A stretch of DNA of 64,000 bases from Candidatus Thorarchaeota archaeon. GTDB taxonomy: Archaea; Asgardarchaeota; Thorarchaeia; Thorarchaeales; Thorarchaeaceae. How positions within the stretch are numbered: position 1 is the stretch's first letter; each line of letters starts with the position of its first letter. The stretch spans positions 69,843 to 133,842 of the forward strand of contig JBHLRS010000005.1 in the NCBI GenBank assembly GCA_048882325.1, read 5' to 3'. The position numbers were made by a program, and so were the translations under genes. Under the pieces are notes generated by a model that saw only the letters and a list, made by a program, of their open reading frames with translations, made no database searches and was not told where the DNA came from. Below, piece by piece: positions 1 through 64,000 of this stretch.

Positions 1-120
1 CATCCAAGATTCTTCAACCTCCGCGGAGTATGTTCATTGATGAAGAATAGGTTTCTGGTCAAATTTATTCTCATAAATTCCGAGAGACTGAAATATACTC
101 AGGATGGTGACTTAGTTTGA

Positions 121-3100
121 GTGTTGTACGGGATGGATATCCGAATTAGAGGTGCCTGTGAGAACAATCTCAAGTCAGTGGATGTCGATATAGGTGATGG
201 TCTGACTGTGGTCACAGGTGTTAGCGGATCCGGAAAAACTTCTCTTGTCTTTGACACACTATATCATGAAGCAAGGAGGAGGTTCCTGGATGTCTTTCGT
301 TCCAGTGGTACACGCTTCAGAATGCCGCCTGCGGACGTTAGGTCAATCAATGGAATAGGACCAACCATTGCTGTTGGACAAAACCTTCTCAACCTTAATC
401 CAAATTCCACCTTAGCCTCTGCCTCCGGACTACATCCATTCTTTCGATTACTCTTTGCGAGATTCGGAACCCGCTCCTGTCTGACATGCGGCACGGACCT
501 TCAGGTACTTACAGAGGATGAGATTGTAGGAACAATCAGACAGAATTTGAAGAAGGGCGCAGTTGAGGTCTCGTCTATCCTCATCCATCAGGCAAAGGGG
601 AGTCACAAGACACTCTTAGAACTACTAGTTTCAGAATTCGATACAAAACAAGTCATTGTTGATGGAACACTGTGGAATCAGAGGAAACTGCCGCCAAACA
701 AACCTCATGATATCTCGATACTTATTGGTAGATTTGACCAAGACACAGACACCTCTGAGCTTAGAGAAGCAGTGCAGACAGCGAGAGCTCTTGGTGCTAA
801 TTCGGTCACTATCATAGATGACATGTCCAGCAGAACGGTATCAATGAGCAGTATCTGTGCTCAGTGTGGAACATGGTTTGGTGAGGTTGAACCAAAGCAC
901 TTTGGGATGAAATGTATTCACTGTGATGGCAAGAGATGTGAGAAGTGTAAAGATACGGGACTTCATGAGAAAGCAGCCTCTGTGAAATGGAAAGGGATGT
1001 CTTTTCCAGAGTTGATGTCTCTGTCAGTTGCTGAGACTAATCAGCTCTTTGCGGACACGGATTTGCCGTCTACAGCAAAACGCCTTCAGACAGAGATAAC
1101 ACGTCGACTTGATGCGTTGATGACTGTAGGGTTGGACTACATCCAGCTTAATCGCTCATCTCCAAGTCTCTCACGGGGGGAGTCTCAACGTGTACGACTT
1201 GCAGTTTCATTGACGAGTCGTTTGGAGGACATTGTGCATGTGTTAGATGAACCCACAATTGGGCAGCACCCAGCAGATGTAGAACGATTGATGCCATCGT
1301 TTAGGAAACTAATGGGCCCAGTGATTTTTGTTGAGCATGACAGGGTTGCAGCAGCGCAGGCGGACCGAGCTATCGACATTGGACCCGGCGCGGGTCAGAA
1401 GGGTGGTGAGATTGTCTTCACTGGCACACCCGATGAACTCTGGAATGCACCCACAACTACTGGACAATTCTTCAGTCTGGAGAAACGAGTACCTACCTTG
1501 GAACCACGCGATCCGCCAGAGGAGTTCATCTCAATCAAGAAGGCAGTTCAACATAATTTGAAGGCAATAGATGTGGAGATACCCATTAGTCGCCTCACTG
1601 TGATCACTGGAAGAAGCGGATCGGGAAAGAGCACACTTGTAGAACATGTTCTGGTACCATCTCTTGAGAAAGACCAACCCATTGGGTGCAAGGGTATCAT
1701 GGGCAGGAAACTCAGTCCTGTCTTAGTAGATCAAAAGCCAATTGGCAAGAACCCAAGATCTAATCCAGGGACCTACACAAAATTGTCAGACATTGTGAGA
1801 GACCTCTATGCATCTGAAACAGGTTTCTCCGCATCTCACTTCTCATTTAATCGACCAGAAGGTGCATGTCCAACTTGCAGTGGGATGGGGGCTGTTGAGG
1901 TCAAAATGAGATATCTCCCATCAATCTGGATAACATGTTCCGACTGTGAAGGAAAGCGATTCAAAGAGGAGGTCTTGGAGTCTCAGGTTAAGTTTGGAGA
2001 TCTTGAACTCTCGATTGCGGATTTCTACAATCTCTCAATAACCCAGGTTCATTCCATTCTGTCAGAGGACTCACGACTCAGCGAGAGTAAACGGAAGTCT
2101 GCAAAGAGTATCCTTGACGCCCTGGTCACAGTTGGTCTTGGATATCTGAAGTTGGGACAGAGCAGTCCGAGCCTTTCGGGAGGGGAAGCTCAGAGGGTCA
2201 AATTGACCAAGTATCTCGGAAAGAAGTCGCTAAAGACAAAGTTGCTTATTCTCGATGAGATTTCAACTGGACTCCACCCTAGAGACCTGTTTGGCCTCCT
2301 CACTGTGTTGGACAGGCTCGTCAAAGAAGGAGCTACGATCGTTGTCGTAGAACATAACACAGACATCATCAAGTCAGCAGATTGGATTGTTGATCTTGGC
2401 CCCCTAGGAGGTCCTGCTGGTGGAGAGGTTCTATACTCAGGCCCTCCATCCGGTCTCCGTGATATTGCAGAGTCATATACAGCACAGGCATTGAAGAACG
2501 AGGAAAAAGTGAAACCTCGGAAAAAGCCTGTGAAGACCAACATTATGACTGATCTCATCAGAATCAAGAAAGCACGAGCCAACAATCTCAGGAACATTAG
2601 TGTTGATATCAAGAAATCAAAACTCACAGTTGTCACAGGTATTTCAGGATCGGGAAAATCATCTCTAGTCAGGGACGTCTTACAGGCTGAAGCTGAAAGA
2701 AGGTTCTTGGAATCACTTTCAGTCTATGAACGTCAAGGAACCAGCGAAGGTCCAGAAGCACCTGTTGATAGCGTGAGTGGTCTTGGAGTATCTGTGGCTA
2801 TCTCATCGCGCAGACGACGAGGCGCTGGTTGGTGGGCAGTTTATGAGACTCGTTCCACAGTTGGTTCGGTAACTGAGATTTCGCAACAACTCAATGTCCT
2901 ATACGCAGCAATCGCAGATCGGCTCTGCATGAAATGTGGAACACAGATGGTCCGTTCTGAGAAGTGGTCATGTCAGAAATGTGGTTTGGAACAGCCTCTT
3001 GCTAGTCCACGACTGTTCTCGCCAGCAGTTTATTTCGCAGCCTGCGGGAAATGTAGTGGTGTTGGTCATATCAACACACCAGCGGTCGAGAAACTCATCG

Positions 3101-5022
3101 TCGCACCTGACAAACCACTGTGCAAAGGCGCGATGTATTCTCCCGGTTATTACCCTGGCAAGTATTTTTGTGATCCAAAAAGCGCAGCCGCTGGATTGTT
3201 GATCGCTTTAGGGGAAAAACATGGATTCGATCCACACTCGACTCCTTGGAACGAGATGTCTGATGAAGCAAGAGATGTGTTTCTCTTTGGAGATTCAGAA
3301 AAACTAGCATACTCGTATCTGGGAACACATCGGGGCAAGAGGACGAGGGTTTCTGGCAAGGGAGCATGGCGAGGTTTTTACCGACTTGTAAGTGACTGGG
3401 ATGTTGGTCAGACGTTTACAACTCGCATCACCTGCGAACTATGCAATGGAACGGGTCTCAAGCAGGAATATCTTTCCTTCAAAATAAAGGGTTTCAATGT
3501 GCATGAGATGAAGGACAAGACAGTGAGTGAGCTACGCGAAGTTCTGGAAGACGTCGCAGTTCCAGAGTCAGATGCATTCTATGTATCAGACAATCTACAG
3601 ACAGCCCTCAAGAGGTTGAGGTTCTTAGAGCAGGTGGGTCTTGGTTATATTCATCTGAACAGACAAGCCATAACCCTTTCAGCCGGAGAATCTCAACGCA
3701 TTGTCCTCTCTAGTCTGTTAGGGAGCGGTCTCACATCACTCACGATTCTCTTGGACGAACCATCTCGAGGAATGCATCCCTCTGAAATTAACAGTCTGGT
3801 TCAGGCACTGCAGGAGCTGAAGAAAGAAGGCAACACTCCAATTGTTGTTGAGCATGACCTAGGAGTTATCATGGCGGCTGATGAGCTGATTGACATGGGT
3901 CCAAGAGCTGGGACTGGGGGAGGGAGGATTGTTGCAATCGGCAGTCCTACGGATGTGGCAAAGGGAGATTCTATCACTGCAAAGTGGTTGAATGGAGATA
4001 GGAGGATTGACATATCCGACAATGTGAGAACACCAATTGCATGGATGAAAATCAAAGGAGCAAGGGGTAATAACCTCAAGAATCTGTCAATCGACATTCC
4101 TTTGGGAGTCCTTGTTGGTTTTTGCGGAGTGTCTGGTTCAGGAAAAAGCACACTTCTAATTGACACACTCGCTCGTGCATTAGCTCCGAAGAAGTTCACA
4201 ACCTCAGTCGCATATGAGGAAATTGAACCTGAGGATTATGACAGGATTTCTGATTCTCCTGACAGTGTAATAGTACTAGATCAAGGTCGGAGAGGAATTC
4301 GTTCACCAGGACAGGCTTTGGGAGTCCTGAAATCACTAGTTGATGTATATGCTGACAGTGAGGATGCTGTTTCCCTTGGTATGGACAAAAAAAGACTCTC
4401 TGAGCCTTGTTCATTGTGTGAGGGCACCGGGCGGCTGCGGACTGACCTTGGGTTTCTACCAACAGTGTATACGACATGTGAGGTATGTAGTGGAAGTGGT
4501 AGGTCCCCCGAAACTTGGGATGTGAAGATGTTTGGTGTTTCTCTTCCTGAATTAAACAGTCTGACTCTGGGAGAGATATACGAACTCTTCAAGTACGATG
4601 AGCGTATCGAGAAAAAACTCCGACCTGCACTCGACGTTGGACTTGACTATCTTGTACTCAGACAACCAAGTTGGACTTTGTCAGGGGGAGAGATTCAACG
4701 GTTGAAGATAGCACAGGAGTTGACCAAAAAGACTCAGAAAGGTGCACTCTTCATCCTTGATGAACCCACTGTTGGTCAGCACCTCGAGGATGTTAAACGT
4801 CTGATTGAAGTGCTGCAACGATTAGTGACTGCTGGCAACAGTGTTTTTGTCATAGAACATCACCCACATGTCCTTGCCGCGTGTGACTGGTTGATCGAGC
4901 TTGGTCCAAGGGGAGGTCCGAAAGGGGGATACGTGATCGCAGAGGGGAGTCCGTGGGAAATTAGGAAAATGATGACGCCTACAGCTCCATATATACAAGA
5001 GGTTCTGGAGGGATTGTTATGA
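121..5022 (+). CDS. uvrA: Double-length (tandemly fused) UvrA-family ABC ATPase
   Basis: Four Walker A motifs (GVSGSGKT, GRSGSGKS, GISGSGKS, GVSGSGKS), four ABC signatures (LSRGESQR, LSGGEAQR, LSAGESQR, LSGGEIQR), four Walker B (DEPT/DEIS/DEPS/DEPT), UvrA-type GAxxNNLK starts, CxxC zinc fingers and FSFN motif. Start may be ATG at 133. Confidence 0.92.
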   Translation: MLYGMDIRIRGACENNLKSVDVDIGDGLTVVTGVSGSGKTSLVFDTLYHEARRRFLDVFRSSGTRFRMPPADVRSINGIGPTIAVGQNLLNLNPNSTLASASGLHPFFRLLFARFGTRSCLTCGTDLQVLTEDEIVGTIRQNLKKGAVEVSSILIHQAKGSHKTLLELLVSEFDTKQVIVDGTLWNQRKLPPNKPHDISILIGRFDQDTDTSELREAVQTARALGANSVTIIDDMSSRTVSMSSICAQCGTWFGEVEPKHFGMKCIHCDGKRCEKCKDTGLHEKAASVKWKGMSFPELMSLSVAETNQLFADTDLPSTAKRLQTEITRRLDALMTVGLDYIQLNRSSPSLSRGESQRVRLAVSLTSRLEDIVHVLDEPTIGQHPADVERLMPSFRKLMGPVIFVEHDRVAAAQADRAIDIGPGAGQKGGEIVFTGTPDELWNAPTTTGQFFSLEKRVPTLEPRDPPEEFISIKKAVQHNLKAIDVEIPISRLTVITGRSGSGKSTLVEHVLVPSLEKDQPIGCKGIMGRKLSPVLVDQKPIGKNPRSNPGTYTKLSDIVRDLYASETGFSASHFSFNRPEGACPTCSGMGAVEVKMRYLPSIWITCSDCEGKRFKEEVLESQVKFGDLELSIADFYNLSITQVHSILSEDSRLSESKRKSAKSILDALVTVGLGYLKLGQSSPSLSGGEAQRVKLTKYLGKKSLKTKLLILDEISTGLHPRDLFGLLTVLDRLVKEGATIVVVEHNTDIIKSADWIVDLGPLGGPAGGEVLYSGPPSGLRDIAESYTAQALKNEEKVKPRKKPVKTNIMTDLIRIKKARANNLRNISVDIKKSKLTVVTGISGSGKSSLVRDVLQAEAERRFLESLSVYERQGTSEGPEAPVDSVSGLGVSVAISSRRRRGAGWWAVYETRSTVGSVTEISQQLNVLYAAIADRLCMKCGTQMVRSEKWSCQKCGLEQPLASPRLFSPAVYFAACGKCSGVGHINTPAVEKLIVAPDKPLCKGAMYSPGYYPGKYFCDPKSAAAGLLIALGEKHGFDPHSTPWNEMSDEARDVFLFGDSEKLAYSYLGTHRGKRTRVSGKGAWRGFYRLVSDWDVGQTFTTRITCELCNGTGLKQEYLSFKIKGFNVHEMKDKTVSELREVLEDVAVPESDAFYVSDNLQTALKRLRFLEQVGLGYIHLNRQAITLSAGESQRIVLSSLLGSGLTSLTILLDEPSRGMHPSEINSLVQALQELKKEGNTPIVVEHDLGVIMAADELIDMGPRAGTGGGRIVAIGSPTDVAKGDSITAKWLNGDRRIDISDNVRTPIAWMKIKGARGNNLKNLSIDIPLGVLVGFCGVSGSGKSTLLIDTLARALAPKKFTTSVAYEEIEPEDYDRISDSPDSVIVLDQGRRGIRSPGQALGVLKSLVDVYADSEDAVSLGMDKKRLSEPCSLCEGTGRLRTDLGFLPTVYTTCEVCSGSGRSPETWDVKMFGVSLPELNSLTLGEIYELFKYDERIEKKLRPALDVGLDYLVLRQPSWTLSGGEIQRLKIAQELTKKTQKGALFILDEPTVGQHLEDVKRLIEVLQRLVTAGNSVFVIEHHPHVLAACDWLIELGPRGGPKGGYVIAEGSPWEIRKMMTPTAPYIQEVLEGLL

Positions 5023-6056
5023 CTTGGGTTCCTCTTCTGCTAGCGGACAGGTCTCCCAGCCTTCGTTACTTGGTTCTCACGGAGCTACTAGGTCGAGATC
5101 CTGAGGATACAGAGGTTCAAGAGCTCAAGAAACTCAGAAGCGAGGATGCATTAATTGCCACACTCATTAGCCTTCAGAAAGAAAAAGGTAACTGGAAGAA
5201 TCTAGATCAAGCAGGGTATACTATTGGGGGTTCTGTGAGAGCAACAAGTGCAGCACTCATGCGACTAGGTTACCTAGGATTGGGAAACGACAATCCAGTT
5301 ATCGAGAGAGCTGCAGAGTATCTTTTCTCGAAGCAACGAAAAGATGGATCATGGCCACTCCCTGAGAGGGTCTCTGATTATGAATTTACACAAGGTCCTT
5401 ACACAATGACACCCGTCCAGACATCGATCCCACTTCTTGGACTAGTCATGTGTGGTTATGGTGGAGATCCACGTGCAGAGCTGGCCTTCGATTGGCTGAT
5501 GGAAAAACGCAATGATGACGGGACATGGCCTGCTGGTAAGGTGGGAGAGGTCAATGTGCGGATTGCAGGATATAGAAGACTCTCACATTCAAAATTAGGT
5601 TGTCGGACAAACACAACAAATGCACTCCTTTGTCTGGCATATCACCCAGTACGACGGAGAAGTTCAGAGGCACGTCAGGCACTTGATCACCTTCTTGGTA
5701 GGGAAACCCGAGAGCGAAACAACCTTGGATTCAATGTTGCGAGATATATCGGAGTGGAACCTCATCGGGGAGCTCTGACATATCATGCCAAGTTCGATCT
5801 CGCATTGATTCTTGATATCTGTTCAAAGGTCGGTGCCAACCGATCCGACCCACGAGTCGAGGACCTTATCGATTGGATTTTAGAGCAGCAAGGACAGTAC
5901 GGTCTGTGGGAGTACACACCACATCCGGAAGTTACTCGCTGGATTTCTTTTGACATACTTAGGACACTTGGCAAAATTGATGACTCAACGGATTGGATCA
6001 GCACTAAAAAGAGGAAACACTTTGCAGCTTATCCACACAAAAAGAGACGGTTCTAG
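5019..6056 (+). CDS. Prenyltransferase/squalene-oxidase-repeat (alpha/alpha barrel) protein
   Basis: Repeated Q/R-xx-DGxW motifs (LQKEKGNW, KQRKDGSW, KRNDDGTW, QQGQYGLW); ATGA overlap with uvrA stop. Confidence 0.7.
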   Translation: MTWVPLLLADRSPSLRYLVLTELLGRDPEDTEVQELKKLRSEDALIATLISLQKEKGNWKNLDQAGYTIGGSVRATSAALMRLGYLGLGNDNPVIERAAEYLFSKQRKDGSWPLPERVSDYEFTQGPYTMTPVQTSIPLLGLVMCGYGGDPRAELAFDWLMEKRNDDGTWPAGKVGEVNVRIAGYRRLSHSKLGCRTNTTNALLCLAYHPVRRRSSEARQALDHLLGRETRERNNLGFNVARYIGVEPHRGALTYHAKFDLALILDICSKVGANRSDPRVEDLIDWILEQQGQYGLWEYTPHPEVTRWISFDILRTLGKIDDSTDWISTKKRKHFAAYPHKKRRF

Positions 6057-6109
6057 TGCAATCATTTTTCAGAGATGGTGTCAGGTCAAATCAGGGAGAG
6101 CTCAACACA

Positions 6110-6427
6110 ATGAGTATTCAGGATAAGTTCGAAGACGAAATGAAGGATATCTGCTCAGAGTATGCAAACTTACTCAGGCAGAAGAAACTGATTGATGAGC
6201 AGTTGGAAACGCTTCATGACTATCTCGAGGTCACCATGCGTAAGTATGATAAAGATGAGTACGATGACCCAAAGATTCCAGTGGTAGTAGACAAGATAGT
6301 CTATACAAGTGAAAGGATGAGAAAGGGAGGGAAAATCAAACTCAAGGAGATACTAACTCCAAAACAATGGACTGAGATCTACAAAGAAAAGGAGGTTGTC
6401 AGTTACAGGGTTTCACTTCGAGAATAG
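6110..6427 (+). CDS. Small charged coiled-coil hypothetical protein
   Basis: ORF 6056-6427; ATG at 6110 after GGGAGAG is the likelier start; Lys/Glu-rich helix then beta-rich tail. Confidence 0.7.
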   Translation: MSIQDKFEDEMKDICSEYANLLRQKKLIDEQLETLHDYLEVTMRKYDKDEYDDPKIPVVVDKIVYTSERMRKGGKIKLKEILTPKQWTEIYKEKEVVSYRVSLRE

Positions 6428-6440
6428 AGAGATGGTGTTG

Positions 6441-6965
6441 ATGAGTGTTAATCGAATTGCAGAGCATCTTATCGACCAGTTCAACAGAAGTTGGAAGATG
6501 CTGCGACAAGCTATTGAAAACGTGCCAGAGGAGAAATGGACTGAACACGTCGAATCCATTGACGTGCCCTGGAACGAAACAAAAGGAATGAATGTCTGGT
6601 ATTTTTCAAATATCGTCTATCATGTCATACAAACGGTCGAGTTCTACGCTTTGGATGATCCTGATGACATGAGATGGGGACATAGGATTGGTGGGATTGA
6701 TTGGAAATCAGAGAGTCCAGAGGTGACATCATCGAAAATCAAGAAGAATGACATGCTTGAATATATGGAGGAAACTATGACATTCTTGAATGATAAATTG
6801 AGGTCCTTCTCAGAGGACGAAATGTTTGAGGCAGATGGGTTTAGTGGATGGCAAGACTCTCGTTTGATGAAGTTCGTCTATACTCTACGACACAGTATGT
6901 GGCACATAGGTGAACTTGGTAGGTCCTTGAGAAACTTTGAGTGTAATCGAATCACATGGCATTAG
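6441..6965 (+). CDS. DinB/YfiT-family four-helix-bundle metalloprotein
   Basis: N-terminal QFxxSWxMLxxAIxxVPEEKW, first His in IVYHVIQ and C-terminal RHSMWHIGEL (HxxxH). Confidence 0.8.
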   Translation: MSVNRIAEHLIDQFNRSWKMLRQAIENVPEEKWTEHVESIDVPWNETKGMNVWYFSNIVYHVIQTVEFYALDDPDDMRWGHRIGGIDWKSESPEVTSSKIKKNDMLEYMEETMTFLNDKLRSFSEDEMFEADGFSGWQDSRLMKFVYTLRHSMWHIGELGRSLRNFECNRITWH

Positions 6966-7095
6966 ATATTAGATGATGTGCTAGGTACAATCATGGATTG
7001 ATATCATTTCCCTTCTTTCTCTTCATAAACAGGCACACAAGTAGATACTAGGTTTGATAAGGAGTCTGAGGTTAAGTTTGATGAGGAGAAATAAT

Positions 7096-8169
7096 ATGGC
7101 GAGATATGAGTTGGAGAATAAAGCAGACTTTGTCCCAGCTTGGATATCATATCTCTCAACAGCAACAGGGATTCTGAAGGCGCTGGGAGTGAAAACGGAT
7201 CTTGTTGATGTTGGTGGTTACACTGGGTATGCATTTCATCTTAACACTGCAGAACACTCAACGTGTCCATCCGCTCCAACTGTAGCTCCCTTTGACAAGT
7301 TCTCTGAAGGTTTGGAATCATTCGGGTGGAAAATAAAGCAAACTTGGGACAGACCAGGCAAGGATTATAGCCCAAGTGACAATGAAAAGCAGAAAGAGAG
7401 AGCAAGGAACTACTTTTCAGAGGTTAAAGACACTATCAGGAAAACTGGAAGACCTATCGGGATCTGGGGGATACCTGAGATACCGGAGTTTGGTATTGTA
7501 AATGGATTTGATGATGATAATTACATTGTGAGCACATTTCGAAGTCTACCACACATTCCTGTGGATGATAGTCCAATACATCACTTGAATCTAAATGCGC
7601 CAGGTGGTCTCTTCAAGATGGTCTTCGGTGATTCCTTTAAGGCTAGGGGTGATGTGATTCGAGATAGAGAAGCTGTTGCTCGAGGTATTTCCATAGCCAA
7701 GGGTCTGGAGAAAGTTGAGGGATACATTTCAGGACCAGAAGCATTTGATGACTGGGCAAATACATTAGAAGAAGGGATTGTCGCTGGGTCAGAGAAAGAA
7801 AGCAAGGATATGAGGGGAGCAACCCAACTTATGTACCATGGAAACGCGTATGTAGCGCAGTGTACACAAGAAGGTCTTAATCTTGCGTCTGTTTTCCTAG
7901 AACGATTAGCGGATAGACATAGGAACCATTCATTTAGCAAGAACCTAGCCAAAGCCTCAATTGAATATAGGAAAGCTGCAGTTGCGATGCAGGATTTCAC
8001 TGAGTTATTCCCATTCAGCCATGATAAAGACTGGAAGCCTGATGAGTTCCCAGATGATAAAAAGCAGAAAGGAGCTAGAAGTCTAAGGAATGCCAAACCT
8101 CATGTTGAATCAGCTATTCAGCATATGGAAGATGCACTGAAGATGTGGAGTAAGAAACCTCTCAATTGA
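7096..8169 (+). CDS. Hypothetical protein, BtrH-like (papain-like N-domain plus helical C-domain)
   Basis: GYTGYAF...CPSAP, PEFGIVNGFDD and SGPEAFDDW segments resemble BtrH-type proteins; start ATG 7096 after GAGGAG. Confidence 0.5.
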   Translation: MARYELENKADFVPAWISYLSTATGILKALGVKTDLVDVGGYTGYAFHLNTAEHSTCPSAPTVAPFDKFSEGLESFGWKIKQTWDRPGKDYSPSDNEKQKERARNYFSEVKDTIRKTGRPIGIWGIPEIPEFGIVNGFDDDNYIVSTFRSLPHIPVDDSPIHHLNLNAPGGLFKMVFGDSFKARGDVIRDREAVARGISIAKGLEKVEGYISGPEAFDDWANTLEEGIVAGSEKESKDMRGATQLMYHGNAYVAQCTQEGLNLASVFLERLADRHRNHSFSKNLAKASIEYRKAAVAMQDFTELFPFSHDKDWKPDEFPDDKKQKGARSLRNAKPHVESAIQHMEDALKMWSKKPLN

Positions 8170-8287
8170 TACTCTCTTGAATGCGCAAAGGATTCAGGTA
8201 CCTCTGAATGTCCTCAATCAACTCGGTTTTACTGAGAGAGGTAAACTTTACACAGAGTTCTTGCAAGCGTCGATAGGTGGTAAGCCA

Positions 8288-9073
8288 TTGAGTGATGCTT
8301 CAATCAGAATAGCTCCAGCAGAACTTGAAGATGCTGAAACTCTTACAGACATCTGTATCAGAGCGTTTCATAGTGATATTGATTTTGGGACAGATGGGGA
8401 AGGTGGCCCCCCGGGTTACGACTCTGTTGATTGGAACGGACAACGAATCGTAGGGAAATTTGTTGACTACTACAAAATTCTGCTTGATGACACCATTGTT
8501 GGAGGATTCATCTCAGGCTGGAGGAGGACAGGATATAATGTCTGCGAGCGAATATATGTTGATCCTGAAACACAGAGAGAAGGAATAGGTAGTCGCACTT
8601 TCGAACTCATATGGGACCGCTATCCAAGAGCTCAGAGGTGGACACTTGGGACTCCGGAATGGAACACTCGAACTAAGAACTTCTATGAGAAGGTCGGGTT
8701 CACTCAGATTGGATTCACATATGATGTACCAGACTGGAGAGGTCGTTTTTATGAAAAGATCGTGTCTAGTGAGAGTCCCCTACAGGTCACAGCAGACCTT
8801 GAGGAGGGGATGAATAGAGTAGTCATTGATGGGGAGATAAGAAACCTGTCATCGACAAGAGAGGTCCGCTCGAGGTCTGGAGATCCGCTCCAAGTAGCAG
8901 AAGCAGAGTTGGTCGATGATGAAGGCTCAATATCGCTTGTGCTTTGGAATGAGCATATACGTCAGGTCAATTCTGATAGAGTGCGAGTGGAAAGCGGGTT
9001 TGTCAAGAGGTATAGAGACAAATTGCAATTGAGCATAGGAAAGTGGGGTCTAATTATCTCATTAATTTCATAA
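8288..9073 (+). CDS. GNAT acetyltransferase fused to SSB/RPA-type OB fold
   Basis: GNAT motif A (IYVDPETQREGIGS) and motif B (NTRTKNFYEKVGF); C-terminal ~95 aa (DLEEGMNRVVIDGEI...VAEAELVDDEGSISLVLWNE...RVESGFVKRYRDKLQLSIGKWG) match the crenarchaeal SSB/RPA OB pattern. TTG at 8288 after GGTGGT is the probable start (ORF opens at 8177). Confidence 0.8.
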   Translation: MSDASIRIAPAELEDAETLTDICIRAFHSDIDFGTDGEGGPPGYDSVDWNGQRIVGKFVDYYKILLDDTIVGGFISGWRRTGYNVCERIYVDPETQREGIGSRTFELIWDRYPRAQRWTLGTPEWNTRTKNFYEKVGFTQIGFTYDVPDWRGRFYEKIVSSESPLQVTADLEEGMNRVVIDGEIRNLSSTREVRSRSGDPLQVAEAELVDDEGSISLVLWNEHIRQVNSDRVRVESGFVKRYRDKLQLSIGKWGLIISLIS

Positions 9074-9111
9074 TGAGTGACAAAGAATAGAGGATTGTGA
9101 GCTGATCATAA

Positions 9112-10341
9112 ATGTTTGAGGTACCGATTGAAAAGGCTCGGAGATTCATCCTTGATGTACAAGGTCTCAGAACTTCAAAACCCTGTAAGTCTGTGATGGA
9201 TGTAGCTAATCGTATTCACAACATCCAGATAGATACAATATCTGTAGTTTCACGTAGCCATAACCTTATCACCTTCAATCGATTCCCGAACTACAAGGAA
9301 GGAGATATCTGGAAGCTTCAGAAAGAGGGAAAGCTATTCGAGTATTGGTCCCATGCGGCATGTCTAATGCCGATGGAAACATATCCGTTCTACGCTTGGA
9401 GGAGGTCATTCTTCCCAGAGGAACTATGGGATTCTTTCAGAAAGTGGGGTGAAGAGAATAAGGAGGTCATTGAAGAAGTATACAAGAAAGTGAAGAAAGA
9501 GGGTGTAATCAATAGCGCCTCTGTAGGAGAACGCAAGACAAAGTCAAGCGGATGGTGGGATTGGAAGATTGAGAAACGAGCTCTTGAGTATCTCTATACT
9601 AATGGAAGACTAATGGTTGCATATAGAAATAACTTCCAGAAGCATTATGACTTAGCAGAGAGGGTTATCCCAGCAGGTATCAGCACAGAACCTCTGACGG
9701 ATGATGAAGCTGCAGAATTTCTTTTGGACACAATATTGGGTTCCCTGGGTCTTGGCAGTCAGATGGATATGAAGTCGTATCTCGGTAGACTTCCAGCTAG
9801 GAAACTATGGAATGGCAAAAAGTCAGAGATAGAATCATTTCTTGAGCAAAAAATGAATGAGGGACGCATTGAGGAGGTCTCAATCGAAGGCATGAATGAA
9901 CGATTCTTTATTCATAAGAATCATGAGAAACGATTGAGGTCGATTGCTATCTTACCACAAGAAGAGGACCCAGTTAAGTTTCTGAGTCCCTTCGATAATA
10001 TAGTCCGTGAGAGACACTATCCTGGGCAGATGTGGAATTTTGAATACAAGATTGAATGCTATGTACCTGAACCTCGGCGAATCTATGGGTACTTTGTTCT
10101 ACCGATTCTTGATGGGAATAATCTTTCTGGCAGGATGGATGCAAAAGTGCATCGTAACACTGGGGTTCTAGAGATCAAGTCTTTGTATTTAGAAAAAGAA
10201 ACCATCCAGAAGGAGATGGGCCTTGATCGTTTCAGAAGAGGTGTTGTTGACTTCGCAGAGTTCCATTCATGCGAGGAAGTAAAGGTGGGTAAAGTGAGTC
10301 CGAGGAAGTCAACTAACACTGTCCGTTCACTCTTCACTTGA
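9112..10341 (+). CDS. ycaQ: YcaQ/AlkZ-family (HTH_42) DNA interstrand-crosslink glycosylase
   Basis: IQIDTISVVSRSH (QxD catalytic motif), FEYWSHAAC, GWWDWK, LSPFDN, YKIECYVP...RIYGYFVLPIL. Confidence 0.9.
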   Translation: MFEVPIEKARRFILDVQGLRTSKPCKSVMDVANRIHNIQIDTISVVSRSHNLITFNRFPNYKEGDIWKLQKEGKLFEYWSHAACLMPMETYPFYAWRRSFFPEELWDSFRKWGEENKEVIEEVYKKVKKEGVINSASVGERKTKSSGWWDWKIEKRALEYLYTNGRLMVAYRNNFQKHYDLAERVIPAGISTEPLTDDEAAEFLLDTILGSLGLGSQMDMKSYLGRLPARKLWNGKKSEIESFLEQKMNEGRIEEVSIEGMNERFFIHKNHEKRLRSIAILPQEEDPVKFLSPFDNIVRERHYPGQMWNFEYKIECYVPEPRRIYGYFVLPILDGNNLSGRMDAKVHRNTGVLEIKSLYLEKETIQKEMGLDRFRRGVVDFAEFHSCEEVKVGKVSPRKSTNTVRSLFT

Positions 10342-10344
10342 GGA

Positions 10345-11028
10345 CTATATCTTCTTAGAACCTTCACGAGCGACTAACTTGGTCATTCTAGCTTGATTCT
10401 TTTCATAGTACGACCTAATTAGTTCCGGGTCACGCTTACTCAACTCGCGTAAAACCCATCCAGCAGCTTTGCCCACAAAGAACTCGTCATCCGATATGTG
10501 GGGAGTGACTGCCTCGAGAATCTTGTTGTTGTATTCTGGTTTATACTGGGACTTCAATGCAAGATGAAGGAATGGTAAGACTGAGGCTCTTCGGCGCCAG
10601 AAGTTGTCAGAAACTCGCCAAGATCGTAAGACAGCCTCTACTCTTTCATCACGTAAAATCATAGAACCAATAGTAGGAGAACAAAGTGGATCAATTAATC
10701 CCCAGGTGTCAGCATCACTGACCCACTTGTCTGCTAAGTCTAGAGCTGTCTCAATGGACCCTTTCTTCGCGTAAACCTTCAAGATGTCAATTGCTGCAAG
10801 TCTAATTTCAAACGATTCATCCATCCAGAGAGCTCTCATAATGCTAGGGAGTTCTCCAAGGCCCAAACCTTTGATGATTCTTTTCACTATCCTGTGTATC
10901 TCAGGAAGTTCCACTCCTATGAAGTTCAGTGAGGAGGTCTTCATGTATTCTGCGATCTTTTCTTTGCGTTCTGCCTTTCCTAGAGTTCTGAGTTCCTTGA
11001 CGATATTTTTCACAATTTCTCCAGACAT
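10345..11028 (-). CDS. AlkD-like HEAT-repeat DNA alkylation repair protein
   Basis: FIGVxLP, DTWGLIDPLC, SDNFWRRRAS, DDEFFVGKAAGWVLRELSK motifs. Confidence 0.85.
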   Translation of the reverse strand: MSGEIVKNIVKELRTLGKAERKEKIAEYMKTSSLNFIGVELPEIHRIVKRIIKGLGLGELPSIMRALWMDESFEIRLAAIDILKVYAKKGSIETALDLADKWVSDADTWGLIDPLCSPTIGSMILRDERVEAVLRSWRVSDNFWRRRASVLPFLHLALKSQYKPEYNNKILEAVTPHISDDEFFVGKAAGWVLRELSKRDPELIRSYYEKNQARMTKLVAREGSKKI

Positions 11029-11140
11029 AGTCAATCAATCTACGTGGTTGGATTTAATCATAATCATGGATATGTTCGATTCCGATATCCAACAGAAATT
11101 GAATTAAATGTCGAAAACATCATTCTCAGCGAGGATTATC

Positions 11141-11731
11141 ATGACAGAGATTCCCATGCCAGCAGGTGATTCATATGAACAGCCAGCTCCAAAGAGCTCG
11201 ACTTCCTCTGATTGTTGCAAGATTGGGTTAATCATATGTGTCATTCTGATTATCGGAATGATTTTGATTGCTGTAATTTTCTTGGGAAGTTTTGCTAGTT
11301 GGTTTGGCGGTTTTACTGGAACAACCTACGAAACTAGAACCATTGCGAGCAGTACACAAGATGTCCAACTCTTCAGCATTTATTATGCAGAGGAGTTTAG
11401 TGTGTCTAGCCTTGAAACGCAGACCACCACAGCTCCAGATATTGACTTTAACATTGACGTGCTTTCAACAGGCTCCGATGTAGTGACGGTCACAATTCAC
11501 TTTGCAATCTATGAAATAGATCAGACTACGTTCGATTCAATACCTACATGGTCAGGTGTTGCGCCATACCTCATGGACTCGGGAAATTATACTGACAACG
11601 CATCAGACTTCTTTAATCTAAACAATTATGCTGACACATATGTTTGGGTTCTTTGGTTTGAAGCTTCATCTAAGACATCTACATGGAGCGTTGATATCGA
11701 CCTGACACTTAGATACAACTGGAATCTATAG
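11141..11731 (+). CDS. Single-pass membrane protein with extracellular beta-rich domain
   Basis: Cys pair and one long hydrophobic helix near the N-terminus, Ser/Thr-rich beta-sandwich-like remainder with NxT sequons. Confidence 0.65.
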   Translation: MTEIPMPAGDSYEQPAPKSSTSSDCCKIGLIICVILIIGMILIAVIFLGSFASWFGGFTGTTYETRTIASSTQDVQLFSIYYAEEFSVSSLETQTTTAPDIDFNIDVLSTGSDVVTVTIHFAIYEIDQTTFDSIPTWSGVAPYLMDSGNYTDNASDFFNLNNYADTYVWVLWFEASSKTSTWSVDIDLTLRYNWNL

Positions 11732-11741
11732 TCATCAACAA

Positions 11742-11767
11742 AGTATGAGGAGGACACTCCTCATACT
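11742..11767. terminator. Perfect 11-bp hairpin between convergent genes
   Basis: AGTATGAGGAG-gaca-CTCCTCATACT between the stop at 11731 (+) and the stop at 11767 (-). Confidence 0.6.
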
Positions 11768-12800
11768 CATGCTTTTTCTAGAAGATATCTCATATCAGCT
11801 TTCTTGAATCTCAAGAATGCTCTCGTTCCAAATTCTCGATTGAGTTCGGTTCCATATGAACTGAGTAGCTTTAGAGAATCAAGACCTCCAAGATCCCTGT
11901 GGAAGGATACATGCAGATAGTAACCCGGTTGTTTTGCTCCTCGTAATTGTTCTCGCAACCAACCAACAGGTGTGATCAGTTCAGATCTGTCAACGGGTGC
12001 AAGTTTCAATTCTCCATAGATTCCAACCTTTGATAGTATTCCCAACCATCTTGTCCAAACGCCCTCAGTTGTCGTAAATCCGGAGGTTCCTTTCTTATGA
12101 GTATAGATCGTGATGGAATCCACAGTGAGAGATTCTCCATCTAGCTTGCCATAAGCAGCCAAGATCCATAATGTTCGATTTAACAGAGAACTTCGTCCTT
12201 CAAGCATCTCCTGTCCCGCTATTGTATCTATGTCTGAAATCCTTAGACTTGATGTAAGAATCTGCGAAAGAACATTGTGAAGTGTTTTGTATTTCATATA
12301 CTTCTTTTTTACATCAGGAAACGGCACAATCTTTGGGTGTTTCTCCTCGACAGTTTTGACCTCTTGAATTTGACTAGGACTCAGATTCTCTTTGATATCA
12401 TCAAGTGTCTTCATGCCCTCAAAGATTCTTATGTATGCTTGATATTTGTCATCAGGAATATGGTTACCTATTCTTCTCTCTGCATCCGCACGACTGTTGT
12501 TGATGTTCTGTATCATGATCTTGTCACATAGATATCGTGAGCAATAGGCACAGTTTCGCACCTCCGTGCAGAACAACTCCGAAGGAAATTATGTACACCC
12601 ACATCCTTTGATAGATTCTCATTGGGAGTCTGACATCCATGGCACGGATTCTTAGTTGGTGAAAACCCTACATACTTCTTCACATCTTCAACATAGGAAG
12701 CCCATTCATCTTCACTTTGTTCTCTCCGAACCCACACACCCCATGGGCAGCTGGAACACATATTGCCACATTTGCTAATGACTGGCTTCACTGTTATCAT
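11767..12800 (-). pseudogene. DUF3795-type Cys-rich protein, frameshifted
   Basis: ORF 12513-12800 gives KCGNMCSSCP...CHGCQ...SCSARRC; the continuation NCAYCSRYLC is in a different frame (ORF 11767-12576); break near 12555-12565. Confidence 0.7.
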
Positions 12801-12909
12801 AATAACATAGGCAGACTTGCTAATTAGTTCATTCTCTTATTGCGCTGAATTAATTGCTTATAACTGTTCAAACAAAAATACAATCTGGAGAACCTCTGGG
12901 GATATTTAG

Positions 12910-13680
12910 GTGTCAAATGGTATTCATATTCAGACTCAGGGCCTTTCAAAGAATTTTGGTCCTGTAGTTGCTCTGAAGAACCTCGACCTTTCTGTACGAA
13001 AAGGTAGTGTCTTTGGTTATCTTGGTCCAAATGGAGCAGGGAAGACAACAACTGTCAGAATTCTGTCCGGACTGTTGAAACCCACAAGTGGGGATGCTAT
13101 TGTCTGTGGGTTTGATGTACATAATGAACGAAATGACATAAAGAGAGTGACTGGTCTCTTACCAGAATCACCCGGTCTCTACTCTAAATTGTCAGCAGTT
13201 GAGTTTCTTGAGTTCATAGGAGCATTGAACAATCTGAGTGGGGAGTCACTTCACAAACGTATAGAATCGCTTCTCGGAATTTTGGGACTCGAAGGAAGAC
13301 AGAATGACCTGCTTGAGAGCTACAGTAGTGGTATGAAGCAAAAAGTGCTAGTTGCTTCAACTGTGCTTCATGAGCCAGAGTTGGTGTTCCTTGATGAACC
13401 AACATCACGCCTTGATCCTGCAGCAAGCGTACTTGTTAGAGAAATAATCTTGGCAATGGCTGAAGAAACTAACACGACCTTCTTCATCTGTACTCACATG
13501 ACGGACTTCGCTGAGGATGTATGTGAAATCATTGGAATCCTGAATGAAGGTGTACTAACAACTCTCGGAGCCCCCGATGAAATCATTGAGCAGACTAAAG
13601 CCAAAGACCTTGAGGATGCATACCTCAAGATTGTTGGCGGAGAGATAGACCGTGAGACGCTTCTCAGCTGGAGGCAGTGA
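12910..13680 (+). CDS. ABC-2 type exporter ATP-binding subunit
   Basis: GPNGAGKTT, YSSGMKQK, LDEPT, CTH switch. Confidence 0.92.
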   Translation: MSNGIHIQTQGLSKNFGPVVALKNLDLSVRKGSVFGYLGPNGAGKTTTVRILSGLLKPTSGDAIVCGFDVHNERNDIKRVTGLLPESPGLYSKLSAVEFLEFIGALNNLSGESLHKRIESLLGILGLEGRQNDLLESYSSGMKQKVLVASTVLHEPELVFLDEPTSRLDPAASVLVREIILAMAEETNTTFFICTHMTDFAEDVCEIIGILNEGVLTTLGAPDEIIEQTKAKDLEDAYLKIVGGEIDRETLLSWRQ

Positions 13681-13681
13681 T

Positions 13682-15328
13682 TTGGTCAGGGTCTGGCAAG
13701 CTATTGCTAAGGCTGAGTTTCTTGTAAGAACTGTCAAGCTCCACAAATCGCGAAAGGTTCTATACCCAATGGTAATTGGAATCGCACTAGCGTGGGGATT
13801 GTTGCTAGTTCCTCGAATCTTGGGATTCTTTTTCGCAAGATATGGGGACGCCTTTGAAGCTTTGTTAGCGACATCATTTCCAGGATTGCTCAGAACAATT
13901 ATGATGGTCATCTGGATGTTCATTCTGATTGTTCCGATTTCGAATAGTCTTGAGAATGTTAAAATTGGTCAATGGGAGATCCTCTTCAGCAACAATGTGA
14001 AGACAAGAGACCTCCTCTTTGGCACCTTTGTGGGAAGAATCCCAGTCTATGGCATTTTCGTAATCGCACTAGCACCTATTGTGGTGTCACCATTTGTTTA
14101 TGCATATAATGTGTCAATGACAGGTCAGTTGATGATGTACTTGGTCATATTCGTATTCTCGATTATAACAATATGGATCTCAACTGTGTTCAGTACTGCA
14201 ATCCATGCAAAAATAGGGAGATCACCACGGGGTGATGATATTGGAAAGGCATTAAGCTGGGCTCTTGTTCCTCTTGTTGTACTCCCTGCAATGGGATCAA
14301 TGTATTGGATGAATAGTGTTGTATCACTCTTCAATCTAAATGCGTCCATGATACTCCCTTCAACTTGGTGTGCAGATATTCTGACTTGGATAGCCATGCA
14401 TACAGGAAATCTTAGACCATCCTCGGTATTGAACCTAGGACTCTATTGGTTTGCTGTAAGTCCTATTGTTGACCTGATATTATTAGGGGTATTCTCGCTT
14501 GCTGTTCTTGTGCTTGGTTTCAAAAGTGCAGGCAAAGTGTTTGAATATGGGGCTAGTCCAGGAAGTCAAAAGATCGCTCGCGCAGGACCAGAGAACCTCT
14601 TCATCAGAGGAGTTCGCAGAATATTTGGAAGGAAATTTGGAACGATAGTCGCTACTTCATTCAAAGACTACGCTCGAAAACTGCAGAACATTGCAAAGCT
14701 CTCATATGGGCTATTCTTGGCTTTTCTCATACCTTTACTCCTTGGATTTGGTCCACTCTCTGCAACAATCGATGATCCGATATTCGTTCCAGTTATGACA
14801 TCGCTTATGATGGGTATGATGTTGGGCATTTTCTCTGGAGTCATGTTTGGCGGAGTGGGATTACTTGACAGTCGTGATCAGCTTTGGATTCTGAAAAGCG
14901 CACCTAATGGTGTGCCAAAGTTCGTCGTAGCCCGAGTGCTTTCTTACATGATGGTCGGTCTACCATATGCCATTCTACCAGCAATGTTCACAGGGTACTT
15001 GCTCAATTTTGCTTTCTTCGACATAATCCTCATGTCTGGATTTGTTTACTCGATTGTTTTGGGCGGAATCTTTGTTGGTGTAGGTGTCACTGCTGCCAAT
15101 CCCTCATATGAGGATACATCCAGTGGTGCGTTCATAATCAATCAAATCGTCACCGTCATTGTCCTTATGGCATGTGTCTTTTTTTCATTAGTACAAGGTA
15201 TCTTAATTGCCATCAATCAAGGCGTTTTTGGACCTGCAATGATCATGTCCAGTATTCCAACACCTATCGTCGGATTTGTCGTATTGATGTTGGGACTGAT
15301 ACGACTGAATGTATCGGAGGTGGACTGA
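13682..15328 (+). CDS. ABC exporter permease (about 12-14 TM)
   Basis: Polytopic hydrophobic protein with two-halved layout directly after the ATPase; TTG at 13682 likely start. Confidence 0.8.
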   Translation: MVRVWQAIAKAEFLVRTVKLHKSRKVLYPMVIGIALAWGLLLVPRILGFFFARYGDAFEALLATSFPGLLRTIMMVIWMFILIVPISNSLENVKIGQWEILFSNNVKTRDLLFGTFVGRIPVYGIFVIALAPIVVSPFVYAYNVSMTGQLMMYLVIFVFSIITIWISTVFSTAIHAKIGRSPRGDDIGKALSWALVPLVVLPAMGSMYWMNSVVSLFNLNASMILPSTWCADILTWIAMHTGNLRPSSVLNLGLYWFAVSPIVDLILLGVFSLAVLVLGFKSAGKVFEYGASPGSQKIARAGPENLFIRGVRRIFGRKFGTIVATSFKDYARKLQNIAKLSYGLFLAFLIPLLLGFGPLSATIDDPIFVPVMTSLMMGMMLGIFSGVMFGGVGLLDSRDQLWILKSAPNGVPKFVVARVLSYMMVGLPYAILPAMFTGYLLNFAFFDIILMSGFVYSIVLGGIFVGVGVTAANPSYEDTSSGAFIINQIVTVIVLMACVFFSLVQGILIAINQGVFGPAMIMSSIPTPIVGFVVLMLGLIRLNVSEVD

Positions 15329-15331
15329 GGG

Positions 15332-16831
15332 ATGAGAGTTTCGAAGTGGCAGATATCATTCCTCCTCATCATCTTGGTGTCGTTGGCATCAATGCCTATA
15401 GGTGCAAATAATCATCAACAAACCACCACGACCAGATCTGCTTTTACTGTAAGTGAGGAAATCACTAATGTTCCATATGTTTGGCAAGAGGTCAATGGAT
15501 TTTGCCTTCCGTCGTCACTTTCAATGGTCCTTCAGAGCATGGGACTTGATCTTAGTCTCTATGATATTCTCGCGGCATCTGGTACTGGTTTCTCAGTAGT
15601 ATCGATTAGCGTTGATGAATCGATGACGCTCCTACCCGGAGTATTGGTGCGTCAGATTCCATGGCTAGAGTTCCTCACGGACCTTTATGGTTTGGAGTTG
15701 CAGATTTATCTGAATTCAAGCACAGATTATGGGGAAAACGCAATGCAGATTCTGGCTTCTTTGAGTTCTGAGATCATCGACTATGCAAATTCTGACTTGA
15801 TGGCTCCTCTTGATGTTATGCGTGATTCAATTGATTCTGGATATCCTCTCACAATCGGTGTTGATACATATTATTTACCTCCAGCTGATTGGAACATCAT
15901 CAGAGACTATGTTGGACCACTGCAACCTGGGGGTATAGGACATGCCATCGTGATAGTTGGGTATAATGACACGTCTGCTACTGTTAGTGTTTTCGACCCA
16001 GGAGTTGGTTTGTTAGAACCATATGTTGGATATCCTAATGATGGTCGTTGGAACTACACTATGCCTTATTCCATGTTGGACAACGCTTGGAAAGGTGCGG
16101 GTTATGCAACATTCAGATTATCAAATGTTACTGGTAAAGCGGACAACTTTGAGAAAAGATTAGCATCCTACATCTCACAGAGATTATTGGGAAATCGATC
16201 CTCGTATTTTGAGGGGCTCGAGAACTTTTTCTATCTCGGGACTGGCGCAGACGCCTTCAGAGGGATGGGACTTGACATGAATCTAGAAGCAATAAAGGAC
16301 TACTGTACCTACTACCTCGAAGCAGACAAGCCAACAGCAATCAGACTTCTTGGTCACAACCTCGAAGCTATGATGACGATGCAATACATGGCGTATCGGA
16401 GTGCACTCGACTCACTTCCAGATCTCCTTCCATCATATGACCTGACTGAGTTCATCGATGCCGCGTCAGAAGCACTTCCACATATGGAAGTGCTCAGTCA
16501 TAATGCTTCGATGACAAGTGTGATCACCATTGTTCCACGGAATACCCTCTTGTACAACACTTTCTTCGATATGGCCTCCACATTTGAATCATCACACGAT
16601 CTTGATGGCTCGATTGCTGAACATTCAGAGGAGTTGGATGAAATAGCAGCTCATCTCATTTCTATTGCAGATGCATGGAAGACAGCTGGCCAAGCATTGG
16701 CCAGTGAAATTGCGGAATCGGAGCCACTTCCATTCAATAATCTCATTGTAGTCATAGGTGGGGGAGCTGTTGTGTTGATTATTGCCATAGTGTTTGCTAC
16801 GAGAAGAAGAAATGCCGTCAAGGAATGTTGA
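15332..16831 (+). CDS. Secreted, C-terminally anchored C39/papain-like cysteine peptidase
   Basis: Signal peptide; VPYVWQEVNGFCLPSSLSM (Gln, Cys), GHAIVIVGY (His), VFDP (Asp); C-terminal TM plus RRR. Confidence 0.75.
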   Translation: MRVSKWQISFLLIILVSLASMPIGANNHQQTTTTRSAFTVSEEITNVPYVWQEVNGFCLPSSLSMVLQSMGLDLSLYDILAASGTGFSVVSISVDESMTLLPGVLVRQIPWLEFLTDLYGLELQIYLNSSTDYGENAMQILASLSSEIIDYANSDLMAPLDVMRDSIDSGYPLTIGVDTYYLPPADWNIIRDYVGPLQPGGIGHAIVIVGYNDTSATVSVFDPGVGLLEPYVGYPNDGRWNYTMPYSMLDNAWKGAGYATFRLSNVTGKADNFEKRLASYISQRLLGNRSSYFEGLENFFYLGTGADAFRGMGLDMNLEAIKDYCTYYLEADKPTAIRLLGHNLEAMMTMQYMAYRSALDSLPDLLPSYDLTEFIDAASEALPHMEVLSHNASMTSVITIVPRNTLLYNTFFDMASTFESSHDLDGSIAEHSEELDEIAAHLISIADAWKTAGQALASEIAESEPLPFNNLIVVIGGGAVVLIIAIVFATRRRNAVKEC

Positions 16832-17726
16832 ACATGAACCAAGTACTATCAACTATTGACGCTGATGTAATCAAAGAAATTCATGAGATGATAGGAGAAG
16901 AGATTCCGAAACTCAGGAGTATCAAAGGCGGAACAACAGGTGTCTATAGTTTTGGCTTTGAAGTGAATAATGAACATATTGTTGCTCTGAGCATAAGGGG
17001 AAAGGACTCAATACACTACCTTCAACAGTTGCTAATCTGAGTCGTCTTGAGAGGTTATACCTGAGGGATAATGACCTTACGACAATCCCTGAAAGTATCT
17101 GTAAACTTCCAAGACTTGTTTACCTCGATGTGTTCAATAACAAAATCAAAGCAATTCCCAGGTCCATAGGTCAATTGCAAACCTTAGAGAGGGCTGATCT
17201 CTCGAGTAACTTCATAAAAACACTTCCAGAAACCATCGGGAATCTCCAGAACCTGAAGCGGCTAGGACTGATGGATGTTAAACTGGAGTCTTTGCCAGAA
17301 TCCATTGGAAAACTGAAGAAATGTTGGGATCTAGCGATTTTCATCAATAATCTGACTACACTTCCAGCTTCCATTGGTGAGATGAAGGGACTCACACGCT
17401 TACCAGTCCATTAAAATAAACTCTCGAGAATTCCTGAATCGATAGGGAATATTCCAAACCTGAAGGAATTGTCTCTACATGACAATCAACTAACATCATT
17501 ACCTGACAGTATTGGAAATCTATCAAAGCTAGAGAGTCTTAGGCTAGAAGGTAATCTACTCACCAGCCTACCAGAAGCTATTACAAACCTAACCCACCTC
17601 CGTGCTCTTGAGATCAGGCGGAATAAATTCTCATCGTTTCCCTCAGGGATGAAGAGATGGGTAGGAAACTTAGAAACTTCGGGTGCCAGAGTGAGAATGA
17701 CAATGACACAAAGACAACTTCTGTGA
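16825..17726 (+). pseudogene. Leucine-rich-repeat protein, disrupted
   Basis: LxxLxLxxNxLxxLPxSIG repeats run from ~17004 to ~17640 in one frame; the N-terminal part (16825) is out of frame by -1 at ~17000 and there is an in-frame TAA at 17412-17414. Confidence 0.85.
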
Positions 17727-17769
17727 TAGTTCCAAAAGAGCTCCTACATGATTTCATGTTACCTTGAAC

Positions 17770-20031
17770 TCATTTCTGCTTCGCTGAATCAAGGTATACT
17801 GGCACATAGAACTCCATTTCCCATTCAACAATGAAGCTCGTGGTCCATACTGGCTGTGAAGGTTCAGTTCCTTGATCCAACATGTCTTGCCAGGATTCGT
17901 CAGTGGGCCGGTCATTCATTGGCCAGGTGAATTCATAGTAAGAGAAGACAGCACCCCTGGTGAGGATGACATCTCCCTCGATTTTAACAGCTACAAGAAT
18001 CACCATCGGACGTCCCACTGCTTCCTCAAGAACTTCACCAGAGTTGGGGTCTGTGTGAACATCGGCAATTACTGCCATGTCCTTATCTTCATTGGACAGT
18101 AACTCGCTATCATGTGGGAACGTCACAATTTTTTCAAGAATATAGCCGCTATTCTGAATCACACGATACTCCGTATCATTCAGTGTGGTTCCTTCAAGTT
18201 CCTTGATCGATATTGCTTGTAGGCTAAGTAAGAACTCTAAGAGGTCTCCTAACTTCTCGCTGATGAGCGATGAGAGTAGACTTCGAGAATCAAGACCTGT
18301 AATCATCATCTGACAAAGCGAAGCAAGTCTTGCGTACAGATTAGGAACCGGTTCGACATATCCCTTAATCTGGGGAGGTAGTCCAGTCAGCGTGCCATAA
18401 GACTGCTTGGCATAAAGGATAGTGTCGTGTCTCAGTTCAGTCCAAGAGGCCAACGCTGTGGAGAGTTGCTTGTCGACCCATGCATCACTCTGCATGAAGA
18501 AGGGATAACCCTCTCCTGGCTCTGATAAAAGTGGGAGCAGTGAATATAGCCAGAGATAGTAGAGGTTCTGGGTCCATTCATCCGCTGTCATGTTTCCAAT
18601 CTGATTCCAGAGCATCTTCATCTGCGAAACATAGTTTACATAGTTTTTATCATCCTCCAGGAGATCCCAAGCCCGATTAGAACCAAATGCGGCCATCACG
18701 TCGAGTCCCTTTGGCATCAATCGAGGATTAAGGAGAGTCCCAACATTGTCATAGACAAGTTGGCTGAGGATATAGCTGTCTGGAATATACCGCTGACCCA
18801 TGAACCTCAGTCCCATTGTCTGCGCCAAGTCGTCCCCAGGCATCATTGGGTGACCAAGAATGAGTGGTTCCCGCAATTCCAAAGCTTCCTCAATGAACTG
18901 CTCCAAAAAAGTCTCATTATCAAGATCAGCAATATCGATTTCAGTGCCATAGATACTCTCTATGAGTGATAGATACTCAGCTGGAACCAAGTCATCCGCT
19001 GCACCTACGAAGAACGCAGTGGGCTCATATAGAGCATCCCAGATATCAAGACCCACTGGAGTACCTGAAATGCCTGAAACATTGTGAGTTAAGGCCAAGG
19101 AGAGGAGTATAGCTTGAGCTGTGTAGTCCTTTCCAGCCTCATTCAGCGTAGGCGGTTTTTCTGGCTGAAGTCTAAAGGATACTCGACCATACCACATCAT
19201 AGCTTTGAAGTATCTTTGAAGAGTAACACTTCTAGTGTAGTGACCTCTTGGCACAAACTGCGTGAAGTCCTCCAAATATCCCATAAACCAAGCAGCAGTC
19301 ATTGACGAGTGGCCTTCGATCAATGTAAGAACATTTTCAACTGCAGGTTCCACCTCTGCAGGAAATGTTCCGGGAATCACCCACTCATTATCTATCAAAC
19401 TCATTGCCACGGCAAAGAACATCAGGTTTCGAAGGGCGGCGTCCTGCCATCGACCCTCAGATGCAGTTTCATACTGGGAGAAGGTCACATCCAGTAATGA
19501 ATCTGTTAGGTTCCTAAGAAGATCCCAGAAGGAGTAGACCTCGATCTCTCGTAGCGCTAGGTCATAGAGAACATGATAGGCGTGCAAAACAGCATCGGAT
19601 GAAACAAAACTTGGTATTCCTCGTTCATCATTGTAAACCAAGATCTCATGAATATGTTTGAACGGAGATTGGGATGTAACAGCAAATCCATTTTCAACAA
19701 TCATCTGCGAAACTTCACTCGGCAGCGATGAGTATTGATCTAAATTCACTACGTTTGACAGTCCAGGATTCACGACATATGTTGGCGAGTTAGGTGTGAA
19801 TGGCTTTTCATATGGGATGAAGTCAGCAAACTCGCCAGACACGATGCTATCAATTGTGAATGTGAGCTCACTTGGATGACCAGTAGGAGGGATATAGAAA
19901 GCTCCGGTCATGAACCCAAGGGTGGTGACAATACTAACAGCCAACAGCGCCGAGGTCATTCCTGCGGCTGTAATCTTTCTTTTTGTTTTGCCATCAAGAG
20001 CCCTGACTATCACGGAAAACATGTATACCAC
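17770..20031 (-). CDS. DUF3160-family membrane-anchored protein
   Basis: PRGHYT, FKAMMWYGR, FMGQRYIPDS, PKGLDVMAAFGS, LASWTELRHDTILYAKQSY, IADVHT, GAVFSYYEF; N-terminal TM. Confidence 0.85.
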   Translation of the reverse strand: MVYMFSVIVRALDGKTKRKITAAGMTSALLAVSIVTTLGFMTGAFYIPPTGHPSELTFTIDSIVSGEFADFIPYEKPFTPNSPTYVVNPGLSNVVNLDQYSSLPSEVSQMIVENGFAVTSQSPFKHIHEILVYNDERGIPSFVSSDAVLHAYHVLYDLALREIEVYSFWDLLRNLTDSLLDVTFSQYETASEGRWQDAALRNLMFFAVAMSLIDNEWVIPGTFPAEVEPAVENVLTLIEGHSSMTAAWFMGYLEDFTQFVPRGHYTRSVTLQRYFKAMMWYGRVSFRLQPEKPPTLNEAGKDYTAQAILLSLALTHNVSGISGTPVGLDIWDALYEPTAFFVGAADDLVPAEYLSLIESIYGTEIDIADLDNETFLEQFIEEALELREPLILGHPMMPGDDLAQTMGLRFMGQRYIPDSYILSQLVYDNVGTLLNPRLMPKGLDVMAAFGSNRAWDLLEDDKNYVNYVSQMKMLWNQIGNMTADEWTQNLYYLWLYSLLPLLSEPGEGYPFFMQSDAWVDKQLSTALASWTELRHDTILYAKQSYGTLTGLPPQIKGYVEPVPNLYARLASLCQMMITGLDSRSLLSSLISEKLGDLLEFLLSLQAISIKELEGTTLNDTEYRVIQNSGYILEKIVTFPHDSELLSNEDKDMAVIADVHTDPNSGEVLEEAVGRPMVILVAVKIEGDVILTRGAVFSYYEFTWPMNDRPTDESWQDMLDQGTEPSQPVWTTSFIVEWEMEFYVPVYLDSAKQK

Positions 20032-20053
20032 TAGGTTACGATTATACTTAGTA

Positions 20054-20089
20054 CCATGTTTTAGAACACACTGTCCATACTTTAGAACA
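20054..20089. promoter_or_regulatory. 15-bp imperfect direct repeat in divergent promoter, putative operator
   Basis: CCATGTTTTAGAACA (20054-20068) and CCATACTTTAGAACA (20075-20089), 13/15 identical, 21-bp period. Confidence 0.5.
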
Positions 20090-20139
20090 GAAGCATGATT
20101 GAGAATAGTTTAATGGGAAATTGTTGACCTGTTATACTA

Positions 20140-20601
20140 GTGGATAGGATGAGAGACCAATCCGAAGAGAGTGCTATAGAATCTGAACTCAGGGGAAATA
20201 CTCTCCGTGTATATTGGTACATGCTCTCACAGAATGAACCAGTTGGTGTCAGGGAGGTCCAGAGGGCCATTGGAATGTCCAGTCCATCTGTTGCCAGTCA
20301 CCATCTCTCAAAACTAGTTACATTGGAGCTCGTGGAGAAGAGGTCTGACAACTCATACCATGTGAGTCGGGTAGTCAAGGTGGGAGTATTGAAGAACTTC
20401 ATCGATTTTCGGGGGAGATTTCTTCCTCGCTATGTGTTCGTCGCGATATTCTTTTCCGCATTCACACTTTCCTATGTTGCGCTTTCTTACATAGCTCAGC
20501 CAGGTATTTACGACAGGCTCATCGCCATTGCGATTGGCGTTATAGGAGCACTATTCGCATGGATCGAAAGTATTCGGCTCTGGAAGCTGAGGCTCTCATG
20601 A
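20140..20601 (+). CDS. Membrane-tethered winged-helix (ArsR-like) transcription regulator
   Basis: GVREVQRAIGMSSPSVASHHLSKL HTH followed by two TM helices. Confidence 0.8.
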   Translation: MDRMRDQSEESAIESELRGNTLRVYWYMLSQNEPVGVREVQRAIGMSSPSVASHHLSKLVTLELVEKRSDNSYHVSRVVKVGVLKNFIDFRGRFLPRYVFVAIFFSAFTLSYVALSYIAQPGIYDRLIAIAIGVIGALFAWIESIRLWKLRLS

Positions 20602-20643
20602 TAATCAGTAAACCTCATGAGGAGGTTCCTCTCACTATTCTCC

Positions 20644-21438
20644 ATGACAGACCAATCTGTTTCAGACATTGTTCTCAAGGTGATTCATAACAGACGTTCA
20701 GTCAGAGAGTACCTGGATAAGGATGTGCCTGATGACATCCTTACCAAAATTCTCGCGGCTGGTTTCAGAGCACCCTTCGCCGCTCAACTTTGTTCTGTGG
20801 TTTACACTCGCAGTCGTGAGAGAATGAAGGAGGCTGGAGTAAGTGTCTATCCAACTGCTCCAGTACACATGATATTCTTCATTGATTTCTGTAGGCTTGA
20901 GAAGATTATGAAACATCGCGGACACGAGTATGGCTATGATGATATGATGGCAATCTGGTTAGGCATGCAGGATGTGGTCCTCATGATTGAAAACCTGACA
21001 ATCGCAGCAGAGTCATTTGGTCTTGGTTCAGTACTCTATGGTATGACTCCGTTGAAGGCCGATTCAATCGCCAAGACATTCAAGGTTCCGAAACGTGTCT
21101 TTCCCGTAGTGGGCATAAGTGTCGGTTATCCAGATCCCGCAGAAGACACTGAGATTCGGCCGAGGTTTCCACTTGAAATGTCAGCATTTGAGGATGAGTA
21201 CCGAGACCATTCGGATGAGGACATCAAGATATGCATGAAGGGGATGGATGAGGGATTCATTGCTCAAGGATACTATATCAAGAACAAGACAAAGGTGAAG
21301 TTGGTTGATAAGAAGGACACAATTGGTTTCGATAAGTACTCATGGTCTGAGCACATCTCACGGAAGTTCAGAAGTGCGTTTCGAAGGGGAGACCCTCTCA
21401 TTGAGGTCCTAAGGCGCCATGGATTTGACCTGAGGTAA
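20644..21438 (+). CDS. Nitroreductase / flavin reductase family protein
   Basis: NRRSVREY, RAP, AAESFGLGS, GISVGYP, RPRFP motifs. Confidence 0.88.
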   Translation: MTDQSVSDIVLKVIHNRRSVREYLDKDVPDDILTKILAAGFRAPFAAQLCSVVYTRSRERMKEAGVSVYPTAPVHMIFFIDFCRLEKIMKHRGHEYGYDDMMAIWLGMQDVVLMIENLTIAAESFGLGSVLYGMTPLKADSIAKTFKVPKRVFPVVGISVGYPDPAEDTEIRPRFPLEMSAFEDEYRDHSDEDIKICMKGMDEGFIAQGYYIKNKTKVKLVDKKDTIGFDKYSWSEHISRKFRSAFRRGDPLIEVLRRHGFDLR

Positions 21439-21492
21439 ATTGTTAAGTTTCAACACGAACTAAGAAACACCGCGTTTAGGATGTGGAGACAA

Positions 21493-22335
21493 GTGAGTGT
21501 TGAACTTCCTGAAGCACAGATTCTAGCTGAACAAATGTCAGACACCTTGCTTGAAAAGAAAATCAAAGCAGTTGATACACAAGATTCTGAGAAACTGCAA
21601 AAAATAGGCTTCATGAATAAGAAACTGAAGGACTACCAGAAACTTGTTGGTTGCAAGATTAAATCAATCTCACAGCGAGGAAATGTCATTCGTGTTTACA
21701 TGAACAAGAAAATGAATCTGGTATTATGTCCGGATTATGGCGCAAAGATTCTCTATCATAAGAATGAAGATACATTACCAAAGAAACATCACTTCAAAGC
21801 AGAATTCACTGATGGTACATTTCTTACTGTTCGACAGACTGGAATGGGAGTTGTTTACTCAGCAACGGACGAAGAGACAAAAAACCTGTATGTCATCAAA
21901 CGTGACTTTTCAGATATCCCCTCTCCAATCGGAGAACATGACTTCACCTTCGAGCGTTTTGTAGAATTACTTGACGCAAAAGATCAGAACATCAAGGCAG
22001 CCATTGTTGGAAAGAGTGCTGTTGTTGTGGGATTGAGTAATGCAGCATTTCAAGAAATCATTTACAAGGCAGGCATCCATCCAAAACGTAACACATCAAC
22101 GTTGACAGATGATGAGAAACATGATGTTTATGATTCTATGAAAGAGATTCTCAACGAACGAATCTGCTCTGGTGGGAAAGACAACTGGGTCAATCTCTAT
22201 GGAGAATCAGGACGACACACTCCAGTCATGGGTCCAAATATGAAAGACAAGAACTGCCCTAGGTGTAATGCTGCTGTTGAAAAGATTGCACATGGGGGTG
22301 GACAGGTATACTTCTGTCCTCGCTGTCAAAGGTAG
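21493..22335 (+). CDS. Fpg/Nei-family DNA glycosylase homologue with atypical catalytic residues
   Basis: N-terminal SVELPE, H2TH region GLSNAAFQEIIYKAGIHP, C-terminal zinc finger CPRC...FCPRCQ; GTG 21493 follows GGAG. Confidence 0.8.
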   Translation: MSVELPEAQILAEQMSDTLLEKKIKAVDTQDSEKLQKIGFMNKKLKDYQKLVGCKIKSISQRGNVIRVYMNKKMNLVLCPDYGAKILYHKNEDTLPKKHHFKAEFTDGTFLTVRQTGMGVVYSATDEETKNLYVIKRDFSDIPSPIGEHDFTFERFVELLDAKDQNIKAAIVGKSAVVVGLSNAAFQEIIYKAGIHPKRNTSTLTDDEKHDVYDSMKEILNERICSGGKDNWVNLYGESGRHTPVMGPNMKDKNCPRCNAAVEKIAHGGGQVYFCPRCQR

Positions 22336-22343
22336 CTTGTTCA

Positions 22344-24395
22344 TCATGTTGTAACATCAAGTGTCTCCAAAATGAACGAGAATACGAAAGCCAGCTCTTT
22401 CATGTAGTCATAGCGTCCACTCGCACCACTATGTCCACTCTCCATCTTTGTCTTGAGAAGAAGGAGGTTATCATCTGTCTTTAATTCACGCAATTTAGCA
22501 ACCCACTTTGCCGGCTCCCAGTATTGGACACGAGGGTCGTTGTATCCTGCTGTGATGAGAATATTAGGATAATTCTTTGCCTCCACTCTGTCGTAAGGAG
22601 AGTATTCGTACATCCAGTTGAAATCCTCCATGAGGTTTGGATTGCCCCATTCTTTGTATTCAAAGGTTGTAAGTGGTATTGAGTCATCAAGCATTGAATT
22701 AATCACATCAACAAACGGAACTGCAGCATAGACTGAATGAAAGAGATCAGGTCGAAGATTGAGGATAGCACCCATAAGAAGACCTCCTGCACTTCCGCCG
22801 CCAGCACATAGTCTTGAGGTTGAAGTGAATCCCTCTGAAATCAAGTACTCAGCACAGTCGATGAAATCAGTAAAGGTATTCATCTTGTTGGAGAGCTTTC
22901 CTGCATAGTACCATGGTTTCCCAAATTCTCCACCACCTCGAACATGCGCTATCGCAAAAATTACACCCCTCTCCAGAAGACTCAATCTGGTTGATTTGAA
23001 TTCGGGATCCAGTGAGATGCCATATGAGCCATATCCATAGAGGTACAATGGAGCTGTTCCATCCAGTTGGACTTTTTTACTGTAAGCAAGAGAAATTGGG
23101 ACCATCGTACCATCACGGACTTTCACATAGCGTCTTTCAGTAATGTAACCGGCTGGATCATGTCCTTTGATTTCATCAATTTTCTTAAGAACCAACTTGC
23201 GTGATGCCATATTGTAATCGTAAACACTTCTCGGGGTTATGGGTGAGCTGAAAGCATATCTGAATAGATCGGTTTCAAAGACAGGATTTTGTACTAAGTC
23301 AAGACCGTAAATTTTCTCAGGTTGCTCAATATCATGAGTTTCACCTGTCTTCACGTCATAGACCATGAAATTTGCATATCCATCTTGACGCTTAGAAATC
23401 ATCAGATAATTCTTGAACGCCCAGATATTTGTCAAACGGACCTCTACTTGATGGCCAATCAGAAGCTCCCAGCTGTCAACTGAAACATCTATGTCTGAAG
23501 TTCTCATCATTTTGAAATTGATAGCACCATCATTGTTTACGAGTAGGTAGAAGTAGCGGTCATGGTGCTCTAGAGTGAGTTGAACTCCTTCGGTTCTTGG
23601 GAAAAAGAGCTGTAGTCCAGCTCCTTCCCTTTCAAGATCCAGAAAATGTATCTCACTGGTTTCAGCAGTCGAGTAGCTTGAATCCAGAAATAGGAACTGC
23701 TTGTCCTTCGATTTTTCAATGCTTACATAAAACGACTTGTCAGATTCCTCGAACAAACGTTTATCCTCAGATTGATCAGTCCCAAGTGCATGATATGTCA
23801 GGGTGTAAGGTCGGTGAATGTCATCAAGTTCTGCGTAGTAGATTCCATTGTTATCATTTGTCCATTCAGGACCACTCCATCCAGTGGCATTAGATACTGT
23901 GTCGATGACCTCACCTGTTGTTAAATCTACAATCCTTATGTCATAGGTTTCGCCTCCAGTAAAATCAACTGAGTATGCCATCTTTGTATGATCTGGACTA
24001 ATTTTGAGTGCCGCAACTTTCGTATACTTCTTGCCTTCTGCCAAGACATTGATGTCAAGAATAACTTCTTCTGGCGCATCTAGAGATTTGAGTTTTCGAC
24101 AGTGTATATTGTAATTCTTGCCTTCAACTGTTCTGTGATAGTAGTAGTAATCGCCAATTTTCATGGGAACGCTTTCGTCAGTTTCTTTGATTCGTCCCTT
24201 CATTTCTACAAAGAGTGCTTTTTGAAGAGGTTCTGTATGAGCCATAATGGAATTGGTGTAATCATTCTCTGCATTGAGGAACTCTTCTACCTCACTGGTG
24301 CCCTTGTTTCGTAACCAGTAATAATCATCCTTGAATTTCACACCATGAATCTCAAACTCGTAAGATTCCTTCTTTGCAACAGGTGGATTTGCCAT
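22344..24395 (-). CDS. ptrB: Oligopeptidase B (S9A prolyl oligopeptidase family)
   Basis: DDYYWLR, YGYGSYG, HVRGGGE, GGSAGGLL nucleophile, EWGNP, DPRVQYWEPAKW, SGHSGASGR. Confidence 0.92.
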   Translation of the reverse strand: MANPPVAKKESYEFEIHGVKFKDDYYWLRNKGTSEVEEFLNAENDYTNSIMAHTEPLQKALFVEMKGRIKETDESVPMKIGDYYYYHRTVEGKNYNIHCRKLKSLDAPEEVILDINVLAEGKKYTKVAALKISPDHTKMAYSVDFTGGETYDIRIVDLTTGEVIDTVSNATGWSGPEWTNDNNGIYYAELDDIHRPYTLTYHALGTDQSEDKRLFEESDKSFYVSIEKSKDKQFLFLDSSYSTAETSEIHFLDLEREGAGLQLFFPRTEGVQLTLEHHDRYFYLLVNNDGAINFKMMRTSDIDVSVDSWELLIGHQVEVRLTNIWAFKNYLMISKRQDGYANFMVYDVKTGETHDIEQPEKIYGLDLVQNPVFETDLFRYAFSSPITPRSVYDYNMASRKLVLKKIDEIKGHDPAGYITERRYVKVRDGTMVPISLAYSKKVQLDGTAPLYLYGYGSYGISLDPEFKSTRLSLLERGVIFAIAHVRGGGEFGKPWYYAGKLSNKMNTFTDFIDCAEYLISEGFTSTSRLCAGGGSAGGLLMGAILNLRPDLFHSVYAAVPFVDVINSMLDDSIPLTTFEYKEWGNPNLMEDFNWMYEYSPYDRVEAKNYPNILITAGYNDPRVQYWEPAKWVAKLRELKTDDNLLLLKTKMESGHSGASGRYDYMKELAFVFSFILETLDVTT

Positions 24396-24513
24396 AAACA
24401 AGCATTCAATGAACAAGAGATAAACGTTACAGTTGAACACCTGATTGGTCCTCAGGGGTATCGAAGGTTGGATTCATAAGACCAGTGGCATTTCTCAACT
24501 GTAAGGAGCTGAG

Positions 24514-25422
24514 TTGATGTTCGAGTACAGAAGTGATCAAAGAACATTGAACATAGGAGGTGTGAGAATTGGAGGACCACTCGGATTAATACCTACAGTC
24601 CTCATACCTTCACTCTTCTACAACAAGGATCGGCTTGTAAAGAATGCAACTACTGGTGAATTTGACAAGGACAAAACTGAGAACATGATCAATATTCTGA
24701 GTGACCTAACCGAAAGAACTGGTTTAGGTACTATGCTTGATGTAGTTGCCATGACAGAGGAAGCTATGGTGAAGTATCTGCAGTTTCTTGTAGACAGAAC
24801 AGATTTCCCTTTGCTAATAGATGGTTCTGATTCATTGGAGGTCAATGCTGCAGGCATCAGGTATGCAATGGATTCTGGTTTTCTTGACCGTGTAATTATC
24901 AACTCACTCACACCAGACTCTGATGATGATCTCTTTGTTGTTGTTCAAGAGACTGGCTTGAAAAACGCTTTAATTCTAACTTTCAATTCAGCATCTTTGG
25001 CATCTAGCTCAAAACGGGTTGAGATTGCTGACAACTTAATCAATAAAGCTCAAAGCGTGGGAGTTTCAAACATACTGATTGACACTGGTGTCATGGACCT
25101 TCCAACATTGGGAATTGCATGTAAAACACAGAACTTGTTGAAAGACAAGTATGGATATCCAGTAGGAAATGGAGCTCACAATGCGGTTAGCACTTGGACG
25201 GGATTGGTACCCAAGTTTGGAAGAGAAGCAAAGAAACCTGCTGTGGTTGGTTCCAGTCTGATGCCGGTTTCGTTGGGAGCAGACTTTGTGCTAATGGGTC
25301 CAGCTAGAGATGCTCCATTGGTTTATCCGTCTATTGCTATGATTGATGTTGCTTATTCGGGAATCTTGATTGAGGAAAGAATCCGTCCAGACAAACCACA
25401 TCCAAGATATCTAGTAGGTTGA
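24514..25422 (+). CDS. MtrH/MtgA-like methylcobamide:pterin methyltransferase (stand-alone)
   Basis: IGGVRIGGPLGxxPTVLIPSLFY, PLLIDGS, IINSL, ILIDTGVMD, GYPVGNGAHNA, GADFVLMGP. Confidence 0.82.
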   Translation: MMFEYRSDQRTLNIGGVRIGGPLGLIPTVLIPSLFYNKDRLVKNATTGEFDKDKTENMINILSDLTERTGLGTMLDVVAMTEEAMVKYLQFLVDRTDFPLLIDGSDSLEVNAAGIRYAMDSGFLDRVIINSLTPDSDDDLFVVVQETGLKNALILTFNSASLASSSKRVEIADNLINKAQSVGVSNILIDTGVMDLPTLGIACKTQNLLKDKYGYPVGNGAHNAVSTWTGLVPKFGREAKKPAVVGSSLMPVSLGADFVLMGPARDAPLVYPSIAMIDVAYSGILIEERIRPDKPHPRYLVG

Positions 25423-25509
25423 TGTATCGATAACATATATCTGAGACTCCGTTATCGCCACAGATAACAACAGATAGATTTCTGAATCAATAAGGAAGTA
25501 AGTTCACTA

Positions 25510-27084
25510 TTGAAGTTGACAGCTAACTATACAATCGTTTTGACAGTGATTCTGATTCTGCTTTCGCAATCATTCACCCAAACTCAGTCGCATGTACAAC
25601 CGGATTCGGCCTTTAGTCTAGCGCAGATGACCACAGCAAAAATCATGCAGGGAGAGGTTGTTGTTGAGAGGAGGCCAACCGCCTTTGACGGATACAACAT
25701 GTTTGTACTGAGAGAACATGACAACGTCAATAGTAAACACAATCAGACACTGATAATTACTGATATGGAGGGAAACGTAGAGTACGAACGAATTCTCACG
25801 CCCGAAACACTTTACGAACTAGCAGACCTTTCAATGGATTTTGTCAGTCCAACAACAATCCTTGTAGGGTACCAAAGAGATGTTGCATTGGTGAACCTAT
25901 ACAATGGTTCAGTTAGGTATCTCGGATTTTTCGGTCATCATGATTACGAGTACAATCATAACAATAATACTGTGTTTGTATTCAAGTACATGACAAAGGA
26001 CATCAATGGGAGCTCCTACCTATATGATAGAATTGAAGAACACAACCTAAATGGAGAGCTTGTATGGAGTCTAGATACAAGCGATTTCATCTCCCCGGAC
26101 ATGCAATGTCCATACGAAGATTACTTCATGGGCTCACCAGACATGACTCATTCGAATACACTCTTCTATGATAATGACGAAGACATGATATATTACAATC
26201 CAAGAAATGTCAATACCTTTTACAAAATCGATCACAGAACTAGTGAGGTGATATGGGGTGTAGGCGAGTATGGAAACTTCACAATGTATGACAAATCAGG
26301 TCATGAAACAAGTCATTTATTCTTTCATCCACATGCATTAGAAAGAGTGGATGATAACACATTCATTCTATTTGACAATGACCATCACGATCAGAACAAT
26401 CCCAACAATAGAAAATCGAGAATGTTGGAAATCACTATCAATGAAACCACAATGGAAGCTCATGAATCCTGGTCTTGGACGGGACCACTTCAGTACTTTT
26501 CCTTTCTATGGGGAGATGCAGACAGACTTCCAAACGGTAATAGACTAGGAACCTTCGGAGCAGGTTCGCATCCAGATACTGATGATGGCCCTATTATCGT
26601 TGAGGTGACGGAGACGGGAGATATTGCATGGAAATTCACGTTTGAAAACAGTGAAGAATACAAATACGGAATATACCGAACTGAGCGATTTCGTTATTCG
26701 CCAATCTTGGAAAGTCCATCAAAGATTCACTTTGATCCTGAGGAAGAGGTAATTCTTGAATGGCAAGCTTGGTACGACTTTCGACCAAAGAGGACTGTCA
26801 TCGGGAACTATAGTCTAAGCATGAGCAACACCCTGATAGATTCTGGAACATTCCCATATGACCGATTTTGGAGACCCTCGAACCTGACCTTTAACCTAGG
26901 AGTTCTTGAAGAAGGAGAATATGAGCTAACACTGCAGGTTACAGATGAGGTTGGTTTCACGACCAATGATACAATTCTAGTCAATGTTTCTGTGTCATCT
27001 TTCATACCAGTTCTGATAGGAGTGTCTCTCGGAGTTGTCGCAGTCTTGGTCATCCTTGTTATATACAAAAAGAAGAATAGATAG
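25510..27084 (+). CDS. Arylsulfotransferase (ASST)-like beta-propeller protein, membrane anchored
   Basis: GHHD, THSNTL, HPHAL, LFDND, DADRLPNGN; signal peptide, Ig-like domain and C-terminal TM plus KKKNR. Confidence 0.72.
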   Translation: MKLTANYTIVLTVILILLSQSFTQTQSHVQPDSAFSLAQMTTAKIMQGEVVVERRPTAFDGYNMFVLREHDNVNSKHNQTLIITDMEGNVEYERILTPETLYELADLSMDFVSPTTILVGYQRDVALVNLYNGSVRYLGFFGHHDYEYNHNNNTVFVFKYMTKDINGSSYLYDRIEEHNLNGELVWSLDTSDFISPDMQCPYEDYFMGSPDMTHSNTLFYDNDEDMIYYNPRNVNTFYKIDHRTSEVIWGVGEYGNFTMYDKSGHETSHLFFHPHALERVDDNTFILFDNDHHDQNNPNNRKSRMLEITINETTMEAHESWSWTGPLQYFSFLWGDADRLPNGNRLGTFGAGSHPDTDDGPIIVEVTETGDIAWKFTFENSEEYKYGIYRTERFRYSPILESPSKIHFDPEEEVILEWQAWYDFRPKRTVIGNYSLSMSNTLIDSGTFPYDRFWRPSNLTFNLGVLEEGEYELTLQVTDEVGFTTNDTILVNVSVSSFIPVLIGVSLGVVAVLVILVIYKKKNR

Positions 27085-27163
27085 CAAGTTCCCACAAGTT
27101 TCCAAACCATTGCTGTTAAAGCACATCTCATATTCGATAGAGTTGAGAGCCATATGAAAGAAA

Positions 27164-27424
27164 ATGGCAATACCTGAACCATCCCATGTTCGTCCAACTA
27201 AGCGGAACCGTGGAATGTTTCTGTATGCAATTACATTCATCGTCATTACATGTGCAACGGCAGTCAATCTCTCTCTAAGGGACTTCATATCCTTCGACCC
27301 ACTCAGCTCTCTAGTTGCGGGCCTATTTGCTGGGATTGCTTTGTTGATGTTTCAGTTGACGTACCTGAAGTTCGTTGTCAACTCAAGTAGACGACCACAA
27401 CGAAGAGACCCTGACATAGTCTAG
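27164..27424 (+). CDS. Small two-TM membrane protein
   Basis: Two hydrophobic helices; fills the gap between co-oriented genes. Confidence 0.5.
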   Translation: MAIPEPSHVRPTKRNRGMFLYAITFIVITCATAVNLSLRDFISFDPLSSLVAGLFAGIALLMFQLTYLKFVVNSSRRPQRRDPDIV

Positions 27425-27487
27425 GTCTTCCAAACTATAGGACAACAATAATGAAATACTGCTTTCGTCACATTTGTATGGACTAAG

Positions 27488-28225
27488 ATGGTGGATCTGA
27501 TCTTTGGGGATCTAGCCCTTCTTGATATTGTGATGGCGATAGCAACAGGGCTGATTGCGTCAGCTGTTTTAACAACAGCGTACTATATGGCTGCATCAGG
27601 TATGTCTAAATGGAAACCCAGAAAACTAGTCCATATCACAATGGGTACAACCATCGGTATGACTTTGGTAGCATATTCAAATCTAAGTGGTCCAGCGTTT
27701 GCAACTGGAATATTCTTGACTATACTCATGTACGCATGGGCTCACAAGAGTGAGCTGATTTGGGAACTACTCATTGCTGGAAGTCGTGAGGGAGAAACTA
27801 GACTCAATACATTCGCATCAGGTTTCATGGGACTTGTTTCCTTTGGTACTGTGTTTCTCGTTTTCTTCCAAAGGCCGGAGATATTTGTTGCATCAATTCT
27901 CGCCGTTTCCTGGGGTGATGCGGCGGGGGAGGTGTTCGGTCGACCATTTGGTGGGAAATATGTAAAACGGAAATATCGTGACAAATCGTTTGAGGGGAGT
28001 GTTGGAGTTCTGCTTTTTACTACACTGTCAGTCATTACATCGTTAGTTGTATTCTCTCCTGATACTAACATTCTAACAGTCTTGCCGCAGATCTTTGCTA
28101 TTGGTCTGTGTGCCACTTGTGCTGAATTTCTGAGTATTGGATGGACTGATAACTTCTTCATTCCTATGATTACCGCACTTACAATGTGGTGGCTTCTCTT
28201 TCCGGGAATTGCACTTTTTGTGTAG
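27488..28225 (+). CDS. CTP-dependent polyprenol kinase (dolichol/phytol kinase, SEC59/VTE5/DGK1 family)
   Basis: RKLVH, WGDAAGEVFGRPFG, KSFEGS, DNFFIP; polytopic. Confidence 0.85.
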   Translation: MVDLIFGDLALLDIVMAIATGLIASAVLTTAYYMAASGMSKWKPRKLVHITMGTTIGMTLVAYSNLSGPAFATGIFLTILMYAWAHKSELIWELLIAGSREGETRLNTFASGFMGLVSFGTVFLVFFQRPEIFVASILAVSWGDAAGEVFGRPFGGKYVKRKYRDKSFEGSVGVLLFTTLSVITSLVVFSPDTNILTVLPQIFAIGLCATCAEFLSIGWTDNFFIPMITALTMWWLLFPGIALFV

Positions 28226-28227
28226 AA

Positions 28228-29130
28228 CTATCCCCAATCACTGATTCGCTCGATGCCAGACTCACCAAGTTCACAGACCAATTTGAGCTCAGCAAGAATT
28301 CCTGACCATCCGATGTCATATCCAACAACAGCCTCAGGGGTCTTGAAGCCATGATGGTGCAGTGTCACAAGTGTGTGTTCATTGACCTCCTCAAACCGCA
28401 CATTGACTAATGTTTCGGGTTCATCGCCATGCACCCAAGAGAATTCAAGCTCTTGATCTTGCATCATCTTCTTGAAGACAATTGGCCCCTTGCCTTCAGC
28501 CCACCATGTATAGATACCTGCATATTGTCTATCAACCACTGGATCATCGGCTCGGATGAAGTGCTTCAGTTTCTCAGGATTTGTCCAAACATCAAATGGT
28601 AATGATGGGGGCGTTTTACAAACCACACTTAATCGAACATCAACAGGGTCGTAGCGAGTGATTCGAAGGGGGTGATAGTTCGAATAATCAAAGCGAATTG
28701 CAGGTGCTCCGAGTTCTACAGCAGCCTTGAAATTTGCCAGAAGGAGGTTCCAATGTTCTGGTAAGTGGTAGTCTCGAGCAGAAACAGGAACTGCGCCATG
28801 ATTAACCTGAATCATTGTTCCAGGGCCAATCGGATTGAAACGAATGACGAGTAGAGTGTCAACACCCATTATTCTCCAACTGAGGAGCAGTACTTTCTTT
28901 TCCTTCACTTCTTTGATATCCCAATAGTTTGCCAGCTCAGGAGTCGTTGGGGCATTAGGGCCGAGGAACCTAATAGTACCACCCACGCGAACATCTGCAC
29001 TAATTTCGTCACCTAGCCACTGAAGCATGATGATGGGATCCAGAAATTTCGCCCAGACCTCCTCAAGTGGTCTGGAAACACGAATCCGCAGATGAATGAC
29101 AGGGAGGACCTCTTCTTTCTGCTCCGCCAC
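28228..29130 (-). CDS. Tandem SRPBCC (AHSA1/START-like) domain protein
   Basis: Two repeats: PLEEVWAKFLDP...QWLG...LSWR...HW...NFKAAVE and PFDVWTNPEKLKHF...FSW...GW...ELKLVCE. Confidence 0.82.
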   Translation of the reverse strand: MAEQKEEVLPVIHLRIRVSRPLEEVWAKFLDPIIMLQWLGDEISADVRVGGTIRFLGPNAPTTPELANYWDIKEVKEKKVLLLSWRIMGVDTLLVIRFNPIGPGTMIQVNHGAVPVSARDYHLPEHWNLLLANFKAAVELGAPAIRFDYSNYHPLRITRYDPVDVRLSVVCKTPPSLPFDVWTNPEKLKHFIRADDPVVDRQYAGIYTWWAEGKGPIVFKKMMQDQELEFSWVHGDEPETLVNVRFEEVNEHTLVTLHHHGFKTPEAVVGYDIGWSGILAELKLVCELGESGIERISDWG

Positions 29131-29234
29131 TTTCCTCTACCTCATTCCTCGTTCTTTTTTCCTGTTGTCACCAAGCCTTAAGTTTCTGATGGTATTCGAT
29201 TTTTCATTGGTAATATCAATTCAGAGTTTGTGCA

Positions 29235-29663
29235 TCAATCAAACTTCATTAGAGTTACAAGAGCCTCTCCATCCAAGATGATTTTACCTTCCTGATTTGT
29301 GCAAGTTGTGCTCAGAGTTACGCGCTCTTTTTCATCATTCAGTCCAACTACTTCTACTCGAGCTGTGATTGTATCTCCAATCTTCACGGGACCCAGAAAG
29401 CGCATGCTCTGGCTCATATAGATAGTACCAGGTCCTGGAAGATGCATACCTATCGCTGTACTCACAAAAGAAGCTGTTAGAATTCCATGAGCTATTCGAC
29501 CTCCAAACATAGTCGTTTTCGCCCAGGCCTCATCAAAGTGCAATGGATTGTAATCTCCACTGAGGTTTCCGAAGACTTGAATGTCCTCTTCAGTGACCTT
29601 GTGTTTGACCTCTGCAGATTGACCCATCTTGATATCTGTATACTTTGTTACTTCCATCTTCAT
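29235..29663 (-). CDS. MaoC-family (R)-specific enoyl-CoA hydratase (PhaJ-like)
   Basis: SGDYNPLHFD hydratase motif, RIAHG, LPGPG, FLGPVKIGDT; ATG overlaps the upstream TGA (TGATG). Confidence 0.9.
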   Translation of the reverse strand: MKMEVTKYTDIKMGQSAEVKHKVTEEDIQVFGNLSGDYNPLHFDEAWAKTTMFGGRIAHGILTASFVSTAIGMHLPGPGTIYMSQSMRFLGPVKIGDTITARVEVVGLNDEKERVTLSTTCTNQEGKIILDGEALVTLMKFD

Positions 29664-30691
29664 CACTTCTCCGTTCCCCATTTGATTGTCATGGCATTCC
29701 AAGACCACCCTATTCCAGCGGCTGTGAGAACAACTATGTCTCCATCTTTAATCTTGCCGCTCTTGAGACCTTCTTCTAGAGATACGATTGAGTCATTCTG
29801 ACCCATGTGACCCCATTCTGTGAAATATGTAGACTGTTCATAGGGATCAATACCAAGCTCATTGGCAACATATTCGAATGCGCTTCGTTTCATCCGAATG
29901 AGTCCGAGATAATCAATGTCTTTTCGCTCATAGCCACTACGTTTGAGAGATTGATCCACAACAGCTAGAAAATTCTTCATCGATAATTTGTCCAACCTTT
30001 CTTTAAGACCTTCGGGATCAGTCACGTCGAGATATGTCAGTCCCTTATCGATTGCGTCACAAGTGATAGGCATTACTGTTCCGCCAGCAGGAACATACAC
30101 GTCCTCAGAGAACTGCCCATCTGAAATCACACTTCCCTCCAACACGACATTTCTATCATAGTTTGCACGAAGTATCATTGCAACACCACTAGCAGCCAAG
30201 TCGTGCATGAATCGAGTTCGTATGTTACTGTAGTCAATAAGGTCTGAGTTCCGATAGCCACTTCCAATAATGATACGTTCATAACCATGAGCCTGCATCA
30301 GTGCTTTCGCCAGAATCATTGCGACCACAATAGTTCCGCATCTTTGATTTACGTCGAACGCCCAGGCGTTCGTAGCTCCAATCTCACCTTGAAACTTGAT
30401 TGCATAAGTCTGCATTGGATGTTCAGCATAGACCTCACCCGCCCAGATTACAACATCAATATCCTTTGCAGGATCCAACCCAGCTCTTTCGATGGCAATC
30501 TTCGCCGCCTTGACTCCCATAGCAACCGTGTGATCATCCTTTCCAGGCACAGACTTACTGTGTAGACCCATTTTTGTCTTGAGAATCTCAACAGGAGTTC
30601 CGGATTTGCTTGATATGTATTCAGCAGTGTGGCGTTCCTTTGGTATGTAGGTTCCGATGGATTCGATTCCAATAGATTTGACTTTGAGCAT
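29663..30691 (-). CDS. KS III/FabH-like thiolase-fold enzyme (GHxGxxD type)
   Basis: IGTYIP, AWAFDVNQRCGT (catalytic Cys), LIRMKRSA, WGHMGQND, IKDGDIVVLTAAGIG. Confidence 0.85.
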   Translation of the reverse strand: MLKVKSIGIESIGTYIPKERHTAEYISSKSGTPVEILKTKMGLHSKSVPGKDDHTVAMGVKAAKIAIERAGLDPAKDIDVVIWAGEVYAEHPMQTYAIKFQGEIGATNAWAFDVNQRCGTIVVAMILAKALMQAHGYERIIIGSGYRNSDLIDYSNIRTRFMHDLAASGVAMILRANYDRNVVLEGSVISDGQFSEDVYVPAGGTVMPITCDAIDKGLTYLDVTDPEGLKERLDKLSMKNFLAVVDQSLKRSGYERKDIDYLGLIRMKRSAFEYVANELGIDPYEQSTYFTEWGHMGQNDSIVSLEEGLKSGKIKDGDIVVLTAAGIGWSWNAMTIKWGTEK

Positions 30692-32232
30692 CAGTCATCA
30701 CCATTCTCAACAAGTTCACGTTTCAGAATTTTCCCAGCAGCACTTTTCGGAAGTTCATCCCTAAATTCGTAGTGCTTCGGGATTTTGTATCTTGCCAATT
30801 TTCCATCCAAATACGTGAGAACATCATCCTCTGTTAGAGCAGTATCTGGTTTGAGTACGACGAATGCTTTTCCGACCTCACCCCACTTTTCGCTTGGTAC
30901 ACCAACGACAGCAGCCTCAAGGATTGCAGGATGTTTGAAGAGTAACTCCTCAATCTCTGTGGGATAGACATTCTCTCCTCCTGAGATGAACATGTCTTTC
31001 TTCCTTCCAGTGATGAAGAAGAAACCTTCCTCGTCTTTCATTGCAAGGTCGCCGGTGTGAACCCATCCATTAGGTTCGATTATCTTAGCTGTTTCTTCGG
31101 GTTCTTCCCAGTAACCAGAGAAAATATGAGGACCCCTCAATAGTAACTCACCAACCTGACCGACCCCGACTTCTTTGTTATCATTGTCAACTATCTTCAT
31201 ATCGCAATGGAAAACTGGAAAACCAACTGAGGACGGTTTTCGTTTGACGTCAATTTCAGGTAGGTAGAAATTATTGGGACCGACCTCTGTAAGACCATAA
31301 CCCATCTTGAGAATTTTGCCACGTTTCCAATATTTCTCCATAATAGCAACAGGACATGGAGCACCTCCACTGATGAATAGCCTGACACTGTCGAAGCTGA
31401 TTTTCTCGAAGCTCTTTGACTCGGCCATCATGTTGAACATAGTGGGAACACCAACGACAAGGGTACACTTCTCTTCCATTATGACTCGAAGAGTTTCGTC
31501 AATGTTAAAATCACCCATTATAATGGATTTCGCACCTAGATGTATAAACGGGATGAGGAGGACATTTATGCCGCCAGTATGAAAAAGGGGAAAGAGAAGT
31601 GGCTGGATATCATCGGGTTTCAAGCCCCACGAAACTATCGTATTAACCGAATTCCAAAAGACAAGACCGTGGGATAAGACCGCACCTTTGGGAAGTCCAG
31701 TTGTACCCCCTGTAAATACGATTAGATAGGGATCATCCAGTGTGAGGTGTGGTCGTTCTACTTCACTAGACGGTTTGCGTTTCATGAGAGAGCTGAGATC
31801 AGAGTCAGAATCCAATTTCTTGTTTCCCATGACGACAACCTGCTTTCCTTTCAGATGGGGTCGAAGCTCATCAAATACTGTCTTGAGCGCTGGGTCGTAA
31901 AACAATATAGACGGATTCGTCTTCTTCAAGAGGTATTCAATTTCAACAGCTGTGAGACGAACATTAAAGGGAGTCATAATAGCTCCAATCTTGCCACAGG
32001 CAAACAGGAGGTCCAGGAAGTCAAACCTGTTCTTGGAGTAAACACCTACACGATCTCCTTTCTCTACTCCAGAATCAAGCAATAGTCTAGCTACTTGATT
32101 CGCTCGCGAATCAATCTCTCCAAAGGTGTACCTTACCTTCTGGATGTTGTCAACTATTGCTTCCAGCTTCGGGGTCAACAAAGCTCTTCTTCCTGTCCAA
32201 TCGCCAATCCATGACCAATCTTTCGGATACAT
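30691..32232 (-). CDS. Acyl-CoA synthetase (AMP-forming, MenE/long-chain fatty acid-like)
   Basis: FTGGTTGLPKGA, PLFH, GYGLTE, HTGDL, GRKKDMFISGGENVYP, ARYKIPK, PKSAAGKILK. Confidence 0.93.
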   Translation of the reverse strand: MYPKDWSWIGDWTGRRALLTPKLEAIVDNIQKVRYTFGEIDSRANQVARLLLDSGVEKGDRVGVYSKNRFDFLDLLFACGKIGAIMTPFNVRLTAVEIEYLLKKTNPSILFYDPALKTVFDELRPHLKGKQVVVMGNKKLDSDSDLSSLMKRKPSSEVERPHLTLDDPYLIVFTGGTTGLPKGAVLSHGLVFWNSVNTIVSWGLKPDDIQPLLFPLFHTGGINVLLIPFIHLGAKSIIMGDFNIDETLRVIMEEKCTLVVGVPTMFNMMAESKSFEKISFDSVRLFISGGAPCPVAIMEKYWKRGKILKMGYGLTEVGPNNFYLPEIDVKRKPSSVGFPVFHCDMKIVDNDNKEVGVGQVGELLLRGPHIFSGYWEEPEETAKIIEPNGWVHTGDLAMKDEEGFFFITGRKKDMFISGGENVYPTEIEELLFKHPAILEAAVVGVPSEKWGEVGKAFVVLKPDTALTEDDVLTYLDGKLARYKIPKHYEFRDELPKSAAGKILKRELVENGDD

Positions 32233-32360
32233 TCCGAGGACTCCTGTTGTTTCAGTGATAGTGACTTGTACCTAATTTAATCCAAAAGATATATTATTCG
32301 CCCAAAGTGAGTTTAGTGGGGAAACCCGATTTTGGATGGACTGAGAAGAGGGAAGTCGAA

Positions 32361-33155
32361 TTGACCTCAGAAAACGACTATATCCTAAGCACTAGTGGGT
32401 TGACCAAGAATTTTGGTGGGTTAATCGCAGTCAATGATGTAAGTCTTGACTTCGAAAGAGGTTCGATAAAAGCCATAATAGGTCCGAATGGGTCAGGAAA
32501 AACGACCTTCTTCAATCTGATAACTGGAGTCTTTCCGCCTTCATCGGGTAAGATTCTCTTTGAGGGCCAAAACATTACTCGAGCATCGATGCATAAACGT
32601 ACTCGACTGGGCATCTCGAGGTCATATCAGATCACGAATATCTTCCCATATCAGACAACGTTTGAGAATATTCGGTTGGCTGTTCAGGGATGCAGTGGTG
32701 CAAGAGTAAACTTCCTGGGAATGCTTAGAAAAGCTGGATCGTATACAGAATTTCATGACAAAGTCTTAGAGATTGTTTCAATTGTTGGACTTGATCCTAC
32801 TAGGCTCTACATTCCGGCTGCTTTGATACCTCATGCTGAACAAAGGAAACTAGAAATCGCGATGGCTCTCGCTACAGAACCAAGACTCCTTTTACTTGAT
32901 GAACCTGCTGCAGGAATGGCGATTGAAGAGATACCTGAAGTCATTGATGCTATACTTCGTGTCAAAAAATCATATGGTGATCGACTCACACTCCTTGTGG
33001 TCGAACACAAGATGGACATTGTTATGAACCTCAGCGAGGAAATCATTGTCCTTTCTCAAGGAAGAATGATAGCAAAAGGGCCTCCCAAAGAAATCAGAGA
33101 AAACGAACAAGTCCTTACAGCTTATCTTGGTGGTACAGATGAAACACTTGCTTGA
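32361..33155 (+). CDS. LIV-type ABC importer ATPase (LivG-like)
   Basis: FGGLIAVNDV, GPNGSGKTT, LLLDEPAAG, VEHKM, AYLG. Confidence 0.9.
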   Translation: MTSENDYILSTSGLTKNFGGLIAVNDVSLDFERGSIKAIIGPNGSGKTTFFNLITGVFPPSSGKILFEGQNITRASMHKRTRLGISRSYQITNIFPYQTTFENIRLAVQGCSGARVNFLGMLRKAGSYTEFHDKVLEIVSIVGLDPTRLYIPAALIPHAEQRKLEIAMALATEPRLLLLDEPAAGMAIEEIPEVIDAILRVKKSYGDRLTLLVVEHKMDIVMNLSEEIIVLSQGRMIAKGPPKEIRENEQVLTAYLGGTDETLA

Positions 33156-33858
33156 AGTTCAAGATGCTCATGTATACATAGGTTCCTTCTACGTCCTACA
33201 AGGAATCTCACTAGTCGTTCCTAAAGGAGAAGTCACACTCTTACTAGGAAGGAATGGAGCAGGAAAAACAACTACGATGAAATCAGTACTTGGAATTTAT
33301 CCACCAAGAAACGGGAATGTAGTCTTCAAAGGTGAGGAGATTTCAAATCTACCCACTCATAAGATAGTCAACAAAGGCATTGGTTACGTTCCAGATACAA
33401 GAAGGATATTTGGAACATTGACAGTTGAGCAAAATCTGATTGTATCTCGTAGAAAGGGAACATCAAAAGAGAAGATGCAAGAAAGAATGGAGTTGATTTT
33501 CGATCTATTCCCAGATATGAGGGGGTTTCTGAAACAGAGAGCAGGAACACTGTCTGGCGGACAACAGCAAATGCTGGCAGTCGCTCGTGCATTGGTGAAT
33601 GAGAATGACTTGTTGCTTATTGATGAGCCAACTGAAGGCCTAAGTCCACTCCTTGCCAAGAATCTGATCGCATCCCTTGACAGATTGAAAGAATATGCCA
33701 CTATATTACTAGTAGAACAGAACTTCCGAGCTGTTTCCAGGCTGGGTGATAATTACTACATCTTCGATAATGGAAAAATCGTTCACGAAGGGAATAACAT
33801 GTCTGAACTGATTGCAGATAAAGAACTCGTTGCGCAATACTTGGGGGTGAGAATCTAA
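33139..33858 (+). CDS. LIV-type ABC importer ATPase (LivF-like)
   Basis: GRNGAGKTT, AGTLSGGQQQML, DEPTEGLSP, LVEQN, YLG. Confidence 0.9.
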   Translation: MKHLLEVQDAHVYIGSFYVLQGISLVVPKGEVTLLLGRNGAGKTTTMKSVLGIYPPRNGNVVFKGEEISNLPTHKIVNKGIGYVPDTRRIFGTLTVEQNLIVSRRKGTSKEKMQERMELIFDLFPDMRGFLKQRAGTLSGGQQQMLAVARALVNENDLLLIDEPTEGLSPLLAKNLIASLDRLKEYATILLVEQNFRAVSRLGDNYYIFDNGKIVHEGNNMSELIADKELVAQYLGVRI

Positions 33859-33859
33859 C

Positions 33860-34954
33860 ATGATGGATTCACAGGAAACTACTCAATCGCAATCTCGAGG
33901 ATTATTGAGAACACTTGTACTAATTGATGTTATCATTGCAATAGGATGTATCTTAGCTGTTGTTGCTATTAACGTCTATTCATGGAATGGATTCATTGTT
34001 GGGCTGAGTAAATCTATTGTGAATGGCCTTGCTCTCAGCATGTTGCTCTTCCTGATGGTGTCAGGATTCTACTTGATATTTGGGTTATGCGATGTCATCA
34101 ATTTCGCACACGGGTCCTTCTTCATGCTAGGTGGGTTCATGGGCTTTGTCATTTATCGAGGAACAGAGGCGGTTCTGCTTGATCAGGCTCTACCATTCTA
34201 TGCAATTTTTGGAGGCAGTCATTTTGCTATGTCCCTAATCTCGTTTATTGTTAGTGCTCTAGGGGCTACTGCGGTTATGGCAATTATCGGTGGTAGCATA
34301 GAGTTCTTCACAATTCGTCGACTCTATGGAAATGCAATTGCACAGATATTACTAACCGTTGGTTTTATGTTCATTATAACTCAGGCTGCTGAGATTATCT
34401 GGGGGCCTCCGCAATTTTCGTATTTCATTATACCCGGTTCTAGTTCCCAATTAGATACGTTCTTCATTAGTGGAACTCTTGTTTTTGGTGATATAATATT
34501 CAAAGCATACAACATCTTTCTGATCTTTCTCGGATTCGCAGTTGCTGGATTGATGTTTCTAGGCTTTAGAAAGACGCGAATTGGCCTGCAAATTCAAGCG
34601 GGTATAGAAGATTCAGAGATGGTCGAAGCACTTGGTACAAATATCAGACGATTGTTCACAGTTGTCTTCATGATAGGAGCTGGTCTTGCTGGACTATCAG
34701 GAGCAGTCCTTGTTCCGATGATTGGAGCAAATTCTGGTCACGGGCTCACATACCTCATTTACGCCTTTGTCATCGTTGTTATAGGGGGCGCTCATTATGG
34801 TCGATTCGAAGGAACCTTCTTCGGGGCACTTGTAGTAGGTCTTTCAATTCAGTTTTCGTCGTATTTCATCCCATTTCTTGAGGATATTATTGTGTTCATT
34901 ATTATGGTGGTCATTCTCATAATCAAGCCAGGAGGTCTGACAGGTCATGAGTAA
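33860..34954 (+). CDS. LIV-type ABC importer permease (LivH-like)
   Basis: GFYLIFG..VINFAHG, TRIG..IQA, MVEALG, FVIVVIGG, KPGGL. Confidence 0.9.
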   Translation: MMDSQETTQSQSRGLLRTLVLIDVIIAIGCILAVVAINVYSWNGFIVGLSKSIVNGLALSMLLFLMVSGFYLIFGLCDVINFAHGSFFMLGGFMGFVIYRGTEAVLLDQALPFYAIFGGSHFAMSLISFIVSALGATAVMAIIGGSIEFFTIRRLYGNAIAQILLTVGFMFIITQAAEIIWGPPQFSYFIIPGSSSQLDTFFISGTLVFGDIIFKAYNIFLIFLGFAVAGLMFLGFRKTRIGLQIQAGIEDSEMVEALGTNIRRLFTVVFMIGAGLAGLSGAVLVPMIGANSGHGLTYLIYAFVIVVIGGAHYGRFEGTFFGALVVGLSIQFSSYFIPFLEDIIVFIIMVVILIIKPGGLTGHE

Positions 34955-36695
34955 TGAGAGAAACATTCTGAGGGGAATGAAGCAGGTCATTCTTAGAACG
35001 CCATCTATATTGTCAAAAAACAGAACAGTATTAGCAATTCTTGCGTTCATGTACCTTATTCCACTGGGAACAGGTGCCGCATTAGGACCCGTTCGAAATC
35101 TACTCAAGGTAGTTACACTAATCATGATCTTTGCTCTTCTCGCCATGTCTTTTGACCTGCAGTTGGGTCGTTCTGCTCTACTCAATTTTGGACATGTTGC
35201 ACTCTTTGGAGTAGGTGCCTATTTCGTGACATATACACTGGACGAGAATTTTCTCCCTTCGCCATATAATGCTGTGGCTGCAATTCCTTATCCTTTGGCA
35301 ATACTCATCGCGATGCTGATTGGTGCGGGTCTTGGTCTCATCATGGGTTTAACAACTAGTCGTATGAGAGGTACAGCTTTTGCATTTATTGCACTTGCAA
35401 TCGCGATGTTCATCTTCAATTTCTTCCGACAGACCAATGTGCTATCTGGAGGTGAAACAGGAATCAGGGTACCCATCCCGGATCTTCTAAGGACCGGTCC
35501 AGTCTATCAGTTATTCGTAATGATTGCATTCATTTTCCTTGCTGCTTTTGTTGGTACTACGTACATTTACTTAAAGAAGAAAATGGATTACACGGGTCTA
35601 TTGCTAGTTGTTCCAGTCATAGCGGCCCTCACAGGTTTCCTATTGATTCTTGGGAGAAATATCCTGGGTTCTGTGGTGGTCGTCATGGGATTCCTCATCA
35701 TGATAATGCTCTTCTTGTTTGAATATGGTAGAACTATTGATGACCCTCTTCAGTATTCTGAACATCAAACATTGACAGGAGACGTAAAATCACGCAGCAT
35801 GGTGAGTACATATGTTATTCCGCTAGTGATCGTAGTGGTCATCGTGGTAGGAGTGTTAGTTAGTTTTGGTGAAAATATATCGGACATGATGTCATTGTGG
35901 ATTACACAAGATGATATTTTCTACTTCAGGACTCCAGTACAATACTACCTTGTATTGACGTGTCTGGTTCTGATCTATGTCTTTGTAAGGCGACTGATAG
36001 CATCACCGTTTGGGAGAATGGTTACTGCTGTTGCGCAGAATGAAGAACGAGCAGAAGCTCTTGGTTACAACAGTTATCGCGCTAAGATAGTTGTACTAGT
36101 AATTAGTGGGGCGATTGCATCCCTTGCAGGAGCGTTGTATGCGCCATTTATCAATATCCTAACTCCGGAAACCGCATTGGGAGTCGAAATTACAATCAAC
36201 GCTATGTTGTACACAATCATCGGAGGTATAGCTACACTGTTTGGCCCAATACTCGGGACAGGAGTTGTAGTCTATTCCGAACACAATTTAGTGGATTTCT
36301 TTGAAGGACTTGGTTTACCGGGCCGCTTATGGTTAATAGGACTAGGAGTGATGTACATCATCATCGTTCTGTTCATGCCGCTTGGAATCGTAGGTTCTCT
36401 CGGTCACAGAATTGACTCTTTCAAGGTTAGGCTACGACAGTTCGGGTTAAGGGAATCCGATTACTGGATCTTCGGATTACTTGGTACAATGGGGATACTT
36501 CTATACGTGTCTGAGGATCCTAGGCTATTTCCTCTTGCTCTGGGGATATTCGGATTTCTGATTGCAGTGGGTTTCTTCTTGGTTGTAGTCTTAAGAAGGA
36601 ATATTTGGTCTGGTTTGAAAGCTTTCGGACGAAGGTCGATATTAAGGTTGACAGCTATAGGTGGAAAGATAAAATCGAGATTACAAAGGAGATGA
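34947..36695 (+). CDS. LIV-type ABC importer permease (LivM-like, extended)
   Basis: LLNFGHVALFG, SGGETG, SPFGR..AVAQNEERAEALG, IIGG, PLGIVG; extra TM segments. Confidence 0.88.
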   Translation: MSNERNILRGMKQVILRTPSILSKNRTVLAILAFMYLIPLGTGAALGPVRNLLKVVTLIMIFALLAMSFDLQLGRSALLNFGHVALFGVGAYFVTYTLDENFLPSPYNAVAAIPYPLAILIAMLIGAGLGLIMGLTTSRMRGTAFAFIALAIAMFIFNFFRQTNVLSGGETGIRVPIPDLLRTGPVYQLFVMIAFIFLAAFVGTTYIYLKKKMDYTGLLLVVPVIAALTGFLLILGRNILGSVVVVMGFLIMIMLFLFEYGRTIDDPLQYSEHQTLTGDVKSRSMVSTYVIPLVIVVVIVVGVLVSFGENISDMMSLWITQDDIFYFRTPVQYYLVLTCLVLIYVFVRRLIASPFGRMVTAVAQNEERAEALGYNSYRAKIVVLVISGAIASLAGALYAPFINILTPETALGVEITINAMLYTIIGGIATLFGPILGTGVVVYSEHNLVDFFEGLGLPGRLWLIGLGVMYIIIVLFMPLGIVGSLGHRIDSFKVRLRQFGLRESDYWIFGLLGTMGILLYVSEDPRLFPLALGIFGFLIAVGFFLVVVLRRNIWSGLKAFGRRSILRLTAIGGKIKSRLQRR

Positions 36696-36699
36696 GGAT

Positions 36700-37518
36700 A
36701 TGCCATTCACGACAATACAAGACGTCGATTTGTACTATGAGATTCATGGACCACCTGATGCTCCGCCGCTGGTACTCATTGGAGGTTGGGCATCATATCG
36801 CTGGATCTGGTTCCGCCAGGTTCCCACGTTCAAGGAGAAATACAGGTGTATCGTCTTTGACAATCGCGGGGCAGGACAGAGTTCTAAACCGGACTACCCA
36901 TACACAATAGAGATGATGGCGGCCGACACAGTTGGGCTATTGGACACTTTACAAATTGAGAGTGCACATATATTGGGAATTTCGATGGGCGGATTGATTG
37001 CGCAACAAATAGCGCTATCATATCCTGAAATGGTTCGTAGCTTGATTCTTGTTGCAACGCACTTTGGAGGACCCAATCATATTCCGATACCAGATGACAT
37101 TGTGGCATTGCTAGTTGCTCTACCAACTGAAACTATCTCATATGAACAAGCCAGAAAGATGCGATACAATGCAACCTTCAGTACGGAATTCCTTGAGGAA
37201 AATGAGGAACTCATGAAGCAGATAGATGATTGGGTAGTAAAGCATCCTGCACCATTATTCGCGCAAGTGCATCAGAGCTCTGCCACAGCTGGATTTGATT
37301 CAGAATCAGAGTTGAAGAATATTACTGCACCCACTCTAATCTTGCATGGAAGCATAGATTTCACGATATTGCCCAAGAACTCAGAACTGATAGCAGAAAA
37401 GATACCTAATTCGAGAATACAATTCATCGAGGGTGCAGCACACTTTGTCATTGTCGAAAAATATCAGGAGTTCAATACTGCAGTTATGAATTTCATTGAT
37501 GAGATTGAGGGGAGATAA
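36700..37518 (+). CDS. Alpha/beta-fold hydrolase (enol-lactonase/esterase-like)
   Basis: FDNRGAG, GISMGG nucleophile elbow, HGSID, AAH. Confidence 0.9.
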   Translation: MPFTTIQDVDLYYEIHGPPDAPPLVLIGGWASYRWIWFRQVPTFKEKYRCIVFDNRGAGQSSKPDYPYTIEMMAADTVGLLDTLQIESAHILGISMGGLIAQQIALSYPEMVRSLILVATHFGGPNHIPIPDDIVALLVALPTETISYEQARKMRYNATFSTEFLEENEELMKQIDDWVVKHPAPLFAQVHQSSATAGFDSESELKNITAPTLILHGSIDFTILPKNSELIAEKIPNSRIQFIEGAAHFVIVEKYQEFNTAVMNFIDEIEGR

Positions 37519-37555
37519 CGAGTTCACTACGCCAAAGAGAGGTGAAATCAATAAG

Positions 37556-38566
37556 ATGGGGCGGTCTGCAGTCGTAACTGGGCTAGGAATCTATATTCCA
37601 GAGAAGATGTTGACAAATGAGGACATAGAGAAGATGCTCAACAGGCCTGGCACAGCTGACTGGTTAGTGAAGAACGTTGGTATAAGACAGCGGCACATTA
37701 TGGCGAAGGATGAGGTAACTTCCGACCTTGCAGTCCATGCTGGTCGGGAATCACTGGAGAATTCAGGAATCAATCCAAGAGACCTTGACCTAATCATAGT
37801 GAGTACAGACACTCCAGACTATCTCTCACCAGCAACTTCTGTTGTTGTTCAAGAAAAGCTTGGAGCCAAAAATGCAGGGACATTCGATGTAAACTGTGCC
37901 TGTGCAGGACTAGTCACATCTCTAGACATTGCCTCACGCTACATTCAGACTGATCCAAGTATTGAGTCAATCCTAGTGATTGGAGCCTATGGAATGACCA
38001 AGTTCGTTGATTGGACAGATCATTACACTTGTACCCTGTTTGCAGATGCAGCTGGTGCGATGACGCTACAAGCAAGTATTGAGAGAGAAGGATTCATCGC
38101 ATCAAAACTGATTGCTGATGGTTCATTCCACGACCACTTGGGAATCTTTGTAGGCGGAACCGCTGAGCCTCCTACCATAGAGGCAATCGAAAATAATAGA
38201 CATCATTTAGCATTTCGCAAAAGATTTCCTGCAGACACTAACCTGCAACACTGGCCTACATTGACGAGAGACTGTGTCGCAAAGGCAAATCTCACAATGG
38301 ATGACATTGATTTCATCTTCTTCACCCAAGTGAATCTACGTACGATTGAAGCAGTCATGAAAGAATTAAACATGCCACTTGAAAAAACCCACAATGTCAT
38401 GGACAAATGGGGATATACGGGTTCAGCTTGTATTGCTTTGGCGATGTATGACGCTATTAAGCTAGGAATACTTCCGCCACCTGGAAAGGGGAATGGTGAG
38501 AATATAGCCCTCTGCTCTTCTGGAGGTGGCTTCAATATGGCTGCAGCAATTCTCAAATGGTGGTAA
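37556..38566 (+). CDS. KS III/FabH-like thiolase-fold enzyme (TQ/GYTG type)
   Basis: GIRQRH, STDTPDY, DVNCACAG (Cys), LFADAAGA, FFTQVN, WGYTGSAC, SGGG. Confidence 0.87.
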   Translation: MGRSAVVTGLGIYIPEKMLTNEDIEKMLNRPGTADWLVKNVGIRQRHIMAKDEVTSDLAVHAGRESLENSGINPRDLDLIIVSTDTPDYLSPATSVVVQEKLGAKNAGTFDVNCACAGLVTSLDIASRYIQTDPSIESILVIGAYGMTKFVDWTDHYTCTLFADAAGAMTLQASIEREGFIASKLIADGSFHDHLGIFVGGTAEPPTIEAIENNRHHLAFRKRFPADTNLQHWPTLTRDCVAKANLTMDDIDFIFFTQVNLRTIEAVMKELNMPLEKTHNVMDKWGYTGSACIALAMYDAIKLGILPPPGKGNGENIALCSSGGGFNMAAAILKWW

Positions 38567-38622
38567 GGGATTTTTATTCTGGTTTTGGTAGTAGGAATAT
38601 GATTCCTGTTGAGGGGATTCAA

Positions 38623-40170
38623 ATGGCCAATCAGTTTGATTATCTATCCAAGAGAGATATATTCTCTCCAGAGGCTGAAGCTTTAGTCGATGTTGAAACG
38701 GGGAAGAGGTACTCATACAGAGCGTTTAACCAACGGGCGAATAAGGTCGCGAATTTTCTGCAGGAAACAGTTGAGTTTCAGAAGGGAGACCGACTCTCTA
38801 TTCTGGCTCGCAATAGCTTGGAGTACTGGGAAGCGTTTTTCGGATGTCAGAAGTGTGGAGGCATCTTTAGCCCTCTCAACTGGCGATTAGTGGCTCGAGA
38901 GTTGACTGGTTTGATAGACGACCTTTCTCCCTCTGTAATGTTTTATGATGCAGATATGGAAAACGTCGCCATCGAATTAAAGAAAGAAGTCGATGTTAAT
39001 CATTGGATCACACTGGATGTGAAGAGGTCAGAGTTGAAAGATTCATTGCTCTATGAAGAACTGATGAAAAAAGCGTCACCAACTCCTCCTCAACCAGTGT
39101 CTCTCGCTTATGAAGACCCGATGGGTATCGTATTCACAGGCGGTACAACTGGACTTCCGAAAGGAGCTATGATAACATACCGACAGGTTGCTTTCAACAC
39201 TCTGAGCACAATACGAGACGCTCTTCCAGGTGATGTCTATATCAATCATTTACCGCTCTTTCATGTTGGTGGATTGTATGTCTATGCTATACCACTCTTC
39301 ATTCTGGGAGGAAAAGTAATCCAAATGAAGCGATGGAATCTCGATGAGGTTGTGAACGTTATTAACCGAGAGAAACCCAATTTCTTCTTCGCTGTTCCAA
39401 CACAATATCGGATGTTGATGAATCACCCTGAATTCAAGTCGATTGACTTCAGCAGTGTCCGGTTCTTGACATCTGGGGGTGAACCTCTACCCTTGGACAT
39501 CATCAAGACTTTCCAATCGGTTCATAGTGTAAAATTCAAACAAGGATTCGGAATGACTGAAGTCGGACCAGGCTGTTTTGCTCTCGACCCGTGGGATGCT
39601 GAACGGAAGATTGGAAGTATTGGTACTCCTAACTTCTTCATTGATGCTAAAGTGATTAATCCAGAAACCGGTAAGGACTGTGCTGCAAATGAGGTAGGTG
39701 AGCTCGTGTTCAAAGGACCGACAGTAACAATCGGATATTGGAATAGACCAGAATTGAATAAGGAACTCCTTGATGAGGATGGATGGTTCAGGACTGGGGA
39801 CATGGTGTACTTTGATGATGAGGGATACTACTATGTGGTCGATCGAGTCAAGGACATGTTCATCTCAGGAGGAGAAAATGTCTATCCTAGAGAGATTGAG
39901 AAACTTCTAGAAGAGCATCCAAAGATAGCCCAAGTGCAGGTAATCGGTGTGCCAGATCGTAAGTGGGGAGAGGTGGGGCGCGCAATCGTTGTTTTGAAGG
40001 AAGGAGAGTCAGCCTCGGAGGAAGAAATACTCGATTATTGTGATGGAAAGTTGGCTAGTTTCAAGATTCCAAAATCAGTACGATTTACCGAGAGTTTCAC
40101 ACGATACATTTCTGGAGCTGGAAAAATCCTGAAACGGAAATTACGAGAAGATTTTGCACAGGAGAACTGA
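38623..40170 (+). CDS. Acyl-CoA synthetase (AMP-forming)
   Basis: FTGGTTGLPKGA, PLFHVGG, GFGMTE, FRTGD, DRVKDMFISGGENVYP, GKILK. Confidence 0.93.
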   Translation: MANQFDYLSKRDIFSPEAEALVDVETGKRYSYRAFNQRANKVANFLQETVEFQKGDRLSILARNSLEYWEAFFGCQKCGGIFSPLNWRLVARELTGLIDDLSPSVMFYDADMENVAIELKKEVDVNHWITLDVKRSELKDSLLYEELMKKASPTPPQPVSLAYEDPMGIVFTGGTTGLPKGAMITYRQVAFNTLSTIRDALPGDVYINHLPLFHVGGLYVYAIPLFILGGKVIQMKRWNLDEVVNVINREKPNFFFAVPTQYRMLMNHPEFKSIDFSSVRFLTSGGEPLPLDIIKTFQSVHSVKFKQGFGMTEVGPGCFALDPWDAERKIGSIGTPNFFIDAKVINPETGKDCAANEVGELVFKGPTVTIGYWNRPELNKELLDEDGWFRTGDMVYFDDEGYYYVVDRVKDMFISGGENVYPREIEKLLEEHPKIAQVQVIGVPDRKWGEVGRAIVVLKEGESASEEEILDYCDGKLASFKIPKSVRFTESFTRYISGAGKILKRKLREDFAQEN

Positions 40171-40970
40171 TGACGATGCCAATCAGCAATGTGAATGGTG
40201 TGGACATATACTATGAAATTCACGGCAATGGGGAACCAGTCATCTTCGGTAATGGTGTCTTCTCCAACACTTTGGGGTGGATAAATCAGACTCCCGTGTT
40301 CTCCAAGGAGTATCAAATAATTCTCTATGATATGCGCGGTCAGGGTCAGAGTGAGAAACCAGATAGTCCATACTCATTCGAAATCCACGCTGAAGATCAA
40401 AGGGCACTTCTTGAATCCCTTGGAATCTCTAAGGTTCATCATGTTGGGATAAGCTATGGAGGAGAGCTAGGTCTCGTGTTTGCATTGAAATATCCTGAGC
40501 TGCTGAAGAGCTTAGTTGTTTGCAGTGCTGTTTCATATGTGGGACCACTACTTCGAGAGATGTGTCTATTGTGGAGATATGCATGTGAACAGGAAATTCC
40601 TGACCTGTTCTATCACTCAACTGTTCCATTAAATTTCGGAGAGACCTTTATCAAAGAAAGTGCAGCCATTCTTGAACAAGCCAAAGCTCGATATTCCGGA
40701 CTCGACTATCCGCCGCTTGTGAGGTTAATTGATGCATTTCTTATGCTTGATGTTACAGATGAACTCTCCAAAATCGAAATCCCAACCTGTGTCATCGCAG
40801 GGGATAAAGACATTCTGAAACCAGTAGATCCCTACTCAAAATTAATACATGATTCTTTGCCAAATTCAGAAATGACAGTCATTCCTGATTCTGGCCATGC
40901 TGTTACCTTCGAAAAACCAAAAGAGTTCAACAAGGTGGTTCTGGATTTCTTGCAAAGTCAAACCAAATGA
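40170..40970 (+). CDS. Alpha/beta-fold hydrolase
   Basis: YDMRGQG, GISYGG, GDKD, SGH; start overlaps ligase stop. Confidence 0.9.
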   Translation: MTMPISNVNGVDIYYEIHGNGEPVIFGNGVFSNTLGWINQTPVFSKEYQIILYDMRGQGQSEKPDSPYSFEIHAEDQRALLESLGISKVHHVGISYGGELGLVFALKYPELLKSLVVCSAVSYVGPLLREMCLLWRYACEQEIPDLFYHSTVPLNFGETFIKESAAILEQAKARYSGLDYPPLVRLIDAFLMLDVTDELSKIEIPTCVIAGDKDILKPVDPYSKLIHDSLPNSEMTVIPDSGHAVTFEKPKEFNKVVLDFLQSQTK

Positions 40971-41042
40971 ACTAGTTACTAATTGTAATTTTTCTGATTT
41001 CCTTAAGAGATATATAGCTCGGAACCCTCCAACTATGGATAG

Positions 41043-41060
41043 ACATAGAACGGTCTATGT
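41043..41060. promoter_or_regulatory. Palindrome upstream of the binding-protein gene, putative operator
   Basis: ACATAGA-acgg-TCTATGT about 40 bp before the ATG and downstream of a TATA-like GATATATAG near 41009. Confidence 0.35.
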
Positions 41061-41101
41061 TCGACTCTAACAGTAATGATACTGTTAATGGAGGATAGAA
41101 G

Positions 41102-42598
41102 ATGAATAAAATGAGAATGATATCTCTATCACTATCGTTGCTACTGGTAGCATCCATCTTCGTACCTTGTTTCTTTGTTAAACCGGCTGTTGCACAACCC
41201 CAACCAATAAAGATTGGAGTGTTCACACCGGAAACAGCTGGTCTGACAGCATATGGACCATGGACAAAACAAGGCTTCGAGTTGGGTATGGTTTATGCAA
41301 CAACGATGATGGGATATGATAATGAGAATATGACTGAAGCAGGTCGACCCTATGAAATTCATTATTATGATACTCAGGGTGATGTAACTTATGCAGCGAC
41401 TCAAGCAGTAGAAGCAATCGAAACCGATGGAATTGATATTCTTGTAGGAGGAACTTCCAGCGCGGTTGCTGCAGCAATTTCACCAATCGCTGAAGAATAT
41501 GAAAAGTTGTATTTCATAACACCAGCCGCTGCAGCTTCACTAACTGCTGCAGACTTTAATCCATACATCTTCCGTATTGCAAGAAACAACTGGCATGATG
41601 CTTATGCAGGCGTCACATATGCTATGGACTATCTCAACTATACTAAGTTCGCCTTCCTTGCAGCGGATTATTCATTTGGATACGATGGCGTTTCGTCAAT
41701 GACCGAGGTGATTGAGCAGAAAGGAGGAGTCGTGATCAGTTCTGTATATGCAAATCTCTTTGATACCGATTTCTCACAAGAAATTGATGCCCTCAAGGCT
41801 GCAGATCTCGTGAACGATATTGAGTACCTGTTCATTATATGGGCCCTTGACTTCTCGTATCTTTACAATGATATGACAACATACAACCTTGCTGCTGACA
41901 TGGAGATTGCTGGAGCTTGTATCGATATCCTTTCAATGAACGCAATTGAGGCGAGTCTAACACCTCCTGCTACTTACATAGGTTCCACAGGTCTCTGTCT
42001 ATATGGTTATGAACTACCCAACAATACGGTAAATGACTGGATGGTAGCGCAGCATGTAGCCAGAAACATCATGCCAAATGGTCAATATTTCCTCACCTAT
42101 AGAGTTCCAGAGCTGTTTACTGCGAGTGCATTTGCCACAGCGCAATTCTTGGTAGACGTTACCAATGCAGTTGCGGATCTTGATACAAACATGATGATTA
42201 ACTACCTGGAAAGTGGAATCACCATAAATGCGCCGAAAGGACCGACGTATCTAAGACCGGATGATCATCAAGGGCTTGCTGAGATGTATATCGCAACAGC
42301 TGTGAATGACACACGTTCCGGATCTGAAACTGAGAATCTAGTCATCGCCGAACTTGTTGAAACCCTTGACCGTGATACGGTTGCTCCACCAGTTGCATCT
42401 GTATGGAATGGAGAACCATACGTGCCTGGTGGTTTCGCACCAATGACAACCTCGACTACCACAACAACATCAACTACTACTCCAGGATCCACCACACCTC
42501 CACCAGGTGGATTCGACCTTTTGACAGTCGGGCTAATAGGAATAGCTGGATTAGCAGTGGGTGTAATTGTAGCTGCAGTAGTCTTTCGTAAGAAGTAG
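41102..42598 (+). CDS. LivK-type ABC substrate-binding protein, C-terminally membrane anchored
   Basis: Signal peptide, PIKIGV, YDTQG, LVGGTSSAVA, ADYSFG, APKG..LRPDDHQ; Thr-rich linker, TM, RKK. Confidence 0.9.
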   Translation: MNKMRMISLSLSLLLVASIFVPCFFVKPAVAQPQPIKIGVFTPETAGLTAYGPWTKQGFELGMVYATTMMGYDNENMTEAGRPYEIHYYDTQGDVTYAATQAVEAIETDGIDILVGGTSSAVAAAISPIAEEYEKLYFITPAAAASLTAADFNPYIFRIARNNWHDAYAGVTYAMDYLNYTKFAFLAADYSFGYDGVSSMTEVIEQKGGVVISSVYANLFDTDFSQEIDALKAADLVNDIEYLFIIWALDFSYLYNDMTTYNLAADMEIAGACIDILSMNAIEASLTPPATYIGSTGLCLYGYELPNNTVNDWMVAQHVARNIMPNGQYFLTYRVPELFTASAFATAQFLVDVTNAVADLDTNMMINYLESGITINAPKGPTYLRPDDHQGLAEMYIATAVNDTRSGSETENLVIAELVETLDRDTVAPPVASVWNGEPYVPGGFAPMTTSTTTTTSTTTPGSTTPPPGGFDLLTVGLIGIAGLAVGVIVAAVVFRKK

Positions 42599-42631
42599 GG
42601 TTCATTCGAACCCTCTCTTTTTCTTTTTTTT
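42597..42631 (+). terminator. Hairpin plus T-tract terminator
   Basis: AGGGTTC-attc-GAACCCT followed by a CTC and long T-rich run right at the stop codon. Confidence 0.75.
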
Positions 42632-42764
42632 AATGTTCAAATAGTAGCCTTAAGATTCAAAGCTGAATCCAAGAGAATATCTTGATGACAAGTATAATAT
42701 CTGTGAAATTACCCTAACTAGAAGACTTTGTGAAGTCTATCGTAGAGTGGAGATTGGAGCAGAA

Positions 42765-44093
42765 ATGAAGATACGGGTCCTAGTAATTGATGATGATGAG
42801 GACCTGTTGTTTTTAGCAGGAAAGTTTCTAACTAGAGAAGATGATCGTATTCAGCTCGTTTCAGCTACCACTGACCAAGAGGCGCTCCGGCTTATTGAAG
42901 AGGAGCATTTCGATGCTATTGTCTGTGACCACTTTCTAGGTCATGATAGTATGACTGGTCTAGAGTTGTTGGAATGGGTTCGTGACTTCAACCCACATAT
43001 TCCATTTATCATCTTCACTGGTAGGAGTCAGGAAGCTGTCGCCATCAGAGCACTGAACCTTGGAGCAGATTACTATCTCAAGAAGGGGACTGAAGAGTTC
43101 AGAGAATTGTTCGCTCAGTTAGCAAATCGAATTGTTTCAGAGGTTGAATCAAGACGACAAGCTGAGGCTCTTGAAACTGCAATGAGTGAACTTGAGAAGC
43201 GTGTAGAGGAAAGGACTGTAGAACTAACAAAGATGAATGAACAGCTAGCTCAGGAGATATCTGAAAGAAAAAAGATGGAAGAATCATTGATACTACAAAG
43301 AGATCTTGGAAATACTCTTTGTAAAACTGAAAACTTAATCGATGCCTTAGACAGAATTCTGAAAGCAACTGTACATCTAGAGGGAGTTGATACAGGCGGT
43401 ATCTTCCTTGTTGATGATAAAACTGGTCAACTAGATCTCTCGACGAGTCAGGGGATGTCATCTCAGTTTCTCAAGAGTATCCTTGGAAAAGAAGAGAGCA
43501 AGGAGCTCGCTGAGCCACTCTATGTTTCAAAAGAGAACATCAGTGATTCGTTGAGGAAACTGAGTGATTACGAAGACCTCACAGCTGTTGCGATTGTCCC
43601 TGTTCTATACGATAATAAAACAGTTGCAATCCTAAGTTTAGGTTCACACTCACATGACGAGATCCCAAAATCAGATAGACATACTTTGGAGTCAATAGCT
43701 ATTCAGGTTGGAGCTTATATAGCAAGGGTCAAGGCTCAAGAAGCAATTCTACGGTCACAGTCTGAGATTATGGGGATGTTTGACTCATTCAGAGACATAT
43801 TTCTCATTGTCGATAAATCTGGTTATGTGCTTCATGCTAATGGTACAGCAAGTGAAAAATTAGGAACTTCAAGTGATAACCTCGATGGAAAGAGTATCCT
43901 AGATTTCTATGAGAAACAGAGTCAGACAAAGATTGCAGAAATTCTACAAGGAGTGAATCCCGGAGATGTTGTCATGATTGATACACCTCTAATCTCAATG
44001 GACGGTTCTAAATTGCATGCTAACACAAGGATTGCAAGAGGGCATTTCTCTGGAGAAGAAGTAGTGTTTATTTTGAGTCGTGAAGACCTTTAA
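42765..44093 (+). CDS. Response regulator: REC-coiled coil-GAF-PAS, no output domain
   Basis: VLVIDDD, IVCDH (phospho-Asp), FTGRS, GADYYLKK; LEKRVEERT coiled coil; GAF (AIVPV..LSLGS); C-terminal PAS. Confidence 0.87.
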   Translation: MKIRVLVIDDDEDLLFLAGKFLTREDDRIQLVSATTDQEALRLIEEEHFDAIVCDHFLGHDSMTGLELLEWVRDFNPHIPFIIFTGRSQEAVAIRALNLGADYYLKKGTEEFRELFAQLANRIVSEVESRRQAEALETAMSELEKRVEERTVELTKMNEQLAQEISERKKMEESLILQRDLGNTLCKTENLIDALDRILKATVHLEGVDTGGIFLVDDKTGQLDLSTSQGMSSQFLKSILGKEESKELAEPLYVSKENISDSLRKLSDYEDLTAVAIVPVLYDNKTVAILSLGSHSHDEIPKSDRHTLESIAIQVGAYIARVKAQEAILRSQSEIMGMFDSFRDIFLIVDKSGYVLHANGTASEKLGTSSDNLDGKSILDFYEKQSQTKIAEILQGVNPGDVVMIDTPLISMDGSKLHANTRIARGHFSGEEVVFILSREDL

Positions 44094-44205
44094 AATTGCT
44101 AACTCTTGATATTTTCCAATAATCATATATGGATTAGCGAAATTAACAAAATCAATGTAGACTTTACTCAGTTAAGTTTGCGAAAGGATTTACAGGTGCA
44201 ATTCA

Positions 44206-44700
44206 ATGGGAGACGACAATGGATTTCTCAAAGGACCGATAACACGTCTCTTTGAGAAAGTGGCTAAATGGATAGGCCTCTCCACCAATGCGGGACCGGT
44301 ATTGGCTGCACTCTTCATGGAAAGTTACGAAACCGGTAAGCGGATGAGCTCCGATGATATCTGCAAGGCGACAGGATATTCACGAGCAAATGCTGGACTG
44401 ATTATCTCACAACTAGAAGCATTAGGTGTAATTGAAGGACAACGGGATTATGATCAAACAGGTAGGGGAAGAAAGAGAGTCCTTTACTCTGTTAATGGTG
44501 ACTTTGGAGACATATTCAATCTTGGAGTCATGAGTCTTCTAGACAGACTCGGAGCAATGATGAAAGACATACAGTCGATTGAGGACCTCAGACATGGAAG
44601 TGAAGATGCACTACAACCGATGCTGAAGGACATTAAGAAAGTAATTCAAGCAAGAGTCGACTCGCTTGAAACTGTTTCATCTGCGGAAATATCGTTCTGA
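44206..44700 (+). CDS. GbsR/MarR-family winged-helix regulator
   Basis: GL..NAG.VLAALF, MSSDDICKATGYSRANAGLIISQLEALGVI, GRKRVLY wing. Confidence 0.78.
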   Translation: MGDDNGFLKGPITRLFEKVAKWIGLSTNAGPVLAALFMESYETGKRMSSDDICKATGYSRANAGLIISQLEALGVIEGQRDYDQTGRGRKRVLYSVNGDFGDIFNLGVMSLLDRLGAMMKDIQSIEDLRHGSEDALQPMLKDIKKVIQARVDSLETVSSAEISF

Positions 44701-44912
44701 TATAGGATGGTTGCTAACGCTTAATGCATTCGCAGTAATACGAGAAGATTCCCGATCTGGTTTGATATAGATACTACTCAATGAACAACATGGGTTCCTT
44801 CTAAAGCTTATTCAGTAACAAGAAGGCTGATTGGAATTCGCGGATAACAAACACACAAGATAGTAATATACAAAGTTTAGCGTTTCTATTCGAGAGACCT
44901 CTCCAGTCGGAG

Positions 44913-47147
44913 GTGTTTCATCACGAACGAGGAAATGCCCAATTGCCTGATGACCAATCACATGCAACGGAATCAAAAGCTGAGGTAGTGAAGTATCGAG
45001 ACCTTCTAGATGCAATGAACGATGCCTTTGGAGTAATTGACCAAGAGGGCATCCTCACATATGCGAATCAGAGATTCAGTGATCTTCTCGATTATCCACT
45101 AGATGAGCTGATTGGCAAACCACTTACAACTTTTCTTGATGACGAAAATTTGTATATCCTGCAAAACAATATCCGGAAAAGAATGCAAGGGCTCTCATCG
45201 CAATACGAGCTAGAATGGAAATCAAGAACAGGAAAAAAGATTTCAACCATTGTTTCAGGCTCACCGCTTGTTGGAGAAGACGGAACGCATAAGGGTTCCT
45301 TTGCCGTTATCACCGACATTTCAGGAAGAATAGAGGCAGAAAGGAAATACAGGCAATTAGCAGAAAATTCGATTCAAGGTCTCAGCATTATTCAGAATGA
45401 TCGGTATGTCTATGTCAATCCAGCCTTTGCATTCTTGGTGGGTTACACTGTGGATGAGGTCTTGTCAATGTCTTCTGAGGATGGGTGGAATCTTGTCCAT
45501 CCAGATGACAAGAATTACTTGATCAAACTTGCAAGTGATAGGAGAAGTGGAATCCCAATACCTATGCCTTACGAATACAGGTTCGTAAGGAGAGATGGAT
45601 CTGTTAGATGGGTTCAAGCCTTCTCTGGAGATATTGATTACGAAGGTGAGCGAGCACTACAAGTCATGCTCATAGACGTGACTGAAGCCAAAGTGACTGA
45701 AGCACGACTTCGGTCCTCTCAGGAGATGCTTCAAACTGTAATGAATACGATTCCGGCTTATGTCTTCTGGAAGGATTTGGATTCTATATATTTGGGGTGC
45801 AATGAGAACTTCGCATTAGTAGCAGGTGTAGAGATTCCCGATAATATAGTGGGAAAGACAGACATGGATCTTGCGTGGCGCGATGTTGAGGCAGAGTTAT
45901 TCAGAGCATTGGACCAAGAGGTTATCCGGACAGACAAACCCCAACTAAATATCGTTTCACCACAGCGTCAAGCAGATAATCGAGATGCGTGGATTGAGAT
46001 CAATATCGTACCGCTGCATGATGAAGATGATAATGTAATCGGAGTTCTTGGCACCTATAACGACATTACTGAGAAGCGGAAGGCCGAGGATAGTTTAATC
46101 AAATCAGAAGCGAAGTACCGGAGTCTTGCAGAACAGTCTGTACAGAGCATTACAATCCTGACACCTGATAAGATACTATACTATAATCCAGCCTTCAAGG
46201 ATTTAGTCGGATATACAGAGGATGAATTAGCGAAGATGAGTGCAGAAGATATCTGGAAGCTTATTCATCCGGATGATAGAGATGAACTCCGTAAACGAAT
46301 GGAAGATCAGATTACAGGAAGGCCCGTTGCACCAAGATACGAATATAGATTTGTCCGGAAAAGTGGAGAGATAAGGTGGGTTGAGAGTTTTACAACTCGG
46401 GTTGAGTTTGCAGGAACCTCAGCAGTGCAGAGAGTTATTGTGGATATCACAGACAGACGTGAAAGCGAAAGAGAACTTAGAGTTGCAAAAGACAGAGCCC
46501 TCCTCTATTTGGATCTGATGGGACATGATTTGGCCCAGCAATTGCAGGTAATTCTCAACAGTGCTGCATTATTGAGGTCATCAGTCGATGAGTCCAATAA
46601 AGAGTCCTTCATGAAAGTGATAGGTGAATCCGTTAGGAGATGTGCGAGGATTATTGAAGAAGCTAAAGCAACAGAACAGCTCTTGTCAATTCCTGCTAGA
46701 GAGAGAAAACTCGATGAGGCAATCGATTTGACAATCAAAGCCTTGTCCAAGAGTTCCGAATCGATCATCTTTGAAACATCAATCGAGTGCCGGGAAGCTG
46801 TGATTGAGGCAGACGACTTTCTTGAGCTACTGCTTTCGAACATTATGATGAATGCAATTGAGCACAACCCAAATGATCAGAAGAAAGTATGGGTTGAACT
46901 AAAAGAGGTAGATGATGGGTATATAGTGTCCATTGCTGACAACGGAAAGGGAATTCCTGATGCAGTTAAAGGAAGTCTATTTGACATGTCAAGACGTTTC
47001 GGGGGTTTAGGGCTTCATACAGCCCATTACATCGTGGAGAAATACAACGGTCATATTCAAGTGAAGGATCGAGTCCCTGGTGACAGTACTCAAGGAGCGG
47101 TTTTCAGTATCTGGATGCCTAAACCTCGTAACTCAATCAAAGCCTAG
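44913..47147 (+). CDS. Cytoplasmic sensor histidine kinase with four PAS/PAC domains
   Basis: Four PAS/PAC repeats ending DIS/DVT/DIT/DIT; LMGHDL (His), SNIMMNAIEH, IADNGKGI, GLGL boxes. Confidence 0.9.
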   Translation: MFHHERGNAQLPDDQSHATESKAEVVKYRDLLDAMNDAFGVIDQEGILTYANQRFSDLLDYPLDELIGKPLTTFLDDENLYILQNNIRKRMQGLSSQYELEWKSRTGKKISTIVSGSPLVGEDGTHKGSFAVITDISGRIEAERKYRQLAENSIQGLSIIQNDRYVYVNPAFAFLVGYTVDEVLSMSSEDGWNLVHPDDKNYLIKLASDRRSGIPIPMPYEYRFVRRDGSVRWVQAFSGDIDYEGERALQVMLIDVTEAKVTEARLRSSQEMLQTVMNTIPAYVFWKDLDSIYLGCNENFALVAGVEIPDNIVGKTDMDLAWRDVEAELFRALDQEVIRTDKPQLNIVSPQRQADNRDAWIEINIVPLHDEDDNVIGVLGTYNDITEKRKAEDSLIKSEAKYRSLAEQSVQSITILTPDKILYYNPAFKDLVGYTEDELAKMSAEDIWKLIHPDDRDELRKRMEDQITGRPVAPRYEYRFVRKSGEIRWVESFTTRVEFAGTSAVQRVIVDITDRRESERELRVAKDRALLYLDLMGHDLAQQLQVILNSAALLRSSVDESNKESFMKVIGESVRRCARIIEEAKATEQLLSIPARERKLDEAIDLTIKALSKSSESIIFETSIECREAVIEADDFLELLLSNIMMNAIEHNPNDQKKVWVELKEVDDGYIVSIADNGKGIPDAVKGSLFDMSRRFGGLGLHTAHYIVEKYNGHIQVKDRVPGDSTQGAVFSIWMPKPRNSIKA

Positions 47148-47995
47148 TGCTCAATTACTTCAATCTCTGAATCACTTATAGCTCCAATTCCAATCTCTAC
47201 TGCACGTTGAATCTGAGGGATATCCCAGACATCCATATCGAGCTTATTCTGAGCATTGCAACACTGGATAATCTTAACACCTTCGACATCAACAGACACC
47301 ATATCACCCCCTGCTAAGATAATACCGGGCGATGAACAGGTTCCAGAGGAAGGACCACCTGTCACAAAACAGGTTCGTGCATCCATCACAATGAGATCAG
47401 GTTTAAAGTAGGATGCTAGGTCAGCAATCTTTGGTTGCAATTTACGAGCATGCATTCGGATTCTTTGACTGTGCTTGATCCAACCGACGAAAATTTTCAT
47501 ACTTCCGGTAAACCCAGCGAGAAAGTGAGTCTTCAGACACGGAGCAAGAACGAGCTTTTGAATGTCAAGAAGTGGCTTCCCGATTGAACCACTCTTGAGA
47601 TATTTCCCTCTTGGAAATTTCACCTTTACCCAATCATGCTCATCAAGAAAGATGAGGTCAGCATCTAGTTCATCAGCAACAACATCTAGACCAACTTTCT
47701 TTGCCACTCCTCTTGTTGACACTCTCATGGTGGAACTCTCGATAATCTCAATCTTCGAGGCGCCTGCTTCAAGTACGAGCTCACCCAGGGCTTTGATGAA
47801 AGCAGGATCACTCGAGGCGGGATACGGATCCGCTGTATTGAGATTTGGCTTGATGGTTACTTTGTCACCAGACATTATGACTTTGTCAAAACCACCAATG
47901 AGTTCAACAGCTTGCTTTACAGAGGTCTTCAAGTCAGATTCAACTGAAACCTTACTGACTAAGAAACGACCATTATTCATGAATGGAGTTGACAT
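47144..47995 (-). CDS. DUF362-family protein
   Basis: IKPNL, LKTH..FTGSMK, PDLIVMDA, DMVSVD. Confidence 0.8.
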   Translation of the reverse strand: MSTPFMNNGRFLVSKVSVESDLKTSVKQAVELIGGFDKVIMSGDKVTIKPNLNTADPYPASSDPAFIKALGELVLEAGASKIEIIESSTMRVSTRGVAKKVGLDVVADELDADLIFLDEHDWVKVKFPRGKYLKSGSIGKPLLDIQKLVLAPCLKTHFLAGFTGSMKIFVGWIKHSQRIRMHARKLQPKIADLASYFKPDLIVMDARTCFVTGGPSSGTCSSPGIILAGGDMVSVDVEGVKIIQCCNAQNKLDMDVWDIPQIQRAVEIGIGAISDSEIEVIEH

Positions 47996-48171
47996 GGTGG
48001 GTTATGGTAAGTCTCATGTTTGAAATAGATTACTATCTGTCGCTGACGTAAGGAGGGGAAAGCTGGATTTCTATACTATATCAAAGTGAGTCTCCCAGCT
48101 GCTACATACATTTTATAAAAGATGGGCAAAAAAGATGATAGGTTGCGTGATATTCAGAGGGATAGTGAAAA

Positions 48172-48864
48172 ATGGGAGATGACAATGATAATCCATGGGG
48201 TCTCTTGATACCTATTGGGGTACTTCTGATTGTTCTTTTTGGGACTGGAGAACCATGGTTGCTGTTCCCCATATTTATACTCGGAATAATCTTCGCTAGT
48301 GGAGTTGTCCAGAGCAACCGTATTCAAGCTAGAAGACAAGATTATAGTCACTGGAAAGCTCCTGAACCACGAAGTATGACCTCCGGATACACTCCTGAAA
48401 CTTCGAAACCAATCTACGACCAGAAAAAACAGCGAGACCAAGGAATCACATGCGGTACACTAATACCAATCATTTTTGTTGGATGGTTATTCTTGGAAAC
48501 TCTCTCATGGTTTTTTCTGATACCGCTTGGTTTCCTTATTGCATCACTAATTGAAACAGCCACCAAACAAGACAGAGGAAAATCCAAAGTAAGAGACCAA
48601 TTACAGAGAAAGAACATAAGATCAGTCCAAGACATAGCGGATACAACCGGTATGACCGAGGAGAGAGTCCGACGACACATAGTGACCGAAAAACGGAGTG
48701 GAGAATCGGATGTATGGTTTGATCCCTCCTCAGGTGAGATGACTCACACCCAAGTACAAGTCGAGGAACCTGTGAAGACGAAAGTTGGGTGTCTCTATTG
48801 CGGCTTTGCTCTCAGACCAGAAGACAGGTTTTGTCCATATTGTGGAGCGCCCATAAAAACATGA
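48172..48864 (+). CDS. Membrane protein with duplicated TM hairpin, HTH and C-terminal zinc ribbon
   Basis: Two LIPI...W..(F/I)P TM hairpins; SVQDIADTTGMTEERVRRHI HTH; CLYCG...FCPYCG. Confidence 0.7.
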   Translation: MGDDNDNPWGLLIPIGVLLIVLFGTGEPWLLFPIFILGIIFASGVVQSNRIQARRQDYSHWKAPEPRSMTSGYTPETSKPIYDQKKQRDQGITCGTLIPIIFVGWLFLETLSWFFLIPLGFLIASLIETATKQDRGKSKVRDQLQRKNIRSVQDIADTTGMTEERVRRHIVTEKRSGESDVWFDPSSGEMTHTQVQVEEPVKTKVGCLYCGFALRPEDRFCPYCGAPIKT

Positions 48865-49084
48865 ATGGGTTTGAACCAGTTCTTTGACCGTCTTGGAATC
48901 AAGAAACCAACCCGCTCTTTGCACTCAATGTAAGGTGTGCCATATCTCATCTCGAGGTCGCGCTCTTCCGCAATACACATGATGTAGAAGATTGGAATCC
49001 ATAGAAAAGAATAGAGCACCAAGAAAGGTGAGTTGAGGAAGAAGGCAATAGGAAACCACACAAAAGCCTCACCAATTGCCTGGG

Positions 49085-49105
49085 GATGTCTAATCGTTTC
49101 ATAGA
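49085..49105. repeat. 21-bp direct repeat, copy 1
   Basis: GATGTCTAATCGTTTCATAGA, identical to 50585-50605. Confidence 0.95.
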
Positions 49106-49251
49106 GGCCTCTATATAGTATTGGGTAGGCTTAACTATTGAAAATAACAGAATGTCTAAGAGAGAGAAAGCCCCTACCTCTGAGGCATGGCATGTTTCTT
49201 TTTCTTAAATACCACAATTAGGTTCATTGAACCAATATGGACTATGTTAGA

Positions 49252-50370
49252 TTACATCCTCTTTGCCCTGAAATCTGTTCCCCAAGCGTCTGCTGATATA
49301 ATGGCATCACGTACCATCTCAGGAGTAATTACTAGAGGCATGTTTCCCATAGTATCATCTGGGGAACAGGCTTTTTCACTTGCCTTTACCAGGTCATTCT
49401 CCTTCAAATTGGTAACACCCATGTCTTTGAGTGTTACAGGTAGACTTAGAGAGTCAACCCATTCGATTATTCTCTCAATTTCCATGGACTGCCGTCCTTC
49501 AAGGATTAGTTGAGTAATTACGCAGAATGCAACAAGTTGTCCATGTTCTGCCTTTAATCCTGGCAGTACGGTCATTCCATTATGAGTTGCATGAGCGGCT
49601 GCTAAACCTGAGCTTTCAAAACCAATTGCACTTAGTAATTTAACTGAGCTAATAATTTTCTCAACAGCTGGTGTTATTATCCCCAAATCTGAATCTCTTG
49701 CTGCTTGTAAACCATATGTCATTAGATTATGGTAACACAAACGCGTTAGATGTACAGCAGCTTCGGTAGTTCTTCCACCAGGTATGTTTTTTGCTGTAGC
49801 TGAAGCAGCACAGGCTTCACCCTCGAACATACACGCTAAGGCATCCCCCATCCCCCATCTTATAAATTTACTAGGAGCTGCTCCAATAATCGATGTATCT
49901 ACTAGCACTAAATCAGGATTTCTCGGATGGAATAAATACTCAACAAATTCATGATTTTCTGTGTATACAACCGAAAGTCCACTTGCATCAGCATTTGATG
50001 CTACTTGTGTGGGAACAGTAACTGCAGCTACCTTCATTTGAGCTGCTACTGCTTTTGCAGAATCTGCAACCTTTCCACCACCGACTCCAATGACAAGATC
50101 TGATTTCTTTTCTTTACCGATTTCTACCAACTTATCAACAGTTTCATGAGTACATTCCTTCACTCCACTTTCTATATGAGCTACTTTCATGCTATTATTC
50201 TCTAAGCTGGTCAAAATGTCTTCTCGAGTTAATTTCAGAGAAGTGGTACCTCCTATAAGCATTACATTCTTGCCAATTAACCTTGCGTGATGACCTATTT
50301 CGTTGATAGCGCCTCGACCTTGGACATATCTGCCTGGTGCTACCAATACTTCTGGTTTTAATTCTGTCAA
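49252..50370 (-). CDS. gldA: Glycerol dehydrogenase (family III metal-dependent ADH)
   Basis: PGRYVQG, GVGGGKVADSAK, PT..ASNADASGLSVVY, GMGDAL..FE, GFESSGLAAAHATHNG, HGQLVAF. Confidence 0.88.
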   Translation of the reverse strand: MTELKPEVLVAPGRYVQGRGAINEIGHHARLIGKNVMLIGGTTSLKLTREDILTSLENNSMKVAHIESGVKECTHETVDKLVEIGKEKKSDLVIGVGGGKVADSAKAVAAQMKVAAVTVPTQVASNADASGLSVVYTENHEFVEYLFHPRNPDLVLVDTSIIGAAPSKFIRWGMGDALACMFEGEACAASATAKNIPGGRTTEAAVHLTRLCYHNLMTYGLQAARDSDLGIITPAVEKIISSVKLLSAIGFESSGLAAAHATHNGMTVLPGLKAEHGQLVAFCVITQLILEGRQSMEIERIIEWVDSLSLPVTLKDMGVTNLKENDLVKASEKACSPDDTMGNMPLVITPEMVRDAIISADAWGTDFRAKRM

Positions 50371-50584
50371 TCTATCACACTCATGTCACGAGAGTTCTGT
50401 ATTTTTTAAATTGCACACTTATGAATTTGCCGAGAAATTCCACAGAAGGATATGAGCTGCTAACGTACATCTCAGAATAGTGTTAGATGCCAGTTATTCA
50501 TGTCTCAAGTACTGATATATAGGCTAACAAATTTGGATGAATGGGTGTCAGATTTTCCCAACTAACCTGATGAAAGGAGATGAT

Positions 50585-50605
50585 GATGTCTAATCGTTTC
50601 ATAGA
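50585..50605. repeat. 21-bp direct repeat, copy 2
   Basis: GATGTCTAATCGTTTCATAGA, identical to 49085-49105. Confidence 0.95.
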
Positions 50606-51084
50606 CTCCTCCATAGAGAGTATGTTCTTTCTTTGGCTCCAGGGTCTCCCTGCCTGCATCCCTCATTCCAATCACCATGAGATATACACTGAGAATCAAA
50701 ATGAGGATGGCAATGAGAATAGAAACATGCCAAGTCCACGGTAAAATCAAGGGAATGCTAAGAGGAAGTGGGTAGAAGAAGTAGATTACATAGTTAAAAA
50801 CTGTGACACCTTCGAAAGCTCCAGCAATAATTCGATACTTCATACACCTAAGATACGCTGCTTCTCCCATCCTCTTCTCAAGCTGTGCTGGATTGATACA
50901 TTCATGTAGAAGTACAGAAACAGAACTGTTGCAAGAACAAGTACAATGTGATTTTTCCATTCTATCATTCTAACCATCACGACAAAATCAATCGCATTTT
51001 CTGGAAAAGACCATCCCCATAAATTCTTTGAAGAGATAAAGCACATTCAGGCAGGTTGATATTCGTTGAAGAATTGTTAATGAC

Positions 51085-52014
51085 ATGCTTTTAGATTTTG
51101 AAAAGAAATTGGTTGAAGTTGTGGAAGAGGTCGTTTCCAGTGTGGTAAGCGTGTCAACGACAAGACTGGCACGAACCCAGCTATCTCGTGTTGTACCAGT
51201 GCAAGGACAAGGATCAGGAGTGATACTTACTGATACCGGGTTCATTGTGACTAACGCTCACGTTATTGAAGGAGCTCGCGATGTGGACGTAACTCTTAAT
51301 GATGGGAGGTCCTTCAAGGCAGTTGTTGTTGGAGCATCAAAGGTCAGAGACCTCGCGATTCTGAAGATTGATGCTGAAAACCTTAACCCACTCGAGTTGG
51401 GAGATTCTGGAAAACTGAGAGTAGGTCAACTTGCAATTGCTGTTGGTAATCCTCTAGGATTGGGCTCAACCGTGACATTCGGGATGGTAAGTGCAGTTGA
51501 CAGAACGATTCAGAGTCAGCAAACTTTCTTGGAAGGACTAATTCAAACATCAGCTCAGATCAATCCGGGAAATAGCGGTGGCGCATTAGTCGATTCTCAT
51601 GGAAAACTGATCGGAGTACCTACAGCAATGATACCGTGGAGTCAAGGAATCGGATTTGCAATAGCAGTTGATTCACTCAAAGGAGTCTTTGACGAATTAG
51701 TCGAAACAGGTACAGTTCGAACACCCTGGATGGGAATTGTAGGTGTGACCTTGAACAAGGGAATTGCATCTCACTACAATCTTCGTGTTGAGAAAGGAGC
51801 ACTTCTTGTTGAGGTGCCTAAGGGACCTTCGAGAAGAGAAGGATTACAACCTGGAGATGTGATTGTTGCCATCGACGATGAAGACATCTCGGGAATGGAG
51901 GATTTACGTAGTCGAATCATGAAGAGTAAGGTAGGATCCAAGCTACGCGTCAGATTCCAGAGGGCATCAGAGGTGTTTGAGGTCTATGTAGAGCTCATGG
52001 CAGCCCCAGAATAG
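51085..52014 (+). CDS. htrA: HtrA/DegP-family serine protease with one PDZ domain
   Basis: GSGVI, TNAHV (His), DLAILK (Asp), INPGNSGGAL (Ser), C-terminal PDZ; no signal or TM. Confidence 0.92.
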   Translation: MLLDFEKKLVEVVEEVVSSVVSVSTTRLARTQLSRVVPVQGQGSGVILTDTGFIVTNAHVIEGARDVDVTLNDGRSFKAVVVGASKVRDLAILKIDAENLNPLELGDSGKLRVGQLAIAVGNPLGLGSTVTFGMVSAVDRTIQSQQTFLEGLIQTSAQINPGNSGGALVDSHGKLIGVPTAMIPWSQGIGFAIAVDSLKGVFDELVETGTVRTPWMGIVGVTLNKGIASHYNLRVEKGALLVEVPKGPSRREGLQPGDVIVAIDDEDISGMEDLRSRIMKSKVGSKLRVRFQRASEVFEVYVELMAAPE

Positions 52015-52951
52015 GAAGAAGCCACAAGAAGAATGCATCCCCGAGGATCACCATGAACACTCCGAGCAGGGTAAGTGCTATTCCGATGACAGCTACTACA
52101 GTGAGTTTTTCCTTTAGATAGAAAACCGATATAGGTACCGCAAAAAGAGGAGCTGTCGAAGCTATGACTGACATGACAGCTGCACCCAGAAGAGAAACTG
52201 CAGTCACATAGAGAAGAGACCCGATTGCCATTCCGAAGAACCCAGCGATTATGACAAACCTTGTTGCACGTCGTGTAGGCCATGCCATCCCTTGTAGCCT
52301 CGCAACTGCAATCATGGGTACAAAGGCTACAGACCCGAAGCTGACACGAATGAGGTTACCTGCTATCGGATTTACGCCTTCGATTGCCACTTGCAGAATT
52401 GTTGTCCCGGACGCGTAAAGAATCATTGTGAGGATTGCACCTGCAATTCCTAGAAAGTCGATTGCAGTTCGAGGATTCTCTCCTGATTCGATTCCATTCT
52501 GTGGTCGGTTTTGCTCTTTGGAAATTAAAATGACTCCGACGACTGCTAGAATTGCGCCAGCCAGCTTTGAGAGGAAAAATTGTTCACCAAGAAATGTAAC
52601 AGTAAGAAAGAAAGTCAATATGGGGAAGGACATAGCGATTGGAAAAGCATAGGAAACCCCAATCCGTTCTTGACTCCATAAATATACTGTATCGCCAGCA
52701 ACAGCACCGAACATTACAGAACTTCCAAGTAAGAGAATCGTTGTCAAAGGTAGGACCGCAGCTGCAATACCCGGGAAAATGATTGTCATAAGAAGCATGA
52801 ATGGCCAAGCAACCCACATCTTGATTGAACTCACGGCTAGTGGACTAATCTCATCAGCTTGAGAGCGATACACTACAACAGAAAGTGCATAGAGGGCAGC
52901 GCCTGCAAAACCTGTTGCTACTCCAAGAAGTAAGTCGGAGGTTGCTTGCAT
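51995..52951 (-). CDS. DMT/EamA-family transporter
   Basis: Ten-TM duplicated layout with IGVSYA..I...P and LGAAVMS.I.STAP..LKEK motifs. Confidence 0.88.
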   Translation of the reverse strand: MQATSDLLLGVATGFAGAALYALSVVVYRSQADEISPLAVSSIKMWVAWPFMLLMTIIFPGIAAAVLPLTTILLLGSSVMFGAVAGDTVYLWSQERIGVSYAFPIAMSFPILTFFLTVTFLGEQFFLSKLAGAILAVVGVILISKEQNRPQNGIESGENPRTAIDFLGIAGAILTMILYASGTTILQVAIEGVNPIAGNLIRVSFGSVAFVPMIAVARLQGMAWPTRRATRFVIIAGFFGMAIGSLLYVTAVSLLGAAVMSVIASTAPLFAVPISVFYLKEKLTVVAVIGIALTLLGVFMVILGDAFFLWLLPILGLP

Positions 52952-53058
52952 GTCGACCGGAAACGAATAGAGGTGCCTAATAGACTATCGGAATGTACAC
53001 TATCATAGATGCTAAAGAAAGATGGAAAGAGATGATGGCCTCTAATCTTTTGATTTGA

Positions 53059-55953
53059 TTAGGACCGTTTCCTCAATATACACACGAGTACAATGAATAC
53101 TAAAACAGCTCCAGCCACTATGAGGTATATTGTAAGAGAATCTCCATCATTGGGTTCGGGAGTCGTGGTTGGGGTAGTTGTTTCTGTTGATTCAGCATTC
53201 ACCGTCACTATTACTGTGTCAGCGAAGTTGTTCCCAGCCTCGTCGTAGACCACACAGGTATAGTTGTAAATTCCTATAGCAAGATTATCGAGATTAACGA
53301 CTATATGTTCTGATGATGAATTCCAGATCCCGCTGAGAGTGACTACACCACCCTCAAACACTTCGTAAGATGCAGGACGGATGTCGGTAGGATTCCAATC
53401 AATAATGTATCCCGACACACCGACGGTGAATTCAATATCAGCTAGCGAGTTCAGAACTGGATCTACTGTATCTACAACTGTAATATAGTGAGTTTTAGAT
53501 ACGGTGTTGCCTTCAAAGTCGCTCACTGTCACTATGATGAAGTGCGAACCAAGTGATGCATCGCTCAAATCCCAATTTTGAACATAGGGGACATTGTAGT
53601 CTCTGATGGCCCCAACTCCGTCAGGATTGAATTCTACCCAATCAACTCCAGACCCTGAATCGTCTACGGTTGCAGTGATCGTAAGCAGTCCTTCTTGATC
53701 GGTGTTGTTCGTGGGATTATCAATTGTCAATGTCGGAGCGATATCATCGTCAACAGTGTATGAATAGAAGAGTCCGCTATTGTTGTCAATAGTTTGCAGT
53801 CCGCAGCCATCAGTTACGATAACATAGTACTCAACCGTGGTATTGTAGAGTTGAGCAGGGATAGTTGCATCATAGGTTCCTGTTGTTGAAAGGGAGTTCC
53901 ATATTGTTCTACCATTTGTCGTATAATTTATGGTTACATAGTCAATACCGGGACGGGTATCGAAAGCGTTTACATGTAGATCGACTGTATCATAATACAT
54001 CGGAGATACCGGTAATTGTTCCACAATTCCTATCACAGGCGGAGCCCCATCAGTAATTATAACATCATCAATGATGAGTGTCACCAGAGAGTCGACTCCA
54101 CCAGAACGCGCACGTATCACTACGTTATCGATTATTAGATCTCCTGATAATCCCAACCCGGACTCAGCATCAGCTGTGATATTTCGATGAAGATTGTTCC
54201 ATATTCCAGTAATGTTGTAGTCATTAACATCGAAGAACCGATTCCATGTTGAATTGATTTCTGATTGTGCCTCAGCTCTCCCAAGCATGTAGTTCAGACT
54301 ATAGCCACCGTCCAATTCCAGTCTTATAGCAGCGTATGCTTGAGAATGATTACTTATTGCATCAAGTCGCCACCACGCGTTCAGGAAATCATTTGGAGAA
54401 ACAGGAAAAGAGATGGTTCGGAAAACTCCAGCCTGATTATCGAAGTTGCGATAGGGTGTGATATTACAAGCATAACCACCTGAAAATGCATTTGTAATTC
54501 TTGTCTGAGTAGCTGAATACGCACTATATCGGCTCCAACCAGCAAAGGGTGTAGTCAGGTCTTCATACCAGTCCTGCTCAAAACCTGGATCACCAGTCGG
54601 AGATGCGATAATCTTGAAATCATCGATTAGCAGAGTAGATTGAGACCCAACTCCGGGAACTTCCAAATCAAACTCAAAACGGTCAACTGTGCCATCCAGA
54701 CTTCCAAATTCGGAGATATAGTCATAGAGGTCCAGTTCTGCGTGATGCCAGGTACCTCGAACATTGAACCCATTCAAACCAATGAAGATGTCTGTTGTAT
54801 CATTGGTAACCCCAATTAAAGTATCAGCACCGAAACCCAAGTAGAAATGGTAATAGTAGCTGTTAGTTTCATTTTCAAATCTTACTACAAACGAAGCGCT
54901 TTGTTCAGCACTTCCCAAAATACGATCATACTTCCAATCAAACTCAACCAAAATATCACCGGGCTTGCTTACATAATAGCCAGTTGGATAGGAATACGAA
55001 CGGGTGACAAATCCTGAAGCAGTAGCTAAAGGAGTAACAACAACTCCAGATGTCATATTCAAAGAATAAACACCATCGGTGCTTTCAGTTGACTGTGCCA
55101 CATAGATTGGTGTACTATCGTAATGCATCCAGTTCTGACCGTCGCCACTCTCAAAATCACCATTAACAACCCAGCTGGAGTATGTCCCATTGCTGAGAAC
55201 TACATCATCAACGATGAGCTCAAGTCTGTTTCTGCAATCCGCTGTTGTTGATGCATACCAGTCCAGATATGTAATCCGTCTTGTTGAGTCTGCTGGACCG
55301 ATACTAGGATTTGCATCATAATCAGATGTGATATTCCTTGAGAAGTGATTCCAGTTCCCAATGGAGAAATTCCACATATAGCTAGTTCGACTGGTCGAGT
55401 TACCAGTTGAAAAGGCGTTGTTACTAAGAAAATACCATATTTCGTGATTATATCCAGTACTATTTGTTGTTCTAATTCGGAAATAGGCATATGATCCAAT
55501 ATCAATATCAGGATTATTCAGTGTGTTCCAATAATAATCTAGAGTCAAGCCCTCTGTTAGGAGTATATCTGGATTGTAACCTACATATTTGATGAGAGAA
55601 GCTACATTGGAGCTACTTCCTACGATACCTTGACTCGCAACATATCCTGCATAGCTCCCACTATGGACGATTGACGTATAATTTGGATTTGTATATTTGT
55701 AACCAGTCACAGAACCACCATAACTGTTAGGCCAGTCATCAGCACCTAGTGTTTCAAAACTCGGATTCTCATTAACATTCAGCTTCAGTTCTTTTAGAGG
55801 TTCATCAGCCGCTATTCTCACGATTTCTTCCGGTATTGTATCTACTTTTAGCACTGAATGAGAACTGGTTGAGGTCATCATCGATGGTACAACTATAAGA
55901 GATCCAATCATCAAAAAAGCAATCAGGATAACAAATCCGTGTTTTGTCTTCAA
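53059..55953 (-). CDS. Large surface protein: three CBM-like jelly-roll repeats, Ig-like stalk, C-terminal TM (paralogue A)
   Basis: NPSFE/NGDFE/DPGFE repeat starts ending in DDV/DDF, DxxPP-started Ig-like domains, Thr-rich linker, TM plus RKRS; TTG 55953 after GGAGGA. Confidence 0.75.
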   Translation of the reverse strand: MKTKHGFVILIAFLMIGSLIVVPSMMTSTSSHSVLKVDTIPEEIVRIAADEPLKELKLNVNENPSFETLGADDWPNSYGGSVTGYKYTNPNYTSIVHSGSYAGYVASQGIVGSSSNVASLIKYVGYNPDILLTEGLTLDYYWNTLNNPDIDIGSYAYFRIRTTNSTGYNHEIWYFLSNNAFSTGNSTSRTSYMWNFSIGNWNHFSRNITSDYDANPSIGPADSTRRITYLDWYASTTADCRNRLELIVDDVVLSNGTYSSWVVNGDFESGDGQNWMHYDSTPIYVAQSTESTDGVYSLNMTSGVVVTPLATASGFVTRSYSYPTGYYVSKPGDILVEFDWKYDRILGSAEQSASFVVRFENETNSYYYHFYLGFGADTLIGVTNDTTDIFIGLNGFNVRGTWHHAELDLYDYISEFGSLDGTVDRFEFDLEVPGVGSQSTLLIDDFKIIASPTGDPGFEQDWYEDLTTPFAGWSRYSAYSATQTRITNAFSGGYACNITPYRNFDNQAGVFRTISFPVSPNDFLNAWWRLDAISNHSQAYAAIRLELDGGYSLNYMLGRAEAQSEINSTWNRFFDVNDYNITGIWNNLHRNITADAESGLGLSGDLIIDNVVIRARSGGVDSLVTLIIDDVIITDGAPPVIGIVEQLPVSPMYYDTVDLHVNAFDTRPGIDYVTINYTTNGRTIWNSLSTTGTYDATIPAQLYNTTVEYYVIVTDGCGLQTIDNNSGLFYSYTVDDDIAPTLTIDNPTNNTDQEGLLTITATVDDSGSGVDWVEFNPDGVGAIRDYNVPYVQNWDLSDASLGSHFIIVTVSDFEGNTVSKTHYITVVDTVDPVLNSLADIEFTVGVSGYIIDWNPTDIRPASYEVFEGGVVTLSGIWNSSSEHIVVNLDNLAIGIYNYTCVVYDEAGNNFADTVIVTVNAESTETTTPTTTPEPNDGDSLTIYLIVAGAVLVFIVLVCILRKRS

Positions 55954-56070
55954 GGTTAATCCTCCTATACCTGAGGAGTGCGTTAATATTGAAACCACAT
56001 TAAATTCTGATACATATTAGCTAATGCCATATCTATTATATTTAGAAAATAGATTAAAGGAAAATTAGAA

Positions 56071-56094
56071 GGAGAGGAAAGATATTTCCTCTCC
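56071..56094 (-). terminator. Perfect 10-bp hairpin followed by T-rich tract on minus strand
   Basis: GGAGAGGAAA-gata-TTTCCTCTCC 7 bp beyond the stop at 56102. Confidence 0.65.
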
Positions 56095-56101
56095 AGCTAT
56101 T

Positions 56102-59038
56102 CTATTCTTTCTTCATCTTCCGTATAACAACGAGGACTACGAGAAGAACTCCAACTACTCCAATTCCGGCAACAGCTAGAATCAGTCCCAAAGGATTCTC
56201 TCCCGTTGGTCCTGGAGTCGTAGTAGGTTCTGTTGTTGTTGTCCCAGGTGTTGTTGTGGGAGTTACGTCGTTCACTGTGACTAAGACAGTATCAGAAACG
56301 CTATTCCCTGCTTCATCATAGACAACACAAGTATAGTTGTATGTACCAACTGCCAAACCATCAAGACTAATAACGATGTGTTCTGATGTTGCATTCCAGT
56401 CACCAGAGTAGGTGCTGACTGAATCCACGAACACCTCATAGGTTGCTGGGCGGATATCGGTTGGATTCCAATCAATATTGTAGCCAGTCTCACCAACTGT
56501 GAATTCTACATCTGAAGGACTGTCAAGAACTGGATCAATGGTATCTACAACTGTGAAGTAGTGAGTCTTGGTCACTTGATGCCCTGCATAATCTCGAACT
56601 GTTACTATGACAAAGTGAGACCCAAGTGTTTCATCATCTAAGTTCCAGTTCTGTGAATATGGCGCAGTGTAATCGGTTATTGCTCCAGACCCATCAGCAT
56701 TGAATCTGACCCACTCAATTCCAGACCCAGGATCATCAACATCTGCGGTGATATTTAACAGACCAGATTGATCCGTGTTATTCGCAGGATTTGTGATGGT
56801 CAATGTTGGATCTACATCATCCCCTACCGTGTAAGTGTAGAAGAGATAACCATTATCTTCTATTTTCTCCACACCACAACCATCGGTAACTTGGATAAAG
56901 AATTCAACTTGGGTATTATAGACTTGAGCTGGGATAGTGGCATTGTACCAATCACCTTGATCCCACACACCAGGACTTACATCCGCTGAAGACCAACTAT
57001 CTGTGGAGTAAAGTAGATACACTGTAGATACTCCAGGTCGTGCATCGGTTGTCGATACCCGAACTAGTACATCCTCATAGTACATCGGTGATGCATCAAA
57101 GACAACAGAATCAACTACTGGGGGTTCAGTGTCAATAAATTGTATATCATCGAAGAGGCAAATCAATTTCAATCCGGGTGCTGTATAAGCGTAGAGTGAG
57201 ATACCTGAGATATGCCATGAGTCCGCGGATGTGGAAAAGCTACTCTCAAAATCATCGGTGATGTTTCTAGCAAGATTATTCCATGTACCAATCTGATTGA
57301 TGTTTTCAGCGAGTACATGCTTGATAGAGGTTGAATTTGTAACTGGAAACGAGGTTGATTTCCCTAACACATATCGAATATAGTAATATTGAGTAGTGTC
57401 GAAGAATTTAAACTGAATATAGGTTCCAGCAAGACCAGTCGTATCAATGTGGTCTAATCTCCACCAAAAATCGGTTGCCAGCTTGTTATCAAATTCCGCA
57501 TAGATGGAATCACGATAGATTCCGTCTTCTTGTCCCACTGTCGTTATATTACAGGCAGATGATCCACTGTGAGAATCTGGAGTGCTAGTCACCTCACCCG
57601 GGGTATAGTAGAGTCTAGACCATCCGAGAAATGGTGGATCAAACGTAGGTGTATTTTCAAATTCAAATGTTGGATCATTTGCGGGAGATGATAGTATATT
57701 GAAATTATCAATTAATAATTCAACAGTCGAATCAGGCTGAGCTTCATAGACATAGAAACTTAGTTGTGTGAGAGGCAGGTTACCAAACCCAAGCTGACTT
57801 ACAGCATCGTAGGGATCAAATTCAGAGGTCTGCCATGCATCTCTTGCTCCAAATCCTGGAATCTTGACATAGTAATTTGTTGTATCATTGGCAAGGTGGA
57901 TGGTGTCATCTCCAATACCAAAATAATAATGCACATAGTATGACGATGAATTTTGAAATGTTAATCTTAGATACGCATACTGTCCAGCTCCAGCGCCAAC
58001 TGTATCATTATATTTCCAGTCTGTTTGGATTGTTGTCATCCCGGGTACCAAAGCATAGTAATATGCTGTGGGGCTTAGATATCGGTAACACCTAGCCCAA
58101 CCGCTTCCTAGTGATACCTGTGGTGCTGTTATATTTACTGAATGACTATCTACGGTGCTATCGGGACTCTGCTCAACATAACCAAGTATCGATTGATAAG
58201 TAGACCAAGAACTTCCTGTACCGGTCTCAAAATCTCCATTACTAAGAAATCCTGTGAATGTGCTATTATAGAGGACTACATCATCAAAGACCATCCGCAC
58301 CATATCTGTTGCTCCAGCCGGTGAAGCTGCATAGAAATAGAGACTTGATACGTAGTCTGTACTCGTTAGTTGTCCCAACCCAAAAGCTGCAATGAAATCT
58401 TCAGTAATGTTTCTATCGAAGATATTCCATTGATTGATTGTGTCATTCCCAATTATATGAACGTGACGAGTATCATTCGTGTAGAGTGTGGTTCCAGTAC
58501 GTAGATGATAATAGAAGTAACGATAACCTAGAAGACCATTTGTAATAAGATTCAGGTATACCTCAGAACCTAATTGCAAATCTGGAACTGCAAGGGCATT
58601 CCAATTGAAACTCAAGGAAAGACCAGGTTCCAACAAGTCATTTGTTGTTGGGGGAATATTTCCAGTGGTAATATATGAACTTGCAGAAGCTCCAGGACCC
58701 CCTTGTCCTGCGACATACCCGGCATAGGTTCCATTTGCAACCACCTCAGTATAAGCACGATCACCAAACTGATAGGCACTTGTCTGTACCTGCCAATCCG
58801 TGGGAACAGCATCTATAGAGTTCCAATCTTCGAAGCTTGGATTACTTATGACATTTAACCGAAGTGGTTCCTGAGGAACTGGTTCGTCTGCCATCGCGAT
58901 TGCTTCTCGTGGTGATGATACATTGTCTGACATTGCCTCTTGTTTCAAAACAATCGGTTTGTCCATAGAGTAGAACATCATTCCGACAATAATGCAAGAC
59001 ATTACTAACACAATAGCGTGCTTCCTTTCCATCTTCAC
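56102..59038 (-). CDS. Large surface protein, paralogue B of 53059-55953
   Basis: Same layout (NPSFE, NGDFE, DPTFE; PMYY.DV; DD..PTLTI.NP.NNTDQ.GLL; YNYTCVVYDEAGN), Thr-rich linker, TM plus RKMKKE. Confidence 0.75.
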   Translation of the reverse strand: MKMERKHAIVLVMSCIIVGMMFYSMDKPIVLKQEAMSDNVSSPREAIAMADEPVPQEPLRLNVISNPSFEDWNSIDAVPTDWQVQTSAYQFGDRAYTEVVANGTYAGYVAGQGGPGASASSYITTGNIPPTTNDLLEPGLSLSFNWNALAVPDLQLGSEVYLNLITNGLLGYRYFYYHLRTGTTLYTNDTRHVHIIGNDTINQWNIFDRNITEDFIAAFGLGQLTSTDYVSSLYFYAASPAGATDMVRMVFDDVVLYNSTFTGFLSNGDFETGTGSSWSTYQSILGYVEQSPDSTVDSHSVNITAPQVSLGSGWARCYRYLSPTAYYYALVPGMTTIQTDWKYNDTVGAGAGQYAYLRLTFQNSSSYYVHYYFGIGDDTIHLANDTTNYYVKIPGFGARDAWQTSEFDPYDAVSQLGFGNLPLTQLSFYVYEAQPDSTVELLIDNFNILSSPANDPTFEFENTPTFDPPFLGWSRLYYTPGEVTSTPDSHSGSSACNITTVGQEDGIYRDSIYAEFDNKLATDFWWRLDHIDTTGLAGTYIQFKFFDTTQYYYIRYVLGKSTSFPVTNSTSIKHVLAENINQIGTWNNLARNITDDFESSFSTSADSWHISGISLYAYTAPGLKLICLFDDIQFIDTEPPVVDSVVFDASPMYYEDVLVRVSTTDARPGVSTVYLLYSTDSWSSADVSPGVWDQGDWYNATIPAQVYNTQVEFFIQVTDGCGVEKIEDNGYLFYTYTVGDDVDPTLTITNPANNTDQSGLLNITADVDDPGSGIEWVRFNADGSGAITDYTAPYSQNWNLDDETLGSHFVIVTVRDYAGHQVTKTHYFTVVDTIDPVLDSPSDVEFTVGETGYNIDWNPTDIRPATYEVFVDSVSTYSGDWNATSEHIVISLDGLAVGTYNYTCVVYDEAGNSVSDTVLVTVNDVTPTTTPGTTTTEPTTTPGPTGENPLGLILAVAGIGVVGVLLVVLVVIRKMKKE

Positions 59039-59099
59039 AAACTCCTCATGTGTGAGTTATGACCAAAAACATTGTAGCAGAATATAAGCAATGTCCGTC

Positions 59100-59114
59100 T
59101 GAAGCTCAGCTTCA
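59100..59114. promoter_or_regulatory. Perfect 7-1-7 palindrome upstream of the surface-protein pair
   Basis: TGAAGCT-c-AGCTTCA, 62-76 bp upstream of the GTG at 59038. Confidence 0.35.
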
Positions 59115-59147
59115 AGTACGAGAAGGAGTAGAAAAGCGAAGAGAAAG

Positions 59148-59171
59148 GAGAGGTCGCGAAAGTAACCTCTC
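59148..59171 (-). terminator. Hairpin downstream of second DUF362 gene
   Basis: GAGAGGT...ACCTCTC stem followed on the minus strand by a pyrimidine-rich tract. Confidence 0.4.
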
Positions 59172-59210
59172 TCAAGTTATTTCCTCTTCATTAATATCAC
59201 AATTATTCAT

Positions 59211-60218
59211 TCATAATTCTCGAAGTTCTGTATTATGTCGAGCGGTTAGACCTGTTTCCCAAGTTTCGATTACAGTCTCTAATGTTGTCCCAATCATCTG
59301 AATCTTATCAGGATTCGATTCTCCAATTGCTCTATCCATGGCATGTTTCAGATATGATATCTTAGAAGCATCTAATCCTGCGATTTGCGTCGCTATGCAA
59401 TCCAGAGCTAGAGGGTCTTTACTAGCAATGATAGTGCTGAGGTCTATAGGAACCATTCCTTTTGTATCGGACATATTGACGTCATCACTTACAATAACAG
59501 CATCAATAATGTTGATAGCTGGTTTAATCACTGTAGAAATATCAACCAACCCTTGGGCAAGATTTGCGTGAATTCGCTTTTTTTCACCTCGTGGGCTCCA
59601 CCACTGTTTATACGAAGAGTGGAAATACTTGCTTCCCTGAGTCAGGAACTCGCGGGACATTCGAACTGAGAATCCTGAAGGTTTTGTGTCTGTGTATTCG
59701 CCTTTACCGGGTAGGGCACCCAAAAGATTCTTGATTGCCAAACTGGCCCATTCGCCGCGCCCTCGGAGTTTTCGATATAACTTTAGCTTTGGTACATTAA
59801 TCAACACGTCGCAATCAAGAATTGAATTTGGAACATTGAGCTCCTGCACTAGTAACCCTTCTGGAACTGAGATGGTTGTAGTAGGGCATTCATTCAGATC
59901 TACCAAGTTAACGCCATATCTTTCCGCCAGCTCGATATAGCCACTAATTCGAAAAGCTAGGTTTGTATCAATCCCTCCAGCTCCCTCAGCAATTGTTAGC
60001 TCCATAGGTCCCACTTTCATACATAATTCGATTATAGCTTCAATAATTGGTGGATCAGTTGTGAATCCTGTATAAGGAGGCAGGCCAAAAACAAGGTTGG
60101 GCTTAATCACTACTTTATTTCCTGGATGTACGAAACTCTCTATTCCACCAAGTAGTTGAACTGATTCTTCAACTGCAACTCTTATCCTGTTGTTCTGAAC
60201 GATAGACACAACTGTCAC
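59211..60218 (-). CDS. DUF362-family protein
   Basis: VIKPNL, TTDP, IAEG, INVPKLK, AIKNLLG, INIIDA, DPLALD. Confidence 0.8.
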   Translation of the reverse strand: MTVVSIVQNNRIRVAVEESVQLLGGIESFVHPGNKVVIKPNLVFGLPPYTGFTTDPPIIEAIIELCMKVGPMELTIAEGAGGIDTNLAFRISGYIELAERYGVNLVDLNECPTTTISVPEGLLVQELNVPNSILDCDVLINVPKLKLYRKLRGRGEWASLAIKNLLGALPGKGEYTDTKPSGFSVRMSREFLTQGSKYFHSSYKQWWSPRGEKKRIHANLAQGLVDISTVIKPAINIIDAVIVSDDVNMSDTKGMVPIDLSTIIASKDPLALDCIATQIAGLDASKISYLKHAMDRAIGESNPDKIQMIGTTLETVIETWETGLTARHNTELREL

Positions 60219-60342
60219 TATTATACAACTCCAATACTCAGGATTGCAGGGTTAATCCAAGACTCTCTTGATGCGAGGTTATTCCTGATGTAGCTGTTTG
60301 CAATAGATGTGGATACAACGATTTCCTCAAAGCTATAAAGGT

Positions 60343-60378
60343 GAGGGAGGTATTTGAATGAAATCCATAACCTCCCTC
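60343..60378 (-). terminator. 9-bp inverted repeat downstream of secreted-protein gene
   Basis: GAGGGAGGT-18 nt-ACCTCCCTC about 19 bp past the stop at 60397. Confidence 0.4.
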
Positions 60379-60396
60379 TACTCGGAAAGAATTAGT

Positions 60397-60900
60397 TCAG
60401 GTGATTAAAACCGGACCTATCGCAACACCACTAGCAAAGATCTCTGTCCACGTTATCTCGCCATCCATGTGCACTTTGTGCCCGACCAAATCAATGTATA
60501 TGCCTCCTGCATCTGTCACCTCACCATTCATCCGGAACCGCCAGTTGGAATATCCAGTGTTTCCTTTGTCGATCCCAGATATCCATCCATCATCTGTGGT
60601 AATCAACCAACGTTCAGTGAAGAAATGCACTTGCCAGGGGAATCCTGGGGGAGAGCCTAGGTCTTTAGCAGGGATGGGACCCGTAGCCCAGAATGTCATA
60701 GTTCCATCAATGTCTCCAGTTATGACCCCTTCCCATATAGGTTTAGATGGGTCATTGAAGACATCTGAATTAAATGACACATTCATTTCGCTTTGATATT
60801 GTGCTGCATGAGCATTGGGCACTGAAGCTACTAAGAAAATCAGTGCTACTAGAATAACACCAAATTGCCTAACCAAACTCACCATACTCAGTTTACTCAC
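60397..60900 (-). CDS. Small secreted all-beta hypothetical protein
   Basis: Signal peptide ending AHA-A; Gly/Trp-rich beta strands; GTG after GGAG. Confidence 0.7.
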   Translation of the reverse strand: MSKLSMVSLVRQFGVILVALIFLVASVPNAHAAQYQSEMNVSFNSDVFNDPSKPIWEGVITGDIDGTMTFWATGPIPAKDLGSPPGFPWQVHFFTERWLITTDDGWISGIDKGNTGYSNWRFRMNGEVTDAGGIYIDLVGHKVHMDGEITWTEIFASGVAIGPVLIT

Positions 60901-61197
60901 CTCCCAATCAGTCTATTATTGCTGATGTTCGTGGTTATACAACACACCTAGTGCATTGCAACTTATTGTGAGTCCACATAGAATATCAATTAGTGGGAGG
61001 GATCTGACAACAAATCTTGCAGAAAATGTGCGTTGTGAACACAAATAAGATACATCATCTGCAACTTATTTAACTAAAAGTACGTTTTATTAACAACTCG
61101 TTGCGTATTGTTATAATAGCTGTTGGGATAGAAATGGTTCATAAAATCTCCGAAAGCCAGATTAACAAGAATCATTTCTCAAATTGGCAGAAGTGTA

Positions 61198-62151
61198 GTG
61201 AATAGATTGGATCCTCTGGACTGGGCATTGATTTGTGAATTATGCGGCAATGCTAGGATGCCTTACAAAACACTCGCAAGAAAATTCAATATTTCAACAA
61301 ACACTGTCAAGAATCGTATCAATAGACTTCGCGAAAAAGGAGTAATTGAGAAATTTGGTATTTGCGTGAGCCTTGAAATCCTTGGTGCTGAAATGGTGTC
61401 GGGCTTAATCACTACCGATGGATCAGAGGATGTGATAGAGCTTATGAAAATGATTGCCGACCAACCCATGATCTGTGATATCTGTCGCAACGCGGATAGA
61501 CGCTACGAGTACTGGGCTATGGTGAAAGGAGCGAGTGAAACACTAGGATTGAAAAACTTTCTAACAAGTCTTGACTGCACGACTGATGTAAACATGCAAC
61601 CCGTTCAAACCTTTTATCCAAACAAACCACTCACTTATGTGGGAAACACAAGAGGGAAAAAGGTCACTTTCTCACGAGAGCAGCTACAGGTGCTCAGATG
61701 TTTGACCATTGATTCTCGGCTCTCCATCTCTCAGATTGCTGAGAAGACAGATTTCACCCCCAGGCGAGTGCGAAGAATCCTTCATGACCTACAGGAAGGT
61801 GGTGGCATACACACTTATGCTCTCTACAAACCATTTGAATTAGGTGATCTGGAGTATAGGTTGAGGATTTTCTACAACGATGATCTAGTAACTGGAAGGG
61901 AAGTTGTTATGGCGTTGTACGAGAAGCATCCAGAAGTATTCTTTTGGTCAACCATTACAACTAATGAACCAATCGTCGATGTGAGTCTTATCCTTGACCG
62001 TCCAGGCAAAGGTCCACCAATCGCTGCCGAGATTAAGGCAGCTCCTTATATCAAATCAGTGGAGGACTTTGTGACTTATCCTCGGGTTGTGTTTGGTACA
62101 AACCGGCTCAGTGTTCATTTGCGGGACTTGTTAGAAGAGGCTGGTCTTTAA
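61198..62151 (+). CDS. Lrp/AsnC-family regulator with two tandem wHTH modules
   Basis: LDPLD..LI.EL..NARMPY..LA......TVKNRI..L and a second unit Q..VLRCL..DSR.SI.QIAE......RVRRIL. Confidence 0.85.
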   Translation: MNRLDPLDWALICELCGNARMPYKTLARKFNISTNTVKNRINRLREKGVIEKFGICVSLEILGAEMVSGLITTDGSEDVIELMKMIADQPMICDICRNADRRYEYWAMVKGASETLGLKNFLTSLDCTTDVNMQPVQTFYPNKPLTYVGNTRGKKVTFSREQLQVLRCLTIDSRLSISQIAEKTDFTPRRVRRILHDLQEGGGIHTYALYKPFELGDLEYRLRIFYNDDLVTGREVVMALYEKHPEVFFWSTITTNEPIVDVSLILDRPGKGPPIAAEIKAAPYIKSVEDFVTYPRVVFGTNRLSVHLRDLLEEAGL

Positions 62152-62258
62152 CCTACATCATTCAGAATTTATATCAAAGGCATCAATCGGACATTGTGAT
62201 TTTCATCTACTTTTAGCCCGATTCTATTGTCATCTCTTCATTATTTTTTGAGTAGTGT

Positions 62259-64000
62259 CTATCTAATCTCAATCTGGACTGTGAACTGTTGCCCATCATC
62301 CAGTGTTATCCGCAGAACATAGATACCAGCAGCCAAGTGCATAGTGTTGAAATTGAAAACATACTGCTCCTTCTTCTCGTCATATCTGAACACGTTAGAA
62401 GTGTCCACGGGTGATGTTGAACCAGCAGGCATGAAGTCGCCCACAACACCATCAATCACCATTGCAAGTTCAAGAGTAGCATGAGCTGTTCCATCGGGAT
62501 TTCCAGTCTCGTCGAAGAGCTGGAACTTTACAGGAATTGACATGTTTTGAAAGAACCAACTGCTTCCGTCTGGTTTGATGGGGCGTAGAAATCCTCCAAA
62601 GTCGTATTGTGCAACAGCGGAAACCTCCACGCCCTCAGGGGTCATCTCAATTTCCATTTCCACTAGTTTGGTTTGACCGGTTGTGAGCAGAGCTTCTTCG
62701 ATCTCTCGTTCGAAGAGGACCTCGCCACCAATCCCACTGACTGAATCACCATAGCTCATAAACCACTCCATGGAGTAGATAGAGTCATCCAGAGATACTA
62801 TCTCTAAGGAGAAGACTTCCTGAGGATATGGGTTTAGAGGGACTGGGATAACAATCATGATCAACATATTCGTTGTGCCATCAGGTTGGAGCTCCTCGAA
62901 ATACCACGCATTCATTCCCAGCTCGTTCGTGGTGCTGTTGATTACGTGACCGAGTGGATCTGTGACTTGAATCTCCACTTGGAACCAGCTGCCTCGCCAG
63001 ATCAGAAAACCAACAGACGACCACCAGTCGTCGCCCACTGGTAGCCCTCCATGTCCCATTGGAATAGATGGGTCGACGAGTGGATATTGGTCTACTCCCT
63101 CATGTGGTAAAGATGTGTCTCCCACACCATCACCATCTGCGTCACCGCCCCAGTAGTTGCTCCAGTAGTTTCCCAATCCAAGGTCGGAGTTCCGCCATTC
63201 ACTTGAAGGACTCTGGTCCTGTTTCTGGATGCTATTGCTGATGAGGTGGTTGAGGTAGAAACTATTATGGCTAGAGAAGAAACCGACGAAGATGCCTCTG
63301 TTATTCCCTGTAATAATGCAATTGTGTACAACCACATTAGAGGCCCAAGCGAGCGAAATCCCGATGTTATTGTAAGCCACATAATTTAATGAGATATCGA
63401 TGTTCGAGCTGATTTCTATATCGATACCTGTTTCAAAGTCCCTAATGATGTAATTCAACACAGAAACTTCTTCACAGCCATGAACAAGGATGCCTGAGCT
63501 CGCTTCTGTGCCGCCAAGAATCTTCACTCCACCATCGCCATCCACCACTACCTGGAAACAGTCGGTCAGGATGATACCATTTGCACATCCTTGGATTGAT
63601 GTATGGTGGATTTCACCATACCAGACGTTCTCCAACGCAATCCCAGCATACTGTCCATTCAATCCGTTTAGCTCACAATCACGGATTACAAAATAGACTC
63701 GCGTATTCCGAATACGAATCAAATCCGTTGTAGCAGCAGATAATACGAGGTTTTCAATGATGAAGGGATCACCCTCAGAACCACTACCTTCAAACTCAAA
63801 GGCCTCAAAGTCAGCATCTTCATTGATATTAATTGGTCCCTTAGCCAGAGGATCAGTTAGCAAATCATAGACTTCTTTACCATCACTCCACCCATCCTTG
63901 TCCGTGTCAGGACTCAAGGGATTCGTTCCGTAAAGGACCTCCCAGCCATCTTTCAGCATATCATCATCCGTGTCAGGATTCAAGGGATCCGTCCCATAGG
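62259..64000 (-). CDS. Partial extracellular protein: Ca-binding DTDxD repeats, NosD/CASH beta-helix, C-terminal PxKF domain
   Basis: Frame open to the window edge ([13 protein letters not shown]...[14 protein letters not shown]), [15 protein letters not shown] beta-helix repeats, GNYWSNY, FGGFLRP...SIPVKFQL. Confidence 0.75.

Follow-up and report, generated by a model that had tools for sequence, protein, structure and literature searches.

A genus-specific array of DNA-damage genes in Candidatus Thorarchaeota with a fused UvrA and an AlkD/YcaQ-like glycosylase pair

In the 64,000-nt Candidatus Thorarchaeota window, which is the whole stretch of DNA analysed and the reference for all coordinates, positions 121-11034 hold eight genes that are best explained, with a probability of about one half, as a genus-specific island of alkylation- and crosslink-damage modules, independently inherited, at a plastic chromosomal site. 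Since the array consists of three independently inherited pieces that occur together only in one Asgard genus, a purpose-built anti-genotoxin operon is not supported. The gene identities, the domain losses, the catalytic residues and which of the linkages are conserved are established. The multi-layer resistance module proposed by the sequence-only reading of this DNA survives in part: the UvrA is accessory and the AlkD/YcaQ-like pair recurs, while the eight-gene order and the likeness to DrrC and Ecm16 were not borne out, and neither a biosynthetic cluster (among the ORFs scanned) nor a shared operator was found.

Organization of the gene array

ORF and domain calls recovered the layout described earlier, with seven co-oriented genes (g1 to g7) and a convergent eighth (g8), and our own domain searches matched the earlier domain assignments, the majority of which are DNA-damage-related. 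The spacing from g1 to g7 is -4, -1, 13, 130, 7 and 38 nt, the overlap of g1 and g2 being ATGA, and the convergent stop codons of g7 and g8 lie 3 nt apart. With a pyrimidine-rich gap of 130 nt ahead of g5, the array may form two transcripts. Downstream, a flank that is syntenic throughout the genus (11108..15328) encodes a membrane protein, an uncharacterized protein, an ABC ATPase and a polytopic permease (g9 to g12), the last two at 12910-15328. The ORFs scanned, at window positions 11108-36695, included no PKS, NRPS or comparable biosynthetic genes.

The fused UvrA and its toroid partner

The first gene (g1, forward strand, 121/133-5022, probable start ATG 133) encodes a tandem UvrA of 1633 aa in a single chain, matched by TIGR00630 with 1275 bits in four stretches. 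Four Walker A, four signature and four Walker B motifs are present, together with CxxC pairs at 120/246, 265/273, 583/606, 936/951, 975/1105 and 1430/1453, of which 265/273 and 936/951 are collapsed. The N-terminal half has kept the UvrB-binding domain (residues 6-261 align to T. maritima UvrA 3-267 with this domain included, and Pfam UvrA_inter covers residues 131-231) and has lost the insertion domain, while the C-terminal half has lost the UvrB-binding domain. With this reciprocal loss, g1 does not have the class I arrangement of a UvrB-binding and an insertion domain in each protomer.

The earlier suggestion of a DrrC/Ecm16-like UvrA did not hold, because one UvrB-binding domain is kept and both halves score higher against class I UvrA 3pih (516 and 540 bits) than against UvrA2 2vf7 (398) or Ecm16 7sh1 (365-373). 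Unlike DrrC, Ecm16 and D. radiodurans UvrA2 (PMC10192343), g1 retains that domain, is a single long chain and has no antibiotic cluster nearby. The closest relatives of both halves are class I UvrA proteins (TIGR00630; 3pih, 2r6f, 9gxk), with which g1 shares all four ATPase sites and the zinc modules. It differs from them in being two protomers fused in one chain with reciprocal domain loss, and its gene type is always followed by a toroid gene, uvrB not being adjacent. A literature search for duplicated or 'class III' UvrA gave nothing useful; a 'class III' UvrA is reportedly treated by Goosen and Moolenaar in 2008.

The absence of uvrB and uvrC from the 64 kb was noted earlier and holds, uvrC being located on contig C10. 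A canonical UvrA of 979 aa is encoded on contig C15 and a further uvrA is interrupted by contig ends. The protein encoded by g1 is thus an extra, accessory UvrA paralogue, in agreement with the view that it does not serve housekeeping nucleotide excision repair. The separate uvrABC set that was to be looked for is represented by the canonical uvrA and by uvrC, while uvrB was not found in the 93%-complete assembly. In 39 of 61 relatives uvrB adjoins two canonical uvrA genes (a uvrB-uvrA-uvrA block), and no UvrB was found beside the UvrA module in the 102 loci searched.

The second gene (g2, forward strand, 5019-6056) encodes an alpha/alpha toroid of 345 aa with SQHop_cyclase repeats (Pfam PF13243), which resembles a class II terpene cyclase or a thioester domain (AlphaFold pLDDT 87.5; Foldseek TM 0.3-0.48); no DxDD / DxD[DE] motif was found in it. 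The tandem UvrA gene was directly upstream of the toroid gene in 72 of 73 informative metagenome loci, and the two were adjacent in every genome locus fetched, so UvrA and toroid are a self-contained pair. Outside the genus, this pair is flanked by genes encoding MetRS, HAD, ferritin, Nramp, methylase or a peptide ABC transporter, and a canonical-type uvrA ends 22-37 nt upstream of it in 9 of 43 loci. No glycosylase or DinB-like gene was found in the recovered DNA of 74 such loci outside the genus.

A promoter-like element, TTCCGAGAGAYTGAAATATAC (78..98, forward strand), lies about 35 nt upstream of the UvrA start codon and is near-identical in seven same-genus loci despite differing upstream genes. 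The 21-nt element is unique in its own genome at up to 3 mismatches. A role as shared operator was rejected, as its 12-nt core gave 59 one-mismatch matches, which is about chance, none of them upstream of other cluster genes. LexA-type control was not seen either.

The YcaQ-like and AlkD-family glycosylases

Glycosylases of the HTH_42 family of YcaQ-like (YQL) type excise 7-methylguanine and unhook nitrogen-mustard crosslinks. The gene g7 (forward strand, 9112-10341) encodes a putative glycosylase of this type, with an AlkZ-like PF06224 domain (166 bits against a cut-off of 25.9; E 2e-48) and a QID motif within the block NIQIDTISVV. Since YQL proteins are defined by PF06224 and a Q-aliphatic-D catalytic motif (PMC9040887), g7 belongs to them, and the earlier caveat that its QxD motif marks a YcaQ-like protein was correct. 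It does not belong to the AlkZ-like (AZL) self-resistance type, which has (Q/H)-aliphatic-Q and is frequently located in biosynthetic clusters, as its motif is QID and no cluster was found among the scanned ORFs; the YcaQ-like type has never been found within biosynthetic clusters (PMC9040887). Like E. coli YcaQ and actinobacterial YQL (PMC7367128, PMC9040887), g7 is a single-domain PF06224 protein with QID outside biosynthetic clusters, and unlike them it is archaeal, convergently paired with AlkD and known from sequence alone.

The gene g8 (reverse strand, 10345-11034), convergent with g7, encodes an AlkD-family HEAT-like-repeat DNA glycosylase (PF08713, 166.8 bits against a cut-off of 21; E 7e-49) that aligns to AlkD structures at E 4e-24. 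Its TWGLID and GWVLRE segments align to the AlkD catalytic residues, and the equivalents of Trp109, Asp113 and Trp187, which we take to be the AlkD catalytic numbering, are kept; this numbering is said to come from Mullins and colleagues in 2015. In its PF08713 domain and its catalytic Trp/Asp/Trp equivalents, g8 is like Bacillus cereus AlkD and Streptomyces YtkR2, and unlike YtkR2 it lies outside any yatakemycin-type cluster.

AlkD and the YcaQ-like protein, both listed earlier for this locus, proved to be a recurrent pair in two families. Within the genus, AlkD and AlkZ genes lie no more than 5 kb apart in about 15 genomes, whether the UvrA module is present or absent, and a convergent AlkD/YcaQ-like pair also occurs in seven genomes of a second Asgard family (22-31% identity, catalytic motifs kept). 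Beside some AlkD-AlkZ pairs of the second family, genes for a PadR regulator, a BtrH_N protein and DinB_2 were observed. One genome (G167) was rejected as an independent lineage for the pair; it is probably misbinned, since the genes there have the neighbours seen at our locus and the contig matches ours at 58-67% identity.

Accessory genes g3 to g6

The charged 123-aa protein encoded by g3 (forward strand, 6056-6427) was assigned to no family, and its gene was found only in some same-genus loci, where a 140-aa ORF often precedes it.

For g4 (forward strand, 6396/6441-6965; 174 aa from M16), Pfam matches were sub-threshold (DinB_2 E 0.011, score 16.6 against a cut-off of 24.8; DUF1706 E 0.0014). 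The AlphaFold model (pLDDT 82) gave top Foldseek matches that were all DinB/YfiT four-helix bundles (probability 1.0, TM 0.6-0.68), and H61, H151 and H155 do not vary among 16 homologues. By its modelled four-helix-bundle fold and putative metal-binding His triad, g4 belongs with the DinB/YfiT proteins, like YfiT, the bacillithiol and mycothiol S-transferases and DR0053. Unlike the norm of that superfamily, it falls below the Pfam cut-offs and its family is tiny, being lineage-restricted with 27 proteins in a collection of 5.8 billion. A ClbS-like identity is doubtful, as the matches were weak (profile E 0.14; ClbS eighth by fold) and ClbS is without the metal motif, a point on which g4 departs from it. 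A second DinB_2 gene and a DUF4332 gene lie immediately upstream of the window; the two DinB-fold genes are less than 8 kb apart, and DinB_2 matches number only nine genome-wide.

The 357-aa protein encoded by g5 (forward strand, 7054/7096-8169) is a stand-alone sensor-type domain, for which no family was found; the same domain forms the C-terminal part of ArsR/SmtB-type regulators in other archaea. The ArsR HTH part was the sole match of its profile search against the PDB. An ESM Atlas lead to BtrH_N/DUF4872 (0.86-0.87) was set aside as unproven after hhalign against the second-family BtrH_N proteins gave about 1% probability. The gene g6 (forward strand, 8177-9073) encodes a GNAT (PF13508, 40.4 against a cut-off of 27; E 4e-10) fused to a recognisable SSB-type OB fold (NCBIfam PRK06461 E 5e-13), the latter below curated cut-offs (Pfam 21 against 24). 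The family to which g6 is paralogous occurs at other places in 25 of 27 same-genus genomes, and g6 itself occupies the cluster position in its own genome only.

Gene order in relatives

Lack of conserved gene order in relatives had been named at the outset as a result that would count against an eight-gene cluster, and this was largely observed. Outside the genus, only UvrA with toroid and AlkD with AlkZ persist, never together, so linkage of the same set beyond close kin was found separately for g1+g2 and for g7+g8 and not for the eight genes. Within the genus, gene order is very labile. Where the UvrA module is missing from a genome, a Ras-like GTPase gene and CopA come straight after AlkZ; here about 11 kb separate them from it, holding DinB_2, a 146-aa ORF, DUF4332 and g1-g6. 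In relatives, the same slot holds NosD/beta-helix, CBM96, TPR-nitrilase and condensation-domain genes, and it looks like a general hotspot.

As the linkage of the UvrA module to the glycosylases is seen in one genus only, it may be due to common descent, with no need of selection. The corresponding alternative, that the UvrA-toroid pair and the other cargo entered a recombination hotspot beside AlkZ/AlkD in an ancestor of the genus without being functionally connected to the glycosylases, is somewhat unlikely. The absence of linkage outside the genus, the unrelated cargo in the slot, the private promoter element of the UvrA gene and the G+C content (0.47 for g1-g2, 0.42 for the rest) agree with it, whereas the cargo at this locus is strongly biased to DNA-damage and DinB-fold genes, the UvrA module still adjoins AlkD or g4 in several rearranged same-genus loci, and the AlkD-AlkZ pairing is found in two families.

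Discussion

In the preferred reading, an island of independently inherited damage modules, the convergent AlkD and YcaQ-like glycosylases would form the first module. As families, these remove N3/N7-alkylpurines as well as N7-guanine adducts that are bulky or crosslinked, and the abasic sites pass to base excision repair. The asymmetric single-chain UvrA and its toroid would form the second, serving as an accessory sensor of lesions that has a single UvrB dock and a single insertion domain, and the third would be a variable cargo of the DinB/YfiT-fold metalloprotein, the sensor-type domain protein, g3 and the GNAT-OB protein. That the modules act jointly against alkylating, crosslinking or electrophile stress is a prediction, as is any substrate.

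A dedicated, co-regulated and multi-layer operon for resistance to a single class of natural products that are alkylating or bind DNA is improbable; in it, the UvrA-like protein would displace bound drug, the glycosylases would unhook adducts, and detoxification would fall to the DinB and GNAT proteins. The tight co-orientation with overlapping stop and start codons would suit it, but the eight genes are apart outside one genus and shuffled inside it, and GNAT-OB is placed here in a single genome. Four lesion- or ssDNA-related genes accompany the DinB-fold and GNAT genes, as such an operon would have it; against this, the UvrA carries a UvrB-binding domain and is nearer class I than Ecm16 or UvrA2, and g7 is of the type never seen in biosynthetic clusters (PMC9040887). 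The protein encoded by g4 weakly resembles ClbS, which gives self-protection from colibactin, yet it has the His triad absent from ClbS. The ABC ATPase and permease of the conserved flank, as well as the PadR, BtrH_N and DinB_2 genes beside some second-family pairs, also speak for resistance, while neither a biosynthetic cluster (ORFs to 36695) nor a shared operator was found.

An anti-phage or anti-plasmid defence island with the ABC ATPase as foreign-DNA sensor is highly improbable. In its favour are the matches of the UvrA nucleotide-binding domains to PADLOC mad3 (E 1e-115) and mad8 (E 1e-55), the variability of the site and a DNA methylase upstream at one distant locus. Against it, the other nine proteins gave zero PADLOC matches, g1 is a full UvrA by equivalog models, the neighbours are bona fide repair glycosylases, and no nuclease, tRNA gene or integrase domain (bar one weak SAM-like match) was found at the locus; nor were methylase or nuclease partners seen to recur. 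A literature search for the MADS system gave nothing useful.

A broader proposal, tentative and rather unlikely, extends the preferred reading to an undescribed Asgard response island for electrophile and alkylation damage. Its AlkD and YcaQ-like core would have persisted or arisen anew in at least two families and would recruit DinB-fold metalloenzymes and sensor or regulator domains, and one Thorarchaeota genus would have added the UvrA-toroid sensor, so that crosslinks or bulky adducts would be met by base excision linked with one-sided nucleotide excision. The location of the fused UvrA in this genus is clear from the island, and the linkage is too shallow for assigning a genotoxin-resistance role; a thematically attractive neighbourhood should not be taken for an operon when its gene order is unconserved.

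Archaeal crosslink glycosylases are almost unstudied. The present analysis found HTH_42 genes in 164 of 301 Asgard genomes, whereas a survey of 2022 counted only 12 HTH_42 proteins from archaea, and the recurrent AlkD/YcaQ-like pair offers a concrete two-enzyme system to test. A gene for a glycosylase of another kind, Fpg/Nei, was also observed in the window, at 21481-22335.

Gene content of the cluster

The content of eight genes proposed for 121-11034 was confirmed by ORF listing and by Pfam/NCBIfam scans; the window corresponds to C5:69843-133842 of an assembly that has a size of 3.6 Mb and is 93% complete. In this stretch, g1 encodes a 1633-aa UvrA composed of two UvrA-like halves (probable start ATG 133) and g2, which overlaps g1 by ATGA, encodes squalene-hopene-cyclase repeats. 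These are followed by g3 (123 aa, charged) and g5 (7096-8169, probable start ATG 7096), neither of which matched a Pfam or NCBIfam family, g4, with weak matches to DinB_2 and DUF1706 (probable start M16, product 174 aa), g6, combining a GNAT and an SSB-type OB fold in one protein, g7, an AlkZ-like HTH_42 protein, and, on the opposite strand, g8, a DNA_alkylation (AlkD) protein.

Conservation of gene order

The eight genes form a shallow mosaic and do not make up a conserved system. Regions surrounding the tandem UvrA (g1), AlkZ (g7) and AlkD (g8) were taken from relatives and their genes were marked by tblastn. The g1+g2 pair was kept everywhere in these relatives, at identities down to 49-56%, and of 80 loci found in a metagenome search with g2, 73 extended at least 250 nt upstream; in 72 of these the C-terminus of a tandem UvrA immediately preceded g2. 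The genes g3, g4, g5, AlkZ and AlkD were observed only in the six metagenome loci with a g2 identity of at least 75%, and in none of the remaining 74 (26 with at least 5 kb downstream). Beyond the genus, the flanks of g1+g2 carried MetRS, HAD, ferritin, Nramp, phosphoribosyltransferase, methylase or peptide ABC transporter genes.

Within the genus, the gene order of the cluster was labile. In the closest relative, g2 was followed by g4, AlkD, the membrane protein gene g9 and the ABC ATPase gene g11, and neither of its two contigs matched g3, g5, g6 or AlkZ. In some same-genus loci ABC genes came directly after g2, and in others AlkD was found upstream of g1, with AlkZ 9 kb off or on a separate contig. 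Since only g1+g2 and the glycosylase pair recur beyond the genus, gene order in relatives speaks against the eight-gene module of the sequence-only reading.

The AlkZ/AlkD site is a hotspot with mixed cargo, because the genes near AlkZ and AlkD differ among relatives, being of NosD/beta-helix, CBM96, TPR-nitrilase or condensation-domain type. In genomes lacking the UvrA module, the order was g10 (a downstream flank gene), AlkD, AlkZ, Ras-like GTPase and CopA. In the window's genome, the Ras-like gene and the copper genes are located shortly before the window. They are separated from AlkZ by g1-g6 and by three further genes (L139 6032-7850; G000:C5:68031-69849), namely DinB_2 (E 1e-8), a 146-aa ORF and DUF4332. 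Two DinB-fold genes thus occur less than 8 kb apart here, compared with only 9 DinB_2 matches in the whole genome. No tRNA genes and no clear integrase were found at the site.

The AlkD and AlkZ-like pair beyond the genus

In a Pfam search of 301 Asgard genomes, HTH_42 was found in 164 and DNA_alkylation in 207. Convergent AlkD-like and AlkZ-like genes, 0.1 to 2.5 kb apart, were observed in seven genomes of another Asgard family (f12, genus g21); their identity to g8 and g7 was just 22-31%, and the QID and Trp/Asp/Trp residues were retained. Because this convergent pair recurs in f12, the glycosylase pair is the sole part of the cluster apart from g1+g2 that is supported beyond close kin. AlkZ and AlkD were on separate contigs in genomes from other genera of the family to which the window belongs.

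A PadR regulator, a BtrH_N/DUF4872 protein and a 204-aa ORF adjoined the pair in two of the four f12 loci fetched, as a block beside AlkD-AlkZ (L134 3085-5478, L136 7482-10508), and one f12 pair locus also contained a DinB_2 gene. In the window's genome, a PadR-BtrH_N pair lies 58 kb from the cluster (C5:10057-11836). One further locus, L135 (G167:C77), was binned in another Asgard family; its AlkZ and AlkD are 58-67% identical to those of the window and sit beside the same Ras and CopA genes, which makes this contig probably misbinned Thorarchaeota.

The tandem UvrA and housekeeping NER

Four copies each of the Walker A, signature and Walker B motifs were counted in g1. Residues 6-261 of its N-half match T. 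maritima UvrA 3-267, a span that includes the UvrB-binding domain, and the alignment then skips to UvrA position 382, indicating that the insertion domain is missing. In the C-half, the insertion domain is kept and UvrA 129-239, the UvrB-binding domain, is skipped. The CxxC pairs that normally border each lost domain are now 8 and 15 residues apart. Class I UvrA scored 516 and 540 bits against the two halves, above D. radiodurans UvrA2 (398 bits) and Ecm16 (365-373 bits).

As the sequence-only reading had proposed, g1 is distinct from the housekeeping UvrA, and a canonical 979-aa UvrA is encoded on contig C15 (C15:30862-33624). Another uvrA is split by the contig ends of C59 (C59:12-1238) and C10 (C10:1-429), and uvrC is also on C10. 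No uvrB was found in this 93%-complete assembly; 39 of 61 relatives have uvrB above the family cut-off, there adjoining two tandem canonical uvrA genes, so its absence is likely an assembly gap. No uvrB was present in any tandem-UvrA locus searched. A canonical-type uvrA ended 22-37 nt upstream of the tandem UvrA in 9 of 43 loci. The uvrA/tandem uvrA/toroid arrays belong to a low-G+C lineage (L090, L092, L093, L098, L099, L100, L125, L126 and L024).

The genotoxin-defence reading is supported in part: the eight-gene stretch is not housekeeping NER and the AlkD/YcaQ-like module is real, but neither the eight-gene system nor a drug-resistance-class UvrA survives, both halves of g1 scoring nearer class I UvrA.

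In PADLOC, the ABC domains of g1 (121-5022) matched mad3 (E 1e-115) and mad8 (E 1e-55); matches were limited to these domains, and no other defence components were seen near g1.

Properties of the other genes

The structure model of g2 is an alpha/alpha toroid (pLDDT 87.5) with a loose likeness to class II terpene cyclases and thioester domains (TM 0.3-0.48), and g2 has no DxDD motif. The g4 model is a four-helix bundle (pLDDT 82) whose top Foldseek matches were all DinB/YfiT proteins. Its H61, H151 and H155, unchanged across 16 homologues, form the usual DinB/YfiT metal triad, which ClbS lacks; the family comprises only 27 proteins among 5.8 billion.

Beyond Thorarchaeota, most homologues of g5 form the C-terminal domain of ArsR/SmtB-type regulators. 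The g5 domain is a putative effector domain of regulators that has not been described before and that no Pfam family covers. Fusions to an N-terminal ArsR/SmtB HTH (P0328-P0373) occurred in Hodarchaeales, Thermoplasmatota, Methanofastidiosia and Methanomassiliicoccales. A BtrH_N-like identity was proposed for g5 and failed in profile comparison.

The motif of g7 is QID, the YcaQ-like type by the definition of PMC9040887, and the catalytic residues of AlkD have retained equivalents in g8. The genome encodes a second HTH_42 paralogue, also AlkZ-like, at G000:C57:10459-11493. In the cluster position, g6 was found only in the window's genome, which has a second copy on C3; in 25 of the 27 genomes of the genus, the family occurs at other positions.

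Upstream element and neighbouring genes

A 21-nt element with a TATA-like box upstream of g1 was conserved across the genus despite differing upstream genes, so that the UvrA module brings its own putative promoter. The element had no further occurrence in the window's genome, indicating that no common operator unites the cluster.

Downstream ORFs were scanned from 11108 to 36695, and no toxin biosynthesis cluster was found among them. They encode an ABC transporter and a C39-like protein, DUF3160, an HTH, nitroreductase and Fpg/Nei trio, prolyl oligopeptidase, an MtrH-like protein, arylsulfotransferase, KAS III, an acyl ligase and a Liv-type transporter. The trio (20140-22335) consists of consecutive genes for a small TrmB/ArsR-type HTH protein, a nitroreductase and a DNA glycosylase of the Fpg/Nei family, the last being one more repair gene at a distance of 10 kb from the cluster. 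An ABC ATPase and a permease (~10-12 membrane helices) are encoded at 12910-16831 together with a Peptidase_C39_2-like protein; some relatives have two copies of the ATPase-permease pair, and in two of these relatives it comes immediately after the UvrA-toroid pair.

Follow-up and report, generated by a model that had tools for sequence, protein, structure and literature searches.

[quoted passage not shown] The question is raised by a gene in the window, i.e. the whole 64,000-nucleotide stretch of the Thorarchaeota contig that was analyzed here, whose product (GNAT-OB) is a single 261-aa protein in which both a complete GNAT domain and an OB fold were found, joined in frame as the earlier note had read them (Table 1). 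The surrounding ORF spans 8177-9073 (+), with the gene starting at the TTG at 8288; exactly the same 261-aa product is already present in databases (P0002), and its homologues share its N-terminal start point. More than 400 full-length homologues of 260-270 aa each were found in several archaeal phyla, so that the refuting condition set in the earlier note, a fusion unique to this assembly, clearly does not hold. Contigs from four runs of two studies covered positions 7900-9500 without differences and bridged the GNAT/OB junction, some of these runs possibly being the source of this assembly. Together, the homologues and the bridging contigs rule out an assembly chimera. The AF2 model of the whole protein reached a pLDDT of 92.4 and a pTM of 0.87, with the inter-domain linker at pLDDT 94-96, i.e. 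both linker and interface were confidently modelled. The architecture is real and both halves are under selection.

Table 1 Features of the window discussed in the text (positions are counted from the first letter of the window).
Feature	Position	Strand	Basis or remark
GNAT-OB fusion gene	8288..9073	+	261 aa; TTG start, TAA stop
GNAT domain, residues 1-160, unnamed subfamily	8288..8767	+	Pfam, fold, motifs
Acetyl-CoA pyrophosphate-binding loop Q96-R-E-G99-I-G101 (Q/R-x-x-G-x-G/A)	8573..8590	+	sequence and conservation
Codon Y133, position of the GNAT general-acid tyrosine	8684..8686	+	invariant, 88/88
SsoSSB/hSSB1-type OB fold, residues 170-259	8795..9064	+	NF005049, SsoSSB profile, model
Codon W220, aligns to SsoSSB W56 (base stacking)	8945..8947	+	alignment; W in 88/88
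Codons F238 to Y242, align to SsoSSB W75 and F79	8999..9013	+	alignment and conservation
Double-length UvrA (1633 aa) overlapping QW-repeat alpha/alpha-barrel protein	121..6056	+	conserved island core
Four-gene block DinB-like / unknown / GNAT-OB / AlkZ-like	6396..10341	+	Pfam, island comparison
DinB-like	6396-6965	+	Pfam
ArsR-partner/BtrH_N-like protein	7096-8169	+	Atlas family
AlkZ-like glycosylase	9112-10341	+	PF06224, 1.9e-48; starts 38 nt past GNAT-OB
AlkD-like DNA alkylation repair protein, convergent	10345..11034	-	PF08713, 7.1e-49
DUF3795-type protein, frameshifted here	11767..12800	-	30% identity, E 1e-26 to L158

The GNAT half matched the Pfam families Acetyltransf_7 (PF13508; 3.8e-10, 40.4 bits, gathering 27) and Acetyltransf_1 (PF00583; 1.6e-7, 32.0 bits, gathering 20.7). 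Its acetyl-CoA loop, at the beta4-alpha3 position, is well conserved among 88 members (G99 in 84/88, G or A at position 101 in 88/88), and N126 is as invariant as Y133, which is presumably the catalytic general acid, as generally known for GNATs. The two invariant residues are consistent with acetyl-CoA-dependent acyl transfer. Conservation in the 88 members further marked a G39-G-P-P-G-Y-D45 loop, a T122-P-E-W-N-x-R-T129 motif and the pair F132-Y133, motifs that are common to OB-fused and standalone GNATs. Judged by GGPPGYD and TPEWNxRT, the GNAT half is a distinct, unnamed subfamily, described here for the first time. Its model superimposed on many small GNAT structures with Z scores of 14-15.5 and rmsd values of 1.6-2.7 A, and it also aligned to Ard1 (4pv6, Z 15.3; 4r3k, 13.7), RimI (5isv, 14.8) and, comparably, NatA/Naa50. 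Protein N-terminal, polyamine and antibiotic acetyltransferases were all tied (Z 13-15.5), so the fold itself does not favour a small-molecule acceptor, and the likeness to RimI/Ard1 (Z 13.7-15.3) was no better than that to unrelated GNATs. The small solved enzymes PaiA (1tiq, polyamine), RimI (5isv, 2cnm, 9mto), Ard1 (4pv6, 4r3k), 2q7b, 3fnc and 8osp share the fold, the acetyl-CoA loop and the catalytic-type tyrosine (Z 13.7-15.5), but they are only 15-20% identical to the GNAT half, lack GGPPGYD and TPEWNxRT as a family signature and, unlike GNAT-OB, are not fused to an OB fold. The subfamily profile matched 2q7b (1.8e-11) and PaiA 1tiq (1.9e-10), which is superfamily-level likeness only, and scores stayed well below the family cut-offs of the PaiA/SSAT model NF053587 (20.6 bits vs 250) and the RimI/Ard1 model TIGR01575 (26.2 bits vs 86.4).

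The retention of the aromatic residues of crenarchaeal SSB, also claimed earlier, was confirmed for the OB half: SLVLWNEH and ESGFVKRYRDKLQLSIG are present, and W220, F238 and Y242 align to W56, W75 and F79, the base-stacking triad of SsoSSB, whose aromatic face also serves for RNA binding (PMC5346138). Position 238 is Y, F or H in 83/88 members and position 242 is Y or F in 88/88. By alignment, the OB fold thus keeps the residues that stack on ssDNA or RNA bases. This copy scored just under the Pfam gathering threshold for Ssb-like_OB (PF21473; 21.0 bits vs 24), as it did for tRNA_anti-codon (PF01336; 19.3 bits, gathering 27, 1.1e-3), while PF21473 was present in 92-95% of the members of three Atlas clusters; by profile score, the family qualifies as PF21473, with this divergent copy a little under the threshold. 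The NCBIfam SSB model NF005049 matched residues 169-256 (4.3e-13), phmmer gave 1.4e-4 against SsoSSB (1o7i/2mna) from the single sequence, and the family OB profile matched SsoSSB over residues 4-93 (E 1e-16). The OB-only AF2 model (pLDDT 93.7), a five-stranded barrel, superimposed on 1o7i (TMq 0.85, rmsd 1.9 A) and matched hSSB1, P. abyssi RPA OB-1 and SsoSSB, with 5d8f, 4oww and 8aa9 as best hits; nearly all of its best 40 structural matches were ssDNA binders. SsoSSB (1o7i, 2mna, 7wcg) and hSSB1/SOSS-B1 (5d8e, 5d8f, 4oww) have a single OB fold of the subtype shared with GNAT-OB, in which, unlike in these proteins, the fold is a C-terminal appendage of an enzyme and the flexible acidic C-terminal tail is missing, the protein ending two residues past the OB (...GLIISLIS). 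GNAT-OB is not a canonical archaeal SSB by the NCBIfam PRK06461 equivalogs (49.7 bits vs a cut-off of 188), and its genome contains separate RPA/SSB-like genes. Many homologues carry the JGI name replication factor A / RPA1; RPA1 combines several tandem OB folds with a zinc-finger OB, but GNAT-OB has just one OB fold and lacks a zinc motif, and RPA models scored it at 21-29 bits against cut-offs of 362-1147.

The architecture turned out to be widespread, occurring in Asgard lineages, Bathyarchaeia and Theionarchaea, i.e. in hundreds of sediment archaea. It was present in 44 of 201 Asgard genomes, a patchiness that suits an accessory gene better than a core factor of replication or chromatin. 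The same genome holds a second copy, with clearer OB scores (PF21473, 36.3 bits; PF01336, 29.6 bits), which adjoins an RNase III-like gene. The earlier note knew of no characterized protein with this architecture, and we found none either: the PDB contained no chain spanning both domains, and a full-text literature search returned no paper on a GNAT-OB/SSB fusion. A preprint on Asgard chromatin (10.64898/2026.07.02.735847) lists histone acetyltransferases of the GNAT type and mentions no OB or SSB domain; the GKGLMS motif of its LoHAT2 (106-111) is not that of the family described here. PADLOC gave no anti-phage defence match for the GNAT-OB gene or its four upstream neighbours, and a TacT/AtaT-type toxin was likewise discarded, as there is no small adjacent antitoxin, the flanking genes having products of 357 aa (BtrH_N-like) and 409 aa (AlkZ-like glycosylase).

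Within the window, a distance of 3.3 kb separates GNAT-OB from the double-length UvrA gene upstream of it. Other Thorarchaeota have orthologues of this UvrA (51-79% identity), likewise accompanied by the QW protein; a QW-protein homologue in locus L129 matched SQHop_cyclase_C. The four-gene block is missing from the same island in two relatives of the same genus (G146, G087), both of which keep the AlkD-like gene. The DUF3795-type gene is split over two frames here and is in one frame in L152, L162 and L163; in other Asgard genera, intact DUF3795 homologues adjoin a standalone GNAT and the double-length UvrA. BLASTP of the 7096-8169 product against the BtrH_N/DUF4872 and DUF3795 proteins of other islands gave no match, and its link to BtrH_N/C39-like proteins is by Atlas feature similarity only (0.86-0.87), a lead. 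The position directly upstream of a crosslink glycosylase, on which the earlier interpretation leaned, stood for this genome and for this genome alone. In tblastn searches, AlkZ, AlkD, the DinB-like protein and the 7096-8169 product were found beside none of about 100 other GNAT-OB loci, and a conserved GNAT-OB/AlkZ operon was consequently rejected. That interpretation therefore held for the architecture, the OB residues and the absence of a characterized precedent, but not for the weight it placed on AlkZ adjacency. The targets it listed, namely repair or chromatin proteins, damaged bases, tRNA and DNA-bound amine drugs, span a broad range of candidates. Separately, one Bathyarchaeia locus (L135) contains a QW-barrel gene and an AlkZ gene at 6-8 kb.

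A link to DNA damage nevertheless exists, not by AlkZ adjacency but by way of the GNAT subfamily together with UvrA, AlkD, Fpg and GyrI-like genes. GNAT-OB starts 10 bp after UvrA in G176 (L070), comes after what remains of a UvrA gene and an ArsR-GyrI-like regulator in G161 (L067) and adjoins UvrA in G130 (L062); overall, double-length UvrA was found beside subfamily members, with or without the OB fold, in five Asgard genera. In nine genomes of the genus g27 and in G196, standalone GNATs of the subfamily (36-41% identical) occur at a distance of 2-7 kb from an orthologue of the window's UvrA; these GNATs come right after an ArsR-HTH/GyrI-like regulator (3-bp gap) and also stand beside DUF3795, Fpg/Nei and BtrH_N-like genes. 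Among bacteria, the standalone GNAT overlaps the start of AlkD in nine loci of Actinomycetota, while in five loci of Chloroflexota a GyrI-like gene lies upstream of it, with an HTH-WYL-WCX regulator nearby. Bacterial UvrA-like genes were close to the GNAT in two loci (L195, L217) and no more than about 3 kb from it in L234, and Fpg/Nei adjoined it in L208 and lay within 2-6 kb in L204 and L215. These standalone GGPPGYD GNATs (Asgard, Chloroflexota, Actinomycetota Gaiellales, Paenibacillus and others) are 33-45% identical and share motifs and neighbour types with GNAT-OB, but at 150-190 aa they lack the OB fold; they are uncharacterized, and their database names (GNAT family, RimI-like, RimJ/RimL) are uninformative. 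In the main Thorarchaeota clade, GNAT-OB is convergent with an MFS transporter gene about 6 bp away (13 loci). Most of the about 100 GNAT-OB loci have heterogeneous neighbourhoods with no repair gene within 8-10 kb, and as several of the linked loci are kin, the independent associations perhaps number 6-8. Double-length UvrA co-occurred with GNAT-OB across the 201 Asgard genomes (25/44 with vs 18/157 without; Fisher p 2e-9), a statistic that is confounded by shared ancestry and to which we give little weight.

The explanation we favour, with a probability of roughly 0.4, is that GNAT-OB is recruited to ssDNA in a response to genotoxins or DNA damage and there N-acetylates a DNA-binding compound that bears an amine, or the adduct of such a compound. 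The intact GNAT domain, with its acetyl-CoA loop, N126 and Y133, would transfer an acetyl group to an amine, and the OB fold would hold the enzyme on ssDNA or activate it upon binding. At lesions or in repair intermediates, exposed ssDNA would bring GNAT-OB to its putative substrate. Its role as an accessory of such a response is suggested by the repeated occurrence of the subfamily beside double-length or UvrA-like ATPases, AlkD, AlkZ, Fpg/Nei, GyrI-like and WYL regulators and efflux pumps. UvrA-like DrrC is one component of genotoxin self-resistance. Multi-level resistance to genotoxins and antibiotics is well known to include GyrI-like proteins, AlkD-/AlkZ-type glycosylases, efflux pumps and N-acetyltransferases, and bacterial self-resistance sets (efflux pump, GyrI-like YtkR7, AlkD-type YtkR2, AlkZ) combine gene kinds like those around the GNAT subfamily (PMC9854587, PMC9040887, PMC8626424). 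In contrast to these sets, there is no biosynthetic cluster near GNAT-OB and the host is an uncultured Thorarchaeote, and the same papers describe no GNAT-OB or GGPPGYD-type GNAT in self-resistance sets. A point against this explanation is that it is not obvious why an enzyme detoxifying a small molecule would need an ssDNA anchor.

An alternative explanation, possible but in our view less likely, is that the enzyme is tethered to ssDNA and acetylates lysines or N-termini of proteins bound to the ssDNA or close to it, such as RPA/SSB, histones, Alba or UvrA, thereby tuning repair or chromatin access. Sulfolobus Ard1 does acetylate the N-termini of Alba and SSB, the GNAT model aligns to Ard1, RimI and NatA/Naa50 as well as to any other enzyme, and rimI was the top acetyltransferase model among the NCBIfam matches (6.9e-6), albeit at 26 bits against a cut-off of 86. 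DNA-repair neighbourhoods are equally compatible with such a role, and acetylation of RPA regulates eukaryotic repair (PMC10287905, PMC12182300). However, the GyrI-like regulators of drug-sensor type and the MFS and ABC transporters nearby point to small molecules, the strongly conserved, closed-looking GGPPGYD loop matched no counterpart in known peptide-binding GNATs, and a patchy distribution would be odd for a regulator of core proteins; we consider a small amine-bearing compound or adduct a more likely acceptor than a protein. Were the OB fold to sit on ssRNA or tRNA, the acceptor might instead be an aminoacyl-tRNA, an RNA-bound protein or an RNA base. TmcA/NAT10, an RNA cytidine acetyltransferase of about 700-1000 aa with a helicase-type ATPase and a tRNA-binding domain, is likewise a GNAT tethered to a nucleic-acid-binding module, but GNAT-OB, at 261 aa, has only the GNAT and OB domains, i.e. 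no helicase or THUMP-type domain of this kind. The RNA binding of the SsoSSB aromatic face (PMC5346138), the weak PF01336 match here and the stronger one in the paralogue, together with the RNase III-like gene next to that second copy, would fit this option. We consider it unlikely, given that the OB fold is far closer to SSB/RPA than to the anticodon-binding OB folds of synthetases, that no small antitoxin-like neighbour of the TacT/AtaT kind is present and that the genes recurring in the clustered neighbourhoods include DNA-repair genes but none for RNA processing.

Acetylation of the nucleic acid itself can be pictured as well, the OB fold threading ssDNA so that the GNAT acetylates the exocyclic amine of a base, whether normal or damaged. 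Presentation of a flipped base would be in keeping with the rigidity of the two-domain model (pTM 0.87) and with the base-stacking OB fold, and genes for base-excision enzymes adjoin the GNAT in several lineages. Standalone members without a nucleic-acid-binding domain keep the active-site motifs and neighbourhoods, though, which suggests that the acceptor is probably not the DNA polymer, and no small GNAT that acts on the bases of DNA was found as a precedent, making this very unlikely. In the wider form in which the OB fold feeds ssDNA or RNA into the GNAT and the exocyclic amine of a base or base adduct is acetylated, the idea is highly improbable too; if true, it would mean a dedicated nucleic-acid N-acetyltransferase alongside base-excision and UvrA-type repair, for which no DNA precedent was found. 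The most conservative possibility is an ordinary housekeeping GNAT whose OB fold serves oligomerization or docking on OB proteins, its repair neighbours being coincidental in variable islands. The many loci without a repair neighbour, the tendency of accessory-gene islands to gather unrelated stress genes and the protein contacts made by RPA OB folds would all be in line with it. Yet the three base-stacking positions are kept in 83-88 of 88 members across phyla, and UvrA, AlkD, Fpg and GyrI-like genes are found repeatedly near the GNAT in unrelated phyla, archaeal and bacterial, with differing gene orders; with few copies of each family per genome, a rough chance estimate is well under one adjacency in 80-100 loci. 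This explanation is accordingly improbable.

If GNAT-OB does bind ssDNA and acetylate there, prokaryotes would have an acetyltransferase with a physical tether to ssDNA, and the protein would offer a simple, testable model of how DNA damage and acetylation are coupled in the archaea related to eukaryotes. Many members carry the database name 'replication factor A1', which is misleading and is corrected here. Possibly more useful is the well-defined, unnamed GNAT subfamily itself, which, in archaea and bacteria alike, tracks UvrA-like, AlkD, AlkZ, Fpg and GyrI-like genes. This tracking points to an unrecognized enzymatic step in the response to genotoxin or alkylation damage, a step that, as the subfamily also occurs in cultured Paenibacillus, would be open to study in tractable organisms.

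The GNAT-OB gene lies in an ORF spanning 8177-9073 on the + strand, and its start was set at the TTG at 8288 because its homologues and a database record of the product (P0002; 261 aa, 100% identical) begin there. The source of the window is a Thorarchaeota-type Asgard MAG (3.6 Mb, completeness 93%). Logan contigs from four runs of two sediment studies, some possibly of the source sample, bridged the domain junction and covered 7900-9500 with zero differences. In the whole-protein AlphaFold2 model (input 23 homologues; pLDDT 92.4, pTM 0.87), the linker reached a pLDDT of 94-96. The GNAT half exceeded the Pfam gathering thresholds of PF13508 (40.4 bits) and PF00583 (32.0 bits) and residues 1-160 of the model superposed on many small GNATs (Z 13-15.5), so that the product is a GNAT by score as well as by fold. 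Its structural matches included CBU0801/RimI-like, Ard1, RimI, PaiA and ArsN, none clearly best, and no solved chain among the structure matches spanned both domains. Assignment as RimI, PaiA, TmcA or a GNAT toxin was rejected on family scores, domain content and neighbouring genes. Judged by its sequence, the GNAT half defines an unnamed subfamily with two signature motifs: its alpha1-alpha2 loop carries F-x-x-D...GGPPGYD, and (D/G)TPEW(N)xR(T/N)xxFYE lies at beta5-alpha4. The acetyl-CoA loop is kept in the GNAT-OB family (G99 in 84/88, G/A101 in 88/88), as are N126 and Y133 (88/88 each). The alpha1-alpha2 loop of GNATs borders the acceptor site; in this subfamily the loop is nearly invariant, which points to a single, defined class of acceptor.

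For the OB half, Pfam OB models fell slightly short of gathering in the window copy (PF21473, 21.0 bits vs 24), and the archaeal SSB model of NCBIfam covered residues 169-256 (4.3e-13). SsoSSB was matched by phmmer (1.4e-4) and by a profile of 16 OB domains (1e-16), whose next matches were an M. thermautotrophicus RPA-related protein, P. abyssi RPA and human SSB1. A model of the OB alone (pLDDT 93.7) resembled hSSB1, RPA OB-1 and SsoSSB, the last with a TMq of 0.85 and an rmsd of 1.9 A, and nearly all of its top 40 structure matches were ssDNA-binding OB folds. In SsoSSB, W56, W75 and F79 stack on ssDNA and RNA bases (PMC5346138); W220, F238 and Y242 of GNAT-OB align with this triad (W in 88/88, aromatic in 83/88 and Y/F in 88/88 family members, respectively), in agreement with the earlier note's claim of retained SSB aromatic residues. 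By fold as well as by triad, the OB belongs to the SsoSSB/hSSB1 type. Unlike free SSBs, GNAT-OB has no acidic tail, its C-terminus lying only two residues beyond the OB. A canonical SSB or RPA identity was rejected (equivalog scores far under cut-off, one OB, no tail, no zinc finger). Overall, the initial observation of an intact GNAT and an SSB-type OB in one gene was borne out in all parts by the Pfam and NCBIfam scores, the models and the triad.

The fusion is real and general, and not confined to the window's genome. The earlier note would have taken a fusion unique to this assembly as a refutation; homologues of the fusion are instead widespread in Asgard archaea, Bathyarchaeia and Theionarchaea. 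A protein search gave 429 clusters. Among the 120 best of them, almost all were full-length proteins (260-270 aa), found in Thor-, Hod-, Hermod-, Loki- (Promethearchaeota) and Sif-archaeal MAGs; their sources call them 'GNAT family N-acetyltransferase' or, mistakenly, 'replication factor A1'. Scanning species-representative genomes yielded 120 loci, including many from Bathyarchaeia, Theionarchaea and Heimdallarchaeota. Two of these came from bacterial-labelled MAGs (Krumholzibacteriaceae, L112; Patescibacteria, L121), probably through contig mis-binning rather than as bacterial genes, because both fall within Bathyarchaeia clades of the tree; the L112 sequence is nearly identical to Bathyarchaeia sequences. 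Three ESM Atlas clusters (56, 104 and 56 members) were all archaeal, with PF21473 on 92-95% of members. Matches at 1e-20 were patchy (44/201 sampled Asgard genomes), and the tree intermixes phyla and splits Bathyarchaeia over two clades, which fits an accessory, mobile gene. Several homologues carry in-frame stops (TAG, TGA; L062 on contig 13 of G130, L010 in G098, L009 in G158); these may be genes in decay, or the stops may stem from errors in sequencing. The OB of a second copy in the window's genome passes Pfam gathering (36.3 bits). This copy (L002/L065) has the gene of an RNase III-domain protein upstream of it and converges with the gene of a 485-aa protein, which from sequence alone we take to be an HD-domain protein; this context is absent from its closest relatives.

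Coordinates of GNAT-OB and associated features (window positions unless stated)
Feature	Coordinates	Strand	Remarks
Double-length UvrA and QW-repeat (squalene-cyclase-like) barrel protein	121-6056	+	1633 aa and 345 aa; genes overlap
Four-gene block (DinB-like, 357-aa protein, GNAT-OB, AlkZ-like)	6396-10341	+
357-aa protein	7096-8169	+	upstream of GNAT-OB
GNAT-OB	8288-9073	+	261 aa
AlkZ/YcaQ-like glycosylase	9112-10341	+	downstream of GNAT-OB; PF06224, 1.9e-48
DUF3795-type gene	11767-12800	-	30% identical (E 1e-26) to DUF3795 gene of standalone-GNAT islands
Second GNAT-OB copy (contig 3, same genome)	102970-103743	-	45% identical to window copy

The position directly upstream of a crosslink glycosylase held, as the next gene encodes an AlkZ/YcaQ-like protein with a Q-I-D motif (within ...HNIQIDT...). 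Co-transcription of the two is plausible, given the 38-nt spacer with no T-run. A conserved adjacency was rejected, since in ~100 other loci (flanks up to 10 kb) GNAT-OB never adjoined AlkZ, nor AlkD, nor the genes of the DinB-like and 357-aa proteins. Two same-genus relatives (G146, G087) carry the surrounding island (double-length UvrA, QW-barrel, g6056, AlkD, membrane protein, DUF3795 protein and ABC genes) and lack all four genes of the block, which is therefore peculiar to the window's genome. The 357-aa protein belongs to an unnamed family of ~80 clusters, about half of it fused to an N-terminal ArsR-type wHTH (440-480 aa); its Atlas features resemble BtrH_N/C39-like proteins and its predicted fold the C-terminal domains of many bacterial HTH regulators. 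It may be a ligand-sensing domain or one like BtrH_N/C39.

In other Asgard genomes, UvrA recurred among the neighbours. GNAT-OB starts 10 bp past a UvrA gene in G176 (whose N-terminal portion was recovered at a different contig's end, in a piece 65% identical to the window's double-length UvrA), comes after a 122-aa remnant of UvrA and a regulator of ArsR-HTH/GyrI-like type in G161, and stands beside UvrA in G130, there with an in-frame TAG. Standalone Asgard GNATs (170-190 aa, 36-41% identical to the GNAT half, same motifs) lie 2-7 kb from double-length UvrA orthologues (55-63% identical to the window's) in nine genomes of the genus g27 and in G196, which belongs to a different family. Orthologues of this UvrA occur, besides the canonical ~950-aa UvrA, in ~40/201 sampled Asgard genomes, and the UvrA/QW-barrel pair is conserved in five or more further genomes of Thorarchaeota (L162-L166, 55-79% identity). 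The g27 GNAT follows an ArsR-HTH/GyrI-like (Cass2) regulator after a 3-bp gap (e.g. L153, 4036-5525; L152, L156) and also adjoins DUF3795 and BtrH_N/DUF4872 protein genes; in G196 the neighbours are a DUF3795 protein, Fpg/Nei and DUF4332. The window's DUF3795 gene is in two frames (homologue residues 2-64 vs 85-339, switching near 12561-12627), which reflects a frameshift, making it a pseudogene, or else an error of the assembly; homologues in L152, L162, L163 and L158 have a single frame. Within the main Thorarchaeota clade, GNAT-OB most often neighboured an MFS transporter gene (convergent, ~6 bp, 13 loci) or the gene of a PEMT/ICMT-like membrane methyltransferase (16 loci).

Outside the Asgard set, 80 bacterial and archaeal loci of standalone members were compared. 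In nine Gaiellales/Actinomycetota loci (L167-L175, ~8001-9170), the GNAT gene shares a few bases with the beginning of an AlkD gene (PF08713, 4.9e-57), an overlap suggestive of translational coupling; the pair stands after a 2-oxoacid dehydrogenase E1/E2 operon and before cupin and lipoate ligase genes. Five Chloroflexota loci (among them L176, L185, L232 and L240) have a GyrI-like gene just upstream and an HTH-WYL-WCX regulator nearby; taken with the g27 arrangement, the GyrI-like gene and the GGPPGYD-type GNAT appear to form a conserved pair of sensor and enzyme. A UvrA-like gene is close to the GNAT in L195 (Armatimonadota) and L217 (Chloroflexota) and ~3 kb off in L234 (Chloroflexota), and Fpg/Nei adjoins it in one Methanomassiliicoccaceae locus and lies 2-6 kb away in two Anaerolineales loci.

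Many of these loci are kin, and by our count about six to eight of the associations with DNA-lesion genes are independent. Each lesion-gene family has few copies per genome, and we roughly estimate that far fewer than one adjacency would arise by chance in 80-100 loci. An ordinary GNAT in a coincidental context is accordingly improbable. UvrA-like proteins such as DrrC belong to sets of genes for resistance to DNA-damaging natural products. This resistance is multi-level and also draws on efflux pumps, on GyrI-like domains and on glycosylases of the AlkD/YtkR2 and AlkZ types (PMC9854587, PMC9040887, PMC8626424, PMC7367128). The neighbours of the GNAT subfamily are of these same kinds, UvrA-like ATPases included. 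Our tentative reading, at a probability of about 40%, is that GNAT-OB is a genotoxin or DNA-damage-response accessory, whose GNAT half would N-acetylate the amine of a DNA-binding compound or adduct; the OB would be an addition made in sediment archaea, recruiting the enzyme to ssDNA at lesions or repair intermediates, or activating it there. Tethering to ssDNA could also serve the acetylation of ssDNA-bound proteins, which has a parallel in the RPA acetylation of eukaryotes (PMC10287905); we hold this to be rather unlikely, and comparison with solved GNATs did not separate small-molecule from protein acceptors by fold. Acetylation directed at RNA or tRNA is as improbable as a coincidental context, and direct acetylation of bases is more doubtful still.

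The combination of GNAT and OB is visible in automatic annotation yet appears unstudied; a literature search found nothing on such a fusion, in line with the earlier note, which knew of no characterised protein with this architecture. A GNAT tethered to a targeting domain is a principle already known, and the fusion by itself is a moderate curiosity. The tie of its GNAT subfamily to DNA-lesion genes, which spans archaea and bacteria, makes it a concrete lead open to testing.

What the first reader, a model, noticed from the sequence alone, without database searches (positions are those of the whole stretch)
28228..42631. Two-armed, ACP-free KS III / CoA-ligase / hydrolase cluster with its own importer
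Seen: a divergent promoter (32233-32360) drives arm A (CoA ligase, KS III-like, MaoC, tandem SRPBCC; first three overlap by 1 bp) and arm B (LivGFHM, hydrolase, KS III-like, CoA ligase, hydrolase, binding protein, terminator). No ACP, reductase, acyl-CoA dehydrogenase or classical thiolase is present. Established: ligase plus paired FabH-like enzymes plus hydrolase is the logic of Pqs quinolone and Ole olefin/beta-lactone pathways, and SRPBCC di-domains act as polyketide cyclases or lipid binders. Inference: an uncharacterised pathway that either builds an acyl ester or signal molecule from imported acids, or imports and dismantles hydroxy-acid esters such as PHA oligomers (the importer and PhaJ-like hydratase favour this). 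I recall similar unassigned clusters in bacteria, so transfer is plausible. Best candidate in the window for an undescribed metabolic system.
Basis: partly seen in the sequence, partly recalled or inferred. Interest (0 to 1): 0.75.

Follow-up and report, generated by a model that had tools for sequence, protein, structure and literature searches.

The report
Asgard acid-uptake operon, odd FabH-like enzymes
An Asgard (Thorarchaeota) archaeon carries a real gene cluster, borrowed from bacteria, that most likely imports a small organic acid or its ester and processes it as CoA thioesters with two unstudied FabH-like enzyme families; the substrate is unknown.

Summary
All 13 genes are at the stated places. 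Minor corrections: MaoC is 29235-29663 and KS-B starts at 37556. The window is a Thorarchaeota MAG with no ACP domain found.

The cluster is not Pqs- or Ole-like biosynthesis. It is the archaeal copy of a widespread bacterial catabolic module. In about 120 loci the constant logic is a transporter, CoA activation, a KS III-fold enzyme, usually a serine esterase, and an (R)-specific hydratase or a FabG/PhaB-like reductase.
- The transporter is a Liv/Urt-type ABC importer, an SSF symporter, or a new 400-aa membrane protein.
- CoA activation is by an AMP-forming ligase or a butyryl-CoA:acetate-type CoA-transferase.
- Bacterial copies sit under sigma54 or TetR regulators, beside crt-bcd-etfBA-hbd-thl or a classical thiolase.

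Both KS families keep the Cys but not the FabH triad.
- KS-A (NF005308) is Cys/His/His, with Arg in place of the first His fixed in the Thor clade.
- KS-B is Cys/Thr/Tyr with a nearly invariant second Cys.

The two arms are separable modules that are repeatedly joined. Archaeal KS-A forms one clade nested among bacterial sequences.

The best reading is uptake and CoA-level breakdown of a short hydroxy- or oxo-acid or its ester. The chemistry of the KS enzymes is unproven. This scan had already flagged the same cluster in other Thor genomes.

The parts
28228..29130 (-). Tandem AHSA1/SRPBCC protein (300 aa), a Thor-specific accessory at the end of arm A
   Evidence: Pfam AHSA1, 2 stretches, 1.9e-26. 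Weak PDB hits to CalU16 and AHSA1-like proteins. Found beside the KS-A genes only in Thor-type loci.
29235..29663 (-). MaoC/PhaJ-type (R)-specific enoyl-CoA hydratase (142 aa)
   Evidence: Pfam MaoC_dehydratas 7.7e-28. Closest solved structures are the (R)-specific enoyl-CoA hydratases 5cpg (8e-35) and 1iq6 (2e-28). The ATG overlaps the KS-A stop by 1 bp.
29663..30691 (-). KS-A: KS III-fold enzyme of family NF005308/PRK06840, with Cys118, Arg266 (His in most of the family), His295, Lys268 and Asp300
   Evidence: NF005308 scores 415 bits against a cut-off of 315. Alignment to FabH structures. Family motifs. AF2 model pLDDT 93.6; best fold match is FabH, TM 0.83-0.87 at 18-24% identity.
30691..32232 (-). 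LigA: AMP-forming acyl-CoA ligase (513 aa), translationally coupled to KS-A
   Evidence: Pfam AMP-binding plus AMP-binding_C. All core motifs are present, including the A10 Lys. Best PDB hit is 8wev/8weu, feruloyl-/fatty-acyl-CoA synthetase, 5e-100. Best NCBIfam hit is PRK06839, below its cut-off.
32233..32306 (.). 74-bp AT-rich divergent spacer with TATA-like boxes on both strands
   Evidence: Read directly. Function as a promoter is inferred.
32307..33858 (+). Two ABC ATPases (LivG-like 32307-33155, LivF-like 33127-33858)
   Evidence: Pfam ABC_tran and BCA_ABC_TP_C.
33860..36695 (+). Two permeases (LivH-like 33860-34954; LivM/UrtC-like 34947-36695, with a long N-terminal membrane extension)
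   Evidence: Pfam BPD_transp_2. The second permease scores higher with UrtC (1.6e-30) than with LivM (1.5e-15).
36700..37518 (+). HydB1: serine alpha/beta hydrolase (GISMG, Asp, His), carboxylesterase-like
   Evidence: Pfam Abhydrolase_1 9.3e-33. Best PDB hits are 6eb3 (Est1) and 8v16 at about 1e-44; 8v16 is Ade1, a metagenomic soil esterase (PMC13498779). Best NCBIfam hit is PcaD enol-lactonase, 1.1e-41, below its cut-off. Sequence.
37556..38566 (+). KS-B: second KS III-fold family (336 aa) with Cys136, Thr277 in place of the FabH His, Tyr307 in place of the Asn, and a second Cys312 that is nearly invariant (numbering of the 356-aa ORF)
   Evidence: Alignment to FabH structures. Invariant columns across Thor, Heimdall, Bacillota and Spirochaetota; in the wider 16-sequence alignment Cys312 is nearly invariant. 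Start codon. AF2 pLDDT 91.2; FabH fold, TM 0.88, 28-33% identity.
38557..40170 (+). LigB: second AMP-forming acyl-CoA ligase (537 aa), 40% identical to LigA
   Evidence: Pfam. Motifs and identity.
40170..40970 (+). HydB2: second serine alpha/beta hydrolase (GISYG), 32% identical to HydB1
   Evidence: Pfam. NCBIfam hits to PcaD and RutD are below cut-off. Sequence; identity.
41102..42598 (+). Substrate-binding protein with a signal peptide, a Thr/Pro-rich linker and a C-terminal membrane anchor
   Evidence: Pfam Peripla_BP_6 2.2e-38. Best PDB hits are 3nnd/3n0x, unassigned ('possible') ABC substrate-binding proteins, about 1e-38; named Leu/Ile/Val binders score far weaker. Sequence.
42597..42623 (+). 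Hairpin followed by a T-run (terminator-like)
42747..47147 (+). Probable regulators: REC-GAF-PAS protein (42747-44093), small HTH-like protein (44206-44700) and a 4xPAS histidine kinase (44913-47147)
   Evidence: Pfam. Homologues of the kinase (41-50% identity) lie directly upstream of LigA in L027, L029, L031, L034, L035, L038 and L039. The link to the cluster is inferred from this recurrence.

Best explanation
This is a catabolic uptake-and-activation cluster, not a fatty-acid or signal synthase. A membrane-anchored binding protein and a Liv/Urt-type ABC importer bring in a small carboxylic acid, or an ester or lactone of one. Two serine esterases free the acid. Two AMP-forming ligases turn it into CoA thioesters. 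Two KS III-fold enzymes (KS-A, KS-B) take the acyl group onto their conserved cysteine. They then carry out a non-decarboxylative step on CoA thioesters, either thiolase-like C-C cleavage of a 3-oxoacyl-CoA or ester-to-thioester acyl transfer. The MaoC hydratase converts the resulting (R)-3-hydroxyacyl-CoA into enoyl-CoA, which the genome's ordinary beta-oxidation enzymes can use.

Shown:
- the gene content;
- the conservation and modular make-up of the cluster in Asgard archaea and bacteria;
- the interchange of ligase with CoA-transferase, of ABC importer with symporter or a new membrane protein, and of MaoC with a FabG/PhaB-like reductase;
- the altered but conserved KS active sites;
- no ACP domain found in the genome;
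- the bacterial origin of KS-A.

Inferred: the direction (catabolic), the size and class of the substrate (short hydroxy- or oxo-acid), and the reaction of the KS enzymes.
For: 1. A transporter is always part of the module.
- Liv-type ABC importer in Thor, Heimdall and 17-22 of 27 bacterial loci.
- SSF symporter in others.
- A Pfam-less 400-aa polytopic membrane protein directly upstream of LigA in 37 Asgard loci that lack the ABC genes.

2. The AMP-forming ligase is replaced by a butyryl-CoA:acetate-type CoA-transferase in 15 of 27 bacterial loci. This is typical of fermentative breakdown of free short acids.

3. Either an (R)-specific MaoC (9 loci) or a FabG/PhaB-like SDR (10 loci) accompanies the KS. 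One SDR scores over the FabG cut-off. These are the two known ways to connect (R)-3-hydroxyacyl-CoA to central metabolism.

4. Context in Bacillota:
- sigma54 activators, TetR or large BTAD/TPR regulators;
- L094 lies directly after crt-bcd-etfB-etfA-hbd-thl;
- KS-B-only operons read SDR, CoA-transferase, KS-B, classical thiolase, LivHMGF-SBP.

5. The hydrolases are canonical Ser-Asp-His enzymes closest to a carboxylesterase. In L091 an NHL/SGL (lactonase-like) beta-propeller occupies the hydrolase position.

6. The KS enzymes cannot be FabH. No PP-binding domain was found in the 93%-complete genome, and the His-Asn pair is replaced in both. The replacements are conserved, so they are functional:
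- KS-A: Cys in 73/73 archaeal rows, His295 in 73/73, Arg266 in exactly the 32-row Thor clade, and His266 in 41 archaeal and 49/56 bacterial rows.
- KS-B: Cys136, Thr277, Gln278, Asn280 and Tyr307 invariant and Cys312 nearly invariant from Thor to Bacillota and Spirochaetota.

7. The genome holds ACADs, HADHs and thiolases elsewhere to take the products.
Against: - No member of either KS family has been characterised. A catabolic role for a KS III-fold enzyme has no precedent that I could find.
- KS-A in most lineages has Cys-His-His, a triad that in FabB/FabF supports decarboxylative condensation, so a true condensing role is not excluded. The genome has one acyl-CoA carboxyltransferase.
- KS-B operons and L094 already contain a classical thiolase. 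A simple 'KS replaces thiolase' picture therefore does not explain why the KS is needed.
- Two AMP-forming ligases are costly for an energy-limited anaerobe.
- The Thor cluster itself has no dehydrogenase.
- Bacterial operons with KS, alpha/beta hydrolase, SDR and AMP-ligase match the OleABCD family set.
- Substrate identity rests only on context.
Confidence: 0.6

Rival explanations
1. A specific sub-case of the main reading: salvage of (R)-3-hydroxyalkanoates and their oligomers (PHB/PHA breakdown products). Oligomers and monomers are imported. Esterases and/or the KS cysteine cleave the ester bonds, with the KS passing the 3-hydroxyacyl group to CoA. Ligases activate the free monomers. MaoC (as PhaJ) gives crotonyl-CoA.
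For: - MaoC is closest to PhaJ structures.
- In bacteria it alternates with a PhaB/FabG-like SDR.
- The CoA-transferase is of the butyryl-CoA:acetate type.
- L094 adjoins crt-bcd-etf-hbd-thl.
- A lipase-class-2-like protein lies next to KS-A and the CoA-transferase in L094, L097 and L100.
- The hydrolases give weak hits to PHA depolymerase models.
- The genome has no PhaC or extracellular PHB depolymerase, so any such substrate would be scavenged from outside.
Against: - Hits to PHA depolymerase and oligomer-hydrolase models are far below cut-off and weaker than the hits to PcaD or generic esterases.
- The ligases are of the FadD/MenE/Fcs type, not the acetoacetyl- or short-chain type.
- No known 3HB route needs a KS III-fold enzyme.
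- The minimal Loki/Hod module lacks MaoC.
Confidence: 0.2
2. Biosynthetic reading: imported acids are activated and condensed head-to-head or with malonyl-CoA by the KS enzymes. The product is a beta-keto acid, beta-lactone, olefin, pyrone or acyl ester, trimmed by the hydrolases. This would be an Ole/Lst/Pqs-like pathway.
For: - Bacterial operons contain the same four families as OleABCD: KS III-like, alpha/beta hydrolase, AMP-ligase family and SDR.
- Two different KS III homologues side by side recall LstAB, NltAB and PqsBC.
- KS-A has a Cys-His-His triad in most lineages.
- The Thor cluster has an SRPBCC protein.
Against: - An SBP-dependent importer, symporter or other membrane protein is built into the operon in every lineage.
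- The ligase is exchangeable for an acetate/butyrate-type CoA-transferase.
- The regulators and neighbours are catabolic.
- KS-B lacks every residue that stabilises an enolate in known condensing enzymes.
- The sequences are nearer to FabH than to OleA, PqsC or PqsD, and the ligases are nearer to FadD/Fcs than to any beta-lactone synthetase in the PDB list.
- KS-A and KS-B each occur alone, so they are not an obligate heterodimer.
Confidence: 0.15
3. Side-chain shortening of plant-derived aromatic acids (cinnamate, coumarate, ferulate), or breakdown of polyketide-like 3,5-dioxo/3-hydroxy-5-oxo acids such as those from phloroglucinol. The steps would be ligase, (R)-hydratase or SDR, then KS acting as a beta-ketothiolase on aroylacetyl-CoA or triacetyl-CoA.
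For: - LigA's best solved relative is deposited as a feruloyl-CoA synthetase (5e-100).
- Weaker PDB hits of the binding protein include several unassigned 'putative ABC transporter substrate-binding component' entries; I recall these as R. palustris aromatic-acid binders, but no tool output names their organism or ligand.
- From my own recollection of Brune & Schink 1992 (cited as ref. 18 in PMC10470551; the text read does not give these steps), Pelobacter-type phloroglucinol breakdown uses a CoA-transferase and two thiolytic steps whose genes are unknown.
- Both hydrolases are most similar to enol-lactonase models.
Against: - The bacterial CoA-transferases are of the short-chain (butyryl-CoA:acetate) type.
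- The characterised phloroglucinol cluster uses other enzyme families, with no KS III.
- No phloroglucinol reductase, aromatic-ring or benzoyl-CoA genes are in the cluster.
- The MtrH-like neighbour is kept only in the two closest relatives.
Confidence: 0.1
4. ACP-independent, CoA-based fatty-acid elongation (KS plus a ketoreductase elsewhere plus MaoC dehydratase) that supplies acyl chains for lipids in an Asgard archaeon.
For: - No ACP domain was found in the genome.
- KS and an (R)-specific dehydratase are adjacent.
- One carboxyltransferase could make malonyl-CoA.
Against: - There is no reductase in the cluster.
- The cluster carries an importer and esterases.
- Distribution is patchy and accessory: arm B is missing in many Thor genomes, and only about 8% of sampled Bacillota species carry KS-A.
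- In bacteria that have normal FAS II, the same module sits in catabolic operons.
Confidence: 0.04

Closest known systems
FabH / KAS III (beta-ketoacyl-ACP synthase III) and its CoA-using relatives BioZ and PqsD
   Same: Same fold. The AF2 models match FabH at TM 0.83-0.89. Both Pfam halves, ACP_syn_III and ACP_syn_III_C, are present. The nucleophilic Cys is in the same place.
   Different: The His-Asn pair is replaced: KS-A has Arg or His plus His; KS-B has Thr plus Tyr, with a second Cys. No ACP domain was found in the genome. The genes sit in importer/CoA-transferase operons, not FAS II. Identity is only 18-24% (KS-A) and 28-33% (KS-B).
OleABCD olefin/beta-lactone pathway and LstABCD/NltABCD beta-lactone clusters
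   Same: The same four protein families (KS III-like thiolase, alpha/beta hydrolase, AMP-ligase superfamily, SDR) stand together in the bacterial versions. Some clusters have two KS III paralogues.
   Different: - The relation is family-level only. OleA structures score E about 1e-13 against KS-B, versus 1e-51 for FabH, and are not among the KS-A hits.
- The Thor cluster has MaoC instead of an SDR.
- An importer is built in.
- The ligase is swappable for a CoA-transferase.
E. coli ato system (AtoC sigma54 activator, AtoDA CoA-transferase, AtoE transporter, AtoB thiolase) for acetoacetate and short-chain acids (from general knowledge)
   Same: The operon logic in Bacillota is the same: sigma54 activator, CoA-transferase, a thiolase-superfamily enzyme and a transporter.
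   Different: The CoA-transferase family differs (AcetylCoA_hydro/Cat type). The thiolase-superfamily member is KS III-fold. The module also has esterases and an (R)-specific hydratase or reductase. In archaea an AMP-forming ligase is used and there is no sigma54.
Lower beta-ketoadipate pathway (PcaD enol-lactonase, PcaIJ CoA-transferase, PcaF thiolase) (from general knowledge)
   Same: The same order of chemistry is proposed here: ester or lactone hydrolysis, CoA activation of the acid, then cleavage by a thiolase-superfamily enzyme. PcaD is the best NCBIfam model for both hydrolases.
   Different: Scores are well below the PcaD cut-off (143 and 124 bits against 256). No other pca genes are present. 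The host is anaerobic.
Pqs alkylquinolone pathway (PqsA ligase, PqsD, PqsBC, PqsE)
   Same: A ligase plus more than one FabH-like protein; PqsC also lacks the Asn.
   Different: PqsC and PqsD are more distant than FabH. There is no metallo-beta-lactamase-type PqsE and no anthranilate ligase signature. KS-A and KS-B occur independently. An importer is present.

Membership tests
FabH / KAS III (EC 2.3.1.180) | Cys-His-Asn catalytic triad | tested here: not met
   HMMER alignments to FabH structures. KS-A has Cys, Ile265/Arg266 and His295. KS-B has Cys, Thr and Tyr.
FabH / KAS III (EC 2.3.1.180) | Acts with malonyl-ACP, so an ACP and FAS II partners must exist in the genome | tested here: not met
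   No PF00550 match in the 93%-complete genome, while 11 of 14 control genomes match.
FabH / KAS III (EC 2.3.1.180) | KAS III fold | tested here: met
   AF2 models have pLDDT 91-94. Foldseek TM is 0.83-0.89 to FabH structures.
NCBIfam NF005308 (PRK06840, named '3-oxoacyl-ACP synthase') | Score over the curated cut-off of 315 bits | tested here: met
   KS-A scores 415 bits. KS-B scores 186 bits and is not a member. The family name is not backed by any tested function that I could find.
OleABCD / beta-lactone synthetase clusters | OleA-type thiolase as nearest relative, plus an OleC-type beta-lactone synthetase and an OleD reductase in the cluster | tested here: not met
   OleA structures are far weaker hits than FabH and are absent from the KS-A hits. 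The ligases are nearest to FadD, Fcs, MenE and MatB. The Thor cluster has no SDR.
Pqs quinolone pathway | PqsD (Cys-His-Asn), a PqsBC heterodimer, the PqsE thioesterase and an anthranilate-CoA ligase | tested here: not met
   Neither KS has the canonical triad. The KS families occur separately. The hydrolases are alpha/beta fold. Anthranilate-CoA ligase is only a distant PDB hit.
LIV-I branched-chain amino-acid ABC importer | The binding protein binds Leu/Ile/Val | not testable with these tools
   Only indirect evidence. The binding protein's best solved relatives are unassigned ('possible') ABC substrate-binding proteins 3nnd/3n0x (about 1e-38); named Leu/Ile/Val binders score 1e-9 or weaker. 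The permease scores higher with UrtC than with LivM.
PhaJ-type (R)-specific enoyl-CoA hydratase | Single hot-dog MaoC domain closest to PhaJ | tested here: met
   MaoC_dehydratas 7.7e-28. PhaJ structures 5cpg (8e-35) and 1iq6 (2e-28) are the top hits. Stereochemistry and chain length were not tested.
Degradative/biosynthetic thiolase (Thiolase_N/C) | Thiolase Pfam domains and a Cys/His/Cys active site | tested here: not met
   KS-A and KS-B match the ACP_syn_III models, not Thiolase_N/C. KS-B does have a nearly invariant second Cys, but its position relative to the active site was not measured.

The most novel reading that the evidence does not exclude
KS III-fold enzymes have been recruited twice (KS-A, KS-B) as catabolic catalysts. 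They would run the condensing-enzyme reaction backwards (thiolysis of poly-beta-keto or 3-oxoacyl-CoA, a 'reverse polyketide' step), or convert ester bonds directly into CoA thioesters. Anaerobic bacteria and Asgard archaea could then harvest short hydroxy- or oxo-acid esters with less ATP. That would define two new enzyme activities in the thiolase superfamily and a new nutrient niche for Asgard archaea.
Probability: 0.25. Interest if true: 0.72.

Novelty: new variant of a known kind. Interest (0 to 1): 0.55.

Why it matters
Both KS III subfamilies are annotated everywhere as '3-oxoacyl-ACP synthase', yet one host has no detectable ACP and both have conserved, non-FabH active sites. KS-A alone is present in about 8% of sampled Bacillota species and in most Asgard lineages.

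If the catabolic reading is right, three things follow:
- it adds a new reaction type to the thiolase superfamily;
- it corrects a widespread annotation that could be misread as fatty-acid synthesis in Asgard archaea, a point that matters in the lipid-divide debate;
- it names a concrete, testable carbon source for uncultured Thorarchaeota.

Cultivable carriers (Psychrobacillus, Pallidibacillus) make it testable at the bench.

Tried and rejected
- Literature: searches for Asgard plus FabH, PRK06840, Thorarchaeota plus 3-oxoacyl, sigma54 regulons with 3-oxoacyl, and the PDB codes 3NND/3N0X and 8WEV/8WEU gave nothing on these families.
- Phloroglucinol/triacetate route: the characterised cluster uses PGR, a cyclase-family hydrolase, a dehydrogenase and a BKACE lyase, with no KS III. 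I kept it only as a low-odds rival.
- Obligate KS-A/KS-B heterodimer (PqsBC-like): rejected. KS-A stands alone in Loki, Hod, Hermod and Bacillaceae, and KS-B stands alone in Bacillota operons.
- 'KS simply replaces thiolase': weakened by classical thiolases in the same operons.
- Thiolase-like C-terminal Cys in KS-B (LCSSGGG): not conserved in the family.
- Linkage of the MtrH-like and arylsulfotransferase-like neighbours to the cluster: MtrH is kept only in the two closest relatives, and the arylsulfotransferase-like gene in none.
- Fold searches gave only FabH-type neighbours and no closer functional lead.
- Own PHA metabolism: no PhaC or PHB depolymerase in the genome.

Full report
**What is there**

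The window is contig C5 of a 3.6-Mb, 93%-complete MAG. Its KS III homologues are 80-90% identical to proteins of Candidatus Thorarchaeota, so this is an Asgard archaeon.

- On the minus strand: an AMP-forming ligase (LigA, 30691-32232), a KS III-like protein (KS-A, 29663-30691), a MaoC hydratase (29235-29663) and a double AHSA1/SRPBCC protein (28228-29130).
- The first three overlap by one base each.
- On the plus strand: LivG, LivF, LivH, a LivM/UrtC-like permease, an alpha/beta hydrolase (HydB1), a second KS III-like protein (KS-B), a second ligase (LigB), a second hydrolase (HydB2) and a substrate-binding protein. A hairpin and T-run follow at 42597-42623.
- KS-B most likely starts at ATG 37556, behind a GAGGTGA box. 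That gives 336 aa, as in nearly all homologues.
- The binding protein has a signal peptide, a Thr/Pro-rich linker and a C-terminal membrane anchor, the usual archaeal way of holding such proteins at the surface.

**The two KS III-fold enzymes**

Both fold confidently as FabH: pLDDT 94 and 91, TM 0.83-0.89, with no closer solved relative. Neither has the FabH triad.

KS-A passes the curated cut-off of NCBIfam NF005308/PRK06840 (415 against 315 bits). I compared 129 family members.
- The nucleophilic Cys is kept in 73/73 archaeal and 47/56 bacterial rows.
- The FabH Asn is always His (G-H-x-G-Q-x-D).
- The FabH His region reads L-H-M-K-R-S.
- The first His is Arg in exactly the 32 rows of the Thor clade, and His in the other 41 archaeal and 49/56 bacterial rows.

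KS-B is a second family, 23% identical to KS-A.
- Cys136, Thr277-Gln-x-Asn280 and Gly-Tyr307-Thr-Gly-Ser are invariant; Cys312 is invariant in the first set compared and nearly invariant in the wider one.
- This holds from Thor and Heimdall to Bacillota and Spirochaetota.

These are conserved alternative active sites, not decay. The genome has no PP-binding (ACP) domain, although 11 of 14 control genomes match. The name '3-oxoacyl-ACP synthase' therefore cannot be right here.

**Conservation and modularity**

Among 80 genome loci found with a KS-A profile, about 75 are Asgard. The exact two-arm layout of the window recurs in L012, L013, L017, L018, L024, L026, L028 and L030. A Heimdall LC_3 contig has both arms in another order.

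Loki, Hod and Hermod genomes and some Thor genomes have only LigA, KS-A and a hydrolase. In 37 such loci a Pfam-less polytopic membrane protein of about 400 aa lies next to them, in most of them directly upstream of LigA.

In bacteria, NF005308 is over its cut-off in 32 of 401 sampled Bacillota species and in none of 14 model organisms. In 27 bacterial loci the partners of KS-A are:

| Partner | Loci (of 27) |
|---|---|
| Liv-type ATPases | 22 |
| Permeases | 17-18 |
| Binding protein | 17 |
| alpha/beta hydrolase | 15 |
| Butyryl-CoA:acetate-type CoA-transferase | 15 |
| FabG/PhaB-like SDR | 10 |
| AMP-forming ligase | 9 |
| MaoC | 9 |
| sigma54 activators | 8 |
| TetR | 6 |

Other variants:
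- Some loci use an SSF symporter instead of the ABC system.
- One has an NHL/SGL beta-propeller in the hydrolase position.
- KS-A, CoA-transferase and KS-B stand in a row in L099 and L101-L103.
- KS-B also heads its own operon: regulator, SDR, CoA-transferase, KS-B, classical thiolase, LivHMGF-SBP (L113, L114, L116, L117, L119).
- L094 follows crt-bcd-etfB-etfA-hbd-thl directly.

So the two arms of the window are two related, separable modules that have been joined repeatedly.

**Origin**

I built a FastTree tree of 145 sequences, rooted on KS-B. All archaeal KS-A sequences form one clade (support 99), nested among bacterial branches. Two bacterial genomes (L078, L084) lie inside the Asgard clade, and Asgard KS-B is sister to a Bacillota/Spirochaetota group. 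This points to transfer from bacteria into Asgard archaea, then spread within them. FastTree support only; long bacterial branches make the exact donor unsure.

**What it most likely does**

The invariant logic is a transporter, CoA activation of a free acid, a KS III-fold enzyme and usually a serine esterase, with an (R)-specific hydratase or (R)-type ketoreductase.

- Exchange of an AMP-forming ligase for an acetate/butyrate-type CoA-transferase is a hallmark of fermentative breakdown. So are substrate-type regulators and neighbours of the crotonyl/acetoacetyl-CoA pathway. None of these is typical of biosynthesis.
- MaoC and PhaB/FabG-like SDRs are the two known links between (R)-3-hydroxyacyl-CoA and central metabolism (general knowledge). 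That they alternate here suggests such an intermediate.
- The hydrolases are ordinary Ser-Asp-His enzymes. The closest solved relative is a soil metagenome carboxylesterase.
- The genome supplies ACADs, HADHs and thiolases elsewhere.

I therefore read the cluster as uptake and CoA-level breakdown of a short hydroxy- or oxo-acid, or of its ester or lactone (confidence 0.6).

The step done by KS-A and KS-B is inferred only. A Cys-acyl enzyme could act in thiolase-like cleavage or in ester-to-thioester transfer. Classical thiolases in the same operons show that the KS is not a mere substitute, and this remains unexplained.

**Rivals**

- PHA/3-hydroxyalkanoate oligomer salvage is an attractive special case (0.2), but the model hits are weak. 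The genome has no PhaC or extracellular PHB depolymerase.
- Ole/Lst/Pqs-type biosynthesis (0.15) shares protein families but fails each membership test and does not explain the transporters and CoA-transferases.
- Aromatic-acid or triacetate breakdown (0.1) rests on LigA's similarity to a feruloyl-CoA synthetase and on my recollection that some weaker SBP relatives bind aromatic acids, which no tool output confirms. The known phloroglucinol cluster is built differently.
- CoA-based fatty-acid elongation (0.04) is contradicted by the accessory, catabolic context.

**Relation to earlier work of this scan**

The same cluster was flagged in several other Thor genomes, and two follow-ups reached a similar general verdict. 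New here:
- the Bacillota survey;
- the ligase/CoA-transferase and MaoC/SDR interchanges;
- the KS-B-only operons with a classical thiolase;
- the new membrane protein that replaces the ABC importer;
- the clade-fixed His-to-Arg change;
- the tree.

**Verdict**

This is a real, conserved, uncharacterised catabolic module with two novel KS III subfamilies. It is of moderate interest (0.55) and a new variant of known kinds of enzymes and operons.

Noticed in passing
L007:7232-8434 (also L004:14542-15717 and 35 further Asgard loci): A polytopic membrane protein of about 400 aa with no Pfam family lies next to the LigA/KS-A module, in most loci directly upstream of LigA, in Asgard lineages that lack the Liv-type importer. 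It is a candidate new transporter family. It is absent from this window.
   Followed up: partly
L113, L114, L116, L117, L119 (Bacillota genomes G286, G312, G388, G231, G199): KS-B-only operons read regulator, FabG/PhaB-like SDR, butyryl-CoA:acetate-type CoA-transferase, KS-B, classical thiolase, LivHMGF-SBP. The KS-B motifs CACA, FTQVN and GYTGSACI are intact.
   Followed up: partly
window 27488-28225 (+): A polytopic membrane protein with no Pfam hit carries a SWGDAAGEVFGRPFG motif, reminiscent of CdsA or dolichol/phytol-kinase enzymes. It is conserved next to the AHSA1x2 gene in Thor relatives (50-83% identity).
   Followed up: partly
window 24514-27084 (+): An MtrH-like methyltransferase (1.1e-67) is followed by an arylsulfotransferase-like protein (3.2e-20). 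This is an unusual pair for an archaeon and may relate to methoxylated or phenolic compounds. The MtrH neighbour is kept only in L012 and L013.
   Followed up: partly
window 44913-47147 (+) and 42747-44700 (+): Homologues of a 4xPAS histidine kinase sit directly upstream of LigA in seven other Thor loci. In this window a REC-GAF-PAS protein and a small HTH-like protein without a Pfam family precede it. Together they are a probable sensory system for the cluster.
   Followed up: partly
L078 and L084 (genomes G004, G003; 7.7-8.6 Mb 'bacterium' MAGs): Their KS-A genes nest inside the Asgard clade (53-55% identity to Thor). This suggests transfer back from archaea to bacteria. G003 has two copies.
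   Followed up: no
window 41102-42598 (+), C-terminal 60 residues: The binding protein ends in a Thr/Ser/Pro-rich linker, a PPGGF motif, one transmembrane helix and RKK. This resembles an archaeal surface anchor or a sorting signal of the PGF-CTERM kind.
   Followed up: no
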